Part shown: positions 1-64,000 of the stretch, piece after piece
Position numbering within the stretch: the stretch's first letter is position 1
Layout of the letters: the number at the start of each line of letters is the position of its first letter
IMG/VR virus record: IMGVR_UViG_3300021431_000126
Location: 520 to 64,519 of that record
Length of the DNA stretch: 64,000 nucleotides
Strand: one strand, 5' to 3'
Source of the DNA: a virus
Taxonomy: Duplodnaviria; Caudoviricetes
Position numbers and translations under genes: made by a program
The notes under the pieces: generated by a model
Databases searched by the model: none
Told to the model about the DNA's origin: nothing
What the model saw: the letters and a program-made list of their open reading frames with translations, nothing else

Positions 1-3
1 ATA

Positions 4-501
4 ATGAAAAATAATGATGAAATGAATTCATTATATGAAGTGCAGGCTGATGAAATTGAAAATGTTAATGATGATGTAAAAGATGTTATTGACAATTGTT
101 TCATCAAGTCTTGTAACTTAAATGGTATTTCAAAATGGGAAAAAATTTATAATTTGAAAAGCAATTCAGATTATACGCTAGAACAAAGAAAAGAATTATT
201 GATGAATAAATTGTATTTCAAACCACCTTTTACAAGACAAAGATTTATGGAAATTTTGGAGAATGTTTGGGGTGAGGGAAATTATACATTCATGTTATAT
301 CCTAACTTTGAATTGATTATAGATATTTATACCACTGACCCATTAATCTACTTAAAATTTCAAAAGTATGTTCGTGATGTTGTTCCTGCAAATATTTATT
401 TAATCTTTTCAGTTCAGTATACTTATCTATACTTAAACAGAAATTACACTTATAATAGACTTGAAAGTTTAACATATGGTGATTTAAGTCAATACGCATA
501 A
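4..501 (+). CDS. Baseplate wedge protein, XkdU/YmfQ (DUF2313)-like; probably 5'-truncated by the window edge
   Basis: EMNSLY...WEKIYNL...LEQRKELLMNKL...VVPAN pattern; lies before the tail fibre; baseplate J runs off the other end of the window. Confidence 0.75.
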   Translation: MKNNDEMNSLYEVQADEIENVNDDVKDVIDNCFIKSCNLNGISKWEKIYNLKSNSDYTLEQRKELLMNKLYFKPPFTRQRFMEILENVWGEGNYTFMLYPNFELIIDIYTTDPLIYLKFQKYVRDVVPANIYLIFSVQYTYLYLNRNYTYNRLESLTYGDLSQYA

Positions 502-514
502 TTGGGGGTATAAA

Positions 515-1501
515 ATGCAATACAGTACAAATTATAATATGAATAAGCCTGAAAGGTCAGACCAATACAATCTTGACCATTGGAATGAAAATACAGATAT
601 TATTGATACTGAATTAAAAAGAAATGCTGATAATATTTCTGATGAGGTAACAAGGGCAAGTAATGCTGAAAGTAAGGAATCAACAAGGGCAAGCAACGCT
701 GAAAGTGCCTTGCGGAATATTACTGATTCAACTTTCAAAACTGCACTTCTTAATTTTTGTTACCCAATTGGAAGTTTATATTGGACAAGTAAATCTACAA
801 ACCCTGCTCAACTTTTTGGTGGAACATGGACTCAAATTAAAGATAGGTTTATTTGGGCAAAAGGTGATAGTGATACTGTTAATGCAACGGGTGGTGCTAA
901 AACTGTAACCTTAACTGTTGAAAATTTACCATCACATAGTCATACAATCAACAGTGGAAACACTTCAAGTTCAGGAACAACAACGACCGCAGGTTTTAGA
1001 GGAATAGCCGTAACAAGTGGTGGAAGTTCGGCATCAAATACGGGTTCAGAATCAGGTCATACTCACAATATGGAACACTACCATGATAGAGGTACAATGG
1101 AAATTACGGGTACAACAACTGCTATTATATATGCAAGAAGTAATTATAATTCTAATAGTCCTACTGCAAGTGGTGCTTTTAATTTAACAGATGGTGCTGG
1201 GCCAACTGCCCGATATAAAAATCATGAAGATACGTGTTATGACCCAAAAACACTTAACATAAATGCGTCTGGTGGTTGGACAGGCAAAACATCAGGCTCA
1301 CTTGCAAACGCAACAACGGGAGATACAACTACTAAGACTTCAACGGGAGCGGGAACAAGCCATTCACATTCAATGGCACATACTCATAGTGTAACCGCTA
1401 GTGGTTATCTATATGGAAAGACTGATAATACGGGAAGTGGAACTGCCGTAAATAAAATGCCACCATATATTGTTAAATATTGTTGGGAAAGAACTGCATA
1501 A
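515..1501 (+). CDS. Tail fibre / baseplate-associated fibre protein (Ser/Thr/His-rich)
   Basis: YPIGSLYW..NPAQLFGGTW, GGAKTVTLTVENLPSHSH, repeated HTH/HSH motifs, C-terminal MPPYIVKYCWERTA typical of phage fibre collar families; follows XkdU. Confidence 0.8.
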   Translation: MQYSTNYNMNKPERSDQYNLDHWNENTDIIDTELKRNADNISDEVTRASNAESKESTRASNAESALRNITDSTFKTALLNFCYPIGSLYWTSKSTNPAQLFGGTWTQIKDRFIWAKGDSDTVNATGGAKTVTLTVENLPSHSHTINSGNTSSSGTTTTAGFRGIAVTSGGSSASNTGSESGHTHNMEHYHDRGTMEITGTTTAIIYARSNYNSNSPTASGAFNLTDGAGPTARYKNHEDTCYDPKTLNINASGGWTGKTSGSLANATTGDTTTKTSTGAGTSHSHSMAHTHSVTASGYLYGKTDNTGSGTAVNKMPPYIVKYCWERTA

Positions 1502-1518
1502 GATTTGGAGGAAAATAT

Positions 1519-1779
1519 ATGTTAATTAAAATTGAAAGAGCAGATGGTGAATTTGAAATCTATGAATCTAATAATTATAGAATCACTAAGATTAAAGATT
1601 TTCACCCATTAATTGTAAAAATTACAGTTTATGATAATGGTACAAAAATAAAAGTTGTAAAAAGACCATTTAAGTTTATTTACAAACATTTTATTTTTAA
1701 ATCAAAAAAAGTTCAGGATGAATTAAAAAACATCATTGAAAATCAGAATCAGGAAAAGGTGGTGAAAGATGAAAATTAA
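1519..1779 (+). CDS. Hypothetical protein
   Basis: GGAGG RBS before ATG 1519; sits between fibre and lysis genes. Confidence 0.55.
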   Translation: MLIKIERADGEFEIYESNNYRITKIKDFHPLIVKITVYDNGTKIKVVKRPFKFIYKHFIFKSKKVQDELKNIIENQNQEKVVKDEN

Positions 1780-2005
1780 AGATACATCTCACGTTGGAAT
1801 GGTAGTTGGTGCTATAAGTTTAATTATAACTTTTGCTGTAGTTATAATTAAATATATAGTTGCAGGAACTTGCCCATCAGTTGAAGAAGTAAAAGCACTC
1901 ATTCTCATAGGATGTGCACCTTCAATTCCATTCTGTCCTGTTTACATTTCAATATGGTTCGATAAAATTATTGAACTTAAAAATGGTAAAAAATCTGAAG
2001 AATGA
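1769..2005 (+). CDS. Small two-TM membrane protein, holin candidate
   Basis: Two hydrophobic segments and a charged C-terminus, directly upstream of the endolysin. Confidence 0.5.
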   Translation: MKIKDTSHVGMVVGAISLIITFAVVIIKYIVAGTCPSVEEVKALILIGCAPSIPFCPVYISIWFDKIIELKNGKKSEE

Positions 2006-2043
2006 TTATTTTATTATTTCAAATTATAGGATATACTTGAATT

Positions 2044-2487
2044 ATGAAATTAGATGAATTTATTAATAAGTATGTAAACACTAAAGTGGATTTTGACCAA
2101 GTTTATGGAGCACAGTGTGTAGATTTGTTCAGGCAATACTGTAAAGATGTTCTCAACATTCCACATACTGGTTCTTGTTCTACAAGCGGTGGGGCAAAAG
2201 ATTTGTTTCTTGATTGGGAAAAAATGCCACTGGAGAAAAAATATTTCAAAAAGATTCCTGCAAATAAAGCATACAACGATATTGAAATGAAATTTGGAGA
2301 TGTTGTTGTATGGGGTGAAACTAAAAGCAATAAATATGGTCACGTTGCTATTTTCATTTCAAAAACTGATGAGAAAAACATATTGGTATTTGAACAAAAC
2401 GGAATCAAGCAGAATGGTGCTAAATTAACATTCAGGCCAATCGAAAACATGCTTGGTGTATTAAGATTTGATTGGAGTGAAAAATGA
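2044..2487 (+). CDS. CHAP-domain endolysin (catalytic domain only)
   Basis: DFDQVYGAQCVDL (catalytic Cys) and YGHVAIF (catalytic His); no cell-wall binding domain. Confidence 0.9.
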   Translation: MKLDEFINKYVNTKVDFDQVYGAQCVDLFRQYCKDVLNIPHTGSCSTSGGAKDLFLDWEKMPLEKKYFKKIPANKAYNDIEMKFGDVVVWGETKSNKYGHVAIFISKTDEKNILVFEQNGIKQNGAKLTFRPIENMLGVLRFDWSEK

Positions 2488-2834
2488 ACGCAGAGGCAGT
2501 AAATAACATTACATTAGGTGGGATAGTTACAATCATTGTTGCCGTTGGTGTTTTATCAGGATTTTTTGGAAAGTTCTTTGCTCAGATATACAAGATTAAA
2601 CAACTTGGTGAAAAAGTTGAAGAACTAGAAAAGAAAATGACAGATTTTGAAACATTACAGAAACAACAAAAATCTGAATTAATTGATAAAGTTGAAGAAA
2701 CAAATAATGCTGTTAATCTTATCTGTTCAGCTGTATCTGCTTTGATAGATGATTCTTTGCAGGATAATCAAGAATCAAAGCAAAGGCTGAGGGAAATTAA
2801 AAATAAACTGGACAATAAAAAGGAAATTGTATAA
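2484..2834 (+). CDS. N-terminal TM + coiled-coil protein, holin/lysis accessory candidate
   Basis: Hydrophobic N-terminal helix then heptad-rich region; overlaps the endolysin stop. Confidence 0.5.
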   Translation: MNAEAVNNITLGGIVTIIVAVGVLSGFFGKFFAQIYKIKQLGEKVEELEKKMTDFETLQKQQKSELIDKVEETNNAVNLICSAVSALIDDSLQDNQESKQRLREIKNKLDNKKEIV

Positions 2835-3209
2835 ATGGACAAAAATTCTATTGATATTGAAATTAGTGAAAGAATCGCTGAAGAGGCAGGAAGACAAATG
2901 AACTTATTAAAAAAGGAAATTGAACAAGATAAAAATGCACACATATCCTTACTTGAAGATATATTGTCTGATATAAAAGAACAAAGAAAATTTCTCAAGT
3001 CTATTTCAATATCACTTTTTGTTCTTTTGTTTATTGTAATTGCAGGTTCATTTGGATTAAGCCTTTATAATCAAAAACTCTTGAAAGAATGTTCTGTGGA
3101 AAATACAGAAAAGATATTTGATTTTATTTCCAATACTGAATTCAATTCCAGTGTTGAGATGACTACTGATAACAATTCAACTGCAAGCGGAATCACAATC
3201 AATAATTAA
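2835..3209 (+). CDS. Single-TM hypothetical protein
   Basis: Central hydrophobic segment ISLFVLLFIVIAGSFGLSLY. Confidence 0.55.
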   Translation: MDKNSIDIEISERIAEEAGRQMNLLKKEIEQDKNAHISLLEDILSDIKEQRKFLKSISISLFVLLFIVIAGSFGLSLYNQKLLKECSVENTEKIFDFISNTEFNSSVEMTTDNNSTASGITINN

Positions 3210-3347
3210 GGTAATTGGATATGAGTGTAAGGATTAAAACAATCAAGAAAATCTCACCAAAAGATAAAACTAAAATTAAAACAACTATCACTGACACTGT
3301 TTCTGCAAGGACTGAAAACAACAAATTGACTTATACTAGGAAAAGAA

Positions 3348-3584
3348 ATGTCAGCAATAATAAAAAGCATAAATGAGTTCTTTAGAAAAGCCATTAAAAA
3401 AGATATAGACAAAATCAATTCTGAAATAATTTTATCTGAAAGGCAACAAAAAATATTTGAAATGTTTTACATTAAAAAACAAAATATTGATTATATTGCG
3501 GATTCTTTATGCGTATGTAAAATGGTAGTAAATAATGAATTAAAAATAATTAGAGAAAAGATTTTCAAAATTCTGTATCCATAA
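3348..3584 (+). CDS. Small HTH protein (sigma70 region 4 / LuxR-like)
   Basis: LSERQQKIFEMFY...IDYIADSLCVCKMVVNNELKII. Confidence 0.75.
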   Translation: MSAIIKSINEFFRKAIKKDIDKINSEIILSERQQKIFEMFYIKKQNIDYIADSLCVCKMVVNNELKIIREKIFKILYP

Positions 3585-3586
3585 AA

Positions 3587-3617
3587 AATGACCTAGACTG
3601 TATTACAATCTAGGTCA
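3587..3617 (+). terminator. Hairpin between convergent operons
   Basis: tgacctaga...tctaggtca inverted repeat. Confidence 0.55.
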
Positions 3618-3798
3618 AACACACTTTGTAGGTAGATATTATTTTTGTCTTTGTTCCAGAAAAGAATCTGCAATTTTATAACAAGTTTTGGCAATTGAAT
3701 CCAAGTCATCACGATTTTGCATTAAATATTCACCCATTCCTGCAAGTGCCTGCCCTGCAAAATAATCACGCATATTCAAGTTATATGATTTTAATTCT

Positions 3799-4141
3799 TC
3801 AGTTTTGTTTTTGTCCATCTTTTATTCCTGCAAATAGCATAAGAATTATTAATACAATTAAAATTGTAAAAATCAATCCAACCCCAATCCCAATACCGAT
3901 TCCCAAACCTGCTAAAAAGTTTTCAATCATTTTAAGCAACCTGTATTTTTGAACCTGACTTATGCTTAGCAAGAGCCAGCAAAGATTCATAATCAAAATC
4001 ACTTGGATTCTTGACACCTGCTGAACCAATTAAGATATGACCTTTATAAAGGTCAACACGAGTCATTGTTGTTTCAACCTTAATAGTGTCATCACCCATT
4101 TTAATTGTAGTTTTAGAATTCTGCATAAATTTCAATTCCAT
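3799..4141 (-). other. Two small leftward ORFs (3799-3930 TM peptide; 3932-4141 hypothetical)
   Basis: ATG starts with RBS-like sequence; part of the leftward operon. Confidence 0.5.
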
Positions 4142-4164
4142 TTCATTGCCTCCATTTTGGAATT

Positions 4165-4464
4165 TTAATCTTTAAATTTCGCAATGTCTTCAGACTTTAC
4201 ATTCATGCTTGCTAAAAGTAGCACGCAATATCCGATAACATCGCATACATCATTTATTCTAGGAACAGAATCAGAATTATTTTTGATCCTGCCTATTTTG
4301 TCATCCAACCTTATAAGAATGCTGTTGGTGGAATCACCTTTGTAAAAAACGTTATTTGGTGAAAGAGCAGAATCACCATATTTTTCATTTTTGTACAAAA
4401 GCAGATCCTGCATAGAATTTGTGATTTCAATAATCTTGTCTTTACTTGACATCATACACCTCAT
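4165..4464 (-). CDS. DUF1599 / nucleotide-modification-associated domain 1 (all-alpha NTP-PPase-like)
   Basis: LLLYKNEKYGDS...ILIRLDDKIGRI...DVIGYCVL. Confidence 0.75.
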   Translation of the reverse strand: MRCMMSSKDKIIEITNSMQDLLLYKNEKYGDSALSPNNVFYKGDSTNSILIRLDDKIGRIKNNSDSVPRINDVCDVIGYCVLLLASMNVKSEDIAKFKD

Positions 4465-5188
4465 CTTTAGGTTTTAATTTCATATATTTTTCACGCAACA
4501 TGGCGTTGGTTCCAAGAAAATATCCTGCAACAAAACCGTCAAATTCACTTATGTTTGAATCTGTTTTCTCATTCATAAGACTTTTCCAAATGGTGAATAA
4601 TTCTGATATAACACCACCATTTTCAATTGTTCTAGGTTTGCTCAATAATGAATGCGGGTCAATAGTTTTCAATTTCAGCCTCAATTTATTATAGGATTGC
4701 AGGGCAGGAAATTCCCACCCTGCTAGGATCGTTACATGGTATAAAACTGTCTGATGTCAGTTGGTAGTTCTTTGAAATGACCTTTTGCGTCACGATGATT
4801 TTTGTCACCACCTGCAAGTTGTAGCCATTTTGTACCATCAGGAAGTTCAGCCCAGCAATACAAATTATATCCTAAATACATGCCCTTTTCTAGCAACATA
4901 TTTTCAATGAAATAAAACAACTTGTTATTCTGTTCAAGTGTTCCAACAGTCATAGACTTATTTGCCATGTCAACCACTTCTTTTACAGCCTTGGTCATTG
5001 CCCTTACTTTCACACTCATAATTTCACCTCACTTATAATTCAACTACGGATAAAACTTCAACATCAGCTGAAGATGTCCAATAATAAGAATCCAAAAATT
5101 CTTTTTTAGCATTTCTTTTACATGTAGCATATTTTTCATACTGCATTGTTGTTCCATTTATTTTGGCGATGATTAAAAACTTCTTCAT
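4442..5188 (-). other. Three small leftward early ORFs (4442-4684, 4732-5019, 5033-5188)
   Basis: Tandem ORFs with GAGG RBS downstream of the early promoter at about 5231-5259. Confidence 0.55.
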
Positions 5189-5189
5189 A

Positions 5190-5290
5190 AAAACCTCACT
5201 TGTAGGTGTTCTTTGTTCCCTACATTTATAAATATAAACTAGTTTATAAAAAAAGTAAAGTAGTTTTTAATAATTTTTATAAATTTTTTA
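5190..5290 (-). promoter_or_regulatory. Early promoter cassette copy 1 (TTTACT-17-TATATT, 5' hairpin, AAGTGAGG RBS)
   Basis: -35 at 5254-5259, -10 at 5231-5236 on the minus strand; same cassette recurs 8 times. Confidence 0.8.
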
Positions 5291-5339
5291 TTTATTTTTC
5301 TTAAACTTTTGAAATCATAAAGCAGTCTATTATTGAATT

Positions 5340-5516
5340 ATGGAAGTTAGACAGATTGCTATCAATTTTATAAAAACTTTGTCCAATAGCGATAAAGAAA
5401 AATTAAAAGTCATGCTGGCTCACGGAATTACCTGCGGTGCTGATTATGCAAAAAGAAATGAAATAGAGCCACTTCAACTCACTGAAGAATTAAAACTAAT
5501 TTTTGAGGGTAAATAA
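5340..5516 (+). CDS. Hypothetical 58-aa protein (not in the ORF track), first gene of the uncharacterised operon
   Basis: ATG 5340 to TAA 5516, abutting the next ATG: MEVRQIAINFIKTL...LIFEGK. Confidence 0.6.
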   Translation: MEVRQIAINFIKTLSNSDKEKLKVMLAHGITCGADYAKRNEIEPLQLTEELKLIFEGK

Positions 5517-6050
5517 ATGAATAATTTCAATCCAATGTTAGATTATCAACGCAATCAATTGATGGCTCAGCAGGCAATGATTCAAAACCAACTCAATCAG
5601 ATAAATCATATGAATCCTGCAAATCAACCTCAATTCAATCCTTATCCACAAAACAATCAACCTCAGTTCTTTGTTCGGCAGATCGGAAGTGTAGATGAAG
5701 CAAGAAGTTTTCCAGTGGATCCAAATACTATGTATTTTTTCTTAGATACAGGCACAGGAAAAATCTATATGAAAAGATTGAACACTGACAACGGCAAGTC
5801 AGAATTCTTCACTTATTCTTTGCAGGAAACTTCTGAAGAAAACAAAGTTGATCCTATGGAGCAAATTAATTTAAGGCTCACAAACATAGAAAATATTATT
5901 GGAGGCATAGCAAATGATAAATCCATTTCAGGCAATGCAGGCAGTTCAAAATCCGATGGGGTTCATGCAGAGGCAACTGCTGGAAAAGTTCAAAAACCAA
6001 AACCCTCAGATGTACCAACAAGTACAACAGATGATTCAGGGAAAAAATGA
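5517..6050 (+). CDS. Gln/Asn/Pro-rich hypothetical protein
   Basis: Low-complexity QN-rich N-terminus followed by a globular segment (FPVDPNTMYFFLD..GKIYMK). Confidence 0.75.
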   Translation: MNNFNPMLDYQRNQLMAQQAMIQNQLNQINHMNPANQPQFNPYPQNNQPQFFVRQIGSVDEARSFPVDPNTMYFFLDTGTGKIYMKRLNTDNGKSEFFTYSLQETSEENKVDPMEQINLRLTNIENIIGGIANDKSISGNAGSSKSDGVHAEATAGKVQKPKPSDVPTSTTDDSGKK

Positions 6051-6141
6051 AACTCAATTGAAAGAGATGGCTCAGAACATTGCTAGAGAGCGTGGAATTG
6101 ATTTGAATAGTTTTGCCAATCAGTTTGGTATAAAACTATAA
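5914..6141 (+). CDS. Gln/Met-rich small helical protein
   Basis: NPMGFMQ..QNPQMYQQVQQMIQGKNETQLKEMAQNIARERGIDL; GGAGG RBS; overlaps the upstream ORF by 137 nt. Confidence 0.75.
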   Translation: MINPFQAMQAVQNPMGFMQRQLLEKFKNQNPQMYQQVQQMIQGKNETQLKEMAQNIARERGIDLNSFANQFGIKL

Positions 6142-6182
6142 TGGGCTGTCAGCCTTAAAAATAAACTTAATATGAAAGGAGA

Positions 6183-6836
6183 ATGACTATGGCTATTGAA
6201 ACAAACGGAACACCAGTTGTTATGGCTGGTGGTGATAGTATGTTCGGTGGTGGAGCAGGCTTTTGGGGTTTTTTAATCCTTGCTATGTTCCTTTTTGGCG
6301 GTAGTGGTTTTGGCGGATTCGGTGGAAACAACGGAAACACAAATGCTATTCAGGCAGATGTAAACCGTGGATTTGACAATCAGAATCTTCAGGCTCAGAC
6401 AAGAGATATTTTGTCAGCCGTAACAAGCGGAACTGCTCAGTCAGTAAGTGCGACAAATCAGACATTCCACGATATGCTTTCAGCATTCAATGACAAGTAC
6501 AGTGAATTGCAGAGAGATATTGCTGGTGTCAGTGTAGCACAGGCTGAAGCACTTGCTAATCAGAATCAGTGTTGTTGCAATACACTCAGAGCAATTGATG
6601 GTGTAAACTATAACAATGCTATGAATACTGCTAGCATCAACGCAAATACTACTGAACAGACACAGAAGATTCTTGACGCTATTGCGGGCAACCGTATGGC
6701 TGATATGCAGAATCAAATCAATCAGTTGCAGTTGGCTCAGGCTTTGAATGGTGTTGTTCGCTATCCAAACGGAATGACCTACAATGCTGGTACAAGCCCA
6801 TTCTGTAACTGCGGTGGTTGCGGTTGCATGGCTTAA
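6183..6836 (+). CDS. Gly-rich TM + coiled-coil protein with CCC and C-terminal Cys cluster
   Basis: GGGAGFWGFLILAMFLFGG, QCCCNTLRAID, FCNCGGCGC; strong RBS. Confidence 0.8.
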   Translation: MTMAIETNGTPVVMAGGDSMFGGGAGFWGFLILAMFLFGGSGFGGFGGNNGNTNAIQADVNRGFDNQNLQAQTRDILSAVTSGTAQSVSATNQTFHDMLSAFNDKYSELQRDIAGVSVAQAEALANQNQCCCNTLRAIDGVNYNNAMNTASINANTTEQTQKILDAIAGNRMADMQNQINQLQLAQALNGVVRYPNGMTYNAGTSPFCNCGGCGCMA

Positions 6837-6925
6837 TCAGTTGTTAAGTAATTCTTGATGACTGAAGTTTTTCCCTTATTGTTAAGGTTGAATATATTTC
6901 CACTGAAAATAATCAGTGTTGACAT

Positions 6926-6960
6926 AAGGGCAAAGATTAAACCTTTGCCCTTTATTTTTT
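6926..6960 (+). terminator. Rho-independent terminator inside the uncharacterised operon
   Basis: aagggcaaag...ctttgccctt followed by a T-run. Confidence 0.7.
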
Positions 6961-6973
6961 ATGGAGGCAGAAA

Positions 6974-7291
6974 ATGGCTTGTAATTGCTGTAATTGTTCT
7001 AATTGTCCAAACTTGATACCTGTATCAAGTGTTACATCTAGCGGTGGAATAACAACAATCACCGTTCCAGCAGGAACAGTTTTTCAAAATGGAAGTTGTT
7101 ATTGCTTAGGATTATTCACCACGATTCCTGCAGGAACAAATGGAAGTCAGGTGAATGTAACTGACGGCACTAATTCATACACAATCTTCAATCGTGTTGC
7201 TAATTATTGGCGACCATGTTGTGGCTTAAGAAGTAGAACAATGCTGAAAGTTAAATTCTTAAATGACCCTGTTCACTTGTTAAAGGTATAA
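6974..7291 (+). CDS. Cys-rich beta-sandwich-like small protein
   Basis: MACNCCNCSNC, CYC, PCC; predicted beta-strand pattern. Confidence 0.75.
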   Translation: MACNCCNCSNCPNLIPVSSVTSSGGITTITVPAGTVFQNGSCYCLGLFTTIPAGTNGSQVNVTDGTNSYTIFNRVANYWRPCCGLRSRTMLKVKFLNDPVHLLKV

Positions 7292-7308
7292 ACCTTGGAG
7301 GCAAGAAA

Positions 7309-7860
7309 ATGGCAGAATTGATAAATTATAATTCAAATGGAAATATGGCGGAGCAGGTAAAATCCTTGTATGAAAGAATCTGCAAAGTGCTTTCAGTTCA
7401 TTGTAAAGTAAATAAACTTGCAATGACAGCAACTCAGTCTTTGGGATACAATGGATTCAAACGCTGGCACAGATACCGTTCAAGACAATTTTTTGAAATG
7501 AAACTTTGTCTTGCTAATGAACTTTTTGACAAGTTCAAAATTGTGGCTGATTTCAAAGATTATGAAGTGAATTATTCACCTGCAAATATTGAAGAACATT
7601 TGAAATCTTGGGAAAAGGCTATTTTGGAAGCAATTGAAGAACTTGGTGGCATAAACAAAGATTATTTTGAAGTGACAGGAATGTCCTGCAAGATTGTAAA
7701 ATGCGCAATGCACAAAATGATTCGAGATTATGAAAAATTAGGTAGACTGATAAAACGATTCAATGAATCAGATTGGCTCACCTTAGATATGCACATTGTG
7801 GATGACAAACTTCATTGCAAGTACAAAGAAAAAGAGGAAAAACATGGATTCAATTATTAA
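7309..7860 (+). CDS. Helical protein, possibly ferritin-like
   Basis: Four-helix amphipathic pattern; GYNGFKRWH; fold assignment is inference. Confidence 0.5.
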   Translation: MAELINYNSNGNMAEQVKSLYERICKVLSVHCKVNKLAMTATQSLGYNGFKRWHRYRSRQFFEMKLCLANELFDKFKIVADFKDYEVNYSPANIEEHLKSWEKAILEAIEELGGINKDYFEVTGMSCKIVKCAMHKMIRDYEKLGRLIKRFNESDWLTLDMHIVDDKLHCKYKEKEEKHGFNY

Positions 7861-8254
7861 TGAGGTGTTTTCAGATTTTAAGGATTCTATTGCCAAGATA
7901 GATTTTAATTCATACAATCCGAATTCTGCGGAATTCCTTTCAGCCTTAAATGTTGGGTTGATGTGGCATTTATTGCAGGAACTAGGTGGTGAAAAAATTG
8001 AAACCAAGGTTGTTTATAAAGAATCTGAAAAAGATGAAATATCTGATGAATTGTTCGGTGCTAAAAAATATCTTCAAAAATTCTTAGATTCAGGTGATAT
8101 GAATTATAAAGAGATGTCCAACGATGAATTGAAACATGCGGGCATTTTAATTAAAAAGGGATATTCAAAATTACCAAACGCTGAGGAAAAGGCAAAATTG
8201 AAGTCTTATGAAGATGAACTGAACTCAATTTCAAAGCAATTGGAATCAATGTAA
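7844..8254 (+). CDS. Ferritin/rubrerythrin-like half-domain protein
   Basis: EISDELFGAKKY...MSNDELKHA (E..DE...A..Y / ExxH); GAGG RBS before ATG 7844. Confidence 0.6.
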   Translation: MDSIINEVFSDFKDSIAKIDFNSYNPNSAEFLSALNVGLMWHLLQELGGEKIETKVVYKESEKDEISDELFGAKKYLQKFLDSGDMNYKEMSNDELKHAGILIKKGYSKLPNAEEKAKLKSYEDELNSISKQLESM

Positions 8255-8258
8255 AAAT

Positions 8259-8287
8259 AACACCCTATTGTTCAAAATAGGGTGTTA
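8259..8287. terminator. Bidirectional terminator
   Basis: aacaccctatt...aatagggtgtt between convergent genes. Confidence 0.7.
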
Positions 8288-8295
8288 AATTGATT

Positions 8296-8529
8296 CTAAA
8301 CAGTACAATTGATGTCTATTCCATTGTATTTGGAAGACAGTGTTTTTTTAGCAATATTAAGTGCTTTTTTAACATCAAAGTTAATAGAATTGGAAACTGC
8401 TGTATCAACCAATTGCGTATTAAAGCAGGATTTCAATTCATCCTGCAATTCCTGATACTTCTTTTTGTATTGTTCCAATTCCTCAAAAGTAGTCATTGGC
8501 ATTGAAACCATTATTTCAGATTTTTTCAT
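8296..8529 (-). CDS. Hypothetical protein
   Basis: In-operon ORF, coiled-coil-like. Confidence 0.55.
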   Translation of the reverse strand: MKKSEIMVSMPMTTFEELEQYKKKYQELQDELKSCFNTQLVDTAVSNSINFDVKKALNIAKKTLSSKYNGIDINCTV

Positions 8530-8531
8530 TT

Positions 8532-9092
8532 TTATCCTCTAAAATATTTGCCTGCATTATTATCTGACATATGAACAAAGGTTGTACACTCTAGGAATTT
8601 GTAGCAAACATATCCACTACAAAAAGAACTTGTCTTGCCGTCAAAACTAATCTTTTTATCAGGAATCAAAAACTGAACATCTGTTTTCATTTCTGCAAAC
8701 AAATTGCCTATTTCCTGATAGTTGAGAGCCATCATGTTCATAAGCATAACAAAAGGTTTATTCCACAAATAGAACTTTTTGAAAATGTCCAATTTTTTAC
8801 TAAAAGGTGGGTTGCTGACTGCAATATCCCACTTTGCAGGTTGATAAATAAAAAAATCTTTATTTTCAGAAATATGTGAGTGTTCAACCTGAAATCCGTA
8901 TTGCTTTAGAATTTGAACAAAGTTTGAAGATTCTAGGTCAAAAGGACACCAAACAATTGGTTGTCTTTTATTTTCCTTTTCAAAAGTTTTTGCCCAAACT
9001 TGTAAAAATGGCACAACAATTCTAACCAAACAACTTGGAGTGTTATAGTTATCAGCCTTGTTAAAAGCATGATTAAAACTCTTTTTCATCAT
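8532..9092 (-). CDS. Putative N6-adenine DNA methyltransferase (phage type)
   Basis: YNTP, VWCPFD, DFF, WDIAVSNPPFSKK (NPPF catalytic motif). Confidence 0.8.
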   Translation of the reverse strand: MMKKSFNHAFNKADNYNTPSCLVRIVVPFLQVWAKTFEKENKRQPIVWCPFDLESSNFVQILKQYGFQVEHSHISENKDFFIYQPAKWDIAVSNPPFSKKLDIFKKFYLWNKPFVMLMNMMALNYQEIGNLFAEMKTDVQFLIPDKKISFDGKTSSFCSGYVCYKFLECTTFVHMSDNNAGKYFRG

Positions 9093-9568
9093 CTCACCTC
9101 TTCACCAAATTGATGACCTTTATATTTTGCAGAATAAAACCAATTTGTTGCTGGCATAGATGATTCTTTGCCATTTTCATCCACAGCCTGAATATACAAG
9201 ATTTTTGATTTTTCATCATAATTGGATCCAACAACAGTCATTTCTTTTCCATCTTTATAAATAGAATGACCAAAAAATGGCTCAACTTGTTCAATTGTTG
9301 TAAATGCTTTATAGCGCATATTTTAACCTCACTTAAATAATCTCAGAATTGATTTGATAAAACTTCCAAATGACTTAGAAGTTTTATTGTATAATTTATT
9401 ATAGGAATATTTATGTGGATTGTTTATCCAACCAAACCCACGAGGCATCTTGAATCCAAGTGAATGCCTGATGAATCTCTTTGCGGAAAATCGGCTTGAG
9501 ATTCTTTTATTGATTGAATATTTACGGATTCCAAATTTCATATCATACTCCAATAAACAAGCACCCAT
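9089..9568 (-). other. Two small leftward ORFs (9089-9319; 9329-9568, a basic MKFG..GWINNP.K..YNKLY protein)
   Basis: Tandem ORFs with RBSs. Confidence 0.55.
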
Positions 9569-9588
9569 ATTACAGGGTGCTCAGAAAG

Positions 9589-9801
9589 TTATTTCAAAAG
9601 GTTTTTCAGGTTTGTAAGTTCTTCAGCTGTCAAAGTTATTCCCTTGCCCATTTTAGAGTGGTCAGGTGACCATGTCCTAATGTCATACTTTGGCTCACGA
9701 CCATTCCAACTGATAAGATTCAATTCAGTTGTCCAACCTGCTGGGGAAGTGCCCAACACACCCAATGAACTTTTGATTTCAAACTCAATCTTGTTTTCCA
9801 T
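9589..9801 (-). CDS. PC4/YdbC-family ssDNA-binding protein
   Basis: GWTTELNLISWNGREPKYDIRTWSPDHSKMGKGITLT. Confidence 0.92.
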   Translation of the reverse strand: MENKIEFEIKSSLGVLGTSPAGWTTELNLISWNGREPKYDIRTWSPDHSKMGKGITLTAEELTNLKNLLK

Positions 9802-9802
9802 A

Positions 9803-9900
9803 TTTCCTCACTTGTAGGCTTTATCAACCTACATTCATAAATATAAACTAGTTTATAAAAAAAGTAAAGTAGTTTTTTAATTATTTTTAATATTTTTTCT
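9803..9900 (-). promoter_or_regulatory. Early promoter cassette copy 2
   Basis: -35 TTTACT 9863-9868, -10 TATATT 9840-9845, hairpin gtagg...cctac, AAGTGAGG. Confidence 0.8.
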
Positions 9901-11634
9901 TGCTTTATATCGGCTGAGAATACCCTCATTCATGTCACCACTAGTTGAGAATAAACTTTCATCAGTTATATCATCCATAACTTGTTTCATGTCTTTGTTT
10001 CTGCGTTCAAGAGTGTCCATAATATCATTCTCAATACTATTATCAAGAATCAAATAATATGCCATTACAGAATCTGCCTCTTGTCCTATACGGTGCACAC
10101 GATCTTCAGCCTGACAATGAGCAGGTGCTGTATTTCCAAATTCTACAAAACAAGTTGCCCTTGCTTTTGTTAAAGTTAAACCAACACCACTGGCTTTAAT
10201 TTGTCCGATAAAAAGCCAAACATTTTCATCATTCTGAAACTTGTCTACAATATCTTGCCTTTTGTCTGCAGGGGTTTTACCAGTTATTCCCACCGCATGC
10301 TTTCCAAATTCGTTCATTAAGGAATCATATGTGGAATGGTGATAAATAAAGACAACCAACTTTTTTTCCTGCAATTCCAAATAATCTTTAATCCATTGAA
10401 TAACTGCCTTTTGCTTTGCTTCAAAAGCACCTTTTTTAAGTTCTGCAATATGACCCAATTGAGCCTTTTTGTCTTTTTTTCCTGAGATAATATCCTGCTC
10501 AAATTGGTCATCTATTTGGTCATATTTTGCCCTTTCAGCAGGTGTTACATTCATAGGTACAACAGCACGGATTTTTGGTGGTAATTGCTTCAGAACATCT
10601 TTTTTCAATCTGCGTATCATAAACTTGGAAATCATTGAATGTAGTTCTTCAGCATTGCTCAAGCCATCAAACTTCCAACCAAAATAAGTTTTAATTGGGT
10701 CACAATATCTCATAAGATATTTATAGCGATTAGAAAATTGAATTGGGTCAAGAATATGCAGGCAAGTAAAAAATTGACTTGTGCATGTTTCATAAGGTGT
10801 TCCACTTATAAATAATTTTTTAGATTTTTTTACTGCAGAACATATTTGATTTACTGCCCTTGCCCTTATTGTCTCAGGCTCAGCAATATATTGAACTTCA
10901 TCGGCAATAATTGTTCTGAACGGAATCTTGGAAAGTTCATCACACCAACCATAAACTGCAATTGTTTTTTTACGGAATGGTATGCCTGCCTCTTTTGCCT
11001 TTTTACGTCTTAACAACTCTGCCTCTTTTTCAGCCTTATTTTCATTTCCTAGAATATCATAATTGATTATGAAGACAGGATATTTTTCAATAAATTCTTC
11101 TGAAAAATATTCAAGTGTTTTGCCGTTGAGAATGTAGGAATTGAGCCCAGCCCACTTCTTGATTTCATTCTGCCAATTCTGTTTAAGGCTTGCTGAACAA
11201 ATAATAAGTGCAGGCAAACTGTTTTCTTTTAATCTGAGGAACATACTTGCTTGTGGCGTTTTGCCTAGCCCCATATCGTCAGCAAGTAGAATATTTGAAG
11301 ACATAGACAACATTTGTTTTACACCATCTTTTTGAAATGGAAATAATTCATATTTTTTATCAATTGATTTGAAATCAAATTTGCAGTCTTCAATTTTTTC
11401 TTTTTTAGGTTTTTCAGATAGGAATATTTTTGCGGAATCGTCAAATGGATAACCAGCATTGAAAAGTGTTCTTGCATTTTTCTTAGTTGGAGGCAAACAA
11501 TACACACCAATGTCCTGCAAATATTCGCTGTATTCAGATTCTTTGGCTAGTTGTAAAACAACCTTGTAGTTTTTACCACGAGTCAATTGTACACAAAGTC
11601 TTTCACCGTCATAAATAACCATTATCAACCTCAA
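9877..11634 (-). CDS. SNF2-family (SMARCAL1/HARP-like) helicase
   Basis: LADDMGLGKT, IIADEVQY, ISGTP, SGVGLTL, QAEDRVHRIGQ. Confidence 0.93.
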   Translation of the reverse strand: MRLIMVIYDGERLCVQLTRGKNYKVVLQLAKESEYSEYLQDIGVYCLPPTKKNARTLFNAGYPFDDSAKIFLSEKPKKEKIEDCKFDFKSIDKKYELFPFQKDGVKQMLSMSSNILLADDMGLGKTPQASMFLRLKENSLPALIICSASLKQNWQNEIKKWAGLNSYILNGKTLEYFSEEFIEKYPVFIINYDILGNENKAEKEAELLRRKKAKEAGIPFRKKTIAVYGWCDELSKIPFRTIIADEVQYIAEPETIRARAVNQICSAVKKSKKLFISGTPYETCTSQFFTCLHILDPIQFSNRYKYLMRYCDPIKTYFGWKFDGLSNAEELHSMISKFMIRRLKKDVLKQLPPKIRAVVPMNVTPAERAKYDQIDDQFEQDIISGKKDKKAQLGHIAELKKGAFEAKQKAVIQWIKDYLELQEKKLVVFIYHHSTYDSLMNEFGKHAVGITGKTPADKRQDIVDKFQNDENVWLFIGQIKASGVGLTLTKARATCFVEFGNTAPAHCQAEDRVHRIGQEADSVMAYYLILDNSIENDIMDTLERRNKDMKQVMDDITDESLFSTSGDMNEGILSRYKARKNIKNN

Positions 11635-11740
11635 ATAAAAAAGACTGAGTGATATGGAGTAAAATCACTCAGCCATCCACTACTCTTTGTAAGGTAGAAT
11701 AAAACACACTATTTTATTATAGGATAAAACCTACAAAAAA

Positions 11741-12271
11741 TTAAAGTGCACATAAATTAAAGTGGTAGAAATTTCCAATTTCATTCCAAAGGCTTGTTGC
11801 CTGTTCCCTAGACAAATGAAATGTATTCATAGCAAGGGTGATTGAAGGTTTTAACTTGCCTTTTGTCTCCCAAGATCTGCCAAGAATCCATTCAAGCATT
11901 GAATATGCCTCTTTAGACAATTGCTTGAAACCAATTTCAAGAATCTCAGCCAATGAGATGTTTTCAGACTTTGCAGGAATTTTTTCATATACGGATTCAG
12001 ATTCATCGGTACAATATGATTTGAATTCATCTTCCATAAGCATTCCCTGCTGACGCAAATATGTTTTACAGAAATCATTAAGCCGTTTCAATTCCCAAGA
12101 TAAATGAGTGCTGAACTTACTTTGTGACACGTCATAATTTTCAAGGCACTGACAATAAATAAGGAATCCTTGTGATTCAACTTCTTCATAGTCAATGTTC
12201 CATTTGTTAGCATAGAAATGTGCTGATTTTCTAATAAGATTTACATACTGTTCAAACTGACCTTTTTTCAT
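11741..12271 (-). CDS. Sigma70 region-2-like protein (putative phage sigma factor)
   Basis: DYEEVESQGFLIYCQCLENYDVSQSKFSTHLSWELKR parallels region 2.2-2.4 (DLIQEG..L..A..KFD....KFSTYA.WWIR). Confidence 0.7.
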   Translation of the reverse strand: MKKGQFEQYVNLIRKSAHFYANKWNIDYEEVESQGFLIYCQCLENYDVSQSKFSTHLSWELKRLNDFCKTYLRQQGMLMEDEFKSYCTDESESVYEKIPAKSENISLAEILEIGFKQLSKEAYSMLEWILGRSWETKGKLKPSITLAMNTFHLSREQATSLWNEIGNFYHFNLCAL

Positions 12272-12299
12272 TTTAGGTTCTCCATGTGTTTTATTTTTC

Positions 12300-12345
12300 T
12301 TGTATATTAAACTACTTTACTGAAAAAGTAAAGTAGTTTAACAGT
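12300..12345 (-). promoter_or_regulatory. Early promoter cassette copy 3 with perfect inverted repeat
   Basis: aaactactttac-N7-gtaaagtagttt; -35 12327-12332, -10 TAATAT 12304-12309. Confidence 0.75.
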
Positions 12346-12348
12346 TGA

Positions 12349-12972
12349 TTATTTACATTTCAAGGCGACAGTGCATATCTGATTGTTGAGTTTTACATAA
12401 AAACCTCCACCAATCTCATGAGCAACAAATTCAATATTTTTCAACGGCACTGTTTTATAACCTTTCATCTTTTTAAGAATTTGGAAAGCAACCTTGTTTG
12501 AAGTTGCTGGAAGTTTTTTGAACTTATTATTGCCTACATATTTTGCATGACATCTTTCATTTGAGATTTTTGTGATTGCTTCAAAATCGGCTTTATTATC
12601 AACAAACACAGGATTGTAATAAAAATCTGAAATGCAATAAAACATTCTTTCAGAGACAACTTCACCTCTGCCACGCCAAAGTGTTGAGGCATTCTTTACA
12701 TCAACAAATTTTTCAACTACAAGATTCAATCCTTGTTTGCGGAAATTCTCATCACTGATAGAACATCTGTCAACATAGATTACATAAACAGTGTTTCCAC
12801 CGTCATTGGTGAGATTCACCCTCATTTCCTCACCCTGTGATCCACTTGTAGATTCTGCAAGATTAAACACAAAACCGTTCTGAAGATATTCATTTACAAC
12901 TTTGGTGAATTCAACACCAATTCCAGCCTTGTCAAAAAGTTTAATTGTTTTGCCATTAACGATTGTTTTCAT
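12349..12972 (-). CDS. Hypothetical early protein
   Basis: 207-aa ORF right after an early promoter cassette. Confidence 0.7.
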   Translation of the reverse strand: MKTIVNGKTIKLFDKAGIGVEFTKVVNEYLQNGFVFNLAESTSGSQGEEMRVNLTNDGGNTVYVIYVDRCSISDENFRKQGLNLVVEKFVDVKNASTLWRGRGEVVSERMFYCISDFYYNPVFVDNKADFEAITKISNERCHAKYVGNNKFKKLPATSNKVAFQILKKMKGYKTVPLKNIEFVAHEIGGGFYVKLNNQICTVALKCK

Positions 12973-12979
12973 ATTCTAC

Positions 12980-13075
12980 CTCACTTGAAGGACATTTGCT
13001 TGCCCTACACTTATAAATATAAACTACTTTATAAAAAAAGTAAAGAGGTTTTTAATAAATTTTTTTAATTTTTTT
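12980..13075 (-). promoter_or_regulatory. Early promoter cassette copy 4
   Basis: -35 13039-13044, -10 13016-13021, AAGTGAGG RBS. Confidence 0.8.
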
Positions 13076-13434
13076 GAAGAAATTTATATGTTGGAAATTG
13101 AAGAAATTTTATATCAGGTGGTATAAAATTTATGTATAATATATACAGATACTATTTATTATAAATAATAAATAAAAGGGATTTTTGAAATCCCTGAAAT
13201 TATAATCTCCAAAATATTTTTTTGAGATGTATTTACTTTTCTTCAAAAATAATCCTATAATAAATTGTCTTCAGAAAAATCTGCAACTTTTCTGAATTCA
13301 AAAAAAATTTATCTCAGAAATATAAGAGCCTTTTATTGAGTTGCTCATCTCAATATTTGTATTTTCTGAGAGTACATTTATTGAGTTGCAGGGGCAACTC
13401 AATAAAAGGCTTTTTGTTTCTAAAAAGAGGTGCT

Positions 13435-14769
13435 ATGAGTTACGACATTAAAAAATTAAATGAAGTAAAATATTTCAAGCATAACCATATAATAATTCTA
13501 GCATACATGTGCCAATGGATTGCAGGAAAATATCAACCACTTCATCAAGAGTTTGATGGCAGAATGTATTATTGGTTTTCACTTCAGAAAATGGCTGAGG
13601 ATCTGTCCTTGTCATATCAACAGGTTCAACTTGCCTTGCGTAGATTAAAGAATCAAGATAAAAATGTTGATTATGTTACAGAGCCATTGGTGTATCAAAA
13701 AATTGATTATACTAATAATAGAATGTATCTTTCAGTTAATTTACCTGAGTTGAAAAATCTTATTGAATGCAAAAATGAATTGAAAGATTGCAGGATTAAA
13801 ATTGACACACTTCAGAAAAGAATTGGTGGAATGGGACTTTATACAAAGAGGATAGGAAAAATGGGAGCAGAAGCACTTTTTGATATTGAAAAACCTGCAT
13901 ATTGTGTTGAAGCAGACGCAATAGCAAAATTGATTTTGAGAAAATATCCTCAATATTTTTCTCATAGAATTCCTGATGAAAAATCATCTGCAACAAAAAC
14001 ATATGTTTCAATTTGTAGATCTATTGAGGATCTTTACAATGGCAGATTCATTCGTGAAAGAACTTTATGTGAAAACTTTTTGACTAATAAACAATTCAAT
14101 ATTGAGGGTTGGCAATCAAAAATTAAGGCTGTAAAGGGAGATTGGATCGCAGTCAAAAAATTGATTCTTGGTGCATTGAAGAATTTTGTTTTAATGCATG
14201 ATGAAGACAGAATGCCTTATAGTAAAGATTATTTACAGACCAATCTCAATCTTTGGTTTTATGATAATGTGTCGATTCAGGGTGAAGGTCAGTCACAATT
14301 TATTTTGTGCTTATTTGAGCCAGAATACACCAAAAAACACAATTCAGAAGTCAAGGCTGATAAAATCTTTGAAACACTTTCAAATACTGCTAAAAAGGGT
14401 GGAAATGAATTGTTTGAGATGAATACTTCAATGCCTGCTGGATTGTTTTGGGACAAGATAAAAGAAATGGTTGAATGGGGCAAGAGTGCTTTTGAGATTG
14501 AAGACAATATTCAATATTGGATTAGTAGTGCGAGTGAGTTGCCATCCAAGTTTGCAAGTTATTGCAGGGAAAATGACATCACTGTATCTCTAGCAACTGT
14601 TGATATAAAAAAGGCGGTAGAATCTAATGCCCCATGGACTTGGTTTGTAAAAGATGCCTGCATAAAACACGGATTGAATTCAAGCCTTGCAGAATGTGCA
14701 GATGAATCTGATATGATTGATTGTTATAAAAAATTAACATTTGATGATATGGAGTCAGTTGTTTTTTAA
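13435..14769 (+). CDS. Putative replication initiator (N-terminal wHTH)
   Basis: YYWFSLQKMAEDLSLSYQQVQLALRRL wHTH; first gene before MTase/DnaB; GAGGTG RBS before ATG 13435; AT-rich upstream region. Confidence 0.55.
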   Translation: MSYDIKKLNEVKYFKHNHIIILAYMCQWIAGKYQPLHQEFDGRMYYWFSLQKMAEDLSLSYQQVQLALRRLKNQDKNVDYVTEPLVYQKIDYTNNRMYLSVNLPELKNLIECKNELKDCRIKIDTLQKRIGGMGLYTKRIGKMGAEALFDIEKPAYCVEADAIAKLILRKYPQYFSHRIPDEKSSATKTYVSICRSIEDLYNGRFIRERTLCENFLTNKQFNIEGWQSKIKAVKGDWIAVKKLILGALKNFVLMHDEDRMPYSKDYLQTNLNLWFYDNVSIQGEGQSQFILCLFEPEYTKKHNSEVKADKIFETLSNTAKKGGNELFEMNTSMPAGLFWDKIKEMVEWGKSAFEIEDNIQYWISSASELPSKFASYCRENDITVSLATVDIKKAVESNAPWTWFVKDACIKHGLNSSLAECADESDMIDCYKKLTFDDMESVVF

Positions 14770-14779
14770 GAGGTTAAAA

Positions 14780-15489
14780 ATGATTAAATTATATAATCAG
14801 AATTGTAGGGAAATAATAAAAGATGTAAAACCTGAAAAATGTATTATTGTAACAGATCCGCCCTTTAATGTTGGTTATCATTATAATTCTTATAACGATA
14901 ATATGCCTGAAAAAGAATATTATGAAATGCTTGATGAAGTTTTACAAGGCAATTTTATAATCATTCATTATCCTGAAGAAATTTATAAATTTGCAATACA
15001 TAAAGGAATAGCACCACAAAAAGTTATATCTTGGGTGTATAATTCAAATACAGGAAAACAACACAGAGATATTGCATTTTTTAATATCAAACCTGATATG
15101 TCAAAAGTGCGACAGCCTTATAAAAATTTGACAGATAAAAGAATTATTGAAAGAATGAAATCAGATGTGGGGGGGCAAAACTTTATGATTGGTGGAACAT
15201 TAATCAAGTTAAAAATGTGAATAAAGAAAAAACAGAACATCCATGTCAAATGCCTCTTGAGGTAATGAAAAATATTATAGGCATTCTGCCTGAGGATTAT
15301 ACAATATTGGATCCATTTATGGGTAGTGGTACAACAGGTGTTGCCTGCAAATTATTGGGTAGGGATTTTATTGGAATTGAACTTGATAAAAAATATTTTA
15401 AGATTGCAGAACAAAGAATAAATAATGGATTTGTTCAAAAAGATGTTACTGATGAAAAATTAAGTTCATTGCCTTTATTCCTAGAATAA
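14780..15489 (+). pseudogene. Beta-class N4-C/N6-A DNA methyltransferase split by a frameshift at a G7 tract (15169-15175)
   Basis: VTDPPF in the 5' frame; AKLYDWWNINQVKN..HPCQMP..ILDPFMGSGTTG in the -1 frame. Confidence 0.85.
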
Positions 15490-15503
15490 AGTTGAGGTAT
15501 AAA

Positions 15504-16937
15504 ATGCGCAGAGAAAAATTGAACACACTGAATGAGCGTGACTTGACTCTTGGTTTAATAACTTCTGATAAATTCTGCAAAGAGGTTGTTCCAATTCTCA
15601 ATCCTAGACATTTGGAAATAGACTATACAAGAATCATTTCAGGCTGGATAAAAGACTATGTAAACAAATTTGGAGTGGCACCAAAAAAGGATATTTTGAA
15701 ATTATATCGTGCTCACGTTGAAGAAGTTACTGATGAAAGTTTGCAGGATAACATATTGACTTTTATCGAGAAAATAGCAAAGGATTTTGAGAGCCAAAAG
15801 ACATTCAACGATGATTATGCGATTCAGCAGGCAATTCAATATTTGAAATCTAGGTCATTGAAGAACTTTTCTGAAGATATAGATTCATTCTTGACTACTG
15901 GTGAAATAGGCAAGGCTGAAGCACTTATCACCAAATATCGTAAAGTGGAAAAGGAAAGTGGTGAGGGTGTATCCATTCTTGACGATTCTGAAACTGTCTT
16001 GAATGCTTTCACTGAAGAGCAGGACAAGTTGTTTGCTTTTGACGGTGCTTTTGGACGGTTGGTTGGTGATATTCATAGAGAGGATTTTGTGGCATTCCTT
16101 GCCCCAATGAAAGCAGGTAAAACATTCCAACTAATTGATTGTGGAATTGAAGCATTGAAAAATGGTTTGAATATTGTTTTCTTTTCACTTGAAATGAGTA
16201 GAACAAACATGATAAAACGTATTTGGAAAGCATTGTCAGGTCAGGTAACAGAGGACACTGAATTGACAATTCCTTATTTTGCTGAAGATGGTTCCAAATG
16301 GGTCATTGAAAATAAAACTACTTTGAAAAAAGCAAGTTCAATTTTGGAAATAGAGAAAAAGCAGAAGTCATTAAAAAGAATGTTCAGAGGTGGTTCGTTC
16401 AAGGTGTTTGCTGAGCCTGCATATAGTTTGACTGTAGAATCCTTAGAAACAAAACTTGATGACTTGGTTCATGATGGATTTATGCCTGATGTAATTATTA
16501 TTGATTATGCAGACATAATGATGCCAAGCGATAGAAATGCTGAATTGCGCAATCAGTTAGATGGCATTTGGAAAAGATTGCGTGCTATGGCTCAGAAAAG
16601 AAAAGCAGTTGTATTTACTGCAAGCCAAACTAATCGTGGTGCAATATCTAGGGAAGTTGAAGCAGAGGACATTGCTGAGGATATTAGAAAATTGGCTCAT
16701 GTTACATCTATGGTATCAATCTCAAAAACAAAATACTGCAAAGAAAATAGCCTTGCTATTTTCTCTCAGTTGGCTGTTCGTGAGGGTGAGCCTGAGATGA
16801 GAAAAGTTATAGCAACTCAGTGTCTTGCCCTTGGTAGACCTGTATTGGATTCTCATTGGAAAGATGATGTTATTTTAGATTCTGATGATGAGAATAAAGA
16901 TGATGAAAATTCGGAAGTGAAGAGGAAAAAGAAATGA
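15504..16937 (+). CDS. DnaB-like replicative helicase
   Basis: APMKAGKT, FSLEM, IIIDYADIM, TASQTNR. Confidence 0.9.
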   Translation: MRREKLNTLNERDLTLGLITSDKFCKEVVPILNPRHLEIDYTRIISGWIKDYVNKFGVAPKKDILKLYRAHVEEVTDESLQDNILTFIEKIAKDFESQKTFNDDYAIQQAIQYLKSRSLKNFSEDIDSFLTTGEIGKAEALITKYRKVEKESGEGVSILDDSETVLNAFTEEQDKLFAFDGAFGRLVGDIHREDFVAFLAPMKAGKTFQLIDCGIEALKNGLNIVFFSLEMSRTNMIKRIWKALSGQVTEDTELTIPYFAEDGSKWVIENKTTLKKASSILEIEKKQKSLKRMFRGGSFKVFAEPAYSLTVESLETKLDDLVHDGFMPDVIIIDYADIMMPSDRNAELRNQLDGIWKRLRAMAQKRKAVVFTASQTNRGAISREVEAEDIAEDIRKLAHVTSMVSISKTKYCKENSLAIFSQLAVREGEPEMRKVIATQCLALGRPVLDSHWKDDVILDSDDENKDDENSEVKRKKK

Positions 16938-17143
16938 TATATACATTTGAATGTCAAAAATGCAAATACAAAGAGGAAGTTGAAATTCCAATGTCAGAAT
17001 ATGACAAAGAAAAGAATAAGCAACTTTGTAAAAAATGCGGGAATCCTGCACCGATGATTAGAGTGTTTGAGCCAATCGGCTTGACCGTGTATAATTGTCG
17101 AGGATTCTATGACACAGATTCGAGAGGGGTTATGGGAAGATGA
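16934..17143 (+). CDS. FmdB-family zinc-ribbon protein
   Basis: YTFECQKC...CKKCG...GFYDTD. Confidence 0.8.
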   Translation: MIYTFECQKCKYKEEVEIPMSEYDKEKNKQLCKKCGNPAPMIRVFEPIGLTVYNCRGFYDTDSRGVMGR

Positions 17144-17334
17144 AAACGGCAATGTTTATAATAGCGATTGTTGATTTGATATTTTTAATTTATGGTTTAA
17201 TCGCAAATCAAATAAAAATTGATGTAAAAGATTATTCCAAATTTTATGAGGTTCAAGCATATGTAATTGTTTATGGTATATTGATAATGACCGTGGTGCT
17301 TTGTATCCTAAGTATTATTTCAAAATTTATTTGA
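17140..17334 (+). CDS. Small two-TM protein
   Basis: Two hydrophobic helices. Confidence 0.55.
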   Translation: MKTAMFIIAIVDLIFLIYGLIANQIKIDVKDYSKFYEVQAYVIVYGILIMTVVLCILSIISKFI

Positions 17335-17335
17335 G

Positions 17336-18241
17336 GTGGAGAAAATGACTGAAAATGAGTTTATGTTGCAGGATAGAATTACAAAAATAAAATCAATCAA
17401 TGAAAAGTATGACTTGGAAAATAATGCATATGTTTCATTCTCAGGCGGAAAAGATTCAACTGTATTGCATTATTTACTTGATGAAGCACTTCCAAATAAT
17501 AAGATTCCAAGAGTGTATATTAACACTGGGATTGAATATAATTCAATAATAAAGTTTGTAAAAGAACTTGCGGAAACAGATGAAAGAATAATTATAAAAT
17601 CGCCAAAAATAAATATCAGAGATATGCTTGAAAAATATGGTTATCCATTTAAGAGCAAAAAGCATTCTCATGTATTGGCAATTTATCAGAGCAATGGAAT
17701 GAGCAGGAATCCGTCTGTATATTTGACTCAAACTGGTAGATATGGTTGCCCGCAAAAATTGAAATATCAATTCACTGAAGACTTCAAATTGAAAGTCTCT
17801 GAAAAATGTTGTTACAAATTAAAAAAAGAGCCTATGCATGAATTTGAAGTGGAATCTGGCAGAACAATATTCATGAGCGGTATGAGAGCCGATGAGGGTG
17901 GGGCAAGAATTTCATTGAATTGTATTTATACTGATAAAGATAATTCATTGAGAAAATTTCACCCTTTGTTACCTGTTAATGAAGATTTTGAAAAATGGTT
18001 TATAGATAAAATAAACAAAAGATTTGCTGATGTTTATTATCCACCATATAACTTTGAAAGAACTGGTTGCAAGGGTTGCCCATATAGCAGAAATCTTCAA
18101 AAAGACCTAGAAACAATGTCAGTGTTTTTACCTGCTGAAAGAAAACAGTGTGAAGTTATTTGGAAACCTGTCTATGATGAATATCGCAGAATTGGTTATA
18201 GACTTAAAAAAGAGGATGAATTCAAATTATTTGATTTTTGA
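17336..18241 (+). CDS. PAPS-reductase-family (PP-loop, Fe-S) protein
   Basis: VSFSGGKDS, CCYKLKKEP, GMRADEG, RTGCKGCP. Confidence 0.88.
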   Translation: MEKMTENEFMLQDRITKIKSINEKYDLENNAYVSFSGGKDSTVLHYLLDEALPNNKIPRVYINTGIEYNSIIKFVKELAETDERIIIKSPKINIRDMLEKYGYPFKSKKHSHVLAIYQSNGMSRNPSVYLTQTGRYGCPQKLKYQFTEDFKLKVSEKCCYKLKKEPMHEFEVESGRTIFMSGMRADEGGARISLNCIYTDKDNSLRKFHPLLPVNEDFEKWFIDKINKRFADVYYPPYNFERTGCKGCPYSRNLQKDLETMSVFLPAERKQCEVIWKPVYDEYRRIGYRLKKEDEFKLFDF

Positions 18242-18288
18242 ATCCTATAATAAAATACAAACTACTTTTAATTTGGAGGAAATAGAAC

Positions 18289-19383
18289 ATGACTATTTCA
18301 AGAAAAGAATTGCTGGAAAGTCTTAAAAGAGCAATGCCAGCGATTGAGACAGGAACACCAACATTGCAGGGTGCTGACGCATTTGTTTTCCATGATGGAA
18401 AAATCTTCAGTTACAACGATTCAATTGCGGTGTTTGTTCCTTTGACAACAACAGGCTTGGTTGATGAAGACATCGAGGGTGCTGTACATGCTGATGAGTT
18501 CTTCAAAGTTATTTCCAAATTCTCAGGCGATGAAATTAATTTTGCCGTTACAGGAAATAACACTTGGATCTTGAAGTGCGGAAAAGCAAAGGCAGAAATG
18601 ACCTTAATGGACTTTGATTTCACTACAAGATTGCAGGGAGTAACACCTGACGAAAATGCTTGGGTGAAGATTGCTGATGAGTTTGTAAACGGAATTGGTG
18701 CTTGTAAAATGGCTGTAAACAAAACACCATTGGCTGGAATCTACATCAAAGGCAAAACGATCCTTTCAACTGATGGTTATCAGATTAACAAGTTTGAAAT
18801 GAAAGATACAGACCTGCCAACACTTTGGATTTCAGATAATTCAGCAACTGAACTTCTGAAAATTAAAGGCTTGACTGATATGCAGTTGCAGGGAACTTGG
18901 GCACACTTCAAGAGTGCTGACGGAACTGTATTCAGCATTAAAACTTTGCAGGCTGAAAAATTCCCATTTGATAGAATTATTGCCTTGCTTGATACCAGCA
19001 AGCCAAAAGATGGAGATTTTCACGCATCATTCCCAACTGAATTATTTGAGGCAATTGACCGTGCGAATTCCTTTGCTATTGATATTTCAGAACACTCTGC
19101 TGTCCGCTTGGTTATTTCAAATCAGCATATTGAAGTATCATCTGAAAGAAGTTCAGGAAAGTATTCAGAAAAGGTTGCTTGGGGTGAGGGTCAGGAACTT
19201 AAAGAAACAATTGAACCAATGACTGTATACGTTGATGCAACTATGATGTCATTTATGGCTAAACGTTCATTGGAATTCTATCTTCAGAAGTTTACTGCAA
19301 AATCAGGCAAAGTGATTCCTAGATTGCTGTTTGTTTCAGATTCTAGTTGTCACTTGATGACTACTTTCACCATGAGTGAATAG
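18289..19383 (+). CDS. DNA polymerase III beta-like sliding clamp
   Basis: ISRKELLESLKRA start, STDGY, FP motif, about 365 aa, next to the polymerase. Confidence 0.75.
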   Translation: MTISRKELLESLKRAMPAIETGTPTLQGADAFVFHDGKIFSYNDSIAVFVPLTTTGLVDEDIEGAVHADEFFKVISKFSGDEINFAVTGNNTWILKCGKAKAEMTLMDFDFTTRLQGVTPDENAWVKIADEFVNGIGACKMAVNKTPLAGIYIKGKTILSTDGYQINKFEMKDTDLPTLWISDNSATELLKIKGLTDMQLQGTWAHFKSADGTVFSIKTLQAEKFPFDRIIALLDTSKPKDGDFHASFPTELFEAIDRANSFAIDISEHSAVRLVISNQHIEVSSERSSGKYSEKVAWGEGQELKETIEPMTVYVDATMMSFMAKRSLEFYLQKFTAKSGKVIPRLLFVSDSSCHLMTTFTMSE

Positions 19384-19450
19384 TTCAATTTTTTGAATTA
19401 AGATTTAAGGGTGTATTTTGTCTACACCCTTTTTTATTTGGAGAAAAAAT

Positions 19451-21370
19451 ATGTTGTTAGATGAAGATGAATTAAATGAAATGAAAGGTGTCAGAAATCC
19501 TGCAAAACCTGCTAAAAAGACAGAAGTCAAAGCAGAGCCAAAAAAGATTATTTACAGAACATTTGATCCTGAAGAATTGGTTCATATGAATAAAACTTTT
19601 GAAATAGAGGGTTATGAGGATTTTGACAAGGGTTATCCGTATTCAATCAACTTCTATGATTTTGAAGTTTTCATGGGTGATTGGATGGTTGTAATTATGA
19701 ATCCAGTTCAGAAAATAAAGAGGGTAATTGTAAACGATCCTGAGGCATTGAAAGCATATTACAAGGCTCATAAAAAAGAGATCTGGTGTGGATATAATTC
19801 ACGCAATTATGACACTTTTATCCTTAAAAGCATTTTGTGCGGGTTGAATCCTAAAAAAGTGAATGATATGATTATTGTTCATGGAATGAGCGGTTGGCAA
19901 ATATCTGATGAGTTCAAAGAAATTCCGATGTATGATTTTGATATCAGTACAAAGATTCAAGGCTTAAAACAACTTGAAGCATTTATGGGAAATAATATCA
20001 AGGAAACATCAGTGCCATTCGATATTGAAAGACCTTTGACCAAAGCAGAAGTCAAGGAAACAATCAAATATTGTATGCATGATGTAGAACAGACAATTGA
20101 AGTATTCAGACGTAGAAAAGCGGAATTTGATGCTCAGATGGATCTGATTACAACCTTTGAATTGTCATTGAATAAAGTCAGTTCAACTCAGGCTCAACTT
20201 ACTGCAAAGATTATTGGTTGTGAGAGAGTTCACGACAGAGATGACGAATTTGATTTGCAGATTGTACCAATTTTGAAGATTAAAAAATACAAATATGTTT
20301 TGGATTGGTTTGAGAATCCTGCAAATCATAATTACAAGAATAGTCTTGAGGCTGTAATTTGCGGTGTACCTCACGTGTTTGGTTGGGGTGGAATTCATGG
20401 CTGTCCTGAAAAACCTTTGCACATTAAGGGCAAGTTGTTCCACGTTGATGTTACCTCATATTATCCGTCAATCATGATTGAATATGACTTCTTGACCCGC
20501 AATTGTAAGGACAAAAAGAAGTTCAAGCAGATCTATGACAAGCGTGTTGAACTTAAAAAGGCAGGCAAGAAAAAAGAACAAGCACCATACAAGATTATTC
20601 TTAACTCAACTTATGGAATTTGTAAGGATAAATACAATAATGCTTACGATCCAAGACAAGCCAATAATGTTTGTATAAATGGTCAGTTGATGTTACTAGA
20701 TTTGCTTGAGCATTTAGAGGGTTATGCTGAGATTATTCAGAGCAACACTGATGGAATTATCCTGCAGGTTGAAGACAATGCAAAAGCGATTCAGACAATG
20801 AAAGACATTTGTCAGGAATGGATGGACAGAACAAAGATGGGCTTGGGATTTGATGAGATTGATGAGATTTGGCAAAAAGATGTAAACAATTACATCTTCA
20901 GATTTACAAGCGGTAAACTTGAAAGAAAAGGCGCATATGTTAAGGAACTTGATGACCTTGATAACGATTTGCCGATTGTGAATGAAGCAATTGTGAAATA
21001 TCTCACTGAAGATATTATGCCTAGTGAAACAATAAACAACTGTAATGAACTTATTAAATTTCAAAAGGTTGTTAAAGTGTCTTCAAGTTATTTGTACGGT
21101 TGGCACAATAATGAGCTCTTGACTGATAAAACTTTTAGAGTATTTGCCAGTAAGAACAGGGCTGACACTTATATTGGAAAATGTAAAAGCGAGGGTGCGA
21201 CAATTGAAAAGTTTGCTAATACACCTGAACATTGTTTTATTGAAAATGATGATGTAAGGACAGTTGATGTTCCTGCAACTTTGGACAAGAGTTGGTATAT
21301 CAATCTTGCAGAAAAAAGAATTGAGGATTTTGGAATCAATCTCAGTTCAGATAGTTTATTTGATTTTTAA
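19451..21370 (+). CDS. Family B DNA polymerase
   Basis: Exo FYDFEVF and GYNSRNYD; DVTSYYPS, KIILNSTYG, QSNTDG. Confidence 0.9.
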   Translation: MLLDEDELNEMKGVRNPAKPAKKTEVKAEPKKIIYRTFDPEELVHMNKTFEIEGYEDFDKGYPYSINFYDFEVFMGDWMVVIMNPVQKIKRVIVNDPEALKAYYKAHKKEIWCGYNSRNYDTFILKSILCGLNPKKVNDMIIVHGMSGWQISDEFKEIPMYDFDISTKIQGLKQLEAFMGNNIKETSVPFDIERPLTKAEVKETIKYCMHDVEQTIEVFRRRKAEFDAQMDLITTFELSLNKVSSTQAQLTAKIIGCERVHDRDDEFDLQIVPILKIKKYKYVLDWFENPANHNYKNSLEAVICGVPHVFGWGGIHGCPEKPLHIKGKLFHVDVTSYYPSIMIEYDFLTRNCKDKKKFKQIYDKRVELKKAGKKKEQAPYKIILNSTYGICKDKYNNAYDPRQANNVCINGQLMLLDLLEHLEGYAEIIQSNTDGIILQVEDNAKAIQTMKDICQEWMDRTKMGLGFDEIDEIWQKDVNNYIFRFTSGKLERKGAYVKELDDLDNDLPIVNEAIVKYLTEDIMPSETINNCNELIKFQKVVKVSSSYLYGWHNNELLTDKTFRVFASKNRADTYIGKCKSEGATIEKFANTPEHCFIENDDVRTVDVPATLDKSWYINLAEKRIEDFGINLSSDSLFDF

Positions 21371-21382
21371 GAGAGGTGAAAT

Positions 21383-22051
21383 ATGAAATTTGAAAATACT
21401 GAAGTATGGGGATTCAGACACGCATTAAGAGGCATGCGGAATCCTAAAGAATCTTGGGACAAGTCTGATACTGAATGGTTGCGGGGAACTTATATTGAGG
21501 CATTCAAAATTGGTAAAAATGATTTGAAACTTGCTCAAACCCTGATAAAAGCAGGTTCAGAGCATAGAAAGTTTATGAGGCAGATTTTTGTATCAGTTGA
21601 TATAACTGCCCCACTTTATTGGTGGAAAGAATTTGATACATACAAAGTTGGAACTGTAAGCAATTCAACTTCTACAATGCATAAATTGGCTGATACTCCA
21701 ATAACAAAAGAATGTTTTGAGATGGATGATTATTCAACAGATGAGATTCTTGCAGGTGAAAATATTGATGATATTTGGGAAAGCATTCTCACTGCTTGCG
21801 AGGGTTTGAGACAAATGTTTAATGAAACAAAAGACAAACGCTATTGGAAAGAATTGATAAGGTTGTTGCCTGAAAGTTGGTTGCAGAAAAGAACTGTAAC
21901 AATGGATTATGAAAACCTGCTTGCAATGTGTAGCAAAGGGCAAAGGCGATTCCATAAACTTACTGAATGGAGTGAATCATTTATTGATTGGGCAAGAAGT
22001 TTACCGTGTGCTCAGGAATTGATTTTTATTGATGAGGTTGATAATGATTAA
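21383..22051 (+). CDS. Divergent ThyX/Thy1-like protein
   Basis: HRKFMRQIFVSVDITAPLYWWKEFDTYKVGTVSNSTSTMH, LLPESW.Q.RT; canonical RHRxxxSxxxxSxR is replaced. Confidence 0.7.
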   Translation: MKFENTEVWGFRHALRGMRNPKESWDKSDTEWLRGTYIEAFKIGKNDLKLAQTLIKAGSEHRKFMRQIFVSVDITAPLYWWKEFDTYKVGTVSNSTSTMHKLADTPITKECFEMDDYSTDEILAGENIDDIWESILTACEGLRQMFNETKDKRYWKELIRLLPESWLQKRTVTMDYENLLAMCSKGQRRFHKLTEWSESFIDWARSLPCAQELIFIDEVDND

Positions 22052-22208
22052 GACTATGACGGCTGAAGAAAAAAAGAATTACAGACATCAGGCTTATTTG
22101 AAAAGACGAGAAAAACAACTTGCTGAACAAAAACTGTATTATCAAACTCATCGTGAGGAAATATTGAAAAAACAAAATTTGAGATACAGGAAAAAGTGTG
22201 GACTGTAA
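22044..22208 (+). CDS. Small basic protein (54 aa, not in the ORF track)
   Basis: MIKTMTAEEKKNYRHQAYLKRREK...RYRKKCGL; GAGG RBS. Confidence 0.5.
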   Translation: MIKTMTAEEKKNYRHQAYLKRREKQLAEQKLYYQTHREEILKKQNLRYRKKCGL

Positions 22209-22294
22209 TTTGATTTTGTTCCTATAATAAAGGACATTAGTTGATATGGTAGAATAAAATTGAAATATAATTTACAATCAAATTGAGGTGAATT

Positions 22295-22909
22295 ATGTTT
22301 TATATTTATGAAATTAAGAATCTGTTGAACAATAAAACCTATATTGGACAACGCAAGTGTCCTGCAAATAAGATTCCTGAAACAGATTCATACATAGGCA
22401 GTGGTAAAATTCTTCATCAAGCGTATGAAAAATATGACAAAAAGAATTTCACCAAAACAATTCTTGCTATTGCAGGAACAAAAGAAGTCATTGATGTTCT
22501 TGAAAAGGTTTTCATTCAACTTTATAGGGAACAAGGCAAGGCTGAATATAATATAACTGGTGGAGGTAGTGGTGGAAGTTTTAAGGGAATAAATAAGGGC
22601 AGAAAAGTTTCAGAAGAAACAAAAAGAAAATTGCGGAAAGCAAATGTTGGAAAACATCTTTCAGAGGAAACCAAAAGAAAAATACAAGAAAAACTTTTGA
22701 AAAATCCAAATAGAAAAGGTGTTGAAATTTCATTAGAAACACGTGAAAGAATGAGACAATCTCATTTGGGCAAAAAGCGTTCAAAAGAATCTATTGAGAA
22801 TCAAAGAAAAGCACAAATGGGTAGAGTTGTTTCAGCAGAAACACGTGAGAAAATTAGAATTTCAAATTTGCGTACAAAACATAAAATTCATTTGGAGGAA
22901 TTGAAATGA
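22295..22909 (+). CDS. GIY-YIG homing endonuclease with NUMOD3 repeats (no. 1)
   Basis: YIYEI..KTYIGQR, YNITGGG, SEETKRK repeats. Confidence 0.88.
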   Translation: MFYIYEIKNLLNNKTYIGQRKCPANKIPETDSYIGSGKILHQAYEKYDKKNFTKTILAIAGTKEVIDVLEKVFIQLYREQGKAEYNITGGGSGGSFKGINKGRKVSEETKRKLRKANVGKHLSEETKRKIQEKLLKNPNRKGVEISLETRERMRQSHLGKKRSKESIENQRKAQMGRVVSAETREKIRISNLRTKHKIHLEELK

Positions 22910-23838
22910 GTAAAGTTGAATTATATCGTAAATATCGACCTCAAAATTTATCGGAGATGGTGGGCAACGAGGCAACCATAAAAAGTCTTAAAGCAGAACT
23001 TGAAAATGGTTCGCATGTTTTCCTTTTCACTGGTCCTGCTGGTTGTGGAAAAACAACACTTGCTAGAATTATAGCAAAGGAAGTTGGTGCGGGTGATTTG
23101 TCTATCAAGGAAATCAATTCAGCAGAAAATCGTGGAATTGATACGGCAAGAGAAGTGCAGGAACAAATGCGATATAACCCAAGTGATGGAGAGGCACTTG
23201 TATGGATCTTTGATGAATGTCATCAGTGGTTGGCACCTGTTCAGAATGCATTTTTGAAAGCCTTGGAAGACACTCCAGACCATGTATATTTTTTCCTTTG
23301 TACAACTGATCCGCAGAAACTCATTACACCATTGAAAACAAGATGTTCCATTATAAATGTAACACCATTAACAGATGATGAAATGACCTATCTGTTGAAA
23401 AGAACTGCAAGAGCAGAGGGAATCAAAATGGGCTCAGAAGTCTATGAAAGAATCTGCGAGTTGGCTCAGGGTGGTTCAAGAAAAGGATTGAAGTTGCTTT
23501 CAAAAGTCTTGTATTTGGAATCTGATGAAGATCGCATGGAAGTTCTTAAAATTGGTGATGCAAGTGATTCACCTGAAACAATTGAACTTTGCAGAACATT
23601 ATTACAAAAAGGTTGTACTTGGAGCAAGTTGGCATTCCTGCTTAAAACTATGGACTTGTCTGAGCCTGAAAAAGTTAGACAGGCGGTTATGGGGTATATG
23701 AACGCTGTCTTGCTTAATGGAAAAGCAAGTGCTGAATCGGTTTCAGCAATGCAGGCATTTTCATCAGCTGATACCTATAAAAATGGAAAATTCGGAATCA
23801 CCGTTGCTTGCTTAGATTATTTGGATTTAATTGGTTAA
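22906..23838 (+). CDS. DnaX (gamma/tau)-like clamp loader ATPase
   Basis: LYRKYRPQ, GPAGCGKTT, IFDECH, NAFLKALE, TRC. Confidence 0.9.
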   Translation: MSKVELYRKYRPQNLSEMVGNEATIKSLKAELENGSHVFLFTGPAGCGKTTLARIIAKEVGAGDLSIKEINSAENRGIDTAREVQEQMRYNPSDGEALVWIFDECHQWLAPVQNAFLKALEDTPDHVYFFLCTTDPQKLITPLKTRCSIINVTPLTDDEMTYLLKRTARAEGIKMGSEVYERICELAQGGSRKGLKLLSKVLYLESDEDRMEVLKIGDASDSPETIELCRTLLQKGCTWSKLAFLLKTMDLSEPEKVRQAVMGYMNAVLLNGKASAESVSAMQAFSSADTYKNGKFGITVACLDYLDLIG

Positions 23839-24069
23839 AAATCAGTTTATAATCCTATAATAAATACAGAGGTAACAAATGAAAAGAAAAGATGAACGAT
23901 TTTTTGCTTGGTTGAACAGTGCTATCTTTTGGAAGAATTCTAAGTTGACAAAAACTGATAAAGATCACAAAAGAGTAGTGATGGCGGTTGAGCATGGCGT
24001 CAAGCAGAAAGGCTTGACAAGAAGTGTTTCAAACAGAAGAACAAGAAAAATGATAACAAGAGGTGGAAA

Positions 24070-24579
24070 ATGACAAAAGCAGAAACATTGGCAAAAGAGG
24101 CAAAAGAAAAGGAAAATCAGCAGGATGATTTTCAGAAAGATCTCTCAATCAATAAGTATAAACTTGATGAAGAATGTTTGAGTCATTCAAGCCGATATGC
24201 TTATTATGCTGAAGCATGTGCCGTAGCAAAAACTGAAGTGTCAAGAGCAAAAGACAGACTTGACTTGACTGAGGCTGAACAGCGTGAAGCAATCCGTATT
24301 AGAATGGAAAAAGACGGAATCAAGCCAACAATTCCAATGCTAGATTCTGCAACCATTCGTGATGAAAAAGTTGTTAAGGCAAAAGCGGAATTGCGTGAAG
24401 CAGAAGAGGTTTACAACAGACTTCAGGTTGCTGTAAATGCTATGGATGCCCGCAGAAGTGAATTGGACAATCTTGTAAAACTTTATGTTGCAGGATATTA
24501 TTCAACAGTTGATGCTGGAAACAGAAAATCTGTAAATGAACAGGCATCAAACGATATTCGCAAGAATCTTAATAAATAA
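24070..24579 (+). CDS. UvsY-like recombination mediator
   Basis: DLSINKYKLDEE...long helix...AMDARRSELDNL; lies upstream of SSB and RecA. Confidence 0.65.
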   Translation: MTKAETLAKEAKEKENQQDDFQKDLSINKYKLDEECLSHSSRYAYYAEACAVAKTEVSRAKDRLDLTEAEQREAIRIRMEKDGIKPTIPMLDSATIRDEKVVKAKAELREAEEVYNRLQVAVNAMDARRSELDNLVKLYVAGYYSTVDAGNRKSVNEQASNDIRKNLNK

Positions 24580-24589
24580 GAGGTGAAAT

Positions 24590-25660
24590 ATGATTAACAA
24601 GAAAAAGAGTGGCTTGTCAAAACGTTATCAGGCAAGTTATGAAAGCAAGGAAAGTGGAGCACCTGCAAAGGCTGGTGCTATGGATTGGAAAAAGGTTGAT
24701 GGTGATGTAAATTTCTTCAGTCCAATCGAGGGCAAAAACCGCATTAACATCATTCCATATACAATTAAAACTAAGAATCACCCACTTGTAAAACGTGGGG
24801 AATTTGAAGTTGGTGACAAAGACTATGTAATGGACATCTTCACTCATCGTGGCGTTGGCCCATCTGAAGCAACTGTAATTTGTCTCAAGTCAACATATGG
24901 AAAGCCTTGTCCAATTTGTGAACAGTCTGCCCTCTTGCGCAAGCAGGGAAAAGAAAAAGAGGCAGGTGACCTCAAGCCATCACGCAGAGTGTTCTATAAT
25001 ATTCAGGATATGAAAGAGCCTGACAAATTAAAGGTTTTTGAAACTTCTCATTATTTGTTTGAAAAAGAACTTATTGATGAAGCACGTGATGATGAAGAGG
25101 GTGGATTTGTTGATTTTGCAGATCCAATTGATGGAAAAGAGATTAAGTTCAGAGCAAGTGATGTTCAGAAAGGAACTATCAAATACAAAGAATTTAAGTC
25201 ATTCCAGTTCATTGATAGAGATGAACCAATTCCAGATGAACTTCTTGAATCTGCAATCTCATTCGATGAAATTATGAATGTTCCAACATATGAAGAAGTT
25301 GAAAAGATCCTTTTTGGTCAGGATGACGATGATGAAGACGATGAAGCACCTGCTAAAAAGTCTAAACATGAAGATGACGATTCTGATGAAGATGATGACG
25401 ACAGACCTGCTAAAAAGTCTTCAAAGAATCGTGAAGAAGATGAAGGTGAAGGTGATGAAGATGGCGATGAATATGAGGTTCCAAAAAAGCCTGCAAAAAA
25501 GGTTGAAGAGGAAGATGATGACGAGCCTGAACCACCAAAGAAGTCTTGCGGGAAATGTCCATTTGGTCATTGCTTTGGAAAAGAGGATGACCAATATGAC
25601 GATTGCGATGACTGCGATGTTTGGGACAAGTGTGTAAAAGAGCACAAGGCAAATAAATAA
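24590..25660 (+). CDS. gp32-like ssDNA-binding protein with long acidic tail
   Basis: TH.GVG...CLKSTYGKPCPICE, D/E-rich C-terminus. Confidence 0.7.
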   Translation: MINKKKSGLSKRYQASYESKESGAPAKAGAMDWKKVDGDVNFFSPIEGKNRINIIPYTIKTKNHPLVKRGEFEVGDKDYVMDIFTHRGVGPSEATVICLKSTYGKPCPICEQSALLRKQGKEKEAGDLKPSRRVFYNIQDMKEPDKLKVFETSHYLFEKELIDEARDDEEGGFVDFADPIDGKEIKFRASDVQKGTIKYKEFKSFQFIDRDEPIPDELLESAISFDEIMNVPTYEEVEKILFGQDDDDEDDEAPAKKSKHEDDDSDEDDDDRPAKKSSKNREEDEGEGDEDGDEYEVPKKPAKKVEEEDDDEPEPPKKSCGKCPFGHCFGKEDDQYDDCDDCDVWDKCVKEHKANK

Positions 25661-25714
25661 TTGTTTTAGCACCTCAGTCTTATGATTGGGGTGCTTTTTA
25701 GTTGGGGGTGTATA

Positions 25715-26107
25715 ATGTACATAAAAGATGTTGTGAATAAATGTAAAGAGCGTGGATATGAAATCACTAAAATGGGCTTGTACAAGGCTGGTGAAAAATA
25801 TGGTTTTATATCTAAAGTTGATGGCAAGCATTCATTGGAATTTGATAAGGATAAATTCTTGAAATGGCTTGATAAAGCAACTGAGGAAATTCCTGCAGGT
25901 TGGTTGAGCGTCAGACAACTTTCTGAAAAATTGGGAATCAGTGTTGCTCAGGTTTATATTCTTATTAAAGATGAAGATTCAGGTGCTAGGTCAATTGGTA
26001 GTGGTGTAGGAGTGTTATATGCTGACCCAAAAAGAATTGAAGCAATTATCAAAAAGCGTGAAGACAGCCATAAGGAAAAGTGGGGTGATGAAAATGGAAC
26101 AAATTAG
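25715..26107 (+). CDS. Tandem HTH DNA-binding protein
   Basis: WLSVRQLSEKLGISVAQVYILIK excisionase-like HTH plus an N-terminal HTH-like unit. Confidence 0.65.
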   Translation: MYIKDVVNKCKERGYEITKMGLYKAGEKYGFISKVDGKHSLEFDKDKFLKWLDKATEEIPAGWLSVRQLSEKLGISVAQVYILIKDEDSGARSIGSGVGVLYADPKRIEAIIKKREDSHKEKWGDENGTN

Positions 26108-27317
26108 ATTCATGACAGGTGCTCAGTTGCTTGACCTTGTAATTGGTGGAGCAAAAGGTGTATTTGGAATTCCTGCAGGTAGATTCATCAATATTGTTGG
26201 TGACAAGTCTGCGGGAAAAACTTTTTTGAGCAATGAAATTATTGCTAGTGCTTATCATAAATTCGGTTCAAAAAAGTTCAAATGGGTTTATGATGACTGT
26301 GAAAGTGGATATTCATTTGATACAGAATCGCTTTATGGATTTGAGATTATGCCTGAGGATGATGAGAAAAGAGTTCATTCAAAAACAGTTGAAGATGCAT
26401 TCTGTAATATTTCAGATTTTTGCTCAAAATTGAAAGAGGGTCAATTTGGAATCTATGTTTTGGATTCGCTTGACGGATTAACCTCAGATGAACAAGATGA
26501 ACAGGCTGAAGAGAGATTGAAAGCATTCCACAACAAAAAGGAATATGACAAAGGCTCATATAACATGGGCAAACCTAGATATTTGAGCAGGGAATTTTTT
26601 CCTCAACTTTGTTCAACCATTGAAGATAAGAATGTTCTTGTAATCATCATTTCACAAGTTCGAGAAAATATTGATATGTTCAGTTTTGAAAAGTTCTCAC
26701 GCTCAGGCGGTAAGGCAATGGACTTCTATGCTCATTCAGTTATTTGGTTGGCAACTGCAAAATACATTGAGCGAAAAGGTAGCAAGGTGGGTGTTGTAGT
26801 AAAAGCCAAGACAACAAAGAGCAAAACACCAAGACCTTTCAGAGAATGTTTTTTCAACTTCTTGTATGATTATGGACTTGATGATATTGGTTCAAATGTT
26901 GATTATCTTTTTGACCTGCGAACAGACAAAGGTGAACTCAATTCAAAAGCAAAGGCAATTCAGTGGGATGGTAATGCAGGAAAATTGACACTGACGGATC
27001 TGAAAAAATTCTTGGATGAATATGATTTGCAGGAAAAATTTGAAGACAGCCGATATTATGACGGTAAACCAACTGCTGATGACATCTTTGATTTTGTTCA
27101 GAGCAAAAAAGAGTACAAGGAAAAGTTTGCGGAAAAATTCGGTGAATCAATGACTAGGGATGAACTCATTGAATGGATTGAAGAAAACAATTTGGAAGAT
27201 GAGTTGAGACAGCGAGTTATTGATAAATGGGAAGAGTATGAAGACAGCATAAAGTCTTCACGAAAGAAAAAATATGGAACTATTCCAAAGACAACAGACA
27301 AGGTTGTAATGGAGTAG
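26088..27317 (+). CDS. RecA/UvsX-like recombinase
   Basis: GDKSAGKT, YVLDSL, ISQVRE, SGGKAMDFYA. Confidence 0.9.
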   Translation: MKMEQIRFMTGAQLLDLVIGGAKGVFGIPAGRFINIVGDKSAGKTFLSNEIIASAYHKFGSKKFKWVYDDCESGYSFDTESLYGFEIMPEDDEKRVHSKTVEDAFCNISDFCSKLKEGQFGIYVLDSLDGLTSDEQDEQAEERLKAFHNKKEYDKGSYNMGKPRYLSREFFPQLCSTIEDKNVLVIIISQVRENIDMFSFEKFSRSGGKAMDFYAHSVIWLATAKYIERKGSKVGVVVKAKTTKSKTPRPFRECFFNFLYDYGLDDIGSNVDYLFDLRTDKGELNSKAKAIQWDGNAGKLTLTDLKKFLDEYDLQEKFEDSRYYDGKPTADDIFDFVQSKKEYKEKFAEKFGESMTRDELIEWIEENNLEDELRQRVIDKWEEYEDSIKSSRKKKYGTIPKTTDKVVME

Positions 27318-27638
27318 TTTATGAAAGATGTTGCATATAGAGGTTATATGACGGTAGATGTTTGTGGAATTCCATTCGAAGTTAAAGAAGTTGAATCAAA
27401 TAGTCGTGATGATTGCAGTATGGGCAGAAGTGATTCAAAAATGGCAATAATAACCTTGAATAAGGAAATGCCAAAAGAAGTAAAAGAATCAACTTTGATA
27501 CATGAATGGATTCATGCGGTTTTAGATTGCGCTGGAATGGGTGAATATTCGGGTGACGAAAAACTTGTATGTGTATTACAAAATGAACTTTATAGAGCGG
27601 GCTTCAGAATAAAATATATGGAGTAGTTTATGAAAGAT
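27309..27638 (+). repeat. 21-bp perfect direct repeat ATGGAGTAGTTTATGAAAGAT flanking the HExxH gene
   Basis: Copies at 27309-27329 and 27618-27638. Confidence 0.9.
27321..27626 (+). CDS. Small HExxH metallo-domain protein
   Basis: STLIHEWIHA. Confidence 0.65.
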   Translation: MKDVAYRGYMTVDVCGIPFEVKEVESNSRDDCSMGRSDSKMAIITLNKEMPKEVKESTLIHEWIHAVLDCAGMGEYSGDEKLVCVLQNELYRAGFRIKYME

Positions 27639-28124
27639 ATTCAATTCAAGTCTGATGAAGTTAATTGGATAAAAGAAGCAGTTTTGGATTACTATGGAAC
27701 AGAAACTAAAGAGTCAAAGAAAATAATTAGAAAATTGGATCGTGCTGAAAAGAAAATCAAAACAAGTTCAGCAAAAGGAAAAGGCAGAAACCTGCAATAT
27801 TGGGTTTGTGAACGGATTGCGGAAATGTTTGGAATAAAGTTTGTGCAATCAGATGACACTTGTCTTGTTCATTCACGCACTATGGGTTTGAGCGGAACAG
27901 ATGTTGTTTTAACAGGTGAACTTGCTGAGAAATTTCCTTTTGCGGTTGAATGTAAAGCCTGTGAAACTTTGTCCATACCAGAGTGGGTGAGGCAAGCAAG
28001 AAGTAATACAAAAGAAAATCAAAACTATTTGCTTGTCTTCAAAAAACAAACAATAGGTTCAGAGCCAGTTGTTTTGATGGATTGGAGTTGTTTTGAAAAT
28101 ATTTTCAGAAAAACTTTGAAATAG
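27630..28124 (+). CDS. PD-(D/E)xK Holliday junction resolvase
   Basis: KGKGRNLQ, GTDV, AVECKACE. Confidence 0.8.
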   Translation: MKDIQFKSDEVNWIKEAVLDYYGTETKESKKIIRKLDRAEKKIKTSSAKGKGRNLQYWVCERIAEMFGIKFVQSDDTCLVHSRTMGLSGTDVVLTGELAEKFPFAVECKACETLSIPEWVRQARSNTKENQNYLLVFKKQTIGSEPVVLMDWSCFENIFRKTLK

Positions 28125-28173
28125 TATTTACCTCAGTGCCATAAAAATTATATAATGGTGCTGAGGTATTTTT

Positions 28174-28869
28174 ATGATTATCAGATATATTTATAAGGTT
28201 ACATATAAACCTACAAATCAATTTTATATCGGAAAAAGAAAAGCAAGAGAAAATTGTTCACCTGAAGAGGATTTTGGAATTTATTATTTTACTAGTGCAA
28301 AAACAAATTCTTGGATTAAGAAAAGTTTGAAAAATAATCGTGAACTTTGGATTGTAGAATTTCTTCATGTTGATGCAAAGACCGATGAAGAACTTGCTGA
28401 ACAAGAGTTTGAGGAATTATCCAAATATTTTGATGGAACAAAAAAGGTTAATGAATTATGTTTGAATGAGAATAATTCAAAGAATTTTGATTTTTCAGGT
28501 CATATTCATTCTGAGGAATCTAAAAGAAAAATTGGTGAATCTCAAGTTGGTAATAAAAATCATTTTTATGGAAAACATCATTCAGATGAAACAAAAAAGA
28601 TTATTGGTGAAAAACAAAAAGGCAGAATGAAATCTGAGGCTGAAAGAAAACATCATAGTGAATTGATGAAAATAAATAATCCAATGAAGAATCCTGCAAA
28701 TAAAAATATTCATAAAATGGCTGTAAACAAACCTGAATACATTGAAAAGAAAAAGATTCAAACTGCGGGCAAGAATAATCCAAACTATGGAAATTATTGG
28801 AGTGAGGAACAGAAAAGAGCATTGAGTGAAAAATTAAAAGAAGTTTGGAAAAGGAAAAAAGAAAAATAA
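28174..28869 (+). CDS. GIY-YIG homing endonuclease with NUMOD3 repeats (no. 2)
   Basis: YIYKVT..FYIGKR, HSEESKRK, NHFYGKHHSDETK, NPNYG. Confidence 0.85.
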   Translation: MIIRYIYKVTYKPTNQFYIGKRKARENCSPEEDFGIYYFTSAKTNSWIKKSLKNNRELWIVEFLHVDAKTDEELAEQEFEELSKYFDGTKKVNELCLNENNSKNFDFSGHIHSEESKRKIGESQVGNKNHFYGKHHSDETKKIIGEKQKGRMKSEAERKHHSELMKINNPMKNPANKNIHKMAVNKPEYIEKKKIQTAGKNNPNYGNYWSEEQKRALSEKLKEVWKRKKEK

Positions 28870-28927
28870 TTTTGAGGCAGGTGAAAATCCTGCCTTTTTT
28901 AATCCTATAATAAATTGAGGTTGAAAT

Positions 28928-30139
28928 ATGATTAAAAGCATAGAACTGAAAAACATACAATCTCACGAAAATACAAAGATTGAACTTGATAAGGGAATCA
29001 ATTGTATTGTGGGAAGTAGTAACAATGGAAAATCGGCAATTTTAAGAGGGTTATATTGGGCAAGATACAATAGACCTTTGGGTGTAGATACACTTTGCTC
29101 ACACTGGGCACTCAATAAAAAGGGTGAACTGACTGATGAAATGTCAGTAACAATTGAGAATGAAAATGGAGTTGTTTGCAGGAAAAGAACAAAGGCTGAT
29201 AATCAGTACATAGTCAATGGTGAAGTTCTTAATGTTGTCAAGACAGATGTTCCTGCAGAGGTTGAGCAGATCCTTAAATTATCTGATACAAATGTTCAGA
29301 GACAACTTGATGCTCCATTCTTATTATCACAAACAAGCGGTGAGGTGGCCAAATACTTCAATCACGTTGTCCGCTTGGATATTATCGACAGAGTGCTTAC
29401 AAATGCTGAATCTTCAAGACGTAGAACAAAGGCTGATATTGAATCAACTGAAAAGATAATCAAAGAGCAGGAAAAGAAAAAGGAAAAATATGATTGGTTG
29501 GATTCTGTTGAGAAGTTATTACAGAAGTGGGACACTGTAAAAGAAAATAATGACCAATTAAGATCCCAATCTGAAAACCTGCAATCTGAATTGGAATCTT
29601 TTGAAGAAAATAAACAGAAAGTGGCTAAATATGTAAATATAGTGGCTCAAAAAGATAAATTGGAAACTATTTCAACATTGATTAAAAAGTCATCAGAAAT
29701 TGAAGATTTGTGTGGAAGTTTGGCCAATTCTTTGGAAATGTATAAACGGCATTCAGAAAAGATTGAAAAATTGAATAAGGTTATACAGCTGAAGAAGTTG
29801 ATTGAAGATGTTATGAAAGCAGATGGATCCAGTGCAGGATTGAGAATGAAAATTGCTGAATTGACTTTCAATCTTGATAAATTTAAGGCGGTGAAAATCT
29901 ATCCTGATTTTTCAGAACAGAAAAGGCTGATTGAAAAGATCGAAAAGTTGAATGAAAATAACCTGCAGGAAAAGGTGGATGAATTGAGTGAATCTATTCA
30001 AAATTACAATATTCAAAAAATGCATATTGAGGATTCAGCAAATGATATAAAATGCCTACAGGAACAATTGCCTGACGTTTGTCCAATTTGTGGTAGTCCA
30101 ATGAAAAATGGGATTTGTAAAAAAGAGGTGAAAAAATGA
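28928..30139 (+). CDS. SbcC/Rad50 N-terminal half (Walker A, coiled coil, Zn hook)
   Basis: LKNIQSH, GSSNNGKS, QRQLD Q-loop, terminal CPICG. Confidence 0.85.
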   Translation: MIKSIELKNIQSHENTKIELDKGINCIVGSSNNGKSAILRGLYWARYNRPLGVDTLCSHWALNKKGELTDEMSVTIENENGVVCRKRTKADNQYIVNGEVLNVVKTDVPAEVEQILKLSDTNVQRQLDAPFLLSQTSGEVAKYFNHVVRLDIIDRVLTNAESSRRRTKADIESTEKIIKEQEKKKEKYDWLDSVEKLLQKWDTVKENNDQLRSQSENLQSELESFEENKQKVAKYVNIVAQKDKLETISTLIKKSSEIEDLCGSLANSLEMYKRHSEKIEKLNKVIQLKKLIEDVMKADGSSAGLRMKIAELTFNLDKFKAVKIYPDFSEQKRLIEKIEKLNENNLQEKVDELSESIQNYNIQKMHIEDSANDIKCLQEQLPDVCPICGSPMKNGICKKEVKK

Positions 30140-30750
30140 TATTTTACATTTATGAAATTAAGAATCTGTTGAACAATAAAACCTATATTGGTCAACGCAA
30201 ATGTCCTGCAAATAAGATTCCTGAAACAGATTCATATATGGGCTCAGGTGATTTGATTAGAAAAGCAATTAAAAAATATGGTTTGCAGAATTTTTCAAAA
30301 TCAATTCTTGAATCAAATATTGGTTCTAAAAAAGAAGTTGATAAAAGAGAAATTTATTGGATTTCAAAATATAAAGAACAAGGTGGTGCTGAGTATAATT
30401 TATCAACTGGTGGCACAGGCGGAAATTTGGGTGAATATGTAAATAAACTGATTAAAAAATCTAAAGAAAATATTTCAGAAGAAACTAGACGAAAAATGAG
30501 TGAATCTGCTAAAAAGAAAATTTTTACAGAAGAACATAGAAGAAATATTGGAATTTCTGCTATGGGAAATAGGTCAAGAAAAGGTCAACATATTTCAGAA
30601 GAACAAAAGAAAAAACAAAGTGAAGCATTAAGAGGTAAAAATTTTACAATTGAACATAAGAAAAAAATTAGTGATGCTTTGAAAGGTCATAAAGGTTTTT
30701 TGGCTGGAAAGCATTGGAAAATTGTTGATGGAAAAAGAATTATATATTGA
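30136..30750 (+). CDS. GIY-YIG homing endonuclease with NUMOD3 repeats (no. 3)
   Basis: Same N-terminus as 22295; YNLSTGG; SEETRRKMSES. Confidence 0.88.
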   Translation: MIFYIYEIKNLLNNKTYIGQRKCPANKIPETDSYMGSGDLIRKAIKKYGLQNFSKSILESNIGSKKEVDKREIYWISKYKEQGGAEYNLSTGGTGGNLGEYVNKLIKKSKENISEETRRKMSESAKKKIFTEEHRRNIGISAMGNRSRKGQHISEEQKKKQSEALRGKNFTIEHKKKISDALKGHKGFLAGKHWKIVDGKRIIY

Positions 30751-30758
30751 GGTTTTTT

Positions 30759-31643
30759 ATGAAATATTTTAAAGGAATTATAACAGCCGATTGGCATTTG
30801 TCTCAGACAAAACCTAGAGCAAGGTGTGATGAAGATTGGATTAAAACTCAAAGTGAACTTGTTAATCAAGTTTACGAAAAGGCAGTTGAAAAAGATTGCG
30901 ACATATTTATAGTTGGTGATATTTTTCATTCCAATTCTGATGTATCTTTTGAAGTTATCAGCATTGTTCAAAATCTTGCTAAAAAATTAAAAATTAAAGG
31001 TTTGAAACTTTATATAATTTGCGGGAATCACGATTTATTATATCATTCAAGTTCAAATTTGAATAAGTCTGCGGTGGGTGTTCTTTTGCATTCTGAAAAT
31101 ATTTATCCTGTTACAAAATATTCAGAAGATGTTTCAGGTGCTAATTTTGATGAAGAAACAGCGAATAAAAGAATTGTATTCAAGCATGTTCTTGCATTTG
31201 CAGATGAATCAAAGATTCCACCTCATGTTGAAGCAATTACGGCTCAGGAATTGTTAGATGAATATGATGAGGCAAAATTTATTTTTTTGGGAGATAATCA
31301 TCATTCATTTATTTATGAAAATAAGGGCAGAAAAGTTATCAATTCAGGTTGTTTGATTCGTAGGAACAGTGATTTCAAATCATATGTTCCTATAATATAT
31401 TATGTGGATGAGGAAAATGATATTTGTGAATCATTTGAAATCATCGACAATGAGCAACTTATTGATGACAGTTATATCCTGCAGGAAAATGAACGTGAAG
31501 AGAGAATTGACAATTTTGTTCAGAAATTAAAAGACACAGAAAGTGTTTCACTTGATTTTTTAGCAAATGTTGAAAATGCCCTGCAGAGTAATAATTTGGA
31601 TTCAGAATTGAAAAAGGTTGTTGAGGAATTGTTGGAGGTATAA
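30759..31643 (+). CDS. SbcD/Mre11-like metallophosphoesterase nuclease
   Basis: ADWH, VGDIF, GNHD, GDNH, NSG. Confidence 0.9.
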   Translation: MKYFKGIITADWHLSQTKPRARCDEDWIKTQSELVNQVYEKAVEKDCDIFIVGDIFHSNSDVSFEVISIVQNLAKKLKIKGLKLYIICGNHDLLYHSSSNLNKSAVGVLLHSENIYPVTKYSEDVSGANFDEETANKRIVFKHVLAFADESKIPPHVEAITAQELLDEYDEAKFIFLGDNHHSFIYENKGRKVINSGCLIRRNSDFKSYVPIIYYVDEENDICESFEIIDNEQLIDDSYILQENEREERIDNFVQKLKDTESVSLDFLANVENALQSNNLDSELKKVVEELLEV

Positions 31644-31645
31644 AT

Positions 31646-31951
31646 GTGAATGAAGTAGACCGATATTGTAAAAGCGTCAGGAAAAAAACTGAAAGATTGT
31701 TGAAACGGTTGTTTGGTTATCCTGACTTGAAAACTGCTTTGGAAAATCAAAAATGGTTGAGATTACAACTTGATATGATGACAAAAAAGAAAGTTGAAGA
31801 TTTGTCAATCAATGATTTGAAAGGCATAAAAAATGGTTGCTACTACTATGTGAAGTATAGAACAATAAAAAGAATTACAGACATATACTTAGAATCTACA
31901 TCACTAGGTTTTCATTCAAATGAATTGGAGGAATACAAGAATGAATATTGA
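31646..31951 (+). CDS. Hypothetical protein
   Basis: In-operon ORF with GTG start. Confidence 0.5.
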   Translation: MNEVDRYCKSVRKKTERLLKRLFGYPDLKTALENQKWLRLQLDMMTKKKVEDLSINDLKGIKNGCYYYVKYRTIKRITDIYLESTSLGFHSNELEEYKNEY

Positions 31952-32204
31952 AAAGGTAAATGAAATCAAAGGCTTGATCTCAAAGTGTGAAATTGAATCC
32001 GCAAAATCTCAGGGAATTATTGAAAACATTAAGAAACAGTGGAAAGCCGATTATGGAACTGATGATGAAAAAGAGATTGAAGAAAAGTTGCAGGAAATGA
32101 ATTCAGAACTCAAAAAGAGCAATGAACGGCTTGAAACAATTTACAACAAATTGGTTGGTTCATATGATTGGGAACAACTTGAAGAGGAAATGGGGGCAGA
32201 ATAA
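31941..32204 (+). CDS. Short coiled-coil protein (possible middle piece of split Rad50)
   Basis: Heptad pattern; lies between the two SbcC halves. Confidence 0.5.
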   Translation: MNIEKVNEIKGLISKCEIESAKSQGIIENIKKQWKADYGTDDEKEIEEKLQEMNSELKKSNERLETIYNKLVGSYDWEQLEEEMGAE

Positions 32205-32539
32205 TGCTTGACTTGAATTACCTGTCCAAAATATCTTATGAGATCTCAAAGCAGAGACAGAACAATGGTGCATTTAAGGAAACAACAACGGCTTCATTGC
32301 TTAAACATACCGCAACTGAGGTTGTAGAGGCATCTGAAGCATTTGATAAATTTCAATTTGCTATAAATAGTGAATTTGCTTTGGGTGATTATTTTGATGG
32401 ATTCACTAGTGAACTTGCAGACATTATTGTTTGTGTTCTTATAATTGCAGGCAAGGAAAATGTTGACATTGAAAAGGCTGTTTTGAAATGTATGGAAAAG
32501 AACAGAAAAAGAGCAGAGGGCATTGGAGATAAATTATGA
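32204..32539 (+). CDS. MazG-like NTP pyrophosphohydrolase
   Basis: TEVVEASE...ELADIIV...KCMEKNRKR. Confidence 0.8.
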   Translation: MLDLNYLSKISYEISKQRQNNGAFKETTTASLLKHTATEVVEASEAFDKFQFAINSEFALGDYFDGFTSELADIIVCVLIIAGKENVDIEKAVLKCMEKNRKRAEGIGDKL

Positions 32540-33162
32540 TTGAAAGAGTTGAAAAAATTCGGCAGATGTTCCTGCAATCTAAAGGAATGTTAAAGCAGAT
32601 TGATTCAGATCTTACTGAGAATCAGAACAAATTGCTGGCTTTGAATAACAGAATAAAACTGTTGGAACAGGCTCAGGCATTTTTGCAGAAAATTGCTCAA
32701 GACACTCAATCACAACTTAAATTTCAAATTGAGGATATAGTCAATTTGGCACTTGAAACTTGTTTTCCAAATGAGTATATTTTTCAACTTCAGTTCACGA
32801 TTGCTAGAGGTAAGACAGACGCAGAGTTGGTATTTTTATCTCAGAAGACAAACAGACCAATTGACCCTATGAATGCAAGTGGCGGTGGCGTTGTAGATAT
32901 TACTTCATTTGCCTTGCGCATTGCTTCATATGTTTTAGAGCAGGGAACAGATAATGTAATTATCCTTGATGAGCCGATGAAATTTGTCAGTAAAGATCTG
33001 CAGGCAAGAGTTGGTGACATTTTGAAAACCTTGTCTGAAAAACTTGGATTGCAGATCCTTATGGTAACACATATCACTGAAATGATTGATATTGCGGACA
33101 AAGTTTTTGAAGTGAAAAAGAATCCTGACGGCAGAAGTGTTGTAAAAGTTAGAAAAAATTAA
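32536..33162 (+). CDS. SbcC/Rad50 C-terminal half (signature, Walker B)
   Basis: ASGGG signature, IILDEP Walker B, MVTH H-loop. Confidence 0.85.
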   Translation: MIERVEKIRQMFLQSKGMLKQIDSDLTENQNKLLALNNRIKLLEQAQAFLQKIAQDTQSQLKFQIEDIVNLALETCFPNEYIFQLQFTIARGKTDAELVFLSQKTNRPIDPMNASGGGVVDITSFALRIASYVLEQGTDNVIILDEPMKFVSKDLQARVGDILKTLSEKLGLQILMVTHITEMIDIADKVFEVKKNPDGRSVVKVRKN

Positions 33163-33260
33163 AAAATTTATAAAAAACTACTTTACTTTTTTTATAAAGT
33201 AGTTTATATTATAAGCATAGGTTGAGAAACAACCTAAATAAACACACTTTGGAGGCACAA
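33160..33260 (+). promoter_or_regulatory. Early promoter cassette copy 5
   Basis: -35 33182-33187, -10 33205-33210, hairpin aggttg-agaaa-caacct. Confidence 0.85.
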
Positions 33261-33261
33261 T

Positions 33262-34191
33262 ATGAGTGCAGGATTATTGGAATATGATTGGATGATGTCT
33301 GTTAAGGAGAGACCATGGCATGGAATTGGAACTGTTGTTGAGGATGCTCCAACAAGCGATGAAGCAATCAAGATTGCTAAGTTGGATTGGAAAATTGAAC
33401 AGGTTCCAGTTATGGCAAACGGTGTTGAGATTCCTAATTACTTTGCTAATGTTCGTTCAGATACAAATGAGGCTTTAGGTGTTGTGCGTGGCAGATACAA
33501 GGTTGTTCAGAACACTGAAGCATTTGATTTTGTAGACAACATTATTTCAAACAAAGACGTTGAATGCCGTTATGAAACAGCAGGAAGTCTTTTCAACGGC
33601 AGAAAAATCTTTTTGCTTGTAAAACTTCCAAACAAAGAACTGCTTGGCGATGATGTTGAAAATTATCTGTTCTTTACAAACAGCCATGATGGTTCATCTG
33701 CTTTGACTGCAGGAATTACAAATGTCAGAGTTGTTTGCAATAATACTCTTCAGATGGCTTTGAAAGGTGCTCAGAGAACTTGGACATGCCGTCATACTGA
33801 TTCAATTTTTGCTAAAAAGGCACAGGCTCAAGAAGCACTTGGTTTGGCTGTAACTTACGTTGATAAAATGCAGGAAACTGCTTGGGAACTTGCTAGCAAG
33901 AAAATCAATGAAGAGGCATTTTTCAGAAAGTTGTTTGAAAAGAATCCTACAAACCTTTGTGAAAAGAACAAGGAACAGGCAATTGAGCGTATGCACCTGA
34001 TATACACTCAAAAAGAGGATCTGCAGAATTTCAAAGGCACTGCTTGGGGAATGTACAATGCGGTTGCAGATTTTGTTTCAAACACAACACCGTTCAGAAA
34101 CACCGCAACATATCAGGAAAATAAAATGAACCAGTTTTGTAATGGCTATGCTATGCTGACAACGGCTCAGGACTTGTTGATGGTTGCTTAA
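33262..34191 (+). CDS. DUF932-family protein
   Basis: PWHGIG..LDW.I, YKVVQN.EAF, ETAGSLFNGRKIF, NSHDGS, RVVCNNT, GTAWG.YNAV. Confidence 0.9.
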   Translation: MSAGLLEYDWMMSVKERPWHGIGTVVEDAPTSDEAIKIAKLDWKIEQVPVMANGVEIPNYFANVRSDTNEALGVVRGRYKVVQNTEAFDFVDNIISNKDVECRYETAGSLFNGRKIFLLVKLPNKELLGDDVENYLFFTNSHDGSSALTAGITNVRVVCNNTLQMALKGAQRTWTCRHTDSIFAKKAQAQEALGLAVTYVDKMQETAWELASKKINEEAFFRKLFEKNPTNLCEKNKEQAIERMHLIYTQKEDLQNFKGTAWGMYNAVADFVSNTTPFRNTATYQENKMNQFCNGYAMLTTAQDLLMVA

Positions 34192-34271
34192 TTGCAGGAT
34201 TCTAAAAAAAGGCAGGGTTGAGATATACCCTGCTTTTTTATTCCTAGAATATAATTAAGGAGATAAAAGAC

Positions 34272-34943
34272 ATGGAACAATTAAGAGTAATTGAAATGGC
34301 AATAAAACCACCTTTTGACTTCTTTGTCACGATTCAAGGCAAAACAAACATTTATTATGAAACAAAATCTCTTTCAAAAGCCAAGCGAGTGGGTGAAGAA
34401 TTATTATTGGAAAAAGGTGAGCATTCATTTATCCATTCTGTATATTTTAGTGATGATGAAAATAGGCAAGGTTGGCTCAGCAAAAGGATTCTCAGAATTG
34501 AAGATGATTGTTCTTGGTCAAAAGATTTTTCTAATTTTGTAATACATCCTGCTTTTTTATGGAATTATGATGTCAGAAAATGGAATCCAAAAATTTATGA
34601 TAAAATAAGAACTGCATATGCTTGTAATAAATTAAAGTATGAAGATTCGTGGGAATTTACAAAAAATTATCTCAAATTGGATGAATTGAATAAAGAAGTT
34701 GAAAATAAATTATTTAAGGAAAAAGTTAAAAAATGTTGCAAAAAGGTTGAAAATAAGTTATCTGAATTTATTTCTGCAAATGATGAACTTACTGCACTGG
34801 TACAAAGTAAATATCCAAATGTAAGAGCCGAGTATGCCATATTTGATAGAATGATTATATTTTATCTTAATGACAGAATTAATGGTGATAAAGAATTCTA
34901 TTCATTTGATGAACTTGAAAAATATATGAATGAGGTAAAATAA
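34272..34943 (+). CDS. Hypothetical protein
   Basis: 223-aa ORF after a terminator. Confidence 0.7.
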   Translation: MEQLRVIEMAIKPPFDFFVTIQGKTNIYYETKSLSKAKRVGEELLLEKGEHSFIHSVYFSDDENRQGWLSKRILRIEDDCSWSKDFSNFVIHPAFLWNYDVRKWNPKIYDKIRTAYACNKLKYEDSWEFTKNYLKLDELNKEVENKLFKEKVKKCCKKVENKLSEFISANDELTALVQSKYPNVRAEYAIFDRMIIFYLNDRINGDKEFYSFDELEKYMNEVK

Positions 34944-34944
34944 A

Positions 34945-35848
34945 ATGAATTTTGAGAAAATGTTCAAAGATTATCACATTGAGTATTCTACCAAAGTGAA
35001 TAGGGGGTGGGTTTAACGTTGAGTGTCCTTATTGTACATCTGAACATCCAATGCATTTGGGGTTTAATCCTGCGGGTGGTTATTGTACTTGTTGGAATTG
35101 CGGTGGCCATGACTTGAAACGCACCTTGTCAAAGGTTTTGGCTGTTCCTTATAATGATGTAGATGAAATTATGACCCATTATGAGGGCAGAGGTGGAATG
35201 CTGATGCAACTCAATAAAAAGGTTGCCAAAGCAAAACATCTTGAACTTCCAAATGATGGATTCATACCTGCTGAAAGAAAATATCTTTTGGGCAGAAACT
35301 TCTCACCAAGATTCCTGCACGAAAAATATGGAGTGGTTGGCGGTGGAATTGCGGGCAGATGGAAGTTCAGAATTCTCATTCCAGTGTACTTAAATGGAAA
35401 ATTGGTGAGTTGGACAGGCAGAAGTATTTTGGACAAGCAGACCTTAAAAGAAAAGGAAATTCCAAGATACAAAAACCTGTCTATTGAAGAATCTGTCATA
35501 AATATTAAAGAGTGTATTTTCAATATAGACCATTGCAGGAAAAATGTTGCGGTGCTTGTAGAGGGTTCATTTGATGTTATGAGATTGGGTGACGATTTTA
35601 TGTGTAGCATGGGTACAGAACTGACTCAGAATCAAATTGGCATTCTTCATCAGCGGTTCAAAAAGATCTTTATTGCTTTTGATAATGAGCCTGAAGCACA
35701 GAAAAAAGCACGCAAATTTGGACTGCAACTTGCCTCAATTGGAGTTGAGGTTGAAGTTGTAAATATTTATGAAGATTTTAACAAAAATGATGGGGGTGAA
35801 TTATCTGATAATGAAGTGAAGATTATTCGCAAAGAACTTGGGTTGTAG
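34945..35848 (+). CDS. DnaG-like primase (Zn finger + TOPRIM) needing a +1 frameshift at 35011-35017
   Basis: Frame 0: MNFEKMFKDYHIEYSTKVNRGWV-stop; +1 frame: NVECPYC..H..CWNCG...VEGSFDV...AFDNE. Confidence 0.8.
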
Positions 35849-35898
35849 AGTATACAAAATTTATTTTTAATCCTATAATAAAAACAGAGGTAAAACAG

Positions 35899-36183
35899 AT
35901 GGATGATTTTGATGAATTATTTATGGAAATGCAGGGTGAGGAAAAGCCTGAAGAATTTCCAAATTTGCCTGCTGAGTTGCAGGGAAAAGATCTGACACCA
36001 GATGAGACAGAAAAGTTGAAAAATGACTTTCCAACTTTGCGTGATTATATCACAATCTCATTCAATCGTGAGCAGACAAAAGAACTTGCAGAACTGTTGG
36101 GTGTTCCAATGCTTGATCCAAAGAAAAAGAACACATATACATTTGATGAATTGAAAGGAATGAAGACATATGGATTATTATAG
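35899..36183 (+). CDS. Acidic hypothetical protein, first gene of the modification cluster
   Basis: Follows an AATCCTATAATAAA promoter; overlaps the radical SAM start. Confidence 0.65.
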   Translation: MDDFDELFMEMQGEEKPEEFPNLPAELQGKDLTPDETEKLKNDFPTLRDYITISFNREQTKELAELLGVPMLDPKKKNTYTFDELKGMKTYGLL

Positions 36184-37435
36184 TTCACCAAGATGGACTG
36201 CTGAAATTGCAGATTGTTCCATGCCAATGACAATGGATACATATTCAAATTGTTCTTATAAATGTCAGTATTGTTTCAGTCAGTTCCAGCGTGGAATTGG
36301 AGATGGAAAAGACGCTTATTTGGCAAATGAGGTCAAATGGGTAAATCCTGAGAAGTTCAAAAAGATCTTCACTGAGCCTGACAAGAGTCAGTTTGGTCAG
36401 TATGTAAAAGCACGCAAGGCAATGCAGTGGGGTGGACTTTCTGACCAGTTCGATGAGAATGAAAGAAAATATGGAAAAACACTTGAGTTGTTACGTTGGA
36501 TGAGAAAAAACGTGCCTGACATGCCAATTTCATTTTCAACTAAAGCAACTTGGTGGCTTGATGACCCTAGATATGTAGAGTTGTTCAAGGACAATCCGCT
36601 GTGGAATTGTAAATTTTCAATTATCACTTTGGATGAAGAAAAGGCAAGAATCATTGAGGCTGGAGTTGATTCACCAAAGAAAAGACTTGAAGCAATCGAG
36701 AAGTATGCCAAGTTGAATGCAGGCGGTGCGACATTAAGATTGCGACCGTTCATTATTGGAATTACTACACCAACATACCTTGATTTGATCCGTGAAGCAG
36801 GAAATAGAGGTGCGACAGCATTGAGCACAGAATTCTTCTGCGTTGAAAGACGTTCAAATTTGTTGAAAGAAAAATTCCACTTTTTCAATGAACTCTGCGG
36901 ATTTGATTTGTATAAGTTCTATGAAAAATATTCAGTTCAGCAGGGTTATATGCGACTGAACAGAAAAATTAAAGAGCCATTTGTCAAGAATATGAAAGAG
37001 GAATGTGAAAAAATTGGTATGAGATTCTATGTCTCAGACGCACATTTCAAAGAATGTTCCTGCAACGGCTCATGCTGTGGATTGCCTGAAACTTGGAATT
37101 ATTCAAGAGGGCAGTGGTGTCAGGCTTTAATGTTAGCAAAGAAAAATGGCAAAGTAACTTATTCAGAAGTCAAGGGTGACATTGATAAGTATTTGTCAGG
37201 ATTCCAGCGACAAAGGGCAGAGGGATTCAACAAGGGTGGAGCAAGCACAAGGGCAAAGTTCAGCGGTATGTCTATGGCTGACTATATGCGTTGGTTGTGG
37301 AATAATCCAAACAATGGACAATCACCTTATACTCTTTTTGAGGGTGTCTTGTATCCTGTGGGCAATGATGCAAATGGCGACTTGATATATGAATATCAGG
37401 AAAACAGAACATTTGTGCCGATTGAAAATAAATAG
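36170..37435 (+). CDS. Radical SAM protein (spore-photoproduct-lyase-like fold) with extra C-terminal Cys cluster
   Basis: CSYKCQYC (CxxxCxxC), STK, LRLRPFI, CSCNGSCCG. Confidence 0.88.
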   Translation: MDYYSSPRWTAEIADCSMPMTMDTYSNCSYKCQYCFSQFQRGIGDGKDAYLANEVKWVNPEKFKKIFTEPDKSQFGQYVKARKAMQWGGLSDQFDENERKYGKTLELLRWMRKNVPDMPISFSTKATWWLDDPRYVELFKDNPLWNCKFSIITLDEEKARIIEAGVDSPKKRLEAIEKYAKLNAGGATLRLRPFIIGITTPTYLDLIREAGNRGATALSTEFFCVERRSNLLKEKFHFFNELCGFDLYKFYEKYSVQQGYMRLNRKIKEPFVKNMKEECEKIGMRFYVSDAHFKECSCNGSCCGLPETWNYSRGQWCQALMLAKKNGKVTYSEVKGDIDKYLSGFQRQRAEGFNKGGASTRAKFSGMSMADYMRWLWNNPNNGQSPYTLFEGVLYPVGNDANGDLIYEYQENRTFVPIENK

Positions 37436-37489
37436 TTGAATCTATCCTGCAACTTTAATTAGTTGCAGGATTTTTTATTGAGGATTAAA

Positions 37490-38431
37490 ATGGACAGAAT
37501 CAAAGATTTTATTTTATTTCATAACAAGTCTTGTACGGCAGATTCCATTGTTTTGCCGTTGAAAAAATATTGTGAATTGAAAGGATATTCAAAAAAAGAA
37601 TTGGAGCAGGTGAACATATTTTATGCCCTGACCTATTGCACAGCCTCAACTATTATCTTAATGAATAAACTTGATGAGTTGAAAAAGAATCCTGACGACT
37701 TTTGGAAAAACAACAAAAATACACTGTTATTTCAGTCAGACAGAAAATATGTCAAGATGAATGATATGTTTGTTTCTGCGTGGCAGGATTTTGCGGAAAA
37801 GCACATATTTGAGCAATTAGATAAGCAAGATGTAATAGATGTTGAGCAGGCAATTAAGATAGTGCAGGGTGTAAAATACTTTGGCAGATTCTCAGCATTT
37901 TTATTCCTAGAATGTTATTGCTGTCTTTTTGATAAAGCCTGCAAGAATAATAAATTGGATTGGCAAAATGGAAATACAGTTACATCAGGAATGTTCAATG
38001 TCTTGGGTGAAGATGAAAAAGCGAATTTGTGGGACAAAGAACATAAATTGAAGATTGATTCTGAATTGTTTGATAAATATGCAAATGATTTTTTGGAGCA
38101 GGCTGAAATTGGAAAAGAGTTGGCGGTGCTAGAAACTAATCTTTGCGCATATAGAAAATTATTCAAAAAATCAAGATACATTGGATATTATTCAGACAGG
38201 GTGCTTGAAGAATCTCATAAAGTTTTCAACAATTATCCCGCATATAAAAGCGAGTTGGAATTGCTTTTCAAGGCAAGGGAAATGGTGATTGCCCCAGAGT
38301 TTTTGGGTGAAAAAAATGGTTGGAATGGAATCAGACCTGAATTGAAAAAATTCTATCTTCAGACTGGTAGTTGGGATTGGACAAAACAAGTTGAGATTCC
38401 TATAATAAATGCAGGATTGTTTGAGGTGTAA
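37490..38431 (+). CDS. Amino acid:DNA transferase-like (aGPT-PPlase2/ADDT, HhH-glycosylase fold)
   Basis: FQSDRKY, FGRFSAFLFLE, ETNLCAYRKLFK.SRYIGYYSDR match my recollection of the family. Confidence 0.7.
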   Translation: MDRIKDFILFHNKSCTADSIVLPLKKYCELKGYSKKELEQVNIFYALTYCTASTIILMNKLDELKKNPDDFWKNNKNTLLFQSDRKYVKMNDMFVSAWQDFAEKHIFEQLDKQDVIDVEQAIKIVQGVKYFGRFSAFLFLECYCCLFDKACKNNKLDWQNGNTVTSGMFNVLGEDEKANLWDKEHKLKIDSELFDKYANDFLEQAEIGKELAVLETNLCAYRKLFKKSRYIGYYSDRVLEESHKVFNNYPAYKSELELLFKAREMVIAPEFLGEKNGWNGIRPELKKFYLQTGSWDWTKQVEIPIINAGLFEV

Positions 38432-38433
38432 AA

Positions 38434-39027
38434 ATGAAAAAATTGATAGCAATTTACGGAATAAACGGTGCAGGAAAAACAAGCCTTGTAAAGAATCTTT
38501 TAATGTCAGATTTTGTAGCAGAATCTGATGGTGATTTTCTTTTTGATTGTTTTGACTTCTTTGAAAAGCAATCTCAATACGGAACATACACTGTTTCAAA
38601 GGGTGGGAACTATGTTGCTGTTGGTGGATATTCTAACAAGTGCGGTGGGGCAGATACAATAAAAAGTGTAGACAATTATTTTGGTATGATTAATTATTTG
38701 TCTGAAAATTATCCTAATGCTTCACTTTGCGTTGAGGGTGTACTACAAAAAGCAATTGACGACTTAATCAATTGTTATGAGGATTTACAGAAAAAAGGTT
38801 ATGAGCCTTGCTTGGTCAAATTGGAAACATCTTTGGAGCAGGCAGTGGAGCGTGTAAAGAATCGCAATGGGCAAATGCCTGATGTAGAATGTATCAGAAC
38901 AAAGGTGTTGAACACAGGTAGACTTTTTAAAAAGTTGCAGGATTGCGGAAAGTTCAATTGCTATGTAATTGATACGGATAATAAAACGGCAGAGCAGGTG
39001 TATGAGGAATTTAAAAAAATAATCTAA
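38434..39027 (+). CDS. P-loop nucleotide/DNA kinase
   Basis: GINGAGKT Walker A, CGGAD, VEG, ERVKNR lid. Confidence 0.8.
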   Translation: MKKLIAIYGINGAGKTSLVKNLLMSDFVAESDGDFLFDCFDFFEKQSQYGTYTVSKGGNYVAVGGYSNKCGGADTIKSVDNYFGMINYLSENYPNASLCVEGVLQKAIDDLINCYEDLQKKGYEPCLVKLETSLEQAVERVKNRNGQMPDVECIRTKVLNTGRLFKKLQDCGKFNCYVIDTDNKTAEQVYEEFKKII

Positions 39028-39110
39028 AATTATAAAATCTACTTTACTTTTTTTATAATGTAGTTTATATTTATAAATAAGCAGGTGAGAATCCTGCAAG
39101 TGAGGTAGAC
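39025..39110 (+). promoter_or_regulatory. Early promoter cassette copy 6
   Basis: -35 39043-39048, -10 39066-39071, hairpin gcagg..cctgc, AAGTGAGG. Confidence 0.85.
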
Positions 39111-39111
39111 C

Positions 39112-39773
39112 ATGGAAAACTTAATTGGTATGATTCATTCACAGAATGACGGTGATTACAAACTTGTTTCAATAAAGCCTTTTGAAGATGATTTGGTGAA
39201 TATGAAACGAGTTGCTGAAGAGTCAGGTAAATATCCCGCATACTTCTTTTTCAGAAAAATCTTGAAGAGTGGAAAAGAATCCAAGCAGGGTTTTGTTGCT
39301 TTGATGTTTAAGGAAAGCAAAAATATTGTAAAACTATAAAAATTAAGGTTTTGCAGGATTCCTTAAAAATCCTGCAAGGTGGGAAAAATGACAAGATACG
39401 AAAAGTTGATGAGTCAAAGTGATGAGTGTTGTAGAAAAGCAATTCAGTATGCAAAAAAGCAGGATTGGTACATGGCAACATTTTACAAGAATGCTAGCAA
39501 TGATTTTAAGGCTAGAGCAAGGAATTTAAAAATTCTAGTTAATGATGAGGCATACTTATGAAATTGAAAAGAAGTAATTTGATTATGCTTATTATCACGC
39601 TGATAATTGCTGTGATTGCCTTGTCCTGTCTTTATTTTAATAGGAGCAAACAAATGGATGAAGTAACAAAATACATTTTATGTTCTTGGGGATTGTTTAT
39701 GTTGATTATTCTCCCATTAGGTGAAGGCTTGGTGTTGCTGATTGATTGGGTTTTTCAGAAATTTAATAAATAA
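39112..39773 (+). other. Three small early ORFs (39112-39339, 39379-39561, 39558-39773 two-TM)
   Basis: Tandem ORFs with RBSs. Confidence 0.55.
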
Positions 39774-39826
39774 AAAAAATAATCACCCTCTCGGATTATT
39801 TCCCTGATGTAACAATCAGGGTTTTT

Positions 39827-40198
39827 TTATTTCTGATTGAAATAGATAATTGCTGAGCCTGCAAAGAATCCACCAACAAAACAAGTTGACCCTATAATTA
39901 ATTTATCTTTCAGACCGTCTTTTTTTGAGTTCTGCCAAGATTGATTTGCTAGTGTTAATTGAATCTGTAAGTTGTTCATTTGTTCGCTCAATATCTTGTT
40001 CAATTCTACTTGCTTGTTCAGTTGTTCCTGCAAGTTCTTTAACTGTTCCTTTTGCAGATTCGCAAGTTGTTCCTGCTTGTTCAATTCTTGCTCCAACATC
40101 TGAATCAGTTCTGCGTCTGAATAATCGGAATAGGATTGAGAGAACAACGGCAAAGAAAATACCAATAAAAAAGCCAAGAAAAAAGATTTTAATTTCAT
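39827..40198 (-). CDS. Signal peptide + coiled coil + C-terminal TM protein (spanin-like)
   Basis: MKLKSFFLAFLLVFSLPLFS, QL heptads, LIIGSTCFVGGFFAGSAIIYF. Confidence 0.6.
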   Translation of the reverse strand: MKLKSFFLAFLLVFSLPLFSQSYSDYSDAELIQMLEQELNKQEQLANLQKEQLKNLQEQLNKQVELNKILSEQMNNLQIQLTLANQSWQNSKKDGLKDKLIIGSTCFVGGFFAGSAIIYFNQK

Positions 40199-40202
40199 TC
40201 AT
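39903..40202 (-). CDS. N-terminal TM + coiled-coil protein (i-spanin-like), overlapping the previous ORF in another frame
   Basis: MNEIKIFFLGFFIGIFFAVVLSILF then RRR and a coil; GAGGTG RBS. Confidence 0.6.
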   Translation of the reverse strand: MNEIKIFFLGFFIGIFFAVVLSILFRLFRRRTDSDVGARIEQAGTTCESAKGTVKELAGTTEQASRIEQDIERTNEQLTDSINTSKSILAELKKRRSER

Positions 40203-40244
40203 ATTCACCTCAGATTCAAGTATAAAATAACCTAGAAAAAAAAT

Positions 40245-40335
40245 CAAAAAATTTATAAAAAACTACTTTACTTTTTTATAATGTAGTTTATATTTATAAA
40301 TGTAGGTTGATAAAACCTGCAAGCGAGGTGTGAAA
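40245..40335 (+). promoter_or_regulatory. Early promoter cassette copy 7
   Basis: -35 40267-40272, -10 40289-40294 (16-nt spacer), hairpin, AAGCGAGG. Confidence 0.8.
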
Positions 40336-40772
40336 TGAGATTATGGCATAAAGATTTAATTCATTATTTACCTAGACAACAGTTGATTGCTCAGTGGCGT
40401 GAGTGTTGTGCTATTTGTTCTAATTGGGCAAATAAGGGAACACCAAATCATCTGCTTGTAAATAAGGTTTTGAAATATCCGTCAGTTCATTTCATGGAAT
40501 ACACTAGGTTGGTTATATCTGAAATGATTAAAAGGAATTACAAAGCAAGCACAACATCCTTGAATAATTTCATTGATAACTTCTGCAATTTTGGTGACCC
40601 TGATGAAACTATAATTGTTGCAAATGCTAAGTCTGTAATTTTTTCGGATTGGCATAATGACCGATATTTGAGGCAGTGTCTTTTCAACCTGCAGGAAAAA
40701 TATGACTGCGGTGGGATTCCTGAAGAAGAATGGAAAGTGATTGAAAATCATTTTGATGAATATTTAGATTAA
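40335..40772 (+). CDS. Pyrimidine-dimer DNA glycosylase / endonuclease V (DenV)-like
   Basis: MRLWH..L..LPRQQLIAQWREC..I, EMIKRNY, YL.QC..NLQEK. Confidence 0.8.
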   Translation: MRLWHKDLIHYLPRQQLIAQWRECCAICSNWANKGTPNHLLVNKVLKYPSVHFMEYTRLVISEMIKRNYKASTTSLNNFIDNFCNFGDPDETIIVANAKSVIFSDWHNDRYLRQCLFNLQEKYDCGGIPEEEWKVIENHFDEYLD

Positions 40773-40782
40773 GAGGTGAAAT

Positions 40783-41234
40783 ATGGAATTGACTAGAGAA
40801 CAACTTGATAAAATCAGAACAATTATGAAAGAAGACAATCTTGAAAGTATAATTGATAGATTGTTTTGTGAATTAAATGGGTTATTGAGTTTGGGTTCAA
40901 ATGATGAAGGTCATTTGAATTATTCTTTGGATGAATATTGGCTTTTTGCTTATGCTTTTGTTCAGGGATTTATTACAAGAAAGGGGTTGAAAAAATGAAA
41001 TTGATAGTACACACAAGTCATGATAGACATCGTGAAGACATTGCAAAAGTCTACACGTACAGTGAGAAAAATCTTGAATATGTAAAATCAAAGATGACTG
41101 AAAGATGGGGTGATGACGCCAAATGGGATTGTTTTGGTGATTGTTTCTCTGAAGATGGCGAACAGTATGGCCATAATGAGGCATATTATGACTCTTATGG
41201 GATTGTAGATTTAATTGAAGAGGTGGAAAAATGA
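40783..41234 (+). other. Two small hypothetical ORFs (40783-40998, 40995-41234)
   Basis: Coupled ORFs with RBSs. Confidence 0.55.
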
Positions 41235-42556
41235 GATTTACAGAAATTTGTAAAACATTGACTGAACTTGGTTCTATTGCGGGAACAAACGCAAAAATTG
41301 AATTCATTAAAAGCCATGATGACGAGGATTTGAAAGAAGTCTACAAATGGCTGTACGATTCCTCAAGAATCTCAGGAATTGCTGAAAAGAAGTTTGAAAA
41401 AGATTATGGATTTGAACTTGCAGGAACATTTACAACTTGCGATGTAAAAACAATTTATGATGTCTTCAGATATTTGGATTGCTATCACACTGGAAGTTCA
41501 AAAGACATTATTGAAGTCAAAGACCTTATGGAGCAGATTTGTAAGGATGATTTTGAAAAGGATATTTTCAAGAAAATTGTCTGCAAGAATCTGCCTATTG
41601 GAATTGATGCAAAAACAATCAATAAATGTTTCCCAAGCCTGATTCCAACTTTTGATGTATGCCTCTGCGATAAATACTATGACAGACCTGAACTTGTAGA
41701 CGGTAAAAGGGAATTTGCTATCAGCACCAAGATTGACGGTTGTCGTTGTATTGCCATAAAAGAAAATGGTATTGTCAGACTGGTATCAAGACAGGGTAAA
41801 CTTTGGTTGGGTTGCAGGGAGATCGAAAAGGCAATTCAGGAACTACCTATGGACAATTTTGTTCTTGACGGTGAAATTACAATTAAGGATTTTATGAAAT
41901 ATCCTTCAAAAGAAGTCTATAAAATGACTACAAAGATTATTTCAACAAAAGAGGAAATAAAAGAGGGTGTTTGCCTTAATGTTTTTGATTATATCCCATT
42001 GAAAGATTGGAATGAAAAGAATTGTGATTTGAGATATTCTTCAAGGCAGATTCTTTTGCAGGATTTGCTGAAATACAACAATTCTGATGCCTTGAATCGT
42101 GTTGTTGACATATATGTTGGGAATGACCCTGAAACCATTGAAAAACTGATGAAAGGCATTGTCAGAACAGATGATTGGGAGGGTTTGGTGATAAAGTTCA
42201 CAGACTCAAAATATGAATGGAAAAGAAGTAAAAATTGGCTGAAAGTAAAAGCCTTTGAAGAAATGGACTTGATTGTAAAAGATGTTGAAGAGGGAACAAA
42301 CAGCAATCAGAATCGGCTTGGTGCTTTAATCTGTGAAATAGAACACCCAAAACTTGGACATATTGAGGCAAAAGTGGGCAGTGGATATTCTGAGGATGAA
42401 AGAATCAGATTTTGGGAAATGAAAAATGAGTTGATAGGCAGGACAATATCGGTGCAGTATTTTGAGCAGACTGAAAACACATCAACTCATATCAAGTCAT
42501 TAAGATTCCCTGTGTTCTTGGAATTGAAAGAAGCAGGCCAATTGCCAAATAATTAG
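41231..42556 (+). CDS. ATP-dependent DNA ligase
   Basis: STKIDG (KxDG), LDGEI, VFD, EGLVIK, WLKVK, VGSG, LRFP. Confidence 0.93.
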   Translation: MRFTEICKTLTELGSIAGTNAKIEFIKSHDDEDLKEVYKWLYDSSRISGIAEKKFEKDYGFELAGTFTTCDVKTIYDVFRYLDCYHTGSSKDIIEVKDLMEQICKDDFEKDIFKKIVCKNLPIGIDAKTINKCFPSLIPTFDVCLCDKYYDRPELVDGKREFAISTKIDGCRCIAIKENGIVRLVSRQGKLWLGCREIEKAIQELPMDNFVLDGEITIKDFMKYPSKEVYKMTTKIISTKEEIKEGVCLNVFDYIPLKDWNEKNCDLRYSSRQILLQDLLKYNNSDALNRVVDIYVGNDPETIEKLMKGIVRTDDWEGLVIKFTDSKYEWKRSKNWLKVKAFEEMDLIVKDVEEGTNSNQNRLGALICEIEHPKLGHIEAKVGSGYSEDERIRFWEMKNELIGRTISVQYFEQTENTSTHIKSLRFPVFLELKEAGQLPNN

Positions 42557-42560
42557 TGAG

Positions 42561-43048
42561 GTGAGTAAAATGGCAAATGAATATTATAAAACACTTGCTT
42601 GTGATATTTTATACGCAAGCGGTGACCCTGAAAAAATTGATAAAGAATTTATTGAAAATGTTGTTGCAACATTGCTGGAAAAAATTGAACATCTTGAAAT
42701 ACAGATAAAAGATGTTAAACAAGATTTGAATCATCATAAAATGTGGAGTTAGTTATGAAATATAATGAAATTTTCAAACTAAAGAAAATGCTTGAAAAGG
42801 CTGAAATTCCTTTTGTATTCAAAGAACATAAAGACATCAGAGATGGTTATCAAATATTGTATCCAGCTGGTGGTGAAAAAAGGCAGTGTTCTGTAATTGA
42901 ACATAGTTGTAGTTATGGAAATAAGCAAGACCTGCTTGAAATAATGGGATTGCTAACTGATGAAGAATCTCAATATGATTGTGTTAAAGGATTCCTTTCA
43001 GCAGAAAATGTTTTTGAACGGATAAAAAAGGATTATGAAAAATCATAA
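42561..43048 (+). other. Two small hypothetical ORFs (42561-42752, 42743-43048)
   Basis: Coupled ORFs. Confidence 0.55.
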
Positions 43049-43099
43049 ATAAAATCTTCAAAGTGTGTTTTGCAGGGCAGAAATGTCCTGCTTTTTTTA

Positions 43100-43195
43100 T
43101 AAAAATTATTAAAAACATCTTTACTTTTTTTATAAATTAGTTTATATTATAAGAGTAGTGAGAAACACTACATAAAACACACTTGGAGGTTGCCA
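43100..43195 (+). promoter_or_regulatory. Early promoter cassette copy 8
   Basis: -35 43120-43125, -10 43143-43148, hairpin gtagtg-agaaa-cactac. Confidence 0.85.
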
Positions 43196-43196
43196 T

Positions 43197-43490
43197 ATGA
43201 AAGTTGGTGACAAAATCAGAATTGTGTCTATGGCTGGTGAGCCACAGTACACTGGAAAAGTTGGAGTGATTGAGCATATTGATTCAATCGGTCAACTTCA
43301 TGGAACTTGGGGTGGATGTGCAATCCAGCCTGATAAGGATACAGTTGAGGTTATTAAGACTTGCTGTATTTGCAGAAAAGAATTTGCGGGGTATGGAAAC
43401 AACCCAGATCCTGTAAAGTTCGATGGTGTTTGTTGCGATGAATGTAACAAGCGTTTGGTGATTCCTGCAAGAATGAACTTGTTGAGATAA
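43197..43490 (+). CDS. DUF4314-like domain fused to a Zn-finger
   Basis: KVGDKIRIVSM..G.I..IDSIGQLH..WG..A..P..D; CCIC..GNNPDP..CCDECN. Confidence 0.6.
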   Translation: MKVGDKIRIVSMAGEPQYTGKVGVIEHIDSIGQLHGTWGGCAIQPDKDTVEVIKTCCICRKEFAGYGNNPDPVKFDGVCCDECNKRLVIPARMNLLR

Positions 43491-43535
43491 GTTGAAAAAG
43501 GGTTTGGCTGATAAATACAGCCCACCCTTGTAGAA

Positions 43536-43880
43536 GTGAGGTGCGGGAAAATGCTTGATGTAATTAAGGTAACATTTGACAACGGTGATACAATGCTTTC
43601 AGATTTTAATGCTGAGGTGGGCAGAGAATCTATGGCAAAATATTATATGGGTAATTGGTTCAATCTTGGAAGTGTAAAAGACGACATGCACAAGGTTGTA
43701 AAAGTAGAATTTTCAAATGCGAGGTAGAATATGACTATTGCTAATTGTGATTTTTGCGGTAAAAAGGCAGAAGTGAAAAGAACACATTATGGTTCAGGTT
43801 TTGGCTATGTACGATTGATTTGTGCTGAATGTCAAAAAGAACTGCATGCTGAAATCATTAAGCCTGCAAAGAAAAAATAA
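43536..43880 (+). other. Two small ORFs (43536-43727; 43731-43880 CxxC..CxxC Zn finger)
   Basis: 43731: MTIANCDFCG...ICAEC. Confidence 0.5.
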
Positions 43881-44007
43881 TTTGCTTGTTGTTCCTATAA
43901 TAAAACAGATGGAGCAACCTTGTCCGTATGGACTGGAAAATGTTTTGTTTAGGAATCAAAATGCGGTTATTCCCTCCCACCCAACTGCAAATTGATTCCT
44001 GTTTTAT

Positions 44008-44078
44008 TCTGAATTGGTGTAAAGGTAGCACAATTGCTTTTGATGCAATTTGTCGTGGTTCGATTCCATGATTCAGAG
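44008..44078 (+). tRNA. tRNA-Gln (anticodon TTG), no encoded CCA
   Basis: Acceptor TCTGAAT/ATTCAGA, D arm GTG/CAC, anticodon stem ATTGC/GCAAT with loop TT-TTG-AT, T arm CGTGG-TTCGATT-CCATG. Confidence 0.88.
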
Positions 44079-44142
44079 TAGCACCGTATGGTGTGATAAT
44101 TTAGCGGTTCACCTGCTAAAATGGTGAAATAGCACAATTGAG

Positions 44143-44188
44143 GCTGTCTGTTGCAATTAGGATAAATCGCAGACAGCCTTTTTTTTAT
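44143..44188 (+). terminator. Terminator after the tRNA transcript
   Basis: ggctgtctg...cagacagcc followed by a T-run. Confidence 0.75.
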
Positions 44189-44321
44189 TGATAAATGTGT
44201 AAAATCCACCAATAAAAACCTTAAAAACTTGATAAAATAGCCATAAAACCCATCAAAAATAAATAAAAAACTAGTAAAAATTGATAAAATAATTATAATA
44301 AATTCCTGTGGAGATTCTGAT

Positions 44322-44942
44322 ATGAACAATAATGGAAAATTGACTGCTAAACAGGAAAAATTTATAAATCTGGTGCTAGAGGGTTATTCATTAAAAACCT
44401 CATACTTGAAATGTTATCCTGAATATAACAAAAATGAAAACCATAAAAAGAATGTATATGCCCTTGCTTCAGACCTATTTAATGACCCTGTTGTCCATGC
44501 TAAGTATATGGAACTGCGGGAAATAATGGAAAAGGAATGGTTTGAAAGAGCCAAATGGACTAGGGAACAGGCCATTGATGAATTGAAAGAACTGTTGCGC
44601 AAGAATAGAATTGAGTCAGATAGGTATGAACAAGCATATGATGATGAGATGGAAATGCTTGATAGACAGATAAAAGAAAAAACCTTAGAAATGGAAAATC
44701 CCAAGGGTTATATGTCTAAAAAGAAAAAGGCTGAATTGCAGGATGATATTGACAACTTGAAATTGGCTAGAATCCAGTGTAACAGACGACATCAGAGCAA
44801 TCGGAATGTCAATGAAGCAATCCTCAATTCCATTCAGCAATTAAATGAAATGCTAGGATATAACCGACATGATGAGAAAAAAACTGAAGAGCAGGAACAG
44901 GTTGTATTCACTGATGATGTTCCTGAAGAGGATGAGGAATAA
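44322..44942 (+). CDS. Terminase small subunit
   Basis: LTAKQEKF..HTH N-terminus, coiled coil, directly before TerL. Confidence 0.85.
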   Translation: MNNNGKLTAKQEKFINLVLEGYSLKTSYLKCYPEYNKNENHKKNVYALASDLFNDPVVHAKYMELREIMEKEWFERAKWTREQAIDELKELLRKNRIESDRYEQAYDDEMEMLDRQIKEKTLEMENPKGYMSKKKKAELQDDIDNLKLARIQCNRRHQSNRNVNEAILNSIQQLNEMLGYNRHDEKKTEEQEQVVFTDDVPEEDEE

Positions 44943-44944
44943 AT

Positions 44945-46216
44945 ATGGTTGTAAGCATAAAGAAAATAATTGGAAAAGGTTACAACCGATTTTGGCATTG
45001 TACAAAAAGATATAGGGTTGTAAAAGGTTCACGTGGTTCCAAAAAATCCTGCACTACAGCGATTTGGTATATTTCAAAGATGATGGAATTTTATGCCAAG
45101 TACAATCTCAAACCTCACGTGCTTGTTATAAGACGATTTTACAACACTCATAAGAATTCGACACGTGCCCAGCTGGTATGGGCAATAAATAAATTAAAAG
45201 TCAGGCATCTTTGGAAAATCCCAAAAGGTGATAACACACTTACATATCTGCCTAGTGGTCAGCAAATTCTTTTCAGAGGATTGGATGACCCGCAATCAAT
45301 TACATCTATTACAGTTGAAGATGGTTATTTGTGTTGGGTATGGTTTGAAGAGGCATTTCAAGTTACTTCTGAAGATGATTTTAACAAAATTGATATGTCC
45401 ATTCGTGGTGAGATTCCTGCACCTTTATTCAAACAGTTTACACTTACATTCAACCCTTGGTCAGATAAAAGTTGGCTCAAAAAAAGATTCTTTGACAAGC
45501 CTGATAACGATACATTTGCCATCACTACAACCTATATGCTCAATGAGTTCTTGGGTGAAGATGACCTTGCTATTTATGAAAAAATGAAACAACAGAATCC
45601 AAGACGATATGAGATTGAAGGCTTGGGCAATTGGGGAATATCTGAAGGACTTATTTATACAAATTGGAAAGTTGAGGAATTCGACATTGATACATTATTG
45701 CAGGAACACTATGGAGAAAAGGACAGCAGAGGATTGCCCAATTTTGTATCCTGCAATGGAATTGACTTTGGATATAATGACCCTACATTCTTTGTTGGTG
45801 CTTATGCGGACAAATCAAAATATAAAATTTATGTTTATTATGAGTTTTGTCAGACCACTATGGAAAATAGGAAAATTGCAGGAACACTCATCACTGCTGG
45901 GTTTGGAAAATCTATAATCAGAGGTGATAGTGAAGACCCAAGAACAATCAATGAATTAAGGCTTTTGGGATTGAACGGAATCCGTGGAGCAAAAAAGGGT
46001 GCGGGCAGTGTTCTAGGTGGAATCCAAAAGTTGCAGGATTATGAAATCATAGTTCATCCAAGATGTCCTCATATGATTGAGGCACTATCTAATTACGCAT
46101 GGGCAAAAGATAAGTTTGACAAAATCACTAATGTTCCTGAACATGACTTTTCTCATGGGCCAGATGCTTTGAGATATGGTTGTGAGGATTTGCAGAAATT
46201 CGGAATTAGGGTGTAA
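44945..46216 (+). CDS. PBSX-family terminase large subunit
   Basis: KGSRGSKKS, WFEEA, TFNP, GIDFG.NDP, DSEDP, HGPDALRY. Confidence 0.95.
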   Translation: MVVSIKKIIGKGYNRFWHCTKRYRVVKGSRGSKKSCTTAIWYISKMMEFYAKYNLKPHVLVIRRFYNTHKNSTRAQLVWAINKLKVRHLWKIPKGDNTLTYLPSGQQILFRGLDDPQSITSITVEDGYLCWVWFEEAFQVTSEDDFNKIDMSIRGEIPAPLFKQFTLTFNPWSDKSWLKKRFFDKPDNDTFAITTTYMLNEFLGEDDLAIYEKMKQQNPRRYEIEGLGNWGISEGLIYTNWKVEEFDIDTLLQEHYGEKDSRGLPNFVSCNGIDFGYNDPTFFVGAYADKSKYKIYVYYEFCQTTMENRKIAGTLITAGFGKSIIRGDSEDPRTINELRLLGLNGIRGAKKGAGSVLGGIQKLQDYEIIVHPRCPHMIEALSNYAWAKDKFDKITNVPEHDFSHGPDALRYGCEDLQKFGIRV

Positions 46217-46270
46217 ACACTAGATAATAAATTGATAAAATAATATATAATTTATTTTGGAGGCAGAAAC

Positions 46271-46435
46271 ATGGAATACAAAGGAATGACTGTGAGACAA
46301 TCTAGGAATGGGAATGTAATTGTCACTGGTAAGAATGGTGAATTGTGCGTGATTACTCATAAAGGATATTTGAGTGATGATAAGATAAAAGAATTGGTGG
46401 ACAAAGCAGTTCACTTTCCTGAATCTGAAGAATAA
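46271..46435 (+). CDS. Small hypothetical protein (54 aa, not in the ORF track)
   Basis: GGAGG RBS; MEYKGMTVRQSRNGNV... Confidence 0.5.
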   Translation: MEYKGMTVRQSRNGNVIVTGKNGELCVITHKGYLSDDKIKELVDKAVHFPESEE

Positions 46436-46477
46436 GACTTTATTTTTTTGATAATGTAATTTATAATCGAGGTCATT

Positions 46478-48022
46478 ATGGAACAAGAGAAAAACATCAA
46501 TACAATTTTTGGTGCAAATTTAGCACCTGCTTTAATTACTCAAATAATTGTTAGCAAAAATAAAAACTCACCTGCAATTATGGATATGATTTCAGCTGAT
46601 AAATATTTTGATGGACACAACGAAAAGATTGACGCTAAAACACGTGTGTATTTTGATAAGGATAGACAACCAATTGAGAATCCAAATGCAAATAATGCTA
46701 AAGTGAAAAGCAACTTCTTGAGAATGTTAGTTCAGCAAAAACAAGATTATGGATTTGCTAAAACTTTCATTCTTAAATTGTCTACTGATGAACAAGAGGA
46801 AATAGACATCACTGAAAATGAATATGGTAAAACTTGGAAAAAGTTTTTGGATGATACCCTTTTCAAATTGTCCTATATCATTGCAGGGCAGGCAGTAAAT
46901 CATGGGATTGCTTGGAATTATATTTGGATAGATGAAAATGGTGAATTACAAATCAAAGATGTCCCATCCAATCTCATTTATCCTGTTTGGCAAGATAGAC
47001 AGCACACAAAATTGGATAAACTTGTTTACAATTACATGGTTGAAAAATACAAGGATTCAATCAACCCAACAAATGAGGAATATGCTGAATATTGGAGCGA
47101 TGATGAAAGGATTCTTTTTGATGTAACTAATGGATATACTGAAGTGCCAATTATAACAGATGAGGGTGGAATTCCAATTCATTCTCACATGGTTGCTAAA
47201 AATGAGGAAAATGTTGAGGGTGTTAGTTGGGGCAAGATTCCTTTTATTTGTTTTAAGGCGACAGACGATGAAAAAACACTTCTGTCTTTCATAAAAGAGC
47301 AGATTGATTCATATGATGTTCTTTCAAGTAAATCAATTGATGGGCTTGTAGATGACCTTGACCCAATATTAGTCCTTAAAGGAATTTCACCTGATGTTCG
47401 AGATTTACTTGAAGCAAGAGAACTAGCGAAAATGACCCGCACTGTGTCTTTAGATTCTGACGGTGATGCAAATTATATTCAAGCACAGACCGCAATTGAT
47501 GCTCACTTAAAAGAACTGGAGGCACTGCGACACGACATTATCAAGTTTGGTTATGGAGTTGATTATGAAGACGCAAGATTTGGTGGCAATCCAAATCAAC
47601 TTGTAATTAAATCACTTTATCAGAACTTGGATACATATACAGATGGACTTGAAAGACATTTCCAAGATTTTGTAAATGATTTGAAATACTTCTTTGATAA
47701 GTGGTATGAACTCACAGGCAAGGGAAGTTTTGAGGAATGCGACAAATACAAGATCCTGATCAAACTTGACCGCAGTATGATGATTAATCAGTCTGCCCTT
47801 ATTGATGATACAGTCAAACTTGCAGGCACTGGAGTGTCAAAGAAAACTCAACTTGAATTCAACCCAGTTGTTCAAGATGTTGATTTGGAACTTGAAAGGA
47901 TTAAAGAGGAACAAAAAGAAAATCAAGACAATGACCTTTTTAATTTTGCTCAGAGAACAAATATTGAAAATGGTGGTGAATATCAGCCTGAAGAAAATAA
48001 AACAGAAGAGGGTGAAGAATGA
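46478..48022 (+). CDS. SPP1 gp6-like portal protein
   Basis: NFLRMLVQQK..Y, WGKIPFI.F, IDSYD; follows TerL. Confidence 0.9.
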   Translation: MEQEKNINTIFGANLAPALITQIIVSKNKNSPAIMDMISADKYFDGHNEKIDAKTRVYFDKDRQPIENPNANNAKVKSNFLRMLVQQKQDYGFAKTFILKLSTDEQEEIDITENEYGKTWKKFLDDTLFKLSYIIAGQAVNHGIAWNYIWIDENGELQIKDVPSNLIYPVWQDRQHTKLDKLVYNYMVEKYKDSINPTNEEYAEYWSDDERILFDVTNGYTEVPIITDEGGIPIHSHMVAKNEENVEGVSWGKIPFICFKATDDEKTLLSFIKEQIDSYDVLSSKSIDGLVDDLDPILVLKGISPDVRDLLEARELAKMTRTVSLDSDGDANYIQAQTAIDAHLKELEALRHDIIKFGYGVDYEDARFGGNPNQLVIKSLYQNLDTYTDGLERHFQDFVNDLKYFFDKWYELTGKGSFEECDKYKILIKLDRSMMINQSALIDDTVKLAGTGVSKKTQLEFNPVVQDVDLELERIKEEQKENQDNDLFNFAQRTNIENGGEYQPEENKTEEGEE

Positions 48023-48636
48023 TGAAACCTTGGGAATTGTTTGACCTCATTTGGAAAATTGATTACAATGAATCAGGATTTGATATTGATTGGCGTGTAA
48101 TGGTATTTGAAGATGAAAAGAAAATCCGACTATTTTTTCAGCCATCATCTTCAATAAAAGATTGGATTGTGAATATTGCAGGATTCTTGCCAATATTTAA
48201 ATTCCCATTATTTTATACAATGGGTTGGAAGTTGGCATTTAATTCTGTAAAGTCTTTGATTCTTGAAGAACTTATCAGAACAATTAATATGAATAAGGGT
48301 TTTACAGTTGAGATTTGCGGGCATTCATATGGTGGAGCAATGAGTATTGATGCAGGAATTGAATTGTATAAAAAGACCAGAATCAAGGCGGATATAATTA
48401 CATTTGGAGCACCAAAACCATTATTTTTATTTTATAGTAAATTGTTGGCAAAACTATTCTTGGGAAAAGTTACTCAATATGCACATTGGTCAGATTGTGT
48501 AACCTATTGTCCACCATTAATTGGCTATCATAATGTGAAAGTAAAAAGGTTGGGAAAGTTTAAAATCAAAGACTTATTTCACCCTGAAATTTATCACACA
48601 ATATATGATGAAGAATCTTTATATTTGGAGGAATAA
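48019..48636 (+). CDS. Class 3 lipase-like alpha/beta hydrolase
   Basis: DW.VN, GHSYGG nucleophile elbow, ITFGAPK, DCV..CPP. Confidence 0.85.
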   Translation: MMKPWELFDLIWKIDYNESGFDIDWRVMVFEDEKKIRLFFQPSSSIKDWIVNIAGFLPIFKFPLFYTMGWKLAFNSVKSLILEELIRTINMNKGFTVEICGHSYGGAMSIDAGIELYKKTRIKADIITFGAPKPLFLFYSKLLAKLFLGKVTQYAHWSDCVTYCPPLIGYHNVKVKRLGKFKIKDLFHPEIYHTIYDEESLYLEE

Positions 48637-48639
48637 AAG

Positions 48640-48945
48640 ATGGATTTTGGAATGGCTATTATTGCCCTCAAAAGAGGTGAATGTGTAGCACGAAAAGGTT
48701 GGAACGGCAAAGGAATGTTTTTGACTTTGCAGGCAGGTTCAGAAGTTGCAGGAACAAACATGAGAAATGAGCCTGCAAAAAATTATTATGGTGACAGTAA
48801 AGTTAAAATCTGTCCTCATATTGATATGAAGTCTGCTGATGGTTCGTATGTAGTTGGTTGGCTTGCAAGTCAGACTGATATGCTTGCTGAGGATTGGGAA
48901 ATTGTAAAACCAATTCCATTCAAAGATGAAGTACATACAAGATAA
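48640..48945 (+). CDS. tad2: DUF2829 / Tad2-like anti-Thoeris sponge protein
   Basis: MDFGMAI.ALK.G..VARKGWNGKGMFL...WLASQTDMLAEDW. Confidence 0.82.
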   Translation: MDFGMAIIALKRGECVARKGWNGKGMFLTLQAGSEVAGTNMRNEPAKNYYGDSKVKICPHIDMKSADGSYVVGWLASQTDMLAEDWEIVKPIPFKDEVHTR

Positions 48946-48964
48946 ATAATTTTGGAGGTGTGAT

Positions 48965-49306
48965 ATGAAAAAGAATTGGTTGACAATTATTGGAATTCTT
49001 TTCATCGTGGTTGGCACTGTTATTTCTTACTTTGCCAAATGGGAACTTGCAGATGTTTCAGGATTTGCCATTACAATGTTTGGTGCAGGATTTGCCACCG
49101 CAAACCTTTGGAACAAGCGTGATAAGACTGCAAAAACATGGCTGTCTGTTTTATCACTTGTACTTGTTGGATTGGGAGCATTTGTTGTAGGATTTGGCGG
49201 AGTCATTGCTGAATCCTTGGTTACAACAATTATCTCAAGCGTGTTCGGATTAGTTGCAATAATTGCAGGTTTGATTGTATCTGCGGTGGCAAATAAATCC
49301 AAATAA
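48965..49306 (+). CDS. Four-TM membrane protein (holin or superinfection-exclusion candidate)
   Basis: Four hydrophobic helices, own terminator at about 49351-49390. Confidence 0.55.
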   Translation: MKKNWLTIIGILFIVVGTVISYFAKWELADVSGFAITMFGAGFATANLWNKRDKTAKTWLSVLSLVLVGLGAFVVGFGGVIAESLVTTIISSVFGLVAIIAGLIVSAVANKSK

Positions 49307-49419
49307 AAGTTGGTGCTAATGTCGTGGATTTACACGACAAGGAATTTCGTGGGTCAGTTGGATTGGAGCAGGTTCAACTGACCCTTTTTATTTTTACAAT
49401 CTAGGTATAAAATAAAATT

Positions 49420-51138
49420 ATGGATGATAAAGAATATTGGGAAACTAGAGCACGACAAAGGGAACTCATGGGTGAAAAATCGGCTGATGAATTACTTCAG
49501 ACGATGAAACCTGTTTATAGAAATTCTCTTGCTGAAATAAACAAAGAGATTGAAGCATTTTATGGTAGATACGCTGAGAACAATAATCTCACTTTGGCTG
49601 AGGTTCATAAAAGACTGAATCCAAAAGAATTGAGATCAGCCAAAGAGGAAATAAAAAAATATTATGACGCTGTGGACAAATTGGCTAGGGATAAAGATGG
49701 CCATGTTGATGTCACTTTGCTTCAGAAATACAAAGATGAATTAAGGCTATTATCTGCAAGGGCATATATGAGCCGATTAGATGAATTGAAAACTGGCTTG
49801 CGGAATATTACTGTCAATTTAGGCATAAAAGAATCTGAGGCATATTATCAAACCTTGTCCAAACTTTATTCTGATAATTATAAAAAGACCAATTTTGACA
49901 TTGACAAGTTTTTAGGATTCTCAACTGGGTTTGAAGGCTTGAACTATAAGCAATTAAATTCCGCTATTCATCAGCGTTGGCTTGGTATGAACTTTTCAGA
50001 TCGTATTTGGAATAATAAAGGGAAGTTGCTTGACCAAATAAATACAACCTTTTTGCAGGGAGTTGCTCAAGGTCATAACCCTAGAAAAATAGCAGAATCT
50101 ATGGCCAAAAATATGGGTACATCTTATTACAATTGTGAAAGGTTAGCAAGGACAGAATGTGCTCATATTGCAGGTGAAGCAACTTTGCAGGGATACAAGG
50201 ACAGAGGCACTGAAAAATATAAATATGATGCAACACTTGACGATAGAACAAGTGACATTTGTCAATCCTTAGATGGTGAAGTGTTCGATGTAAAAGAGGC
50301 GCAAGCAGGTGTAAATTATCCGCCAATGCATCCAAATTGCCGTTCAACAACCATTCCTTATTTTGAACCTGACGACATAGACAAAATGTTTGATGAGGCT
50401 CAGAGGGTTGCCCGCAATGATGACGGTGAATTGTATTATGTTCCTGCAAGTATGGACTATAAACAATGGCAAGAAATGACTAGTCATAAACCAACATATG
50501 ATCCTGATGATATTCCAGATGGATTCGTGGTTGGGGTAGATGTTCACAACAAATTAAATGATTTGGATTCTAATACCAAAGTTGATAAACTTTATGATAA
50601 TTATTCAAAATATAAAAAGGATGAACTTGAAGCAATAGATGAATATGTCAGAAAATTAGATGGCGTTGATATGAATAAAAAATTGAATAATAATCAATTG
50701 AATGATTTGTCTCAAGGTCAAATTGATGACATTATGATGAAACTTGATAAAGCATTATTGCGGAATAGAACAAGTCATGATATGGTTGTCATAAGAGCCT
50801 TAAAAGATTATAATTTGGAATGGATGTTCAATTCCGCACAAATTGAACAACTTAAAAATTATAACTTAGATTCTTTGGGTTATGGCAGGAAATGGAAACA
50901 AAACGGATTCATGTCAACTTCTTGGAGTCAAAACAACTCTGTAAAACAATGCGATTTGTATTTGTTAATAAATATTCCAAAGGGCACACCTGTTATTCCT
51001 ATGAATTCAAAGGTGAATAAAATGGGAATGAAGAGTGAAAAGGAATTGCTATTTGGAAGAGGTTACACAATTGTTAGCACTGGAAAAGCAAGGACAATCG
51101 ATGGAAAAAATTATTTGATTGTCAATTTGAAAAAATAA
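49420..51138 (+). CDS. MuF/SPP1 gp7 minor head protein with C-terminal ADP-ribosyltransferase domain
   Basis: RLARTE, ATLDDRTSDIC, PPMHPNCRS; then VVIRAL, GFMSTS, SEKELLFGRG (R-STS-ExE). Confidence 0.88.
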   Translation: MDDKEYWETRARQRELMGEKSADELLQTMKPVYRNSLAEINKEIEAFYGRYAENNNLTLAEVHKRLNPKELRSAKEEIKKYYDAVDKLARDKDGHVDVTLLQKYKDELRLLSARAYMSRLDELKTGLRNITVNLGIKESEAYYQTLSKLYSDNYKKTNFDIDKFLGFSTGFEGLNYKQLNSAIHQRWLGMNFSDRIWNNKGKLLDQINTTFLQGVAQGHNPRKIAESMAKNMGTSYYNCERLARTECAHIAGEATLQGYKDRGTEKYKYDATLDDRTSDICQSLDGEVFDVKEAQAGVNYPPMHPNCRSTTIPYFEPDDIDKMFDEAQRVARNDDGELYYVPASMDYKQWQEMTSHKPTYDPDDIPDGFVVGVDVHNKLNDLDSNTKVDKLYDNYSKYKKDELEAIDEYVRKLDGVDMNKKLNNNQLNDLSQGQIDDIMMKLDKALLRNRTSHDMVVIRALKDYNLEWMFNSAQIEQLKNYNLDSLGYGRKWKQNGFMSTSWSQNNSVKQCDLYLLINIPKGTPVIPMNSKVNKMGMKSEKELLFGRGYTIVSTGKARTIDGKNYLIVNLKK

Positions 51139-51433
51139 ACTCTTTACTTTTTACTAATTTGTAAATATAATCTAAATCATGAATGGAGATTTTAATTGGT
51201 TCAGGTGCAAAAAGTGCAACAAACCATTATTGAAAATTACAGAGCAATCTGTAGTGATAAATGAAATATTTTGCAGGTGTTGCAAAACGTCTTTTCAAGT
51301 TGAGATTGAACACGGTAAAATATTAAAAAATGAAGAGATAAAACAAATAAAATAAACTTGGAATCTAAAAGGTCAGTTGGTTTATTCCTGCTGACCTTTT
51401 TTATTTATATTTTAATCCTACAAGGAGTGAACT

Positions 51434-52138
51434 ATGGGAGTACAGACAAACCCACAGGCAGTTGAAACACCTACAACTGAAAAGATGGTGGAAACAAAAG
51501 TTGAAACACCTACAACTGAAACACAGGTGGAAACAAAGAATGAGCCAGAACAGAAACCTGCTAAGCCATTCAAGGTATTTGCTTCACAAGAAGAATTTGA
51601 CAGACACAGTGCTGGTATTCTTAATTCTGCAAAGAATAAAGCAGAAAAAGAATTGCTTGCTATGCTTGGTTTGAAACCTGATGAAAAGGACAAGTTGGCA
51701 AAGTTTAAAGAGGCATATGACAATACCCTTTCAGAATCGGAAAAACAAGCACAAACTCTTGAGAATCTTACAAATGAGGTAAATTCTCTCAAAGGTCAGA
51801 TTGCTGAAAAAGATGCAATTATTGTTGCACTCAGTAAATTGACTGGCAAGACTTCTGCTGATGTTAACAAATATGTTAAAATGGCTAAAGGACTTGTTGA
51901 TGAAAATACAACTATTGACCAAGCACTTGAACAGGTGCTTAGTTTTATGAAAGTTGAAGAGCCAAAAACTAATCCTGTTCCTGCGGGAAAACCTTTGGAG
52001 AATCCTGCACCAACATTACCTGATGAGAATCCATTCAAAACAGGTAATTTGACAAAACAGGGTGAATTGATAAAAACAGACCGTGAAAAAGCACGAGCAA
52101 TGTATATGGCAGTTCATGGCGTTGGCCCTTCATGGTAA
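51434..52138 (+). CDS. Capsid scaffold protein
   Basis: F.SQEEFDR, coiled coil, NPFKTGNLTKQ; precedes the MCP. Confidence 0.8.
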   Translation: MGVQTNPQAVETPTTEKMVETKVETPTTETQVETKNEPEQKPAKPFKVFASQEEFDRHSAGILNSAKNKAEKELLAMLGLKPDEKDKLAKFKEAYDNTLSESEKQAQTLENLTNEVNSLKGQIAEKDAIIVALSKLTGKTSADVNKYVKMAKGLVDENTTIDQALEQVLSFMKVEEPKTNPVPAGKPLENPAPTLPDENPFKTGNLTKQGELIKTDREKARAMYMAVHGVGPSW

Positions 52139-52165
52139 ATTGCATTTTATTAAAAGGAGTATAAA

Positions 52166-53194
52166 ATGGCAGTAAATCAGACTAAACTTGCTGATGTAAT
52201 TCAGCCTGAACTTTTTGCTCAGTATGTTATTGATAAAACAACTGAGAAAAGCGAAATTATGTATGCTGGTGCAGTTGAGAACAATCCTGAACTCAACAGA
52301 CTTATTACTGGTGGTGGAACAGTTCTCACTATGCCAAAGTGGAATGACCTCACTGGAAAATCTCAGGTGCTTTCAGACCAGAGAGCAATTGATGTAAATA
52401 AGATTACATCAAAGGCAGAATTGGCAACATTGCTTATTCGTACAAATGCTTGGGGTGCTCATGAACTTGCAGGTGCTCTTGCAGGCGATGACCCAATGAA
52501 AGCAATTGCAAGTCGTGTTGCTGATTGGTGGGTACGTGATGAAAAGTCAAACATCATGGCAATTCTTAATGGTATTTTCAACATTACAGCTGATGCAAGT
52601 CATAATGACCTTTCAGACCTTGTTGAAGATATTACAAGCGCAGCAGACACAAAAATTTCTGCAAATGCTGTTCTTAATGCAAAACAGCGTCTTGGTGATG
52701 CAAGTGATTTGCTTAGCATGATTTATATGCATTCAGCAACATTCACTGAACTTCAGAAACAGAATGTTATTCAGTTCATTCCTGTGGCTGAAAGCAAAAT
52801 CACAATTCCAACATATCTTGGTTACAGAGTTATTTGTGATGATTCTGCCCCAGTTGAGACAGTTACATCAGGCGGTTCAAGTGTTAAAAAATACACCACA
52901 TACCTGCTTTCACGTGGTTGTATTCAGCGTGGTCAGGGAACACCTGTTGACCTCACATCTGTTGAAACAGACCGAGATTCACTTGGCTCAACTGATATTC
53001 TTATCAACCGTCAGGCAAAAGTTCTTCATCCAAAGGGAATTTCTTGGGTTGGTGCAGGACAGATTGCTGATGCTACTCCAAGCGATGATGAATTAGCAAA
53101 TAATTCTCAGGTTGAAGGTGCAACAAACAACAACTGGTCACGTGTTGCTGATATTAAGAAAATCGGTATTGTAAAACTTGTACATACACTGTAA
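52166..53194 (+). CDS. Major capsid protein
   Basis: TKLADVIQPELF, MP.WNDL.G, MHSATF..LQKQ, LHPKGISW. Confidence 0.88.
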   Translation: MAVNQTKLADVIQPELFAQYVIDKTTEKSEIMYAGAVENNPELNRLITGGGTVLTMPKWNDLTGKSQVLSDQRAIDVNKITSKAELATLLIRTNAWGAHELAGALAGDDPMKAIASRVADWWVRDEKSNIMAILNGIFNITADASHNDLSDLVEDITSAADTKISANAVLNAKQRLGDASDLLSMIYMHSATFTELQKQNVIQFIPVAESKITIPTYLGYRVICDDSAPVETVTSGGSSVKKYTTYLLSRGCIQRGQGTPVDLTSVETDRDSLGSTDILINRQAKVLHPKGISWVGAGQIADATPSDDELANNSQVEGATNNNWSRVADIKKIGIVKLVHTL

Positions 53195-53205
53195 GGTGGT
53201 GCAAT

Positions 53206-53445
53206 ATGGGTTTAAGTTCTTTCAACGCAATGCGGGCAAGAGAAAAAGAAAAGGCTGAGGCTAATTCTAAAAAATCTACACCCGCAATTGAAATTCGTGA
53301 AGTTGAAGCACCTGTTGAAACTTCAGAAGTAAAAACTGAGGAAACATCTGAAGCAAAGGTTGAAGAGCCTGCAAAAGATGAAAAACCAGTCTACAACTTT
53401 CAGAAGAAAAAGACAGATGCTGAAAAACTGAAGAAAAAGGAATAG
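53206..53445 (+). CDS. Small charged head-associated protein
   Basis: MGLSSFNAMR; follows the MCP. Confidence 0.55.
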   Translation: MGLSSFNAMRAREKEKAEANSKKSTPAIEIREVEAPVETSEVKTEETSEAKVEEPAKDEKPVYNFQKKKTDAEKLKKKE

Positions 53446-53451
53446 TGGAAA

Positions 53452-53823
53452 ATGGCAGATGACAACGCAACTGTATTTGATTATTTAGGTACAGTGAAAA
53501 TATTGTTAGGAATCTCAGATGGAACATTGGACAATGTCCTCCAAGTCTACTTGTCTATGACAGAAAGTTCAATTTTGAATTACTGCAATATTAAAGAGTT
53601 GCCATCTGCTTTGAATTATACTTTGTGTGAAATGACTGCTGATGTTTATCGAGAAAATGTCAACAAGAACAAAGTTGGTTCGGTGGTTGGAAATGTGTCT
53701 AGTGTTTCTGAAGACGGCAGGACAGTGTCATTTTCAAATGGTTCTGAAATAAAGGCTTCAATTGAGGACAGAATCACTAGAACAAATGAGTTGAATCGTT
53801 ATAGGAAATTATACAGAGTATGA
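53452..53823 (+). CDS. Head-tail connector (gp15/YqbG-like)
   Basis: ILNYCNI.ELP.AL, VSSVSEDG.TVSF, LNRYRKL. Confidence 0.8.
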   Translation: MADDNATVFDYLGTVKILLGISDGTLDNVLQVYLSMTESSILNYCNIKELPSALNYTLCEMTADVYRENVNKNKVGSVVGNVSSVSEDGRTVSFSNGSEIKASIEDRITRTNELNRYRKLYRV

Positions 53824-54782
53824 GTGGATTCAATTTTGGGCAAATTGGAAATATAATGTCTGAGTTATTTGATTCAGATTACATAGACATTAAAAGAGAT
53901 ATTGGTGGCAATTTGCAGGAATTATATTCAAATGTACTTTGTCATATTGCCTTTGCATCAACAGACAATCCTGACCCAACCACTGTTGATACCAAACCAA
54001 TAATTCAAAGCATAAATATCCATATGCCATTATGGGTAGACATTCAAAACAATGATTTCATTGTTGCAAAAAGAATGGACAGTGATGGTAACTTGCTTAA
54101 AACTTATAGTGGCAGGTGTGGAAATCCGATTGTTTCAGAGGGTAGAAAAAAAGTTTTAATGACTATGTCTGCAACTGAATCTGAAGAGCCAACACCTGTT
54201 CCACCAAAGAATCCTGCAATTATCAAAATTAATTATCTTTCAAATGGAATTCCAATTCAAGATTCTATCGAGAAAACAGTTGAAGTTGGAAGTGTATTCA
54301 GCATGACTGCTCCAGTGATTGAGGGTTATTCTGCTGAATATTGCGTTATTGATGGAATAAGGCAAGAATCTGCAACAGTTTATATTGCAGATGTAAAAGA
54401 TGTTGGCAACACTATAAATTTTGTCTATACGGTGTCAGAAACACCAAATATGATGAGATTTTTAGTCAACGGATTATATACAAAAGATGATGGTAGTTTA
54501 GCAAATGGCTGGCATCAGTATAAAAAAATTGATATTGATTCTATTTCAGAATCTGAAAGAACATTTACAATCACTTGCGATGATGTAAAATGGACTCATG
54601 AAGACAATGGAAAATCTTTATCAATTAAGGTTGGAACAAAATTAGTTCTGATTCCTAGAAACATTTTTGTTCAAGTGGTTGAAATTATTGGTGTGGAAAA
54701 TAACAAGGTTACATTTACAGCAACTGAGTTTACACCAACTGAGGCTGAAGAAAATTCTTATGTTACAGGATGGTATGATTAA
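53820..54782 (+). CDS. Head-closure protein with C-terminal extension (MucBP-like plus extra domain)
   Basis: About 120-aa adaptor domain, PTPVPPKNP linker, INYL...APVIEGY...INFVY. Confidence 0.6.
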   Translation: MSGFNFGQIGNIMSELFDSDYIDIKRDIGGNLQELYSNVLCHIAFASTDNPDPTTVDTKPIIQSINIHMPLWVDIQNNDFIVAKRMDSDGNLLKTYSGRCGNPIVSEGRKKVLMTMSATESEEPTPVPPKNPAIIKINYLSNGIPIQDSIEKTVEVGSVFSMTAPVIEGYSAEYCVIDGIRQESATVYIADVKDVGNTINFVYTVSETPNMMRFLVNGLYTKDDGSLANGWHQYKKIDIDSISESERTFTITCDDVKWTHEDNGKSLSIKVGTKLVLIPRNIFVQVVEIIGVENNKVTFTATEFTPTEAEENSYVTGWYD

Positions 54783-55193
54783 ATGGGAATCAACATTGAT
54801 TATAAAGAGTTGAGTGCCTATGCTTCATCTATCACTGTAATGAAAAAAGATTTTAATAAATTCCTGCGGAAATTCCTTTTGGAAATGGCTGAGAGGATTC
54901 TTGCGAGAGTAAAACCTAGAACACCAGTTGACACAGGTGAATTAAAGCGTAGTTGGGAACTAGGTGAAGTGCAGGGTATGGGGAAAAATATTTCAGTAGA
55001 AATTCTAAATGGAATGGAGTATGCTACTGATATTGAATATGGGCACAGAATCGTTGTAGATGGTTCTGAAGTTGGTTGGTATGAGGGTAGGTTTATGTTG
55101 AAGATTTCAATTGATGAAATCCGCAAGCAAATGCCTGCAAGATACCAAGTGGAATTTAAAAAGTTCTGCAAAGAACATGGGCTGAAAATATGA
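54783..55193 (+). CDS. HK97 gp10-like tail completion protein
   Basis: TPVDTGELKRSW, EYA..IEYGH, GRFML. Confidence 0.88.
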   Translation: MGINIDYKELSAYASSITVMKKDFNKFLRKFLLEMAERILARVKPRTPVDTGELKRSWELGEVQGMGKNISVEILNGMEYATDIEYGHRIVVDGSEVGWYEGRFMLKISIDEIRKQMPARYQVEFKKFCKEHGLKI

Positions 55194-55648
55194 CAGAACT
55201 AAAAAGTGAAGATGTTAAGCAGGCGATTGTTCAACAACTTCTTAAAATAGCACCAGATGTGGCTGTCTATAAAGAGGCAAAAACATCACCTGAATATCCT
55301 CATTTTTTTGTATATCAAATTAATCTGACTGACGTTGAAGAGAGGAAAAAATATCACATCTTATCTTATTCAATGACAATCAGATATAGGGTTGCTTCAG
55401 ACCCAAGCACTGACTTAAAGTTGGAGCAGGATTTGGACAGCATGAGTCTTAAACTCATGAAAGGTTTTAATGTAATTAATTTTGGTGATAGTAAAATAAG
55501 ATGTACAGAAAAAAGCGCAGAAAAGGTTGAGGGTGTACTTCACTTTTTTTGTAATCTTGATGTATTTGTTATTGACTCACCGTTTGAAAAATTTATTAAA
55601 CAAAACAAACTTAATATTGAGGTGAATGTAAATGGCAACAAAGTATAA
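55190..55648 (+). CDS. Tail terminator
   Basis: YPHFFV, VEGVLHFF; upstream of the sheath. Confidence 0.7.
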   Translation: MTELKSEDVKQAIVQQLLKIAPDVAVYKEAKTSPEYPHFFVYQINLTDVEERKKYHILSYSMTIRYRVASDPSTDLKLEQDLDSMSLKLMKGFNVINFGDSKIRCTEKSAEKVEGVLHFFCNLDVFVIDSPFEKFIKQNKLNIEVNVNGNKV

Positions 55649-55904
55649 CACAATTACAGAAACTGTAACAGCAATTCAATTCCTTTTTGACAATGCCAAA
55701 GAAATTTATATATTTCTTGGAATGAAAGATTTTTCAATGTATGTTAAAAACAGAATTTTGAGTGGAACAATTACAGGCTCAAATGAAGAAAAATTACAGG
55801 TTCAAAAAAATGACTATGTTGTAAAAGATTCCAACGGTAATATTTCTGTTTGGACTGAAACTGAATTCAAAAAGCATTTTACTGAAGTGCAAACTTCAGC
55901 ATAA
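55632..55904 (+). CDS. Hypothetical protein
   Basis: AIQF...NDYVVKD..G...F.KHF. Confidence 0.55.
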   Translation: MATKYNTITETVTAIQFLFDNAKEIYIFLGMKDFSMYVKNRILSGTITGSNEEKLQVQKNDYVVKDSNGNISVWTETEFKKHFTEVQTSA

Positions 55905-55922
55905 AATAAAGCGAGGTGAAAT

Positions 55923-57257
55923 ATGGCTGGTGGTGTTTGGTTATCACAGAACAAAACAAGACCTGGTGCTTATATCAATTTTAAGGCAGTACAAAAAAGC
56001 GCAATGACTGTTGGAGACAGAGGAATTGTTGCTATTGGTTTGCCTTTGAATTGGGGTGCTGAGGGTAAACTGATTGAAGTTCTTTCAAGCGATTTACTTG
56101 ATGGAAACAGTCAGAAGTTGGTTGGATTTACTGCTTTTGATGCAGAATCCAAATTGCTTGCAGGCGCATTAAAGTATTGCTACAAGGCTTTGGTGTACCG
56201 TATGAATGTTGATGGAGTAAAAGCAACTGCTACAATCGGTGGTTTAATTGCTACTGCAAAATATGCAGGAACTTTTGGAAACAATATCATAATCGCAGTT
56301 GTTCAAGATTCTGCAACTGGTTTATACTCTGTAATCACTTATGTTAATGGTGCAACTGTTGATAATCAGAAAGTTGCTACAATTTCAGAATTGGAATCAA
56401 ATGACTATATTGATTGGTCAGGTTCAGGCGAATTTGAAGCAACTGCAGGCACTTCTTTGACAGGTGGAACAAATGGAACTGTAGATGATGCCACCGCATA
56501 TCCTGCAATGTTTGCTTTATTGAAGATGGCAAATTGGCAGACATATGCTTGTCTTTCAAGTGATTCTTCAATTAAATCTAATGTTGTTACATTTATCACT
56601 CAAATGCGAGAAGATGAAGGCAGATATGTTCAGGGTGTTGTAGCCGACTATGATGGTGCTGATTATGAGGGAATTATAAACAGCGTTTGCGGTGCTGTAA
56701 TTGATGATGTTACATTCTCAAAAGAGGATTTTGTAACATGTGTTGCAGGAATGACTGCTGGTGCTAACTTTAATGAATCTAACACCGCAAAAGTTATTCA
56801 GGGAGCAACTTCAATTATTGGTGAACTTACTGATGCTGAAATTAAGGCTGGTTTGCAGGCTGGAAAGTTTATACTTTCAACATCAACTAGTGGAAACATT
56901 AAAGTTGAGCAGGACATCAACTCACTGCATACTTATTCAAAAGACAGAAACTATAATTTCAGCAAGAATCGTGTTATGCGCACTCTTGATGAAATTGGAA
57001 CTACAACAAAAGTTACTTGGGAAGATACCTATATGGGAAAAGTTGACAACGATTCCACAGGTAGAAGTCTTTTCAAAGCAGATTTGGTTCAGTATGGTAA
57101 TGAACTTCAAAGACTTAGAGGCATTCAAGAATTTGACGGTGTTACTGATATTGAAGTTAGTCAGGGCACAGATTTAGATTCTGTGATTTGTACATGGGCA
57201 GTCAAGCCAGTTGATTCCATGGAAAAACTGTACATGACTGTAAATGTTAATTCATAA
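55923..57257 (+). CDS. Contractile tail sheath (XkdK-like)
   Basis: MAGG.W..QNK.RPGAYINF, EQDINSL, KNRVMRTLD, MEKLYMTV. Confidence 0.93.
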   Translation: MAGGVWLSQNKTRPGAYINFKAVQKSAMTVGDRGIVAIGLPLNWGAEGKLIEVLSSDLLDGNSQKLVGFTAFDAESKLLAGALKYCYKALVYRMNVDGVKATATIGGLIATAKYAGTFGNNIIIAVVQDSATGLYSVITYVNGATVDNQKVATISELESNDYIDWSGSGEFEATAGTSLTGGTNGTVDDATAYPAMFALLKMANWQTYACLSSDSSIKSNVVTFITQMREDEGRYVQGVVADYDGADYEGIINSVCGAVIDDVTFSKEDFVTCVAGMTAGANFNESNTAKVIQGATSIIGELTDAEIKAGLQAGKFILSTSTSGNIKVEQDINSLHTYSKDRNYNFSKNRVMRTLDEIGTTTKVTWEDTYMGKVDNDSTGRSLFKADLVQYGNELQRLRGIQEFDGVTDIEVSQGTDLDSVICTWAVKPVDSMEKLYMTVNVNS

Positions 57258-57271
57258 GTTGGAGGCATAAA

Positions 57272-57739
57272 ATGGATGCTTGGTCGTACATGAAAGCAAA
57301 AGACGCTATCTCAGGAAAAGAGGGTACGTTGTATGCTACAATTGACAAAAATGTTATTCAGGTTGCTGAATGTAAAAGCATAAACGCTAAAATCACCAAA
57401 AACAAAACTGAGTTTAAGGCACTTGGCTATCGAGGAACTCAACACAAAGCAACTGGTTGGAGTGGTACAGGAACACTTGTTGTTCATTATGTTTCATCAC
57501 GCTGGTCAAAGATGATGATTAATTATGCAAAGAATGGTATAGATACTTATTTCAAATTGCAGGTAATCAATGAAGACCCAACGAGTTCAATTGGGAAACA
57601 AACAATCACATTGATTGATGTAAACTTTGATGAAGCCGAGATTGCCAAACTTGATGTTGATGCAGATTTTATAGACCAAACTATGAACTTCACTTTCAGT
57701 GACGTTGATATGCCTGATGAGTTTAAGGCTTTGAACTAA
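57272..57739 (+). CDS. Tail tube (XkdM-like)
   Basis: AISGKEG, HKATGWSGTG, NEDPTSSIG.Q. Confidence 0.92.
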   Translation: MDAWSYMKAKDAISGKEGTLYATIDKNVIQVAECKSINAKITKNKTEFKALGYRGTQHKATGWSGTGTLVVHYVSSRWSKMMINYAKNGIDTYFKLQVINEDPTSSIGKQTITLIDVNFDEAEIAKLDVDADFIDQTMNFTFSDVDMPDEFKALN

Positions 57740-57910
57740 AATTGTTCAATATTGTGTCTAATCGTTGAAATAAAGGGTGTTTTGAGGTTGCTTTGGAAAC
57801 TTTTCCAACAGACCAAAAATACACCCTTTATTTTTGATTTTTAATAGTTCTTTATTTTTTCTTACGAGTATTATATAATTTAATCAATTTATTTACTTGG
57901 AGGAACAAAA

Positions 57911-58467
57911 ATGAGTAAATTAGATGATTTTTTAGGATTGACTGATATTTCAGAAATCAGAAAAACAATCAAAGTGAATGTGGGTGGAAAAGATTTGGAA
58001 CTTACCATCAGACCAATTACTGAAGATGAGCATACAGAATTTCAAAGACGCTCACAGAACTTTACAAAAAACAAGGTTACATTTGACAATGGCAAATATA
58101 ACAATCTTGTTCTTGAGGCTTGTATTGTTGAACCAAACTTTGCTGATGCTGACTTCTTGAAAAAAGTAAAATGTATTTCAGCAACAGAATTCCTCAACAA
58201 AAAATTTCCTGCAGGAACACTTCAGGATATTGCAGGCGAGATTCAGAAGTTGAGTGGTTTTGAATCTTATGAATTGGAGATTGAAAACGCAAAAAACTAA
58301 TAAAAGAGGATGGTGAGGCAAATTATTGCCAATATGCTATCCTCAATTTTCATTGGACACCTAAACAATTTTCAAATATGTCTAGGAAAGAAAAAGCATT
58401 TGTCTGTGCTTGTATTGATAATCAAGTGCAGGAAAATCAAAATGAAATTGCTAAATTAAAGAGGTAA
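57911..58467 (+). CDS. Tail assembly chaperone (XkdN-like, stop 58300) with -1 frameshift extension to 58467
   Basis: A AAA AAC TAA at 58291-58300; -1 frame KLIKEDGEANYCQYAIL..RKEKAFVCACID. Confidence 0.85.
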
Positions 58468-58472
58468 AACTG

Positions 58473-60209
58473 ATGGCAAAGATTAACACTATATTTTCAA
58501 TGACAGATGAAGTTACCAATCCGCTTAAAAGAATGCAAAATCAACTTGAAAAGACTTCTGGTGGATTTGGTAATATGGCCATTAAAATTATGGGTGTTAA
58601 TCAGGCTGTTCAGTTGGTTACTACTGCGGTGAATGGATTCAAAAAGGCTTGTGCTGTTATGGATGAACTCACCGCAACTTATAATGCACAGGCTGAGCAA
58701 GAAGTTAAATTGGCGACTGTTATGAGACAGAGAATGAATGCCACTCAAGAGGATATTCAAGCCATCAAAGAACTAGCAAGTGCTCAACAACAACTTGGAA
58801 TCTATGGTGATGAAGTTATACTTTCAGGTGCTCAAGAGTTAGCAACCTTTGTTTCTAATCGTCAGGCACTTGAAACATTGATTCCTGCAATGAATGACTT
58901 AATTGCTCAGCAAAAAGGATATAACGCAACCGCTCAAGACTTCCAATCAATTGGTGATATGATGGGAAAAGTAATGGGTGGTCAGGTATCAGCCTTGTCA
59001 AGAATTGGTTATGTGTTTTCAGACGCAGAAAAGCAAATGCTTGAAACAGGCGATGAAATGCAAAGAGCCTCAACACTGGCTAAAATTATCACCGACAATG
59101 TAGGACATATGAATCAAGCACTTGCGCAAACTGATACTGGTGCTATTCAAAACGCAACAAATGCTTTGGGAGATATGCGTGAAAGACTTGGTGAAAGTCT
59201 TATGTCTTTGCAGAATTCTTTCAAACAAATTAAAACAAGTATTGCACTTTATTTTGAAAAACCTTTATTGAAAGCTATAAATTGGATTAAAGAGAATATT
59301 GGTGCTTTAACTGCTACCATAATTAAATTAGGAACAATCGTGACTGTAGTTGGAACTGCTATGGCTGTTGCTTGGGCAATTGCTAACTGGCCATTGACTC
59401 TTGCTATTGCCTTAGTGATAACATTCACTAGAGTGCTTTTTGACCTCACCGCTGATGCAAATGCAACTGCAGAGGCAATGAATGGATTTGGCAATCAATG
59501 CGCTGAGGCTGGAAATATGTTTGGAAAAGTTGTTGGATTTATTGCAGGAACAGTTGGTGGATTAATGAATATTATCTATAATGTGATTGCAATTGTATAC
59601 AATGCTTTAATGTATGTATCAGAATTTATTTTGAATATTTTTACTCACCCAATCAATGCCATTGCAAGATTGTTTATTGATACTGGAAATCAAATAATTC
59701 AATTTTTTAGTACGATTGGAGGTGTAATAGATTTAATTTTTAACACAAGTATATCAGAAAGCCTTAACAAAGCAAGTCGTCAACTTGAAGCATTCAAAGA
59801 AAAGAATTTTGGTAATGTAAATTATAAATATCAAAAAATGGAATTAAAAGATGTCAAAGGAATCCTTTCAGCAACTCAGGCTGGTGGAAATATCGGAAAA
59901 GACTTGGGAACAATCCTTGACCAAAAATTTACTATGGCCAAATTCCAAGCACCTCAAATGCAGGAATTTAAGACTGATGGAAGTGGAGCATTGATTGTAT
60001 CCGATAAAAATATAATTGATATTGCTGATGACTATCGTGAGTTATTATCTAAAAGAGCAACTGAGAAATTTAATTTGAAATTTAGTCAGGTTACACCAGA
60101 AGTTAATTTCAATGGTGTAACTATTAACAATAATGCTGATTTGGATGACGCTATTGAAAAATTTGTTTCAGGTGTTGAAGAGGCAAGCAGTTCAAGTTTA
60201 TCAAGTTAG
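58473..60209 (+). CDS. Tape measure protein
   Basis: Ala/Gln-rich helical, YGDEVILSGAQELATF, hydrophobic middle segments. Confidence 0.9.
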   Translation: MAKINTIFSMTDEVTNPLKRMQNQLEKTSGGFGNMAIKIMGVNQAVQLVTTAVNGFKKACAVMDELTATYNAQAEQEVKLATVMRQRMNATQEDIQAIKELASAQQQLGIYGDEVILSGAQELATFVSNRQALETLIPAMNDLIAQQKGYNATAQDFQSIGDMMGKVMGGQVSALSRIGYVFSDAEKQMLETGDEMQRASTLAKIITDNVGHMNQALAQTDTGAIQNATNALGDMRERLGESLMSLQNSFKQIKTSIALYFEKPLLKAINWIKENIGALTATIIKLGTIVTVVGTAMAVAWAIANWPLTLAIALVITFTRVLFDLTADANATAEAMNGFGNQCAEAGNMFGKVVGFIAGTVGGLMNIIYNVIAIVYNALMYVSEFILNIFTHPINAIARLFIDTGNQIIQFFSTIGGVIDLIFNTSISESLNKASRQLEAFKEKNFGNVNYKYQKMELKDVKGILSATQAGGNIGKDLGTILDQKFTMAKFQAPQMQEFKTDGSGALIVSDKNIIDIADDYRELLSKRATEKFNLKFSQVTPEVNFNGVTINNNADLDDAIEKFVSGVEEASSSSLSS

Positions 60210-60215
60210 AGAGGA

Positions 60216-60992
60216 TTGAAGATGAATACATATACTCAAGATGAAACTATTCCAATTTACATCATTTTACAATACAGTTTTTATTCTCTCAAATTTCCAA
60301 TTAATCCTGATAATTTGACCACTGATATTCCATCAGAATCTGAGACTGTTGATATTGAAGGGTTGGGTGAAGTTAGTATTCCAACTAGTCCTAAATTGGC
60401 AAAACTTACAATCAACTCATTCTTTTGGCACCAAAATAATTTAGTGCCAGCATCTCAATATGTTACTTGGTTAGAAAAATGGCAAAAAAGTAAAAAACCT
60501 GCAAACCTTATTGTAACAAGACTTAATTATTCAATGCAAGTTACTTGTGAAAATTTTAAGCATTGGATAAATGCAGGTGAAGAAAAGGATGTATATTTTG
60601 AATTACAACTTCAAGAATATAGACCATATGGTGCTAGAAAATTAAACAATGTTAAAAATAAAACAATTCTTCAAAACCTTAAAAACATAAAAGAATTATC
60701 AACTTCACCTATTTTAGTTGAGATTCCAAGACCAATTCGCAATTCAACTATAAAGGCTGAAATTGTAAATCCTTATGTTACAAAACCAAATGAAACTTTA
60801 ATCAGCATAACTAAAACAATAACTGGGTTTACTGATGATTGGAAACTTCTTTATGATGAAAATAAAGAGCAACTTGGAAATATTATTGCTGAGGCAGGTG
60901 AGATTTCAGAGGGAACAAAATTGAATCTACCTAGCAAATGGTTGGAGAATTCTTCATATAACATTCGTGATTTATCTCAGGCAGGTGCATAA
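60216..60992 (+). CDS. XkdP-like tube initiator with LysM-like C-terminus
   Basis: FPINP, DVYFEL.L.EYR, YVTKPNETL..I..LY..N. Confidence 0.75.
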   Translation: MKMNTYTQDETIPIYIILQYSFYSLKFPINPDNLTTDIPSESETVDIEGLGEVSIPTSPKLAKLTINSFFWHQNNLVPASQYVTWLEKWQKSKKPANLIVTRLNYSMQVTCENFKHWINAGEEKDVYFELQLQEYRPYGARKLNNVKNKTILQNLKNIKELSTSPILVEIPRPIRNSTIKAEIVNPYVTKPNETLISITKTITGFTDDWKLLYDENKEQLGNIIAEAGEISEGTKLNLPSKWLENSSYNIRDLSQAGA

Positions 60993-62395
60993 TGGCTTAT
61001 ACAATGCAAATAATTGACAATGAATCTAAAGAGGGATTTGATGTCTCAGAACTTGCTTATGATATTACTCATTCAACAACCCTACAAGGACAGGCTGGAA
61101 AACTCACTTTCAATCTTAGAAAAGACCCAAACAACATCCTGCAACTCAGTATTGGTAGTGTAGTCAGATTCTATAACGATGATGTGCCTGTTTTTTACGG
61201 ATATATTTTCAATCTAAAAACAAACCGTCAAGAAATTTATCAAGTTACAGCATATGACCAAATGCGATATTTACAAAATCATAATTATTTATTTATGAAA
61301 GATATGAACTTGGTTGATGTTTTTAAGCAGGTTTGTACTTTTGAAAAAATTAAAAATTATGCAATTCTAGGAAAAGCAAAATTGATAAATGCTTCTAACA
61401 ATCTTGAACCATATCATTTTAATGATGTTTCAGATTTTGATTTGCTTCAACATTGCATAAATGAAACTAATGTTTTTATCACTAAAAAAACTTTTGAAGA
61501 AAAAGCAAAAACGCTTTCAGTTGGAGCCACTGTAAATTATATAGGTGGTGAAAGTTTTAGTTCACCAAATGATAAATTACCTGCAACCATTAATCGAACT
61601 GCGGGCACAGCGGTAATAACTATTATGAAAAAAGACGCAACGCACCCTTATCACATTCAAGGCAAGACTAGTAATGTTTTTGGTTGGGTTGATGAAGATT
61701 CTATTTCATTAGAGAGTGAGTCAATACCATTGATTGACCAAAATTATTATTTCATTAGAGATAATTTTGGAATTCTTGAATTAAATGACATTGAAAGTAA
61801 TGTGAAATATCGCAAAACAAATATCATAGGTGCTTCAAGTAAAGAATGGACTGGAAATGAAAATTACAGATATAATGAAGGATATTTGCCTGAATTAGAG
61901 CCACTCATAATTGGTGATGAATCCTTACTTATGGATTATGATTATGAACTTGATATTGATAGAAACACATATAATCAAATTTGGTTAATGGATACAGTAA
62001 AAGATACATCTAAAACTACCGACAAGAAAAAATCAAGCAAAATAAATTCTTATGCAGAACAAGACGATGAAAGTGTTAAGAAATGGGGTGTTCTCAGAAA
62101 AATTGTAAATTTAAAAACCAATTATTCAGGTGCTGATGAAGCAACTAAAAAGAAAATTGAAGAATATGTAAAATTGTCTTTGTTAGAGGGTGCACAAATT
62201 AATAAAACTTTAAAAATTGAAGCCTTGGGATATAATGGTGTAAATGCAGGCGATGGATTCCTGTTAGAATTAAAAAAACTCAATGTGAGGGAAATGATGT
62301 ATGTAATATCTGCAACTCATCATTATGATGCTAATAAGCACACAATGAGTTTGGAAGTGTCTACAAGTAAAAATCTTTGTGAGGTGTTGAAATGA
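60992..62395 (+). CDS. XkdQ-like baseplate hub protein with internal insert
   Basis: VFYGYIF, VTAYDQMRYL, WGVL; insert VGATVNY..HPYHI..VFGWVD. Confidence 0.8.
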   Translation: MAYTMQIIDNESKEGFDVSELAYDITHSTTLQGQAGKLTFNLRKDPNNILQLSIGSVVRFYNDDVPVFYGYIFNLKTNRQEIYQVTAYDQMRYLQNHNYLFMKDMNLVDVFKQVCTFEKIKNYAILGKAKLINASNNLEPYHFNDVSDFDLLQHCINETNVFITKKTFEEKAKTLSVGATVNYIGGESFSSPNDKLPATINRTAGTAVITIMKKDATHPYHIQGKTSNVFGWVDEDSISLESESIPLIDQNYYFIRDNFGILELNDIESNVKYRKTNIIGASSKEWTGNENYRYNEGYLPELEPLIIGDESLLMDYDYELDIDRNTYNQIWLMDTVKDTSKTTDKKKSSKINSYAEQDDESVKKWGVLRKIVNLKTNYSGADEATKKKIEEYVKLSLLEGAQINKTLKIEALGYNGVNAGDGFLLELKKLNVREMMYVISATHHYDANKHTMSLEVSTSKNLCEVLK

Positions 62396-62892
62396 ACGAT
62401 TCTACAATGAACAGATTTGTTCGTGTTATGAAAGATATTGCGAACACTTCCAACAAACCAGATACAATGATTTTTGGTGAGGTAAAAGCACTTGACCCTA
62501 TTGAGATTGATATTGGAAACAATATTATTCTCACAGAAGAATTTTTATTTTTGGGTCAAATGTGTAGACCTCATAAAGTGAAAATTCCACATACCCATAA
62601 ATACAGTGGGTCAACTGAAAATGGAACAACTGGAATTTCAGCTGTAACAACTGCAACTATTGGAGCCACTCCAACTGTTGGTACAGTTACAATAACTGAT
62701 AAAGGACATACACATGACATCAAAGAGCAGGAAACTGATGATGTTCATAAACAAGGTTGCGGAACTGATTATGAAGATTTTGTAACAATTGAAATAGAGC
62801 CAAAATTAAAGGTTGGTGATAAAGTTCTGATGTTTGCTTTTAACAATTATCAGATGTATTATGTTGCTGAAAGAATTGAAAGAGAGGATTAA
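62392..62892 (+). CDS. XkdR-like (DUF2577) spike protein
   Basis: FGEV...P..I, His-rich HTH/HTHD, LKVGDKVL. Confidence 0.8.
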   Translation: MNDSTMNRFVRVMKDIANTSNKPDTMIFGEVKALDPIEIDIGNNIILTEEFLFLGQMCRPHKVKIPHTHKYSGSTENGTTGISAVTTATIGATPTVGTVTITDKGHTHDIKEQETDDVHKQGCGTDYEDFVTIEIEPKLKVGDKVLMFAFNNYQMYYVAERIERED

Positions 62893-62893
62893 A

Positions 62894-63298
62894 ATGACAC
62901 CACAAATTACAGAAACTGCGGGCAATGAAGTTTATTCTTACAGACAACCCAATTTGACTTATAGATTGGGTGAAAAAACTGTTGCAGGGAAAATTGACAA
63001 ATTAGAATCTATCAAACAGGCTGTCTTTCATATATTATCAACTGAGAGATATTCAACACCAATTTATGATGAAAATTATGGGATTGAACTTGCTCAATAT
63101 ATTGGACAAGATTTGGGATTTATAGTGGCAAATATTGAAAACACTTTACGTGAGGCACTTTGCCAAGATGACCGCATAACTGATGTTCAAGTTACTAATG
63201 TTGAAAAAAGTTCTCAGCAGAGCAATGCTTGTCTAGTAGAATTTACTGTGTTTACAATATATGGTAATTATAACGATTCTTTGAATGTTTCATTATAA
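62894..63298 (+). CDS. XkdS-like (DUF2634) baseplate wedge
   Basis: IKQAV..ILSTERY...IY..NYGIEL, EAL.QDDRI, TIYG. Confidence 0.88.
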   Translation: MTPQITETAGNEVYSYRQPNLTYRLGEKTVAGKIDKLESIKQAVFHILSTERYSTPIYDENYGIELAQYIGQDLGFIVANIENTLREALCQDDRITDVQVTNVEKSSQQSNACLVEFTVFTIYGNYNDSLNVSL

Positions 63299-63313
63299 TT
63301 TTGGAGGTATAAA

Positions 63314-64000
63314 ATGTCATATAGTGAAAATAATACTTTTGAAAAAATTTTGGATAGGTGTCTAGCAAATGATGTCCTTGTAAATGTAGACAAGCGAGTT
63401 GGCTCAATTATATATGATGCCCTTGCCCCAGTTTGTCTTGAATTGGCTGAGGCTTATGTTAAAATGGACATTCTTGAAGAACAAACTTATTTGATGACTG
63501 CAACAGGAAGCAATTTGGATAAACGTGTTTATGATTATGGAATCACAAGACAAGAGGCAACTCAGGCTTTGCGTATTGCAGAATTTAAATGCTATCAAAC
63601 TGATGACCAAGGTGGAATTGTTTATGATGAAAATAATCAGCCTATCCTTATTGATATGGAAATTCCAGAGGGTAGCAGATTTGCAGTGCCTGAAGATGAA
63701 GATGTTACTTTTGAATATGTAGGAAAAACAGATGGTTATAAAATCCTGCAATGTGAACAAACAGGTACAAAAGGAAATGAGCACGTGGGAACTATCTTGC
63801 CGTTGGTTCCAATAAATGGCTTAATTGAGGCAAATATAATTTCAACTTACAAACCCGCAGAGGATGCAGAAACTGATGAAGAATTAAGATTGAGAACAAA
63901 AAATCATTTAAATTATCTTTCATTTGGTGGCAATATTTCTGATTATATTGAAAAAGTAAACACACTTGATGGTGTTGGAAATGTTAAGGTGTTTCCTGCT
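63314..64000 (+). CDS. Baseplate J (XkdT-like), runs off the window
   Basis: DKRVGSIIYDALAP, TATGSNLD, CEQTGTKGN, AETDEELR.R, GGNISDY. Confidence 0.92.
   Translation, partial: MSYSENNTFEKILDRCLANDVLVNVDKRVGSIIYDALAPVCLELAEAYVKMDILEEQTYLMTATGSNLDKRVYDYGITRQEATQALRIAEFKCYQTDDQGGIVYDENNQPILIDMEIPEGSRFAVPEDEDVTFEYVGKTDGYKILQCEQTGTKGNEHVGTILPLVPINGLIEANIISTYKPAEDAETDEELRLRTKNHLNYLSFGGNISDYIEKVNTLDGVGNVKVFPA

Follow-up and report, generated by a model that had tools for sequence, protein, structure and literature searches.

HIP1 (GCGATCGC) is an iterated palindrome of cyanobacterial genomes, the reader of which is debated, and AGTACT and ACAGCTGT are palindromic iterated words as well. Chi is a short, asymmetric and G-rich word, which is over-represented, occurs within genes in all usable phases and varies between lineages. 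It attenuates RecBCD, which is fed by restriction cuts; in some lambdoid phages Chi is strongly over-represented and concentrated between replication origin and packaging site, and lambdoid phages possessing their own recombinase/nuclease select against it (PMC3784561). Avoidance of restriction sites occurs in virulent phages (survey PMC6286503). Finally, primases of bacteria and phages initiate at defined triplets, the known sites including d(CTG) in E. coli and (G/T)2GTC in T7 (PMC2978363, PMC12839067). E. coli DnaG produces pppAG primers at d(CTG) (PMC2978363), and T7 primase needs flanking context too (PMC12839067).

The window analyzed here, a stretch of 64,000 nt from the DNA of a 64.5-kb phage (genome G000 in comparisons), carries an iterated word that shares features with each of these systems. 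A first-pass annotation had estimated about 155–160 copies of CCTGCA or TGCAGG. The exact count confirms this: TGCAGG is present 95 times and CCTGCA 68 times, and the 163 copies occupy 155 distinct places, because eight pairs overlap in the octamer CCTGCAGG. The G+C content is 34.0% rather than the ~32% previously given, and base composition predicts 11.6 copies. When all hexamers are ranked by observed/expected ratio, CCTGCA is first and TGCAGG third. The octamer CCTGCAGG, in which the two orientations of the motif overlap, is found at 7127..7134 and starts again at 20761, 25892, 26172, 29962, 31478, 40688 and 58208. All eight coordinates had been listed correctly; however, the asserted excess over ~0.1 expected copies disappears, as an order-4 model of the window expects 11, and the two halves suffice to account for the octamer.

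Among the one-mismatch neighbours of the motif, TGCGGG/CCCGCA is the sole enriched one (22/4.7 and 9/1.3; pairs of this type are observed/expected throughout). Together with these variants the 95 TGCAGG and 68 CCTGCA copies form a field of 190 TGCRGG/CCYGCA sites, which extends over positions 1..64000 with a mean spacing of ~340 bp. The extended consensus reads T-TGCRGG-A-W: the preceding base is T in 107/163 copies and the following base is A in 92/163, while flanking information content drops to ~0 beyond positions -1 and +2. A dispersed repeat element (REP/MITE-like) was rejected, since the copies lack shared extended flanks. The shorter variants TGCGG (n=62) and CCGCA (n=26), suspected earlier to be frequent, indeed exceed synonymous shuffles 2.4–2.5x. 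In agreement with the first description, copies occur in varied codon phases (8/41/41 for sense TGCAGG and 38/7/14 for sense CCTGCA), in both orientations and, in 14 cases, between genes. The two copy-poor phases are those that would encode Cys.

The enrichment had been expected to vanish under shuffles preserving amino acids and codons, or to mirror a host bias, if it were no property of the DNA. Codon permutation expects 29.8 genic copies and synonymous shuffles, keeping amino acids and codons, yield 61.3 +/- 6.7, none of the 300 exceeding 81, whereas 149 copies are observed in genes. On either strand, TGCAGG/CCTGCA heads the enrichment ranking in these shuffles (90/41 and 59/20). Simulation with an order-3 Markov model gave 50.6 +/- 7.2 vs 165. 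Within-gene shuffles keeping both neighbouring bases left too little freedom and were uninformative. In the candidate host family, Treponemataceae, density of the 8-mer TTGCAGGA ranges from 0.02 to 0.28 per kb in 151 genomes vs 0.96 per kb in the phage. Survival of the excess in synonymous shuffles and the missing mirror in this family support a signal at the level of the DNA. Nonetheless, about 40% of the genic copies are explained by protein sequence and codon usage, and for this reason a 15-fold figure is too large: enrichment as such stands, but the fair expectation is 61 rather than ~10, and up to 82–99 most conservatively. The motif thus provides a caution on method, as 14-fold over base composition shrinks to ~2-fold once protein, codons and forbidden words are modelled.

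Forbidden words are numerous in this phage. Observed/expected values are 1/54 for GCNGC, 1/54 for CCNGG, 5/54 for GGNCC, 12/203 for AGCT, 0/54 for CCGG and 0/54 for CGCG, and TGCA (356/203) is the sole 4-bp palindrome containing G+C that is left free. The motif could therefore be a passive by-product, in which nothing reads TGCAGG/CCTGCA and the purged words (palindromes, CG, Shine-Dalgarno-like words and several asymmetric restriction-type words) funnel codons into a few allowed junctions. Using GCA for Ala, GGN for Gly, CCT for Pro, CAG for Gln and TTG for Leu would generate T-GCA-GG, CCT-GCA and TTG-CAG-G (hyphens at codon junctions), making the motif the commonest safe G+C-rich word. When 91 palindromic/restriction-type words, CG and Shine-Dalgarno-like words were fixed at their observed low counts, only 41.5 + 21–24 copies (~64) were expected vs 89 + 58 (147) observed. 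Fixing 226–352 depleted words, the most conservative null model, lifted the expectation from 61 to 82–99; however, these larger lists include neighbours of the motif, which may be depleted because the motif itself is favoured. Accordingly, purging of other words explains at most a further 15–25% of the genic copies. As even the depleted-word models fall short of the observed count, a 1.5- to 2.3-fold excess is left over fair null models. Points against selection at the DNA level include the conservative remainder of 1.5x and the similar enrichment of several other G+C-rich words on one strand (GGTGCT 38/12, GAGGGT 34/8).

The family of the phage provides further evidence on this point. The phage has the highest motif density among 158 loci compared, and its purge is one of the deepest. 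In 21 family loci, the TGCAGG observed/expected ratio rises as the purge of restriction sites deepens (Spearman -0.86); these loci are phylogenetically non-independent, however, and the excess is correlated with G+C content, too (rho -0.64). Relative G003, a sister lineage, treats GCAGG as forbidden (0 vs 19 expected). We considered a motif switch from TGCAGG to TTCAGG in this genome, but downgraded it, since the constrained null model, given the ban on RCAGG, accounts for the greater part of the excess in TTCAGG (49 observed vs 38–45); orthologous TGCAGG>TTCAGG replacements amount to only 6/68. Where amino acids are conserved, motif sites are kept in 50–71% of cases vs 37–56% for control hexamers.

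Hairpins likewise bear on the by-product explanation, which would account for terminator stems made of GCAGG/CCTGC by the ban on GGCC, GCGC, CCGG and CGCG. Six intergenic hairpins had been claimed to be built from the motif, and all six do fold, with stems of GCAGG/CCTGC and energies of -8 to -17 kcal/mol; a U-run follows three of them. On the + strand, a terminator-like hairpin with GGCAGG/CCTGCC stems and a subsequent U-run is located at 28874..28902 (-13.2 kcal/mol, z -3.5), and the radical-SAM gene is followed at 37444..37477 (+; -17.2 kcal/mol, z -7.0) by ATCCTGCAACT...AGTTGCAGGAT, an 11-bp inverted repeat that is perfect and leads into a U-run. At 39349..39379 (+) the inverted repeat TTGCAGGATT...AATCCTGCAA (-13.7 kcal/mol) immediately precedes a ribosome-binding site. 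A further terminator-like hairpin, GCAGGGCA...TGTCCTGC, with a U-run is found at 43072..43098 (+; -13.8 kcal/mol, z -4.1), and the GCAGGG...CCCTGC hairpin at 4699..4723 (+; -14.2 kcal/mol) starts within a TGCAGG copy.

The distribution of the copies is not what passive accumulation predicts. Averaged over bin offsets, variance/mean of the motif counts amounts to 0.57 in 1-kb bins and 0.47 in 2-kb bins (P <= 0.001), the lowest value among 208 abundant hexamers, i.e. the motif is the most evenly spaced of these words. This also holds when the proteins are taken into account: for the 148 sites realised among 325 synonymously possible ones evenness is 0.66 vs 1.02 +/- 0.13 in random subsets (P < 0.001). 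Evenness is absent in relatives G001 and G002, in which variance/mean is ~1.15. Most of the evenness resides in both orientations pooled rather than in each strand; per-strand spacing is 540–820 nt and the forward sites, taken by themselves, are distributed a little more evenly than upon random relabelling (P 0.04). A by-product would predict neither the spacing nor the specific R degeneracy, and it also fails to predict an effect seen in the proteome. The motif-encoded dipeptides Pro-Ala (2.1x), Ala-Gly (1.7x) and Leu-Gln (1.7x) rank first, second and fourth among the over-represented dipeptides of the phage, Asp-Glu being third, and their reversed pairs show no enrichment in the phage proteome. 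In relative G003 Pro-Ala and Ala-Gly are at expectation, and in the host-like genome sample all three pairs are near expectation. Replacement of Ala-Ala as the source of the Ala-Gly/Pro-Ala excess found no support, as no trend was seen in a small sample of positions aligned to Ala-Ala in G005. In sum, the remainder is a specific both-strand excess of TGCAGG and TGCGGG, regularly placed where proteins permit. We regard the passive by-product as rather unlikely. On balance, it is more likely than not that T-TGCRGG-A is maintained for its own sake in the DNA and has a reader: selection on the DNA itself would keep the word dense and even, ~340 bp apart and in either orientation, in this lineage, and a sequence-specific factor would read it.

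Compared with the iterated words described so far, the motif resembles HIP1 in that both pervade the genome, shape coding choices and influence the amino acids used; as expected for a word of this type, the excess of the motif outlasts the protein and codon controls and is seen across reading phases. HIP1 is palindromic and cellular, however, whereas TGCAGG is asymmetric, belongs to a phage lineage and is not favoured in its palindromic fusion CCTGCAGG; its asymmetry also sets it apart from AGTACT and ACAGCTGT. With restriction-site avoidance it shares a link to the purge, as motif abundance tracks purge depth and a sister lineage forbids GCAGG, but avoidance explains depletion, whereas TGCAGG is enriched, and a constraint on palindromes alone fails to reproduce this. 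A DNA uptake sequence (DUS/USS) was rejected as well, since Treponemataceae, the putative host family, have 3- to 40-fold lower densities and the motif is carried by a phage of virulent type.

As to the mechanism of the putative reader, a Chi-like signal is our leading guess, even though we hold it doubtful. Like Chi, TGCRGG is short, asymmetric, G-rich, over-represented, present in genes in all usable phases and variable between lineages, and a tie to the survival of DNA ends made by restriction is plausible. A double-strand end, e.g. arising from restriction enzymes, would soon meet a correctly oriented copy, which would switch a host helicase-nuclease of the RecBCD/AddAB type from degradation to recombinational rescue. 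The first-pass annotation had proposed a Chi-like signal for the SbcCD/RecA system. In contrast to Chi, however, the word shows no strand polarity: each octant contains both orientations, in G000 as well as in the terminal-repeat genome G001. Similarly, no replichore polarity of the TTGCAGGA-type 8-mer was found in one complete Treponemataceae genome (G030), where both orientations are spread alike. Moreover, density is about ten times above that of any known Chi, and the sites are spread evenly, unlike lambdoid Chi. The phage further encodes a UvsX/RecA-like recombinase (26019..27317, +; phrog_97, 9e-38) and an SbcCD- or gp46-47-like pair comprising an SbcC-like exonuclease and a phosphoesterase (28928..31643, +), which is interrupted by a GIY-YIG endonuclease gene. 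Recombinase and nuclease argue against dependence on a host Chi pathway.

The phage also encodes a candidate reader of its own, a DnaG/TOPRIM-type primase (35051..35848, +; phrog_47, 7e-29), beside a DnaB-like helicase; orthologues of the primase in G001 and G002 share 62–79% identity. The motif copies could be preferred start sites of this enzyme, and regular sites on both strands would then set the spacing of Okazaki fragments. The template CCYGCA holds 5'-CYG-3', in which the 3' G would remain uncopied and Y would template the first purine, resulting in pppRGG(A) primers. Hence, the sole tolerated variation (R) coincides with the predicted initiating purine, a fit that is formal and based on sequence. 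An asymmetric site on single-stranded DNA, a purine start, presence on both strands and intervals of about a kilobase are all compatible with primase sites, as are the per-strand spacing and the slight evenness of the forward sites. Likewise, a CAGGA core is common to G000–G004, in which the preceding base varies between G and T, being T only in G003. On the other hand, known primase sites comprise 3–5 nt, and we know of no genome selecting extended primase sites. CAG/CTG triplets are abundant regardless, the CAGG core shows next to no enrichment on the sense strand (270/235) and none in G003 (94/95), evenness is mostly a property of both orientations joined, and priming does not account for the relation to purge depth. 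We consider priming at the motif unlikely.

Modification of the DNA by phage enzymes, inferred earlier as a function of the motif, fares worse. In this case the word would be the target of a methyltransferase, of a PAPS-reductase-like protein or of an ADDT/radical-SAM block, even spacing providing blanket protection. The genome encodes all three kinds of genes, among them a candidate writer, an N6/N4 DNA methyltransferase in two reading frames (14741..15489, +), and a radical-SAM/ADDT-like/P-loop kinase block of the thymidine hypermodification type (35899..39027, +). A table in PMC6471742 gives GCAGG as a site recognised by a family of adenine methylases, and the ban on GCAGG in G003 implies that enzymes reading it exist in the ecosystem. 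However, no hypermodification block is present in G001, a complete relative that retains the GCAGG excess (142/72 and 65/28), and the idea of a hypermodification target was dropped on these grounds. The N-terminal half of the methyltransferase has no orthologue in relatives G001–G005 and is thus unique to this genome, whereas the excess is common to four relatives. Furthermore, protection requires modified restriction sites rather than additional targets. Both the relative G001 and the unique methyltransferase half speak against the earlier suggestion, and we consider such a role quite improbable.

Finally, the phage might simply reflect a host bias in oligonucleotides or codon pairs, the assignment of Treponema as host resting solely on binning of related contigs. 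The CHAP endolysin gave no clue to the host, since its matches in the ESM Atlas are viral clusters only. Estimated from counts, TTGCAGGA is ~5–10 times above base composition in Treponemataceae. In 106 kb sampled from a Treponema genome bin, the codons of the phage (GCA, CAG, GGA, CCT) are preferred and there is a mild excess over synonymous shuffles, 71/46 for TGCAGG on the sense strand and 30/24 for CCTGCA, which is TGCAGG on the antisense strand. This excess of 1.25–1.5x compares with 2.2–2.9x in the phage, the TTGCAGGA densities given above differ accordingly, and close relatives of the phage span 0 to 2.6 motif copies per kb. We consider a copied host bias very improbable.

Taken further than selection and reading of T-TGCRGG-A, which we favour, the data permit a tentative interpretation for the clade as a whole. 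This uncultured gut/rumen phage clade may use an asymmetric word of 7–8 nt as an evenly spaced genome-wide signal that shifts protein sequences, its reader tracking either strand and being Chi-like or the phage's own primase. As parts of the same tentative interpretation, T-TGCRGG-A may shift to TTCAGGA where the host bans GCAGG and, if the reader is Chi-like, the word may tame a host helicase-nuclease, working together with extreme restriction avoidance. If a factor reads the word, it would represent a rare non-palindromic genome-wide signal of a phage, which alters the usage of amino-acid pairs and is tied to a purge of restriction sites that is among the deepest seen. In that case it would offer a handle on how phages survive double-strand breaks that escape site avoidance or, alternatively, on the choice of priming sites by the phage replisome.

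The window contains TGCAGG 95 times and its reverse complement CCTGCA 68 times, while base composition predicts 11.6 copies, which bears out the abundance claimed in the first-pass annotation (155–160 copies against about 10). Genic copies are distributed over the codon phases as 8/41/41 (TGCAGG) and 38/7/14 (CCTGCA), i.e. every phase not forcing Cys is used, and 14 copies are intergenic; occurrence in different phases, both orientations and intergenic DNA was thus as described. Within genes, no hexamer shows stronger both-strand enrichment than TGCAGG/CCTGCA (90/41 and 59/20, observed/expected in synonymous shuffles); TGCGGG/CCCGCA comes second (22/4.7 and 9/1.3). The remaining one-mismatch neighbours of TGCAGG are not enriched, and several are depleted. 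T precedes the word in 107 of 163 cases, and A, then A/T, follow; the motif is T-TGCRGG-A. Flanks carry no information beyond these positions, which identifies a word and rules out a repeat element. All eight reported copies of CCTGCAGG were recovered (7127, 20761, 25892, 26172, 29962, 31478, 40688 and 58208), and this octamer palindrome is not favoured. The six hairpins named earlier (about 4699–4723, 28877–28894, 37443–37470, 39081–39098, 39354–39377 and 43072–43091) form stable folds with GCAGG/CCTGC stems, three of them terminator-like. Other words in excess in the window are CAATTG (60/22), TGCA (356/203) and GAWTC (606 copies), the latter on both strands relative to synonymous shuffles (GAATC 143/88, GATTC 130/68); GACTC and GAGTC (22 each) are not enriched.

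Markov simulations of orders 1–3 yielded 25, 42 and 51 copies, compared to 165 in the genome. Of the 149 genic copies observed, codon permutation reproduced 29.8 ± 5.2 and within-gene synonymous shuffling 61.3 ± 6.7 (maximum 81 in 300 shuffles); hence, the excess persists under codon-preserving shuffles, where the first-pass annotation had considered that it might vanish. Protein sequence and codon usage account for more than 40% of the copies, and shuffles keeping one neighbouring base as well gave 85–108. Protein-level causes are not separable with these nulls, as they keep the protein sequences fixed.

The proteome itself is shifted towards dipeptides that the motif encodes. Pro-Ala (CCT-GCA; 2.1x), Ala-Gly (GCA-GGN; 1.7x) and Leu-Gln (TTG-CAG; 1.7x) are the most, second most and fourth most over-represented dipeptides (Asp-Glu is third); the reversed pairs of these three are not enriched. 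Pro-Ala is written CCT-GCA in 59% of cases (23% expected) and Leu-Gln TTG-CAG in 40% (18% expected). In a host-like bacterial sample all three pairs are near expectation. Gln is encoded by CAG, which lies within the motif, in 49% of cases at a genomic G+C content of 34%, and the sole tRNA gene (44007–44079) is a tRNA-Gln with anticodon TTG, reading CAA.

Copies are also spread evenly. Averaging over bin offsets gave variance/mean ratios of the counts of 0.57, 0.47 and 0.40 at 1, 2 and 3 kb (P ≤ 0.001), at 1 and 2 kb the lowest of 208 abundant hexamers; clear evenness is confined to this genome. The word is realised at 148 of 325 positions open to synonymous choice under the protein sequence, and realised sites are more even than random subsets (0.66 vs 1.02 ± 0.13 at 1 kb; 0.46 vs 0.90 ± 0.16 at 2 kb). 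Compensation between forward and reverse copies is weak (r −0.13 to −0.20), and most of the regularity therefore resides in the union of orientations.

Short G+C-containing palindromes have almost all been removed from this phage (G000) and its near relatives, as seen in the window for GCNGC and CCNGG (1/54 each, observed/expected), GGNCC (5/54), CCGG and CGCG (0/54 each), AGCT (12/203), TCGA (32/203) and GATC (55/203; 0/206 in the relative G001). Many 6-mers are hit as well, e.g. AAGCTT and AGTACT (0/22 each), and TGCA (356/203) is the one such palindrome left free. Ala-Ala (1 vs 58 expected), Pro-Gly (1/29), Gly-Pro (5/29) and Asp-Gln (14/42) are depleted in the proteome, matching the loss of GCNGC, CCNGG, GGNCC and GATC. 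The purge affects the window and G001–G004; the more distant G005 retains GCNGC (221/156). Several bans are relaxed in G000 compared to its relatives: GATC (55 vs 0–1), GGCC (16 vs 0–1), GCGC (18 vs 0–1) and AGATCT (11 vs 0). Some relaxed sites may be shielded by an N6/N4 DNA methyltransferase split into two overlapping reading frames, whose N-terminal, catalytic half (14741–15220; SAM-binding half 15217–15489) is present only in G000 among the genomes compared. Shine-Dalgarno-like words are nearly missing inside genes (AGGAG 2 vs 58 expected; GAAGGA 2 vs 27), a sign that strong Shine-Dalgarno-led initiation is probably the rule in the host.

The motif could thus be merely the commonest safe G+C-rich word. 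Monte Carlo synonymous swaps keeping depleted words at or below observed counts addressed this passive origin. Constraining 91 palindromic/restriction-type words, CG and Shine-Dalgarno-like words left the expectation unchanged (41.5 + 21–24 vs 89 + 58 observed); it climbed to 82–99 when all words depleted at z ≤ −3.5 or −3.0 were held (226–352 words, lists that contain neighbours of the motif itself). Such funnelling accounts for no more than a quarter of copies, leaving a specific excess of 1.5- to 2.3-fold. It does not predict even spacing or forward/reverse compensation, and we regard a purely passive origin as doubtful. Selection at the DNA level is the favoured account.

The relatives are uncultured IMG/VR contigs with 45–87% protein identity; no close relative was found in the phage collection searched. 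On sense and antisense strands, GCAGG reaches 142/72 and 65/28 (again observed/expected in synonymous shuffles) in the complete G001 (L052–L055; 67,002 bp; 127-bp terminal repeat), and TGCAGG 33/18 and 20/8 in G002 (40 kb) and 14/8 and 7/3 in the closest relative, G004 (22.6 kb). No excess was found in G005 (46% G+C). In G003 (L058+L059, IMGVR_UViG_3300028048_000315; 31.9 kb), GCAGG and ACAGG are absent, CCAGG occurs twice (~8 expected), RCAGG is at 0 vs 58 expected in synonymous shuffles, and T precedes CAGG in 152 of 154 cases. The pattern points to a host system that recognises an asymmetric word, for instance RCAGG/CCTGY; the TTCAGG excess in G003 is mostly a consequence of the ban. In this GCAGG-free genome, neither Pro-Ala nor Ala-Gly departs from expectation, and Leu-Gln is still at ~1.5x. 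G001 has bans too (ACAGG 14 vs 80 expected; CTGCAG 0 vs 11). Of 110 aligned G000 sites, G001 retains only 25, hence site positions turn over; at conserved amino acids, motif sites are kept at 50–71% vs 37–56% for control hexamers. Across 21 family loci, TGCAGG observed/expected follows purge depth (Spearman −0.86), the loci being non-independent and G+C content correlating too. Motif density is highest in G000 among 158 loci compared.

The virus record is a single contig of 64.5 kb, 99% complete (CheckV), of which the window covers 64.0 kb. According to our own ORF-based calls, it encodes an SPP1-like head with portal and large terminase, a PBSX-like baseplate, its own replication genes (family-A polymerase, clamp and clamp loader, ligase, DnaG-type primase, DnaB-like helicase, UvsX-like recombinase and an SbcCD-like pair) and a PAPS-reductase-like protein. 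One of three GIY-YIG homing-endonuclease-like genes (22295–22909, 28174–28869, 30136–30750) separates the SbcC-like and phosphoesterase genes; 98% protein identity with G002 over 30136–31643 suggests recent exchange. We reject a link between the motif and the hypermodification block (radical-SAM/ADDT/kinase, 35899–39027), since complete G001 lacks the block and keeps the excess. Adenine methylases are known to target GCAGG (PMC6471742), which fits the G003 ban and gives no reason for enrichment.

A weak lead to the host comes from bacterial assemblies, in which the closest terminase relatives fall into four Treponema genome bins and one bin each of Bacteroidales and Clostridia. Contigs of the phage family with terminases 62–71% identical (L065, L066, L068, L069), binned into four different Treponema bins, are a lead to the family's host range; GCNGC is not purged in them (26–48 copies, 15–20 expected). 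Mirroring of a host bias, the other explanation raised initially, is not supported in this candidate family, which may not be the true host's: TTGCAGGA density is 0.02–0.28 per kb in 151 Treponemataceae genomes vs 0.96 per kb in the phage, and a 106-kb sample of one Treponema bin shows merely a 1.25- to 1.5-fold excess. No polarity was found in a complete Treponemataceae genome.

TGCRGG is a selected, evenly spaced and asymmetric word, and we infer that a factor reads it. A priming role is improbable, and we know of no precedent for a priming site as a genome-wide selected word. The formal anatomy does fit: the template carries 5'-CYG-3', and the degenerate position coincides with the initiating purine (PMC2978363). 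Chi is loaded heavily by some phages (PMC3784561). The phage word is likewise short, asymmetric and G-rich; it differs in lacking polarity and in its very high density, which, together with the phage's own recombinase, argue against the Chi-like signal proposed initially. Chi stands for an established class, that of G-rich, short and asymmetric words which are read on a single strand. Because RecBCD/AddAB finish off restriction-cut DNA unless Chi intervenes, a Chi-like signal, tentative as it is, would explain the coupling to restriction pressure and ranks first among candidate readings of the word.

Follow-up and report, generated by a model that had tools for sequence, protein, structure and literature searches.

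The primase of the 64.5-kb phage described here is probably made by a forward ribosomal frameshift that is kept by selection and driven by an internal Shine-Dalgarno (SD) sequence together with a stop codon, as the comparison of its gene with those of its relatives suggests. The window analysed, a stretch of 64,000 nucleotides, covers almost all of a virus record of 64,519 bp that is rated 99% complete. On its plus strand, an ATG at 34945-34947, with a GAGGT SD 8 nt upstream (34932-34936), opens ORF1 (34945-35016), whose 23 sense codons (MNFEKMFKDYHIEYSTKVNRGWV; primase residues 1-23) end in AGG GGG TGG GTT and are followed by TAA at 35014-35016 and C at 35017. The +1 frame of the same strand is open from 35000 to a stop at 35846-35848, and from 35015 it reads NVECPYCTSEHPMHLGFNPAGGYCTCWNCG..., a zinc ribbon and then a Toprim primase. 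ORF2 (35015-35848) supplies primase residues 24-300, from AAC (Asn24) to that stop. A preliminary description of the locus had placed the ATG at 34945 and read 23 codons ending AGG GGG TGG GTT TAA C at 35002-35017, and both the coordinates and the reading are correct. It had also assigned the missing first half of the primase zinc finger to the +1 frame, where NVECPYC...CTCWNC is indeed found.

At the proposed shift site, also on the plus strand, AGGGGG (35002-35007) is an internal SD-like run and the candidate 5' stimulator. TGG (35008-35010), the codon of the invariant Trp22, forms the 3-nt spacer between this run and the shift codon; GTT (35011-35013, Val23) is the proposed P-site shift codon, with T 35014 as the skipped base; and TAA with the following C (35014-35017), which lies early in the gene at codon 24 and directly 3' of the shift codon, is the proposed A-site stop during the shift. 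A ribosome would start at ATG 34945, read 23 codons and come to stand with tRNA-Val on GUU in the P site and UAA C in the A site, while the anti-SD end of its 16S rRNA would be paired to AGGGGG 3 nt upstream. Slow termination and the strained rRNA-mRNA helix could then let the mRNA advance by one base, and AAC would enter the A site, resulting in a 300-residue DnaG-type primase (...NRGWV-NVECPYC...). Ribosomes that terminate would release a 23-residue peptide, which is probably useless. We infer that the ribosome, rather than another process, restores the frame, and the same applies to the efficiency of the shift and to any regulatory use of it, such as setting the primase dose or coupling it to termination capacity.

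The identity of the product is supported by matches of ORF2 to phrog_47 (PHROG 47, 'DNA primase', E 1e-31) and to Pfam Toprim_2 (E 2e-7, above the curated cut-off), and by matches of the DnaG primases 2au3, 5guj and 4e2k in the PDB to the homologue P0001. A blastn search of the locus against GenBank phages gave no match. Both features of a DnaG-like Toprim primase are present, the N-terminal CxxC...CxxC zinc ribbon (35024-35101, plus strand; CPYC at 35024-35035 and CTCWNC at 35084-35101) and the Toprim catalytic domain (35552-35782, plus strand; the Toprim_2 match, residues 185-261 of the translation starting at 35000). The four cysteines C27, C30, C49 and C52 are invariant in homologues. In the short N-terminal piece, the ORF1 residues N2, F3, K5, F7, D9, Y10, Y14, N19 and W22 are invariant in full-length homologues, and in the AlphaFold model of P0001 the residues of the 23-codon piece have pLDDT values of 81-89 and belong to the zinc-binding domain (this model is confident for residues 1-80 only, with a mean pLDDT of 59.7). 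The zinc ribbon is whole only when ORF1 and ORF2 are joined, or when translation of ORF2 begins before 35024.

A search of 5.8 billion proteins gave 435 relatives, and the best 120 clusters at 90% identity were examined for the break. Most relatives have 299-304 residues, are uninterrupted and read RGWVN at the site. The closest of them (P0001, 96% identical and uninterrupted) reads ...STKINRGWVNVECPYC..., which is exactly the junction produced by a +1 shift at GTT-T; the junction peptide RGWVNVECPYC, predicted in the preliminary description, is therefore exactly as encoded by uninterrupted homologues. The same description had regarded a family in which every homologue is uninterrupted as speaking against a frameshift. 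Instead, 11 of the best 120 clusters consist of proteins of 263-284 residues that start at or just after the site, and their DNA is broken after the same Val codon. A 263-aa cluster (P0008) was also suspected of being interrupted; its gene turned out to be uninterrupted, with a start wrongly called too late.

When the DNA was compared, 32 distinct contexts were obtained, 20 of them uninterrupted and 12 interrupted, the latter divided equally between a +1 form and a +2 form (six each). All 12 interrupted contexts have TAA or TGA directly 3' of the Val codon. The +1 form reads AGG GGG TGG GTT TAA C in L087, the same as in the window, and CGG GGG TGG GTT TAA C in L061-64, L099 and L109; all six distinct +1 alleles have GTT followed by T, and TAA followed by C. 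The +2 form reads AGG GGG TGG GTG TAA A in L001-3, L125-128, L004-6, L013, L044/46 and L124, AGG GGG TGG GTG TGA A in L086 and AGA GGT TGG GTG TAA A in L085, the L001 type having been found in seven or more samples. Moving two bases forward from GUG in these two-base forms gives GUA or GUG, which also encode Val, with AAY (Asn) next, so a +2 shift restores exactly R-G-W-V-N. A scan of IMG/VR with the 15-mer GGGGGTGGGTTTAAC gave 32 matches, of which only two (L099 and L109) are in the primase, the others being chance matches in unrelated contexts.

Public gene calls cut the interrupted primases short (P0025, P0028, P0031-38, P0048, P0056, P0060 and P0079). These truncated entries begin at an ATG further into the gene, or at a GTG within the G-rich run, and lack the first 20-40 residues. 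Wrong primase starts of this kind, seen as entries of 263-284 aa, mean that such genes are mis-annotated in virome catalogues.

The preliminary description had raised the possibility of an assembly error, because a single extra T gives the same picture. Four sequencing runs were compared with the window over 34600-35400, all as contigs, in which minor population variants would go unseen. In Logan, the probable source sample is represented by a 7,113-nt contig of depth 18 that matches all of 34600-35400 without a difference or gap. A bovine metagenome from another study gave a contig of 151 nt that agrees at every base over 35001-35148, and a third study contributed one of 337 nt covering 34932-35100, gap-free and with six substitutions. 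The extra T is thus kept in assemblies from three studies. The fourth sample contains two coexisting strains, one interrupted (AGG, gap-free) and one uninterrupted, the latter lacking one base at 35012 and carrying A35002C and G35004T, so that CGT replaces AGG. As far as contigs can show, an assembly artefact is excluded. A phage population reading mostly GGGTTAAC in raw reads would contradict the frameshift reading, and the data compared here are contigs. Among sequencing runs recorded as RNA, none was found to hold this stretch of the window.

An extra homopolymer T from sequencing or assembly, or its RNA-level equivalent in which the frame is repaired by polymerase slippage, has in its favour that the site lies in short runs (G5, G3 and T3), as the preliminary description had pointed out. 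We give either version next to no credence. Besides the agreement of three assemblies from three studies, the break is seen in other lineages in many samples and with many assemblers, and the runs of 3-5 bases at the site fall far short of the tracts known for transcriptional slippage. Restoration of the frame within the window's G5 run, by dropping a G, was rejected, as it gives RGGFN and the invariant Trp22 is lost. The nearest uninterrupted allele (96% aa identity) reads CGT GGT TGG GTC AAC and differs from the window by four substitutions at the site besides the extra T, with all codon changes synonymous. These synonymous changes in the closest uninterrupted relative, along with the two-base version in sister lineages, are two points that go beyond the preliminary description.

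The interrupted alleles show that the gene on both sides of the break stays under purifying selection. Between them, the downstream ORF has a dN/dS of 0.05-0.18 at pS 0.23-0.72, and the 23-codon piece has few non-synonymous changes, a comparison in which the synonymous sites number only about 12. A gene with an early stop is normally inactivated, and the coexistence of an interrupted and an uninterrupted strain in one sample could be explained by a pseudogene, or by a defective phage helped by co-infecting relatives. However, a second lesion was not seen in any interrupted allele, the downstream frames of 275-281 codons are intact in all 12 contexts at the low dN/dS given above, the break is always at the same codon with a specific motif upstream, and the window comes from a record rated as 99% complete. 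An inactivated primase is therefore, in our judgement, very improbable.

The presence of the SD-like run follows that of the break. GGGGG is found 3 nt 5' of the Val codon in 11 of the 12 interrupted contexts and in none of the 20 uninterrupted ones (Fisher p = 9e-8, a descriptive value rather than a formal test, as the sequences are related and relatedness was left uncorrected). In the uninterrupted alleles the two codons are AGA GGA, AGA GGT, AAA GGC, CGT GGT and similar pairs. The one interrupted context without GGGGG (L085) carries AGAGGT, which includes GAGGT, the commonest SD of the window's genes; AGAGGT is also found in a few uninterrupted alleles (L008 and L023), which counts against the frameshift reading. 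The break is real and recurring, and it travels with the SD-like run. The likeness to prfB noted in the preliminary description (an SD-like run, a 3-nt spacer, a stop and a C after the stop) was borne out by the comparison, in that these elements occur together only in interrupted alleles.

The motif on its own carries little weight. AGGGGG occurs once in the 64-kb window, and the loose pattern GGGGG-N6-TRA has one match there, compared with 1.5 expected by chance; it is therefore not significant alone, and its weight comes from the comparison with relatives. The codons that form it are not the usual ones: in the window's genes GGG makes up 5.8% of Gly codons, and AGG and CGG make up 15.8% and 2.8% of Arg codons, respectively, and none of the 34 other in-frame Arg-Gly pairs forms GGGGG. 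The stop context is also unusual, with TAA followed by C in 1 of 40 TAA-terminated long ORFs of the window, C being a weak termination context. At 7-10 nt before the start codon, most of the window's long ORFs carry GGAGG, GAGGT or something close to these, indicating that the host uses SD sequences. GGGGG itself is found at SD distance before two other ORFs (504-508 before the ORF starting at 515, and 32192-32196 before the ORF starting at 32204), and the phage appears to use it as a ribosome-binding site at true gene starts.

The distance from an internal SD to the shift codon is 3 nt for SD-stimulated +1 shifts and 9-14 nt for -1 shifts (PMC5009743), and the 3-nt spacing of AGGGGG-TGG-GTT fits the published rule for +1. 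A 3' stimulatory RNA structure was not seen, as 80-nt folds around six alleles were no more stable than shuffled sequences (z-scores 0.0 to 0.75). A frameshift-suppressor tRNA or a tRNA-Val encoded by the phage was considered and rejected, the window having only a tRNA-Gln and no unusual tRNA.

An SD-like run upstream of a new frame could also serve initiation. The locus could yield two products, the 23-residue peptide and a primase started downstream by re-initiation or internal initiation, with AGGGGG as the ribosome-binding site of the second. AGGGGG makes a good SD, phage operons often employ termination-reinitiation, and gene callers start the +2 alleles at the GTG inside the G-rich run, giving MGVN.... 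This GTG, however, overlaps the SD-like run and leaves no spacer. In the window, the frame of ORF2 has no ATG, GTG or TTG before ATG 35051, which comes after the first Cys pair, and the +1 alleles likewise lack such a codon from the opening of the frame to that pair; independent initiation would therefore give only half a zinc ribbon. In addition, the conserved N-x-x-C-P/V-Y/F-C has been retained in the stretch from the stop to the first ATG, and the 23-residue piece keeps the invariant residues of the family. Separate initiation is accordingly a quite improbable source of the primase, and a frameshift that joins the two pieces remains the preferred reading.

Within frameshifting, other routes were rejected. 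In the two-base alleles, a -1 slip on the G5 run gives RGVGVN, without the invariant Trp22, and could not take place in L085 for want of a G run. As L085 has neither the G run nor a -1 slippery site and yet keeps GUG UAA A, the +2 route is favoured for the two-base forms. A forward step of the mRNA by one base or two, from the same state of the ribosome (tRNA-Val in the P site, a stop in the A site and the anti-SD paired 3 nt upstream), would be the most economical mechanism to cover both forms. Translational bypassing of the T4 gene 60 type was rejected because the old and the new codons overlap (the shift being of 1 or 2 nt) and there is no coding gap; overlapping take-off and landing codons indicate frameshifting. 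In the sister lineages with GUG UAA A or GUG UGA A, the tRNA-Val would re-pair perfectly at the GUA or GUG two bases on, and the protein would come out the same. We know of no natural +2 ribosomal frameshift in a bacterial or phage system.

The +1 form is less favourable for re-pairing, since GUU_U keeps two of three pairs after the shift, with a mismatch at the first position, whereas GUG_UA and GUG_UG re-pair fully at +2. Of 32 shift codons compared in the RF2 setting, CUU_U outperformed all others by a wide margin (PMC5009743). The GUU to UUU mismatch counts against the frameshift reading, and so does the stop codon, because UAA usually terminates efficiently and is recognised by RF1 as well as RF2. 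With both factors reading it, there would be no feedback loop of the RF2 type. Primase synthesis may be gated by release-factor activity or by the state of the ribosome, as the preliminary description had proposed from the layout of the site.

Each of the three interrupted forms can be made by a tandem duplication of T, GT or TG (GTT to GTTT, GTA to GTGTA, GTG to GTGTG). Such a duplication creates overlapping Val codons automatically, so the potential for re-pairing is not independent evidence of design. The evidence of selection lies rather in the SD-like run, the C after TAA and the persistence of the site over deep synonymous divergence. This raises the possibility that the break is a tolerated indel, in which duplications of 1-2 nt hit the same codon repeatedly, incidental low-level slipping compensates for them and an SD-like run later raised the yield, with no regulatory purpose. 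The decoding step would be the same as in our preferred reading, and only the status as 'programmed' would differ. All three forms can be derived by duplicating T, GT or TG in uninterrupted GTT AAC, GTA AAC and GTG AAT, the L085 allele looks young and relies on the ordinary AGAGGT, and about 90% of the best 120 clusters do without the break.

A merely tolerated defect should, however, often revert by the loss of one base, and there are no GGGGG-bearing revertants among the 20 uninterrupted contexts. The cassette is also unchanged in interrupted alleles across synonymous divergence of 0.5-0.7, the rare codons AGG or CGG and GGG are fixed in 11 of the 12 interrupted contexts, and the minor Asn codon AAC is retained in each of the six +1 alleles, with the weak stop context TAA C as the result. 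For these reasons we consider a tolerated indel unlikely, and return to a frameshift that selection has kept.

The nearest known system is prfB, for which SD-plus-stop +1 frameshifting is treated as essentially a one-gene phenomenon. In a 2024 survey, all CUU-stop cases in RECODE are prfB (PMC10885494). The E. coli prfB site reads AGGGGG-UAU-CUU-UGA-C near codon 26, and the primase site reads AGGGGG-UGG-GUU-UAA-C. Both have a short zero-frame ORF (23 codons in the primase and 25 in prfB), AGGGGG separated from the shift codon by exactly 3 nt, a shift codon of the form NUU with U after it, and a slow in-frame A-site stop followed by C. Neither shows a 3' RNA structure, and in both the signal is absent from members that do not need the shift (PMC5009743). 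In contrast to prfB, where the stop is the RF2-specific UGA, the primase has UAA, read by RF1 and RF2, and thus no self-sensing loop. The shift codon is GUU instead of CUU, and the gene is that of a phage primase rather than a release factor. The signal is found in about 9% of the members of the primase family compared with about 87% of prfB genes, and the sister alleles of the primase use a two-base version. By analogy, the primase cassette would work like that of prfB, outside the prfB autoregulatory system.

Forward shifts of both sizes have engineered precedents, as Weiss et al. in 1987 reportedly obtained +1 and +2 shifts in E. coli with synthetic 'shifty stop' or forward-hop constructs. 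These resemble the primase sites in having a +1 or +2 forward shift beside a stop, help from a nearby SD-like sequence and a peptidyl-tRNA that re-pairs on an overlapping cognate codon. They were engineered, in contrast to the GUG-UAA-A and GUG-UGA-A sites of the primase, which are natural and kept in several phage lineages. Obligatory natural +1 and +2 frameshifting at stop codons is described for Euplotes (PMC12275403). The likeness is in forward shifts of +1 and +2 at a sense codon and a stop in ordinary protein-coding genes, and the difference is in a eukaryotic, genome-wide process with no SD stimulator, another shift codon and a tie to the altered termination of Euplotes. The -1, +1 and -2 shifts of tail assembly chaperones and the SD-stimulated -1 shift of dnaX are similar in concerning phage or replication genes and, for dnaX, in the internal SD; they differ in giving two useful products at a set ratio and, for dnaX, in having the SD 9-14 nt upstream (PMC5009743). 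In the primase, unlike in these genes, reading on in the zero frame yields a 23-residue stub, and no enzyme would be made without the shift. The word 'primase' is absent from the text of this frameshifting review (PMC5009743). A literature search of limited coverage, frameshift surveys included, gave neither a frameshifted phage primase nor a prfB-like site in a phage.

The distribution of the break within the family points to exchange between lineages. Interrupted alleles are dispersed over a 34-row protein tree, whose well-supported branches require no fewer than five changes of state. The history of the first 69 nt differs from that of the rest of the gene: the window and L047 differ by pS 0.73 upstream of the break and 0.22 downstream, and L061 and L063 by 0.08 upstream and 0.58 downstream. 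The gene just 5' of the primase differs as well, being a 223-aa ORF without a family match in the window (34272-34943) and a 112-aa ORF in its closest relative, L047 (1161-1499). Taken with the greater divergence of the first 69 nt, this indicates a recombination boundary inside the 5' end of the primase gene, and the cassette probably travels with the 5' segment by recombination. The scatter in the tree may therefore come from exchange of the 5' segment rather than from repeated origin, and the 12 contexts may represent fewer independent events than is apparent.

A broader account can be put forward tentatively, and we rate it at slightly below an even chance. According to this, the family would have natural SD-driven cassettes maintained by selection in a +1 version (GUU UAA C) and a +2 version (GUG UAA A or GUG UGA A, shifting to GUA or GUG), both with the SD 3 nt upstream. 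The +2 version would be the first natural one known in bacteria or phages, the cassette would be passed between lineages together with the gene's 5' end, and the start of phage replication would be tied to the termination capacity or the ribosome state of the host. If true, the use of prfB mechanics, with UAA and a Val codon, by a gene of phage replication would make the cassette a portable module, open to evolutionary assembly in other places. The occurrence of +1 and +2 alleles at a single codon would offer a natural mutant series for how a short-spacing rRNA-mRNA helix sets the direction and size of a shift. Should efficiency depend on the availability of release factors, this could be a new way for a phage to tie its replication to host physiology.

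With regard to the host, the sequencing runs that hold the window are ruminant gut metagenomes. The primase family is also found (L088 and L089) on contigs binned into a Treponema sp. MAG (70% identity) and into the rumen Spirochaetaceae MAG RUG14257 (99% identical to part of P0001). The host may thus be a rumen Treponema, a suggestion that is based on the binning of phage contigs and is weak. The genes adjoining the primase vary among relatives, with a NUMOD3-containing, homing-endonuclease-like ORF in L085 (1-265) and QueC with a Vut_1 transporter-like gene in L001 and L125 (1-1241). The latter pair may be a sign of 7-deazaguanine metabolism in part of the group. In place of either arrangement, a radical-SAM gene is found in the window at 36170-37435.

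A second split gene was noticed elsewhere in the window, where a beta-class N4/N6 DNA methyltransferase (14741-15489, plus strand) is divided into two ORFs, one with a DPPF motif (14741..15220) and one with HPCQMP and DPFMGSGTT (15217..15489). The two frames meet at a run of seven Gs (15169-15175); the -1 frame from 15172 reads the expected GAKLYDWWN...HPCQMP, and a run of eight Gs would be in frame. Candidate causes of this split are phase variation of the tract, a -1 slip on G_GGG_GGG and an error in the homopolymer.

Follow-up and report, generated by a model that had tools for sequence, protein, structure and literature searches.

The four-gene block at 35899-39027 of a 64,000-nucleotide stretch of caudoviricete DNA (hereafter the window) is probably a cassette for the hypermodification of thymidine after replication, in which a radical SAM enzyme makes 5-hmdU without O2 and a kinase and an amino acid:DNA transferase (ADDT/AADT) follow. 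The broader proposition is that the family of this enzyme (c0) hydroxylates 5-methylpyrimidines (thymine) on dsDNA independently of O2, as an anaerobic analogue of TET/JBP that works with a ParB-like partner and supplies hypermodification with amino acids or sugars in thousands of phages from gut and rumen; we regard it as evenly poised between right and wrong. To our knowledge, every described pathway draws its 5hmU either from a folate-dependent ThyA-type dUMP hydroxymethylase, which acts on the nucleotide pool before replication, or from an O2-dependent Fe/2-oxoglutarate enzyme of the TET/JBP (5mYOX) type, which acts on the polymer after it, and we know of no other routes to 5-hydroxymethylpyrimidines in DNA.

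The window, from a gut or rumen phage, belongs to record IMGVR_UViG_3300021431_000126, which is 64,519 bp long and has a CheckV completeness of 99 per cent. The four-gene block delineated in the original prediction was recovered intact, with all four ORFs on the + strand (Table 1). Its first two genes overlap by 14 nt and its last two lie 2 nt apart. The further claim that the block is co-transcribed behind its own promoter survives only in part: this close spacing and a promoter-like site ahead of the block favour it, whereas a terminator- or attenuator-like hairpin between the second and third genes and a second promoter-like site speak against it. Promoter function of either site is inferred from the consensus alone. 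The hairpin stem holds a motif that is iterated in the genome (CCTGCA/TGCAGG). We considered CCTGCA as a cassette-wide target motif and rejected it, as its enrichment is lineage-specific and other carrier lineages show none. A Shine-Dalgarno sequence (GAGGA) and the N-termini of the family point to ATG 37490 as the most likely start of the ADDT gene, in agreement with the earlier assignment. The phage also has repair genes, among them a DenV-like gene (40335-40772).

Table 1. Positions of the genes and putative regulatory elements of the block (window coordinates).
Feature	Position	Strand	Basis or remark
94-aa protein	35899-36183	+	putative C-terminal docking module of ParB-like partner family (c1); ParB N-domain missing
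SPL-like radical SAM enzyme (family c0), 421 aa	36170-37435	+	PF04055, AF2 model, context
ADDT/AADT, aGPT-Pplase clade 2-like, 322/313 aa	37463/37490-38431	+	PF18724, motif, fold
P-loop kinase, putative 5-hmdU DNA kinase (5-HMUDK) family, 197 aa	38434-39027	+	homologues
Promoter-like site TATACA-17-TATAAT, contains TCCTATAATAAA, ahead of block	35851-35879	+	consensus scan, 10/12 matches
Promoter-like site TGGACA-17-TATAAT, within 3' end of ADDT gene	38378-38406	+	consensus scan, 11/12 matches
11-bp hairpin and U-run, between radical SAM and ADDT genes	37444-37471	+	about -17 to -18 kcal/mol (centroid -17.2), z = -4.1

The radical SAM protein matches PF04055 with 28.5 bits and has the cluster motif C28-x3-C32-x2-C35. 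The two cysteine motifs on which its identification had rested (CxxxCxxC and CSCNGSCCG) are both present, but conservation of the second across the family is limited to C302 and C303. In 194 family sequences, seven cysteines (C16, C28, C32, C35, C224, C302, and C303) are at least 99 per cent conserved. The six best PDB matches of the AF2 model (pLDDT 87) are all spore photoproduct lyase (SPL), which is the closest fold (PDB 4FHC and others; E = 3e-7, TM 0.45/0.55). Searches with the sequence were far less informative: NCBIfam returned weak matches, far below threshold, to the PA0069, Rv2578c, and mobile-pair-B families and none to the SPL-specific sequence model, phmmer and profile searches of PDB sequences gave nothing useful, and a tblastn search of 50,697 records of cultured phages, M6 among them, detected no homologue. 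The protein resembles SPL and is not filed as SPL. Its family comprises more than 2,400 clusters at 90 per cent identity, from gut, rumen, and cecum samples; the names given to it in databases are 'DNA repair photolyase' or 'hypothetical'.

SPL chemistry produces an allylic radical at the methyl group of thymine in DNA. With SplB the window enzyme shares the CxxxCxYC cluster motif, in which a tyrosine precedes the last cysteine, and, if our proposal holds, DNA as the substrate and passage through the thymine methyl radical. Unlike SplB, it has about 100 extra C-terminal residues and four additional invariant cysteines, is not placed in the SPL family by sequence models, and is found in a modification rather than a repair context. 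We propose, without any enzymology, that it is an O2-independent oxidase of the thymine C5-methyl group on DNA. We know of no radical SAM enzyme that hydroxylates the methyl group of a nucleobase, and this first step would be without precedent.

The 94-aa protein clusters with ParB-like proteins of 200-300 aa that adjoin the radical SAM gene in 44 loci and whose N-domains match ParB PHROGs. On sequence grounds we read it as the C-terminal docking end of this ParB-like partner, without the ParB N-domain; relatives have full ParB-like proteins, whereas the block keeps only the C-terminal module. Binding of the 94-aa protein (P0001) to the radical SAM enzyme is a prediction: modelling of the complex gave an ipSAE of 0.75 (best control, 0.00), a mark that 58 of 80 solved complexes reached, as did 2 of 110 mismatched pairs. 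The runs share at least 56 per cent of contacts, and partner pLDDT is at least 66. The predicted contacts involve residues 20-44 of the small protein, with the LPAELQGKDLTPD motif. The LPxELQG motif occurs in the ParB-like proteins adjoining radical SAM genes and is missing from those adjoining TET genes.

The third gene had been predicted to encode an HhH-fold ADDT-like protein rather than an ordinary repair glycosylase, and three lines of evidence uphold this. The protein exceeds the Pfam gathering threshold of PF18724 by a small margin (28.0-28.3 bits, cut-off 26.2), with a short relative (L029) scoring 21.4 bits. The three best PDB matches of its model (pLDDT 83) in a Foldseek search are 8z2n/8z2m, structures of the 5-PmdU glycinyltransferase gp46 (PUGT) of phage PaMx11 (prob 1.0, TM 0.52-0.62), whereas OGG/AGOG repair glycosylases reach only TM 0.31-0.40 with E > 0.6. 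Finally, the protein keeps an active-site motif, E224-T225-N-L-C228 (numbered from TTG 37463), of which C228 is invariant and E224 and T225 are at least 90 per cent conserved among 19 aligned family members. PaMx11 gp46 uses Glu243/Thr244/Cys247, and the metal bound by its Glu/Thr contacts thymine O4 (PMC11472151). From the identical spacing we infer that the E-T-x-x-C motifs of the two proteins, which provide the metal site and the catalytic cysteine, are equivalent in three dimensions. Their identity is only about 11-12 per cent, and the window protein has an additional C-terminal extension (residues ~250-322) that is common to only some relatives. A sequence-profile comparison gave no match to gp46, a profile search of PDB sequences gave nothing useful, and hhalign of the family with M6 gp51 detected no similarity; known transferases are linked to it only through Pfam model, motif, and fold. 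A locus scan with the single protein found no relatives, which were recovered instead as neighbours of radical SAM genes. The closest homologue in a cultured phage is that of Lysinibacillus phage vB_LfM_LysYB1 (Spounavirinae; 28 per cent identity, E = 3e-28), where, as in the window, a kinase follows; unlike the window, LysYB1 has ThyA-family enzymes nearby, a canonical hmdU supply, and no radical SAM partner.

The kinase has a Walker A P-loop (GINGAGKTS, residues 9-17), as foreseen. Its own score against PF18748 (16.3 bits) is under the Pfam cut-off of 27, and its placement in the 5-HMUDK family is drawn from homologues. One full-length homologue of the protein (P0004) is the kinase domain of L073, a natural fusion of radical SAM and kinase (33 per cent identity, E = 1e-30), six of 24 family members match PF18748, and the family profile aligns with the proven kinase gp54 of M6 over 171 columns, nearly all of gp54 (98.5 per cent probability, E = 3.3e-15), establishing their homology. 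It also matches phrog_800, the family that holds M6 gp54 and that is misnamed 'terminase small subunit'.

According to the original prediction, a near-complete genome with such genes lacked a ThyA-like gene, a dCMP deaminase, and a PLP enzyme, and these absences were borne out. Neither ThyA, ThyX, Tet_JBP, nor dCMP deaminase was found in the whole record, Pfam scans of essentially all ORFs of at least 90 aa revealed no PLP enzyme, and flavin lyase, acetyltransferase, and dNMP kinase are absent from the phage. The profile search for ThyA or another hydroxymethylase was likewise negative beyond this genome: no ThyA, ThyX, or Tet_JBP match exceeded the curated cut-off in 38 related records that carry the enzyme family, 13 of which are at least 90 per cent complete. 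Controls for the Tet_JBP search were silent at first, and the search was validated by 10 clear matches in other TAGT loci.

The radical SAM gene is what 73 loci have in common, and its neighbours vary. In most loci it is adjoined by kinase and ADDT genes, sometimes with GNAT, and in others by the gene for the TET-associated glycosyltransferase TAGT (PF20691) with PIG-L, APH, or cytidylyltransferase genes. One locus of the latter type (L004) encodes a radical SAM protein 84 per cent identical to that of the window. Some loci have the radical SAM gene alone with ParB. Both the kinase-ADDT and the TAGT modules need a 5-hydroxymethylpyrimidine in DNA. Natural fusions join the radical SAM domain to HMUDK (L073, 648 aa; PF18748, 49.1 bits) and to TAGT (P0254 and P0256).

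The relationship to TET/JBP was examined in 37 TAGT-bearing records, found with a six-member alignment because a 10-member one was too divergent. Radical SAM occurs in 20 of these records and Tet_JBP in 11, none has both, and most of the six with neither are fragments. The two enzymes take up one and the same gene position, the order being 'ParB-like - Tet_JBP - TAGT' in some loci and 'ParB-like - radical SAM - TAGT' in others. In several mutually unrelated phage backbones, the radical SAM gene is tightly linked, often with overlap, to genes of the ParB-like, kinase/ADDT, or TAGT type, and in about 10 loci a SAM synthetase gene flanks the cassette, as would be expected if SAM is consumed for each modified base. 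The relatives derive from MAGs of strict anaerobes living in rumen, cecum, and gut, a setting in which an O2-dependent oxidase could not work. The earlier idea of post-replicative thymine activation by an SPL-like radical SAM enzyme thus gains support from the alternative modules, the fusions, and the mutual exclusion with TET/JBP, while remaining a prediction. Checked computationally, none of the conditions named in advance as refuting it was fulfilled. A literature search for a link of radical SAM enzymes to TAGT, 5mYOX, or 5hmU formation found nothing relevant.

One of the closest characterized systems is that of Pseudomonas phage M6. Its 5-NedU pathway comprises an AADT (gp51), a PLP enzyme (gp52), a radical SAM isomerase (gp53), a 5-HMUDK (gp54), and a dUMP hydroxymethylase (gp58). 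Radical SAM, AADT, and 5-HMUDK genes lie together in both phages, the kinases are clearly homologous, and both radical SAM proteins are SPL-like. However, M6 has the ThyA-like gp58, a dCMP deaminase (gp65), and a PLP decarboxylase, all lacking in the window phage. The two radical SAM proteins align in the core only (hhalign; 174 columns, 18 per cent identity, 89 per cent probability, E = 2e-6) and differ in architecture, and gp53 is a tailoring enzyme, whereas we propose that the window enzyme takes the first step.

The proposed logic of the cassette is that of the 5mYOX clusters. Phage thymine dioxygenases that depend on ParB have been demonstrated by experiment, and P-loop kinases and AADTs are associated with them (O'Toole et al. 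2026; PMC13229309), and 5mYOX hypermodification clusters were noted previously (Lee et al. 2021; PMC8989533). Modification there is post-replicative, as we propose for the window, with a ParB-like partner and an oxidase followed by either a P-loop kinase and AADT or TAGT, and the ParB-like and TAGT neighbours belong to the same families whichever oxidase is present. The proposed window oxidase differs in being a radical SAM protein unrelated to the Fe/2OG jelly-roll, which would use SAM and a reductant where the dioxygenase uses O2 and 2-oxoglutarate. Its carriers are phages of strict anaerobes, and the window ParB partner is cut down to the 94-aa module.

Other readings of the block must be weighed against these data. 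The radical SAM enzyme may act on DNA upstream of the other enzymes yet make something other than 5hmU from thymine, for example oxidised 5mC or another activated C5-methylene species or adduct. Its chemistry is untested, a C5-cytosine methyltransferase is encoded a few kb upstream in 14 of the 38 related records, and phage 5mYOX enzymes can use both T and 5mC (PMC13229309); 5mC could be the substrate in some phages. As a general substrate we reject it for the window genome, which has no C5-methyltransferase, only one of the N6/N4 type, and many complete relatives lack a C5-methyltransferase as well. Additionally, HMUDK-type kinases and TAGT require a hydroxyl acceptor, and the conserved Glu/Thr of the ADDT correspond to the residues of gp46 whose metal site reads thymine O4. 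We therefore consider a product other than 5hmU unlikely. A repair lyase analogous to SPL, or an enzyme for RNA, protein, or a small molecule that is in this neighbourhood by coincidence, would fit the 'DNA repair photolyase' label, the structural matches to SPL, and the presence of the DenV-like gene; it is very hard to reconcile with the tight linkage across unrelated backbones, the fusions, the strict alternation with TET/JBP, and the lack of a match to any SPL-specific family model, and we give it almost no credence.

A canonical M6-like pathway with a hidden supply appears improbable to us. Here hmdUTP would be made before replication, for example by the product of 21383-22051 together with a MazG pyrophosphohydrolase (32204-32539), which in principle could support such a route, and the radical SAM enzyme would be a gp53-like tailoring isomerase, in keeping with the SPL-like nature of gp53 and the hhalign match of the cores. 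The gene at 21383-22051, suspected of being a ThyX-like source of hmdUMP, does sit after the polymerase gene, and faint Thy1 signals remain (a 13.5-bit match of its homologue in L004, and Thy1 on 10 per cent of members of its look-alike cluster in the Atlas). Beyond these the suspicion found no backing: the protein lacks any Pfam domain, a search of the PDB with its profile recovers no ThyX structure, and its family, although very widespread and common in anaerobe phages without the cassette, is present in two of the 38 related records and absent from 36. Moreover, a radical SAM enzyme that accompanies TAGT, is fused to TAGT or the kinase, or stands alone with ParB has no amino-acid adduct to isomerise. 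The resemblance to gp53 is confined to the core, tblastn found no phage homologue, and neither a PLP decarboxylase nor a dNMP kinase is present.

Under our preferred reading, a post-replicative thymidine cassette, the pathway can be drawn in three steps, for which there are no nucleoside or enzyme data. The radical SAM enzyme, held by the ParB-family remnant, would abstract a hydrogen atom from the C5-methyl group of thymine, the inferred substrate, via the 5'-deoxyadenosyl radical. The allylic radical may then be oxidised, perhaps via an auxiliary Fe-S cluster on C16, C224, C302, and C303, and capture of the oxidised species by water would give 5-hmdU without O2; the radical mechanism, the cluster, and this product are all inferred. 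The 5-HMUDK homologue would next phosphorylate the hydroxymethyl group, and Cys228 of the ADDT would attack C6, expel the phosphate, and install an amine or amino acid as the inferred nucleophile, a transfer onto 5-PmdU that is likewise inferred, without enzymology. With PLP decarboxylase, flavin lyase, and acetyltransferase all missing from the phage, the pathway would end in a thymine adduct of an amino acid or amine that is not processed further and has the inferred role of shielding the DNA from host nucleases.

If this proposal is true, hydroxylation of a nucleobase methyl C-H bond with water would be a new type of radical SAM reaction and would account for the way in which hypermodified DNA is built by phages of strict anaerobes. 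It might also yield a 'TET-like' tool that needs no oxygen, for use in the chemistry of epigenetic sequencing. Anaerobic viromes would commonly contain DNA with base-J-like or amino-acid-modified thymines, and in a large share of the phage DNA of gut and rumen there would be modified thymines that escape present-day sequencing and annotation, with a bearing on the evasion of restriction and CRISPR, the design of phage therapy, and bias in virome sequencing.

The record containing this genome is 64,519 bp long and 99 per cent complete (CheckV); the window covers its bases 520-64519. The phage is contractile-tailed, has ~34 per cent GC and encodes a replication and recombination module (DnaB-like helicase, sliding clamp, PolB, clamp loader, gp32, UvsX/RecA, primase and ligase). 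Model searches of the full record returned no match to ThyA, ThyX, Tet_JBP or dCMP deaminase, and no PLP enzyme emerged when virtually all ORFs of at least 90 aa were scanned against Pfam. The original prediction, which placed a DNA hypermodification operon here and found no ThyA-like gene, dCMP deaminase or PLP enzyme to accompany it, is upheld on this point. It would have been undone by a hydroxymethylase in the missing part of the genome, but none turned up in the record. Among 38 viral records with radical SAM homologs (13 of them at least 90 per cent complete), there was likewise no ThyA, no Tet_JBP and no ThyX above the cut-off. The lack of a known hmdU supply is a property of the group; the absences of Tet_JBP, ThyA and ThyX depend on six-frame HMM screens.

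The block had also been described as four co-transcribed genes behind a promoter of their own. The four genes and a promoter-like site in front of them are present, but a hairpin with a U-run and an SD-ATG start beside it lie between genes 2 and 3, and there is a second promoter-like site. The block therefore resembles two gene pairs, each coupled in translation, more than it does a single simple operon. The reading frames of P0001 and P0002 share 14 nt, and P0004 starts 2 nt past the end of P0003. The genome is of lytic type, and the block is not close to the terminase.

Features of the phage genome (window numbering)
Feature	Position	Strand	Remarks
EcoRI-methylase-like, weak match	8532-9092	-	
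N6/N4 DNA methyltransferase signal	14741-15489	+	PF01555; two short adjacent ORFs
PAPS-reductase/PP-loop ATPase-like protein	17336-18241	+	phrog_424; inside replication module
Unannotated ORF	21383-22051	+	222 aa; no Pfam domain
GIY-YIG/NUMOD3 homing-endonuclease-like genes (n = 3)	22295-22909, 28174-28869, 30136-30750	+	Among replication/recombination genes
SbcC/AAA_23-like ATPase pieces	28928-30139, 32536-33162		
Promoter-like site	35851-35879	+	Precedes four-gene block
Four-gene block	35899-39027	+	P0001, 94 aa; P0002, 421 aa; P0003, 313/322 aa; P0004, 197 aa
11-bp hairpin + U-run	37444-37471		Between genes 2 and 3; z = -4.1
SD-ATG start of P0003	37490	+	Between genes 2 and 3
Second promoter-like site	38378-38406	+	
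Tad2-like (Thoeris anti-defence 2) domain protein	48640-48945	+	PF11195, 93.7 bits
Mu F-like head protein with C-terminal ADP-ribosyltransferase	49420-51138 (domain ~50590-51129)	+	ADPrib_exo_Tox, 69 bits

P0003, the putative amino acid:DNA transferase (ADDT), scores above the Pfam cut-off for PF18724. In its family alignment (n = 19), Cys228 is invariant and Glu224 and Thr225 are at least 90 per cent conserved. The identical E-T-x-x-C arrangement occurs in PaMx11 gp46, a solved 5-PmdU glycinyltransferase, in which Cys247 attacks C6 and a metal bound by Glu243 and Thr244 touches thymine O4 (PMC11472151). The gp46 structures were the first matches to the AF2 model of P0003 (pLDDT 83; probability 1.0, TM 0.56-0.62), with repair glycosylases far below them. 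An ordinary HhH repair glycosylase in this place had been named beforehand as a refutation, and P0003 does not score as one. The putative kinase, P0004, is by itself below the PF18748 threshold. Over its whole length, however, it aligns (E = 1e-30) with the kinase domain of a naturally occurring fusion that scores 49 bits on that model, and in a profile comparison the P0004 family matches M6 gp54, whose 5-hmdU DNA kinase activity is experimentally proven, with 98.5 per cent probability. For both proteins, the Pfam margin is thin and the assignment leans on family-level arguments.

Besides its CxxxCxxC triad, the radical SAM enzyme P0002 has four cysteines (C16, C224, C302 and C303) that are at least 99 per cent conserved among 194 family members (40-99 per cent identity). 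Spore photoproduct lyase (SPL) is structurally nearest, accounting for the top six PDB matches to the P0002 model (pLDDT 87); none of the SPL-specific sequence models was matched. In homologs from other metagenomes (P0245, P0251, P0252 and P0257), inteins or LAGLIDADG insertions split the enzyme straight after CxxxCxxC, and inteins right after the cluster motif are a pattern often met in essential active sites.

At 44 loci, the radical SAM gene adjoins a gene for a ParB-like protein of 200-300 aa, and P0001 corresponds to the C-terminal module of this protein family; in our phage the ParB partner is truncated. A full-length ParB-like partner is encoded at L029 (7942-8736). Its predicted complex with the radical SAM enzyme scored 0.75, versus 0.00 for the best control. 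Among solved complexes, 58 of 80 attain this mark, and among mismatched pairs two of 110. Agreement between runs covers at least 56 per cent of contacts, with a pLDDT of 66 or more for the partner. This modelling supports binding of P0001 to the radical SAM enzyme via the LPAELQG...PD motif.

We gathered 58 viral and 15 MAG loci via the radical SAM enzyme, clustered their neighbors and mapped them with HMMs; many loci are fragmentary, and all the evidence is computational. The radical SAM gene and a ParB-like gene are the constants. Most loci, including that of our phage, add ADDT and kinase genes, often with a GNAT gene. In others, the module is a TET-associated glycosyltransferase (TAGT; PF20691) accompanied by genes for PIG-L deacetylase, APH-like, cytidylyltransferase or rSAM-SPASM proteins. 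One of these is L004, a complete phage from the lineage of our phage, with a radical SAM enzyme 84 per cent identical to P0002. A third arrangement has no recognizable module. Both the ADDT-kinase and the TAGT modules are enzyme sets whose known target is a 5-hydroxymethyl group on DNA. The radical SAM domain is also fused naturally to an HMUDK (5-hmdU DNA kinase) domain in L073 (648 aa) and to TAGT in P0254 and P0256. In a TAGT-anchored search of 37 searchable records, the radical SAM enzyme was found in 20 and Tet_JBP in 11 (10 above the cut-off), with both in none and neither in six. The TET loci are ordered ParB-like, Tet_JBP, TAGT, and the slot and the flanking families match those of the radical SAM loci: the radical SAM enzyme is a non-orthologous displacement of TET/JBP. 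The MAG matches originate in the rumen, in buffalo and roe-deer cecum, and in rabbit and human gut, in bins assigned to Clostridia, Bacteroidaceae, Oscillospiraceae, Victivallis and Spirochaetaceae. These habitats are anoxic, and an O2-dependent dioxygenase would not work there.

Several further observations concern these neighborhoods. A SAM synthetase (MetK) gene flanks the cassette in ~10 loci; at L026 (6378-7427) and ~10 other loci, phage MetK lies immediately upstream of a ParB-ADDT-kinase-radical SAM cassette. Some cassettes (L007, L008, L022, L024, L044, L050, L051, L075; L006/L063, L054, L057) have a kinase without recognizable ADDT, or only the ParB-like and radical SAM genes with unidentified neighbors of 246-306 aa. 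Cassettes without recognizable ADDT may hold undescribed transferases, or stop at 5hmU or 5-PmdU. TAGT-type relatives encode a second, radical SAM-SPASM enzyme alongside the SPL-like one (L004, 11304-12281; L005, 11259-12257), and the two are joined in some proteins (P0246-P0248); its role is possibly sugar tailoring.

The best-supported reading is a three-step pathway of radical SAM enzyme (thymine to 5hmU), kinase and ADDT. In a first step that is wholly inferred, the ParB-family partner would hold the radical SAM enzyme while the latter turns DNA thymine into 5hmU with no O2 involved. Abstraction of hydrogen from the thymine methyl group, giving an allylic radical, is an inferred but chemically reasonable start; SPL chemistry involves the same radical. 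One-electron oxidation via an auxiliary cluster, bound by the four additional conserved cysteines, and then water capture would follow, again by inference. The kinase would next make 5-PmdU, on which ADDT would install an amine or amino acid. To our knowledge, there is no known radical SAM nucleobase hydroxylase.

Alternatively, the radical SAM enzyme could act upstream but use another substrate, e.g. 5mC, or yield another product; this is less likely here, as the genome has no C5-methyltransferase. We also considered whether the pathway is M6-like and draws on a hidden supply made before replication; the sole candidate source is the unannotated 222-aa ORF. However, its ThyX signals are merely faint, homologs occur in only two of the 38 carrier records, and the likeness of the radical SAM enzyme to the M6 gp53 isomerase is confined to the core. 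A repair or unrelated function of the radical SAM enzyme was considered as well.

Across positions 1-64000, CCTGCA/TGCAGG occurs 163 times (e.g. 37446-37451 and 37464-37469), against 23.7 +/- 5.2 expected. The enrichment is shared by the closest ADDT-type kin, L003 and L061 (10-16x), whereas TCCGGG/CCCGGA is enriched instead (~13x) in TAGT-bearing L004; the other carrier lineages showed no comparable motif enrichment. L061, from the rumen MAG RUG14257, is a contig 99 per cent identical to that of our phage. The 222-aa ORF belongs to a very large, highly conserved, unannotated family of anaerobe phages (>8,000 clusters, many 70-90 per cent identical); its members follow polymerase or replication genes in phages with Clostridium, C. 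difficile, Enterocloster, Fusobacterium and Desulfovibrio as hosts. The phrog_424 family has ParB-domain fusions in many phages.

Hydroxymethylase-dependent pathways are established and TET-linked contigs have been noted (Lee et al. 2018, 2021; the latter PMC8989533), and ParB-dependent phage thymine dioxygenases have been demonstrated and linked to P-loop kinases and AADTs (O'Toole et al. 2026; PMC13229309). No radical SAM enzyme in place of the oxidase is mentioned in these papers or in the 2023-2026 literature that we searched, and radical SAM enzymes figure in the current literature as tailoring isomerases only. The system is therefore read as a form of post-replicative thymidine hypermodification whose enzyme chemistry is potentially new.
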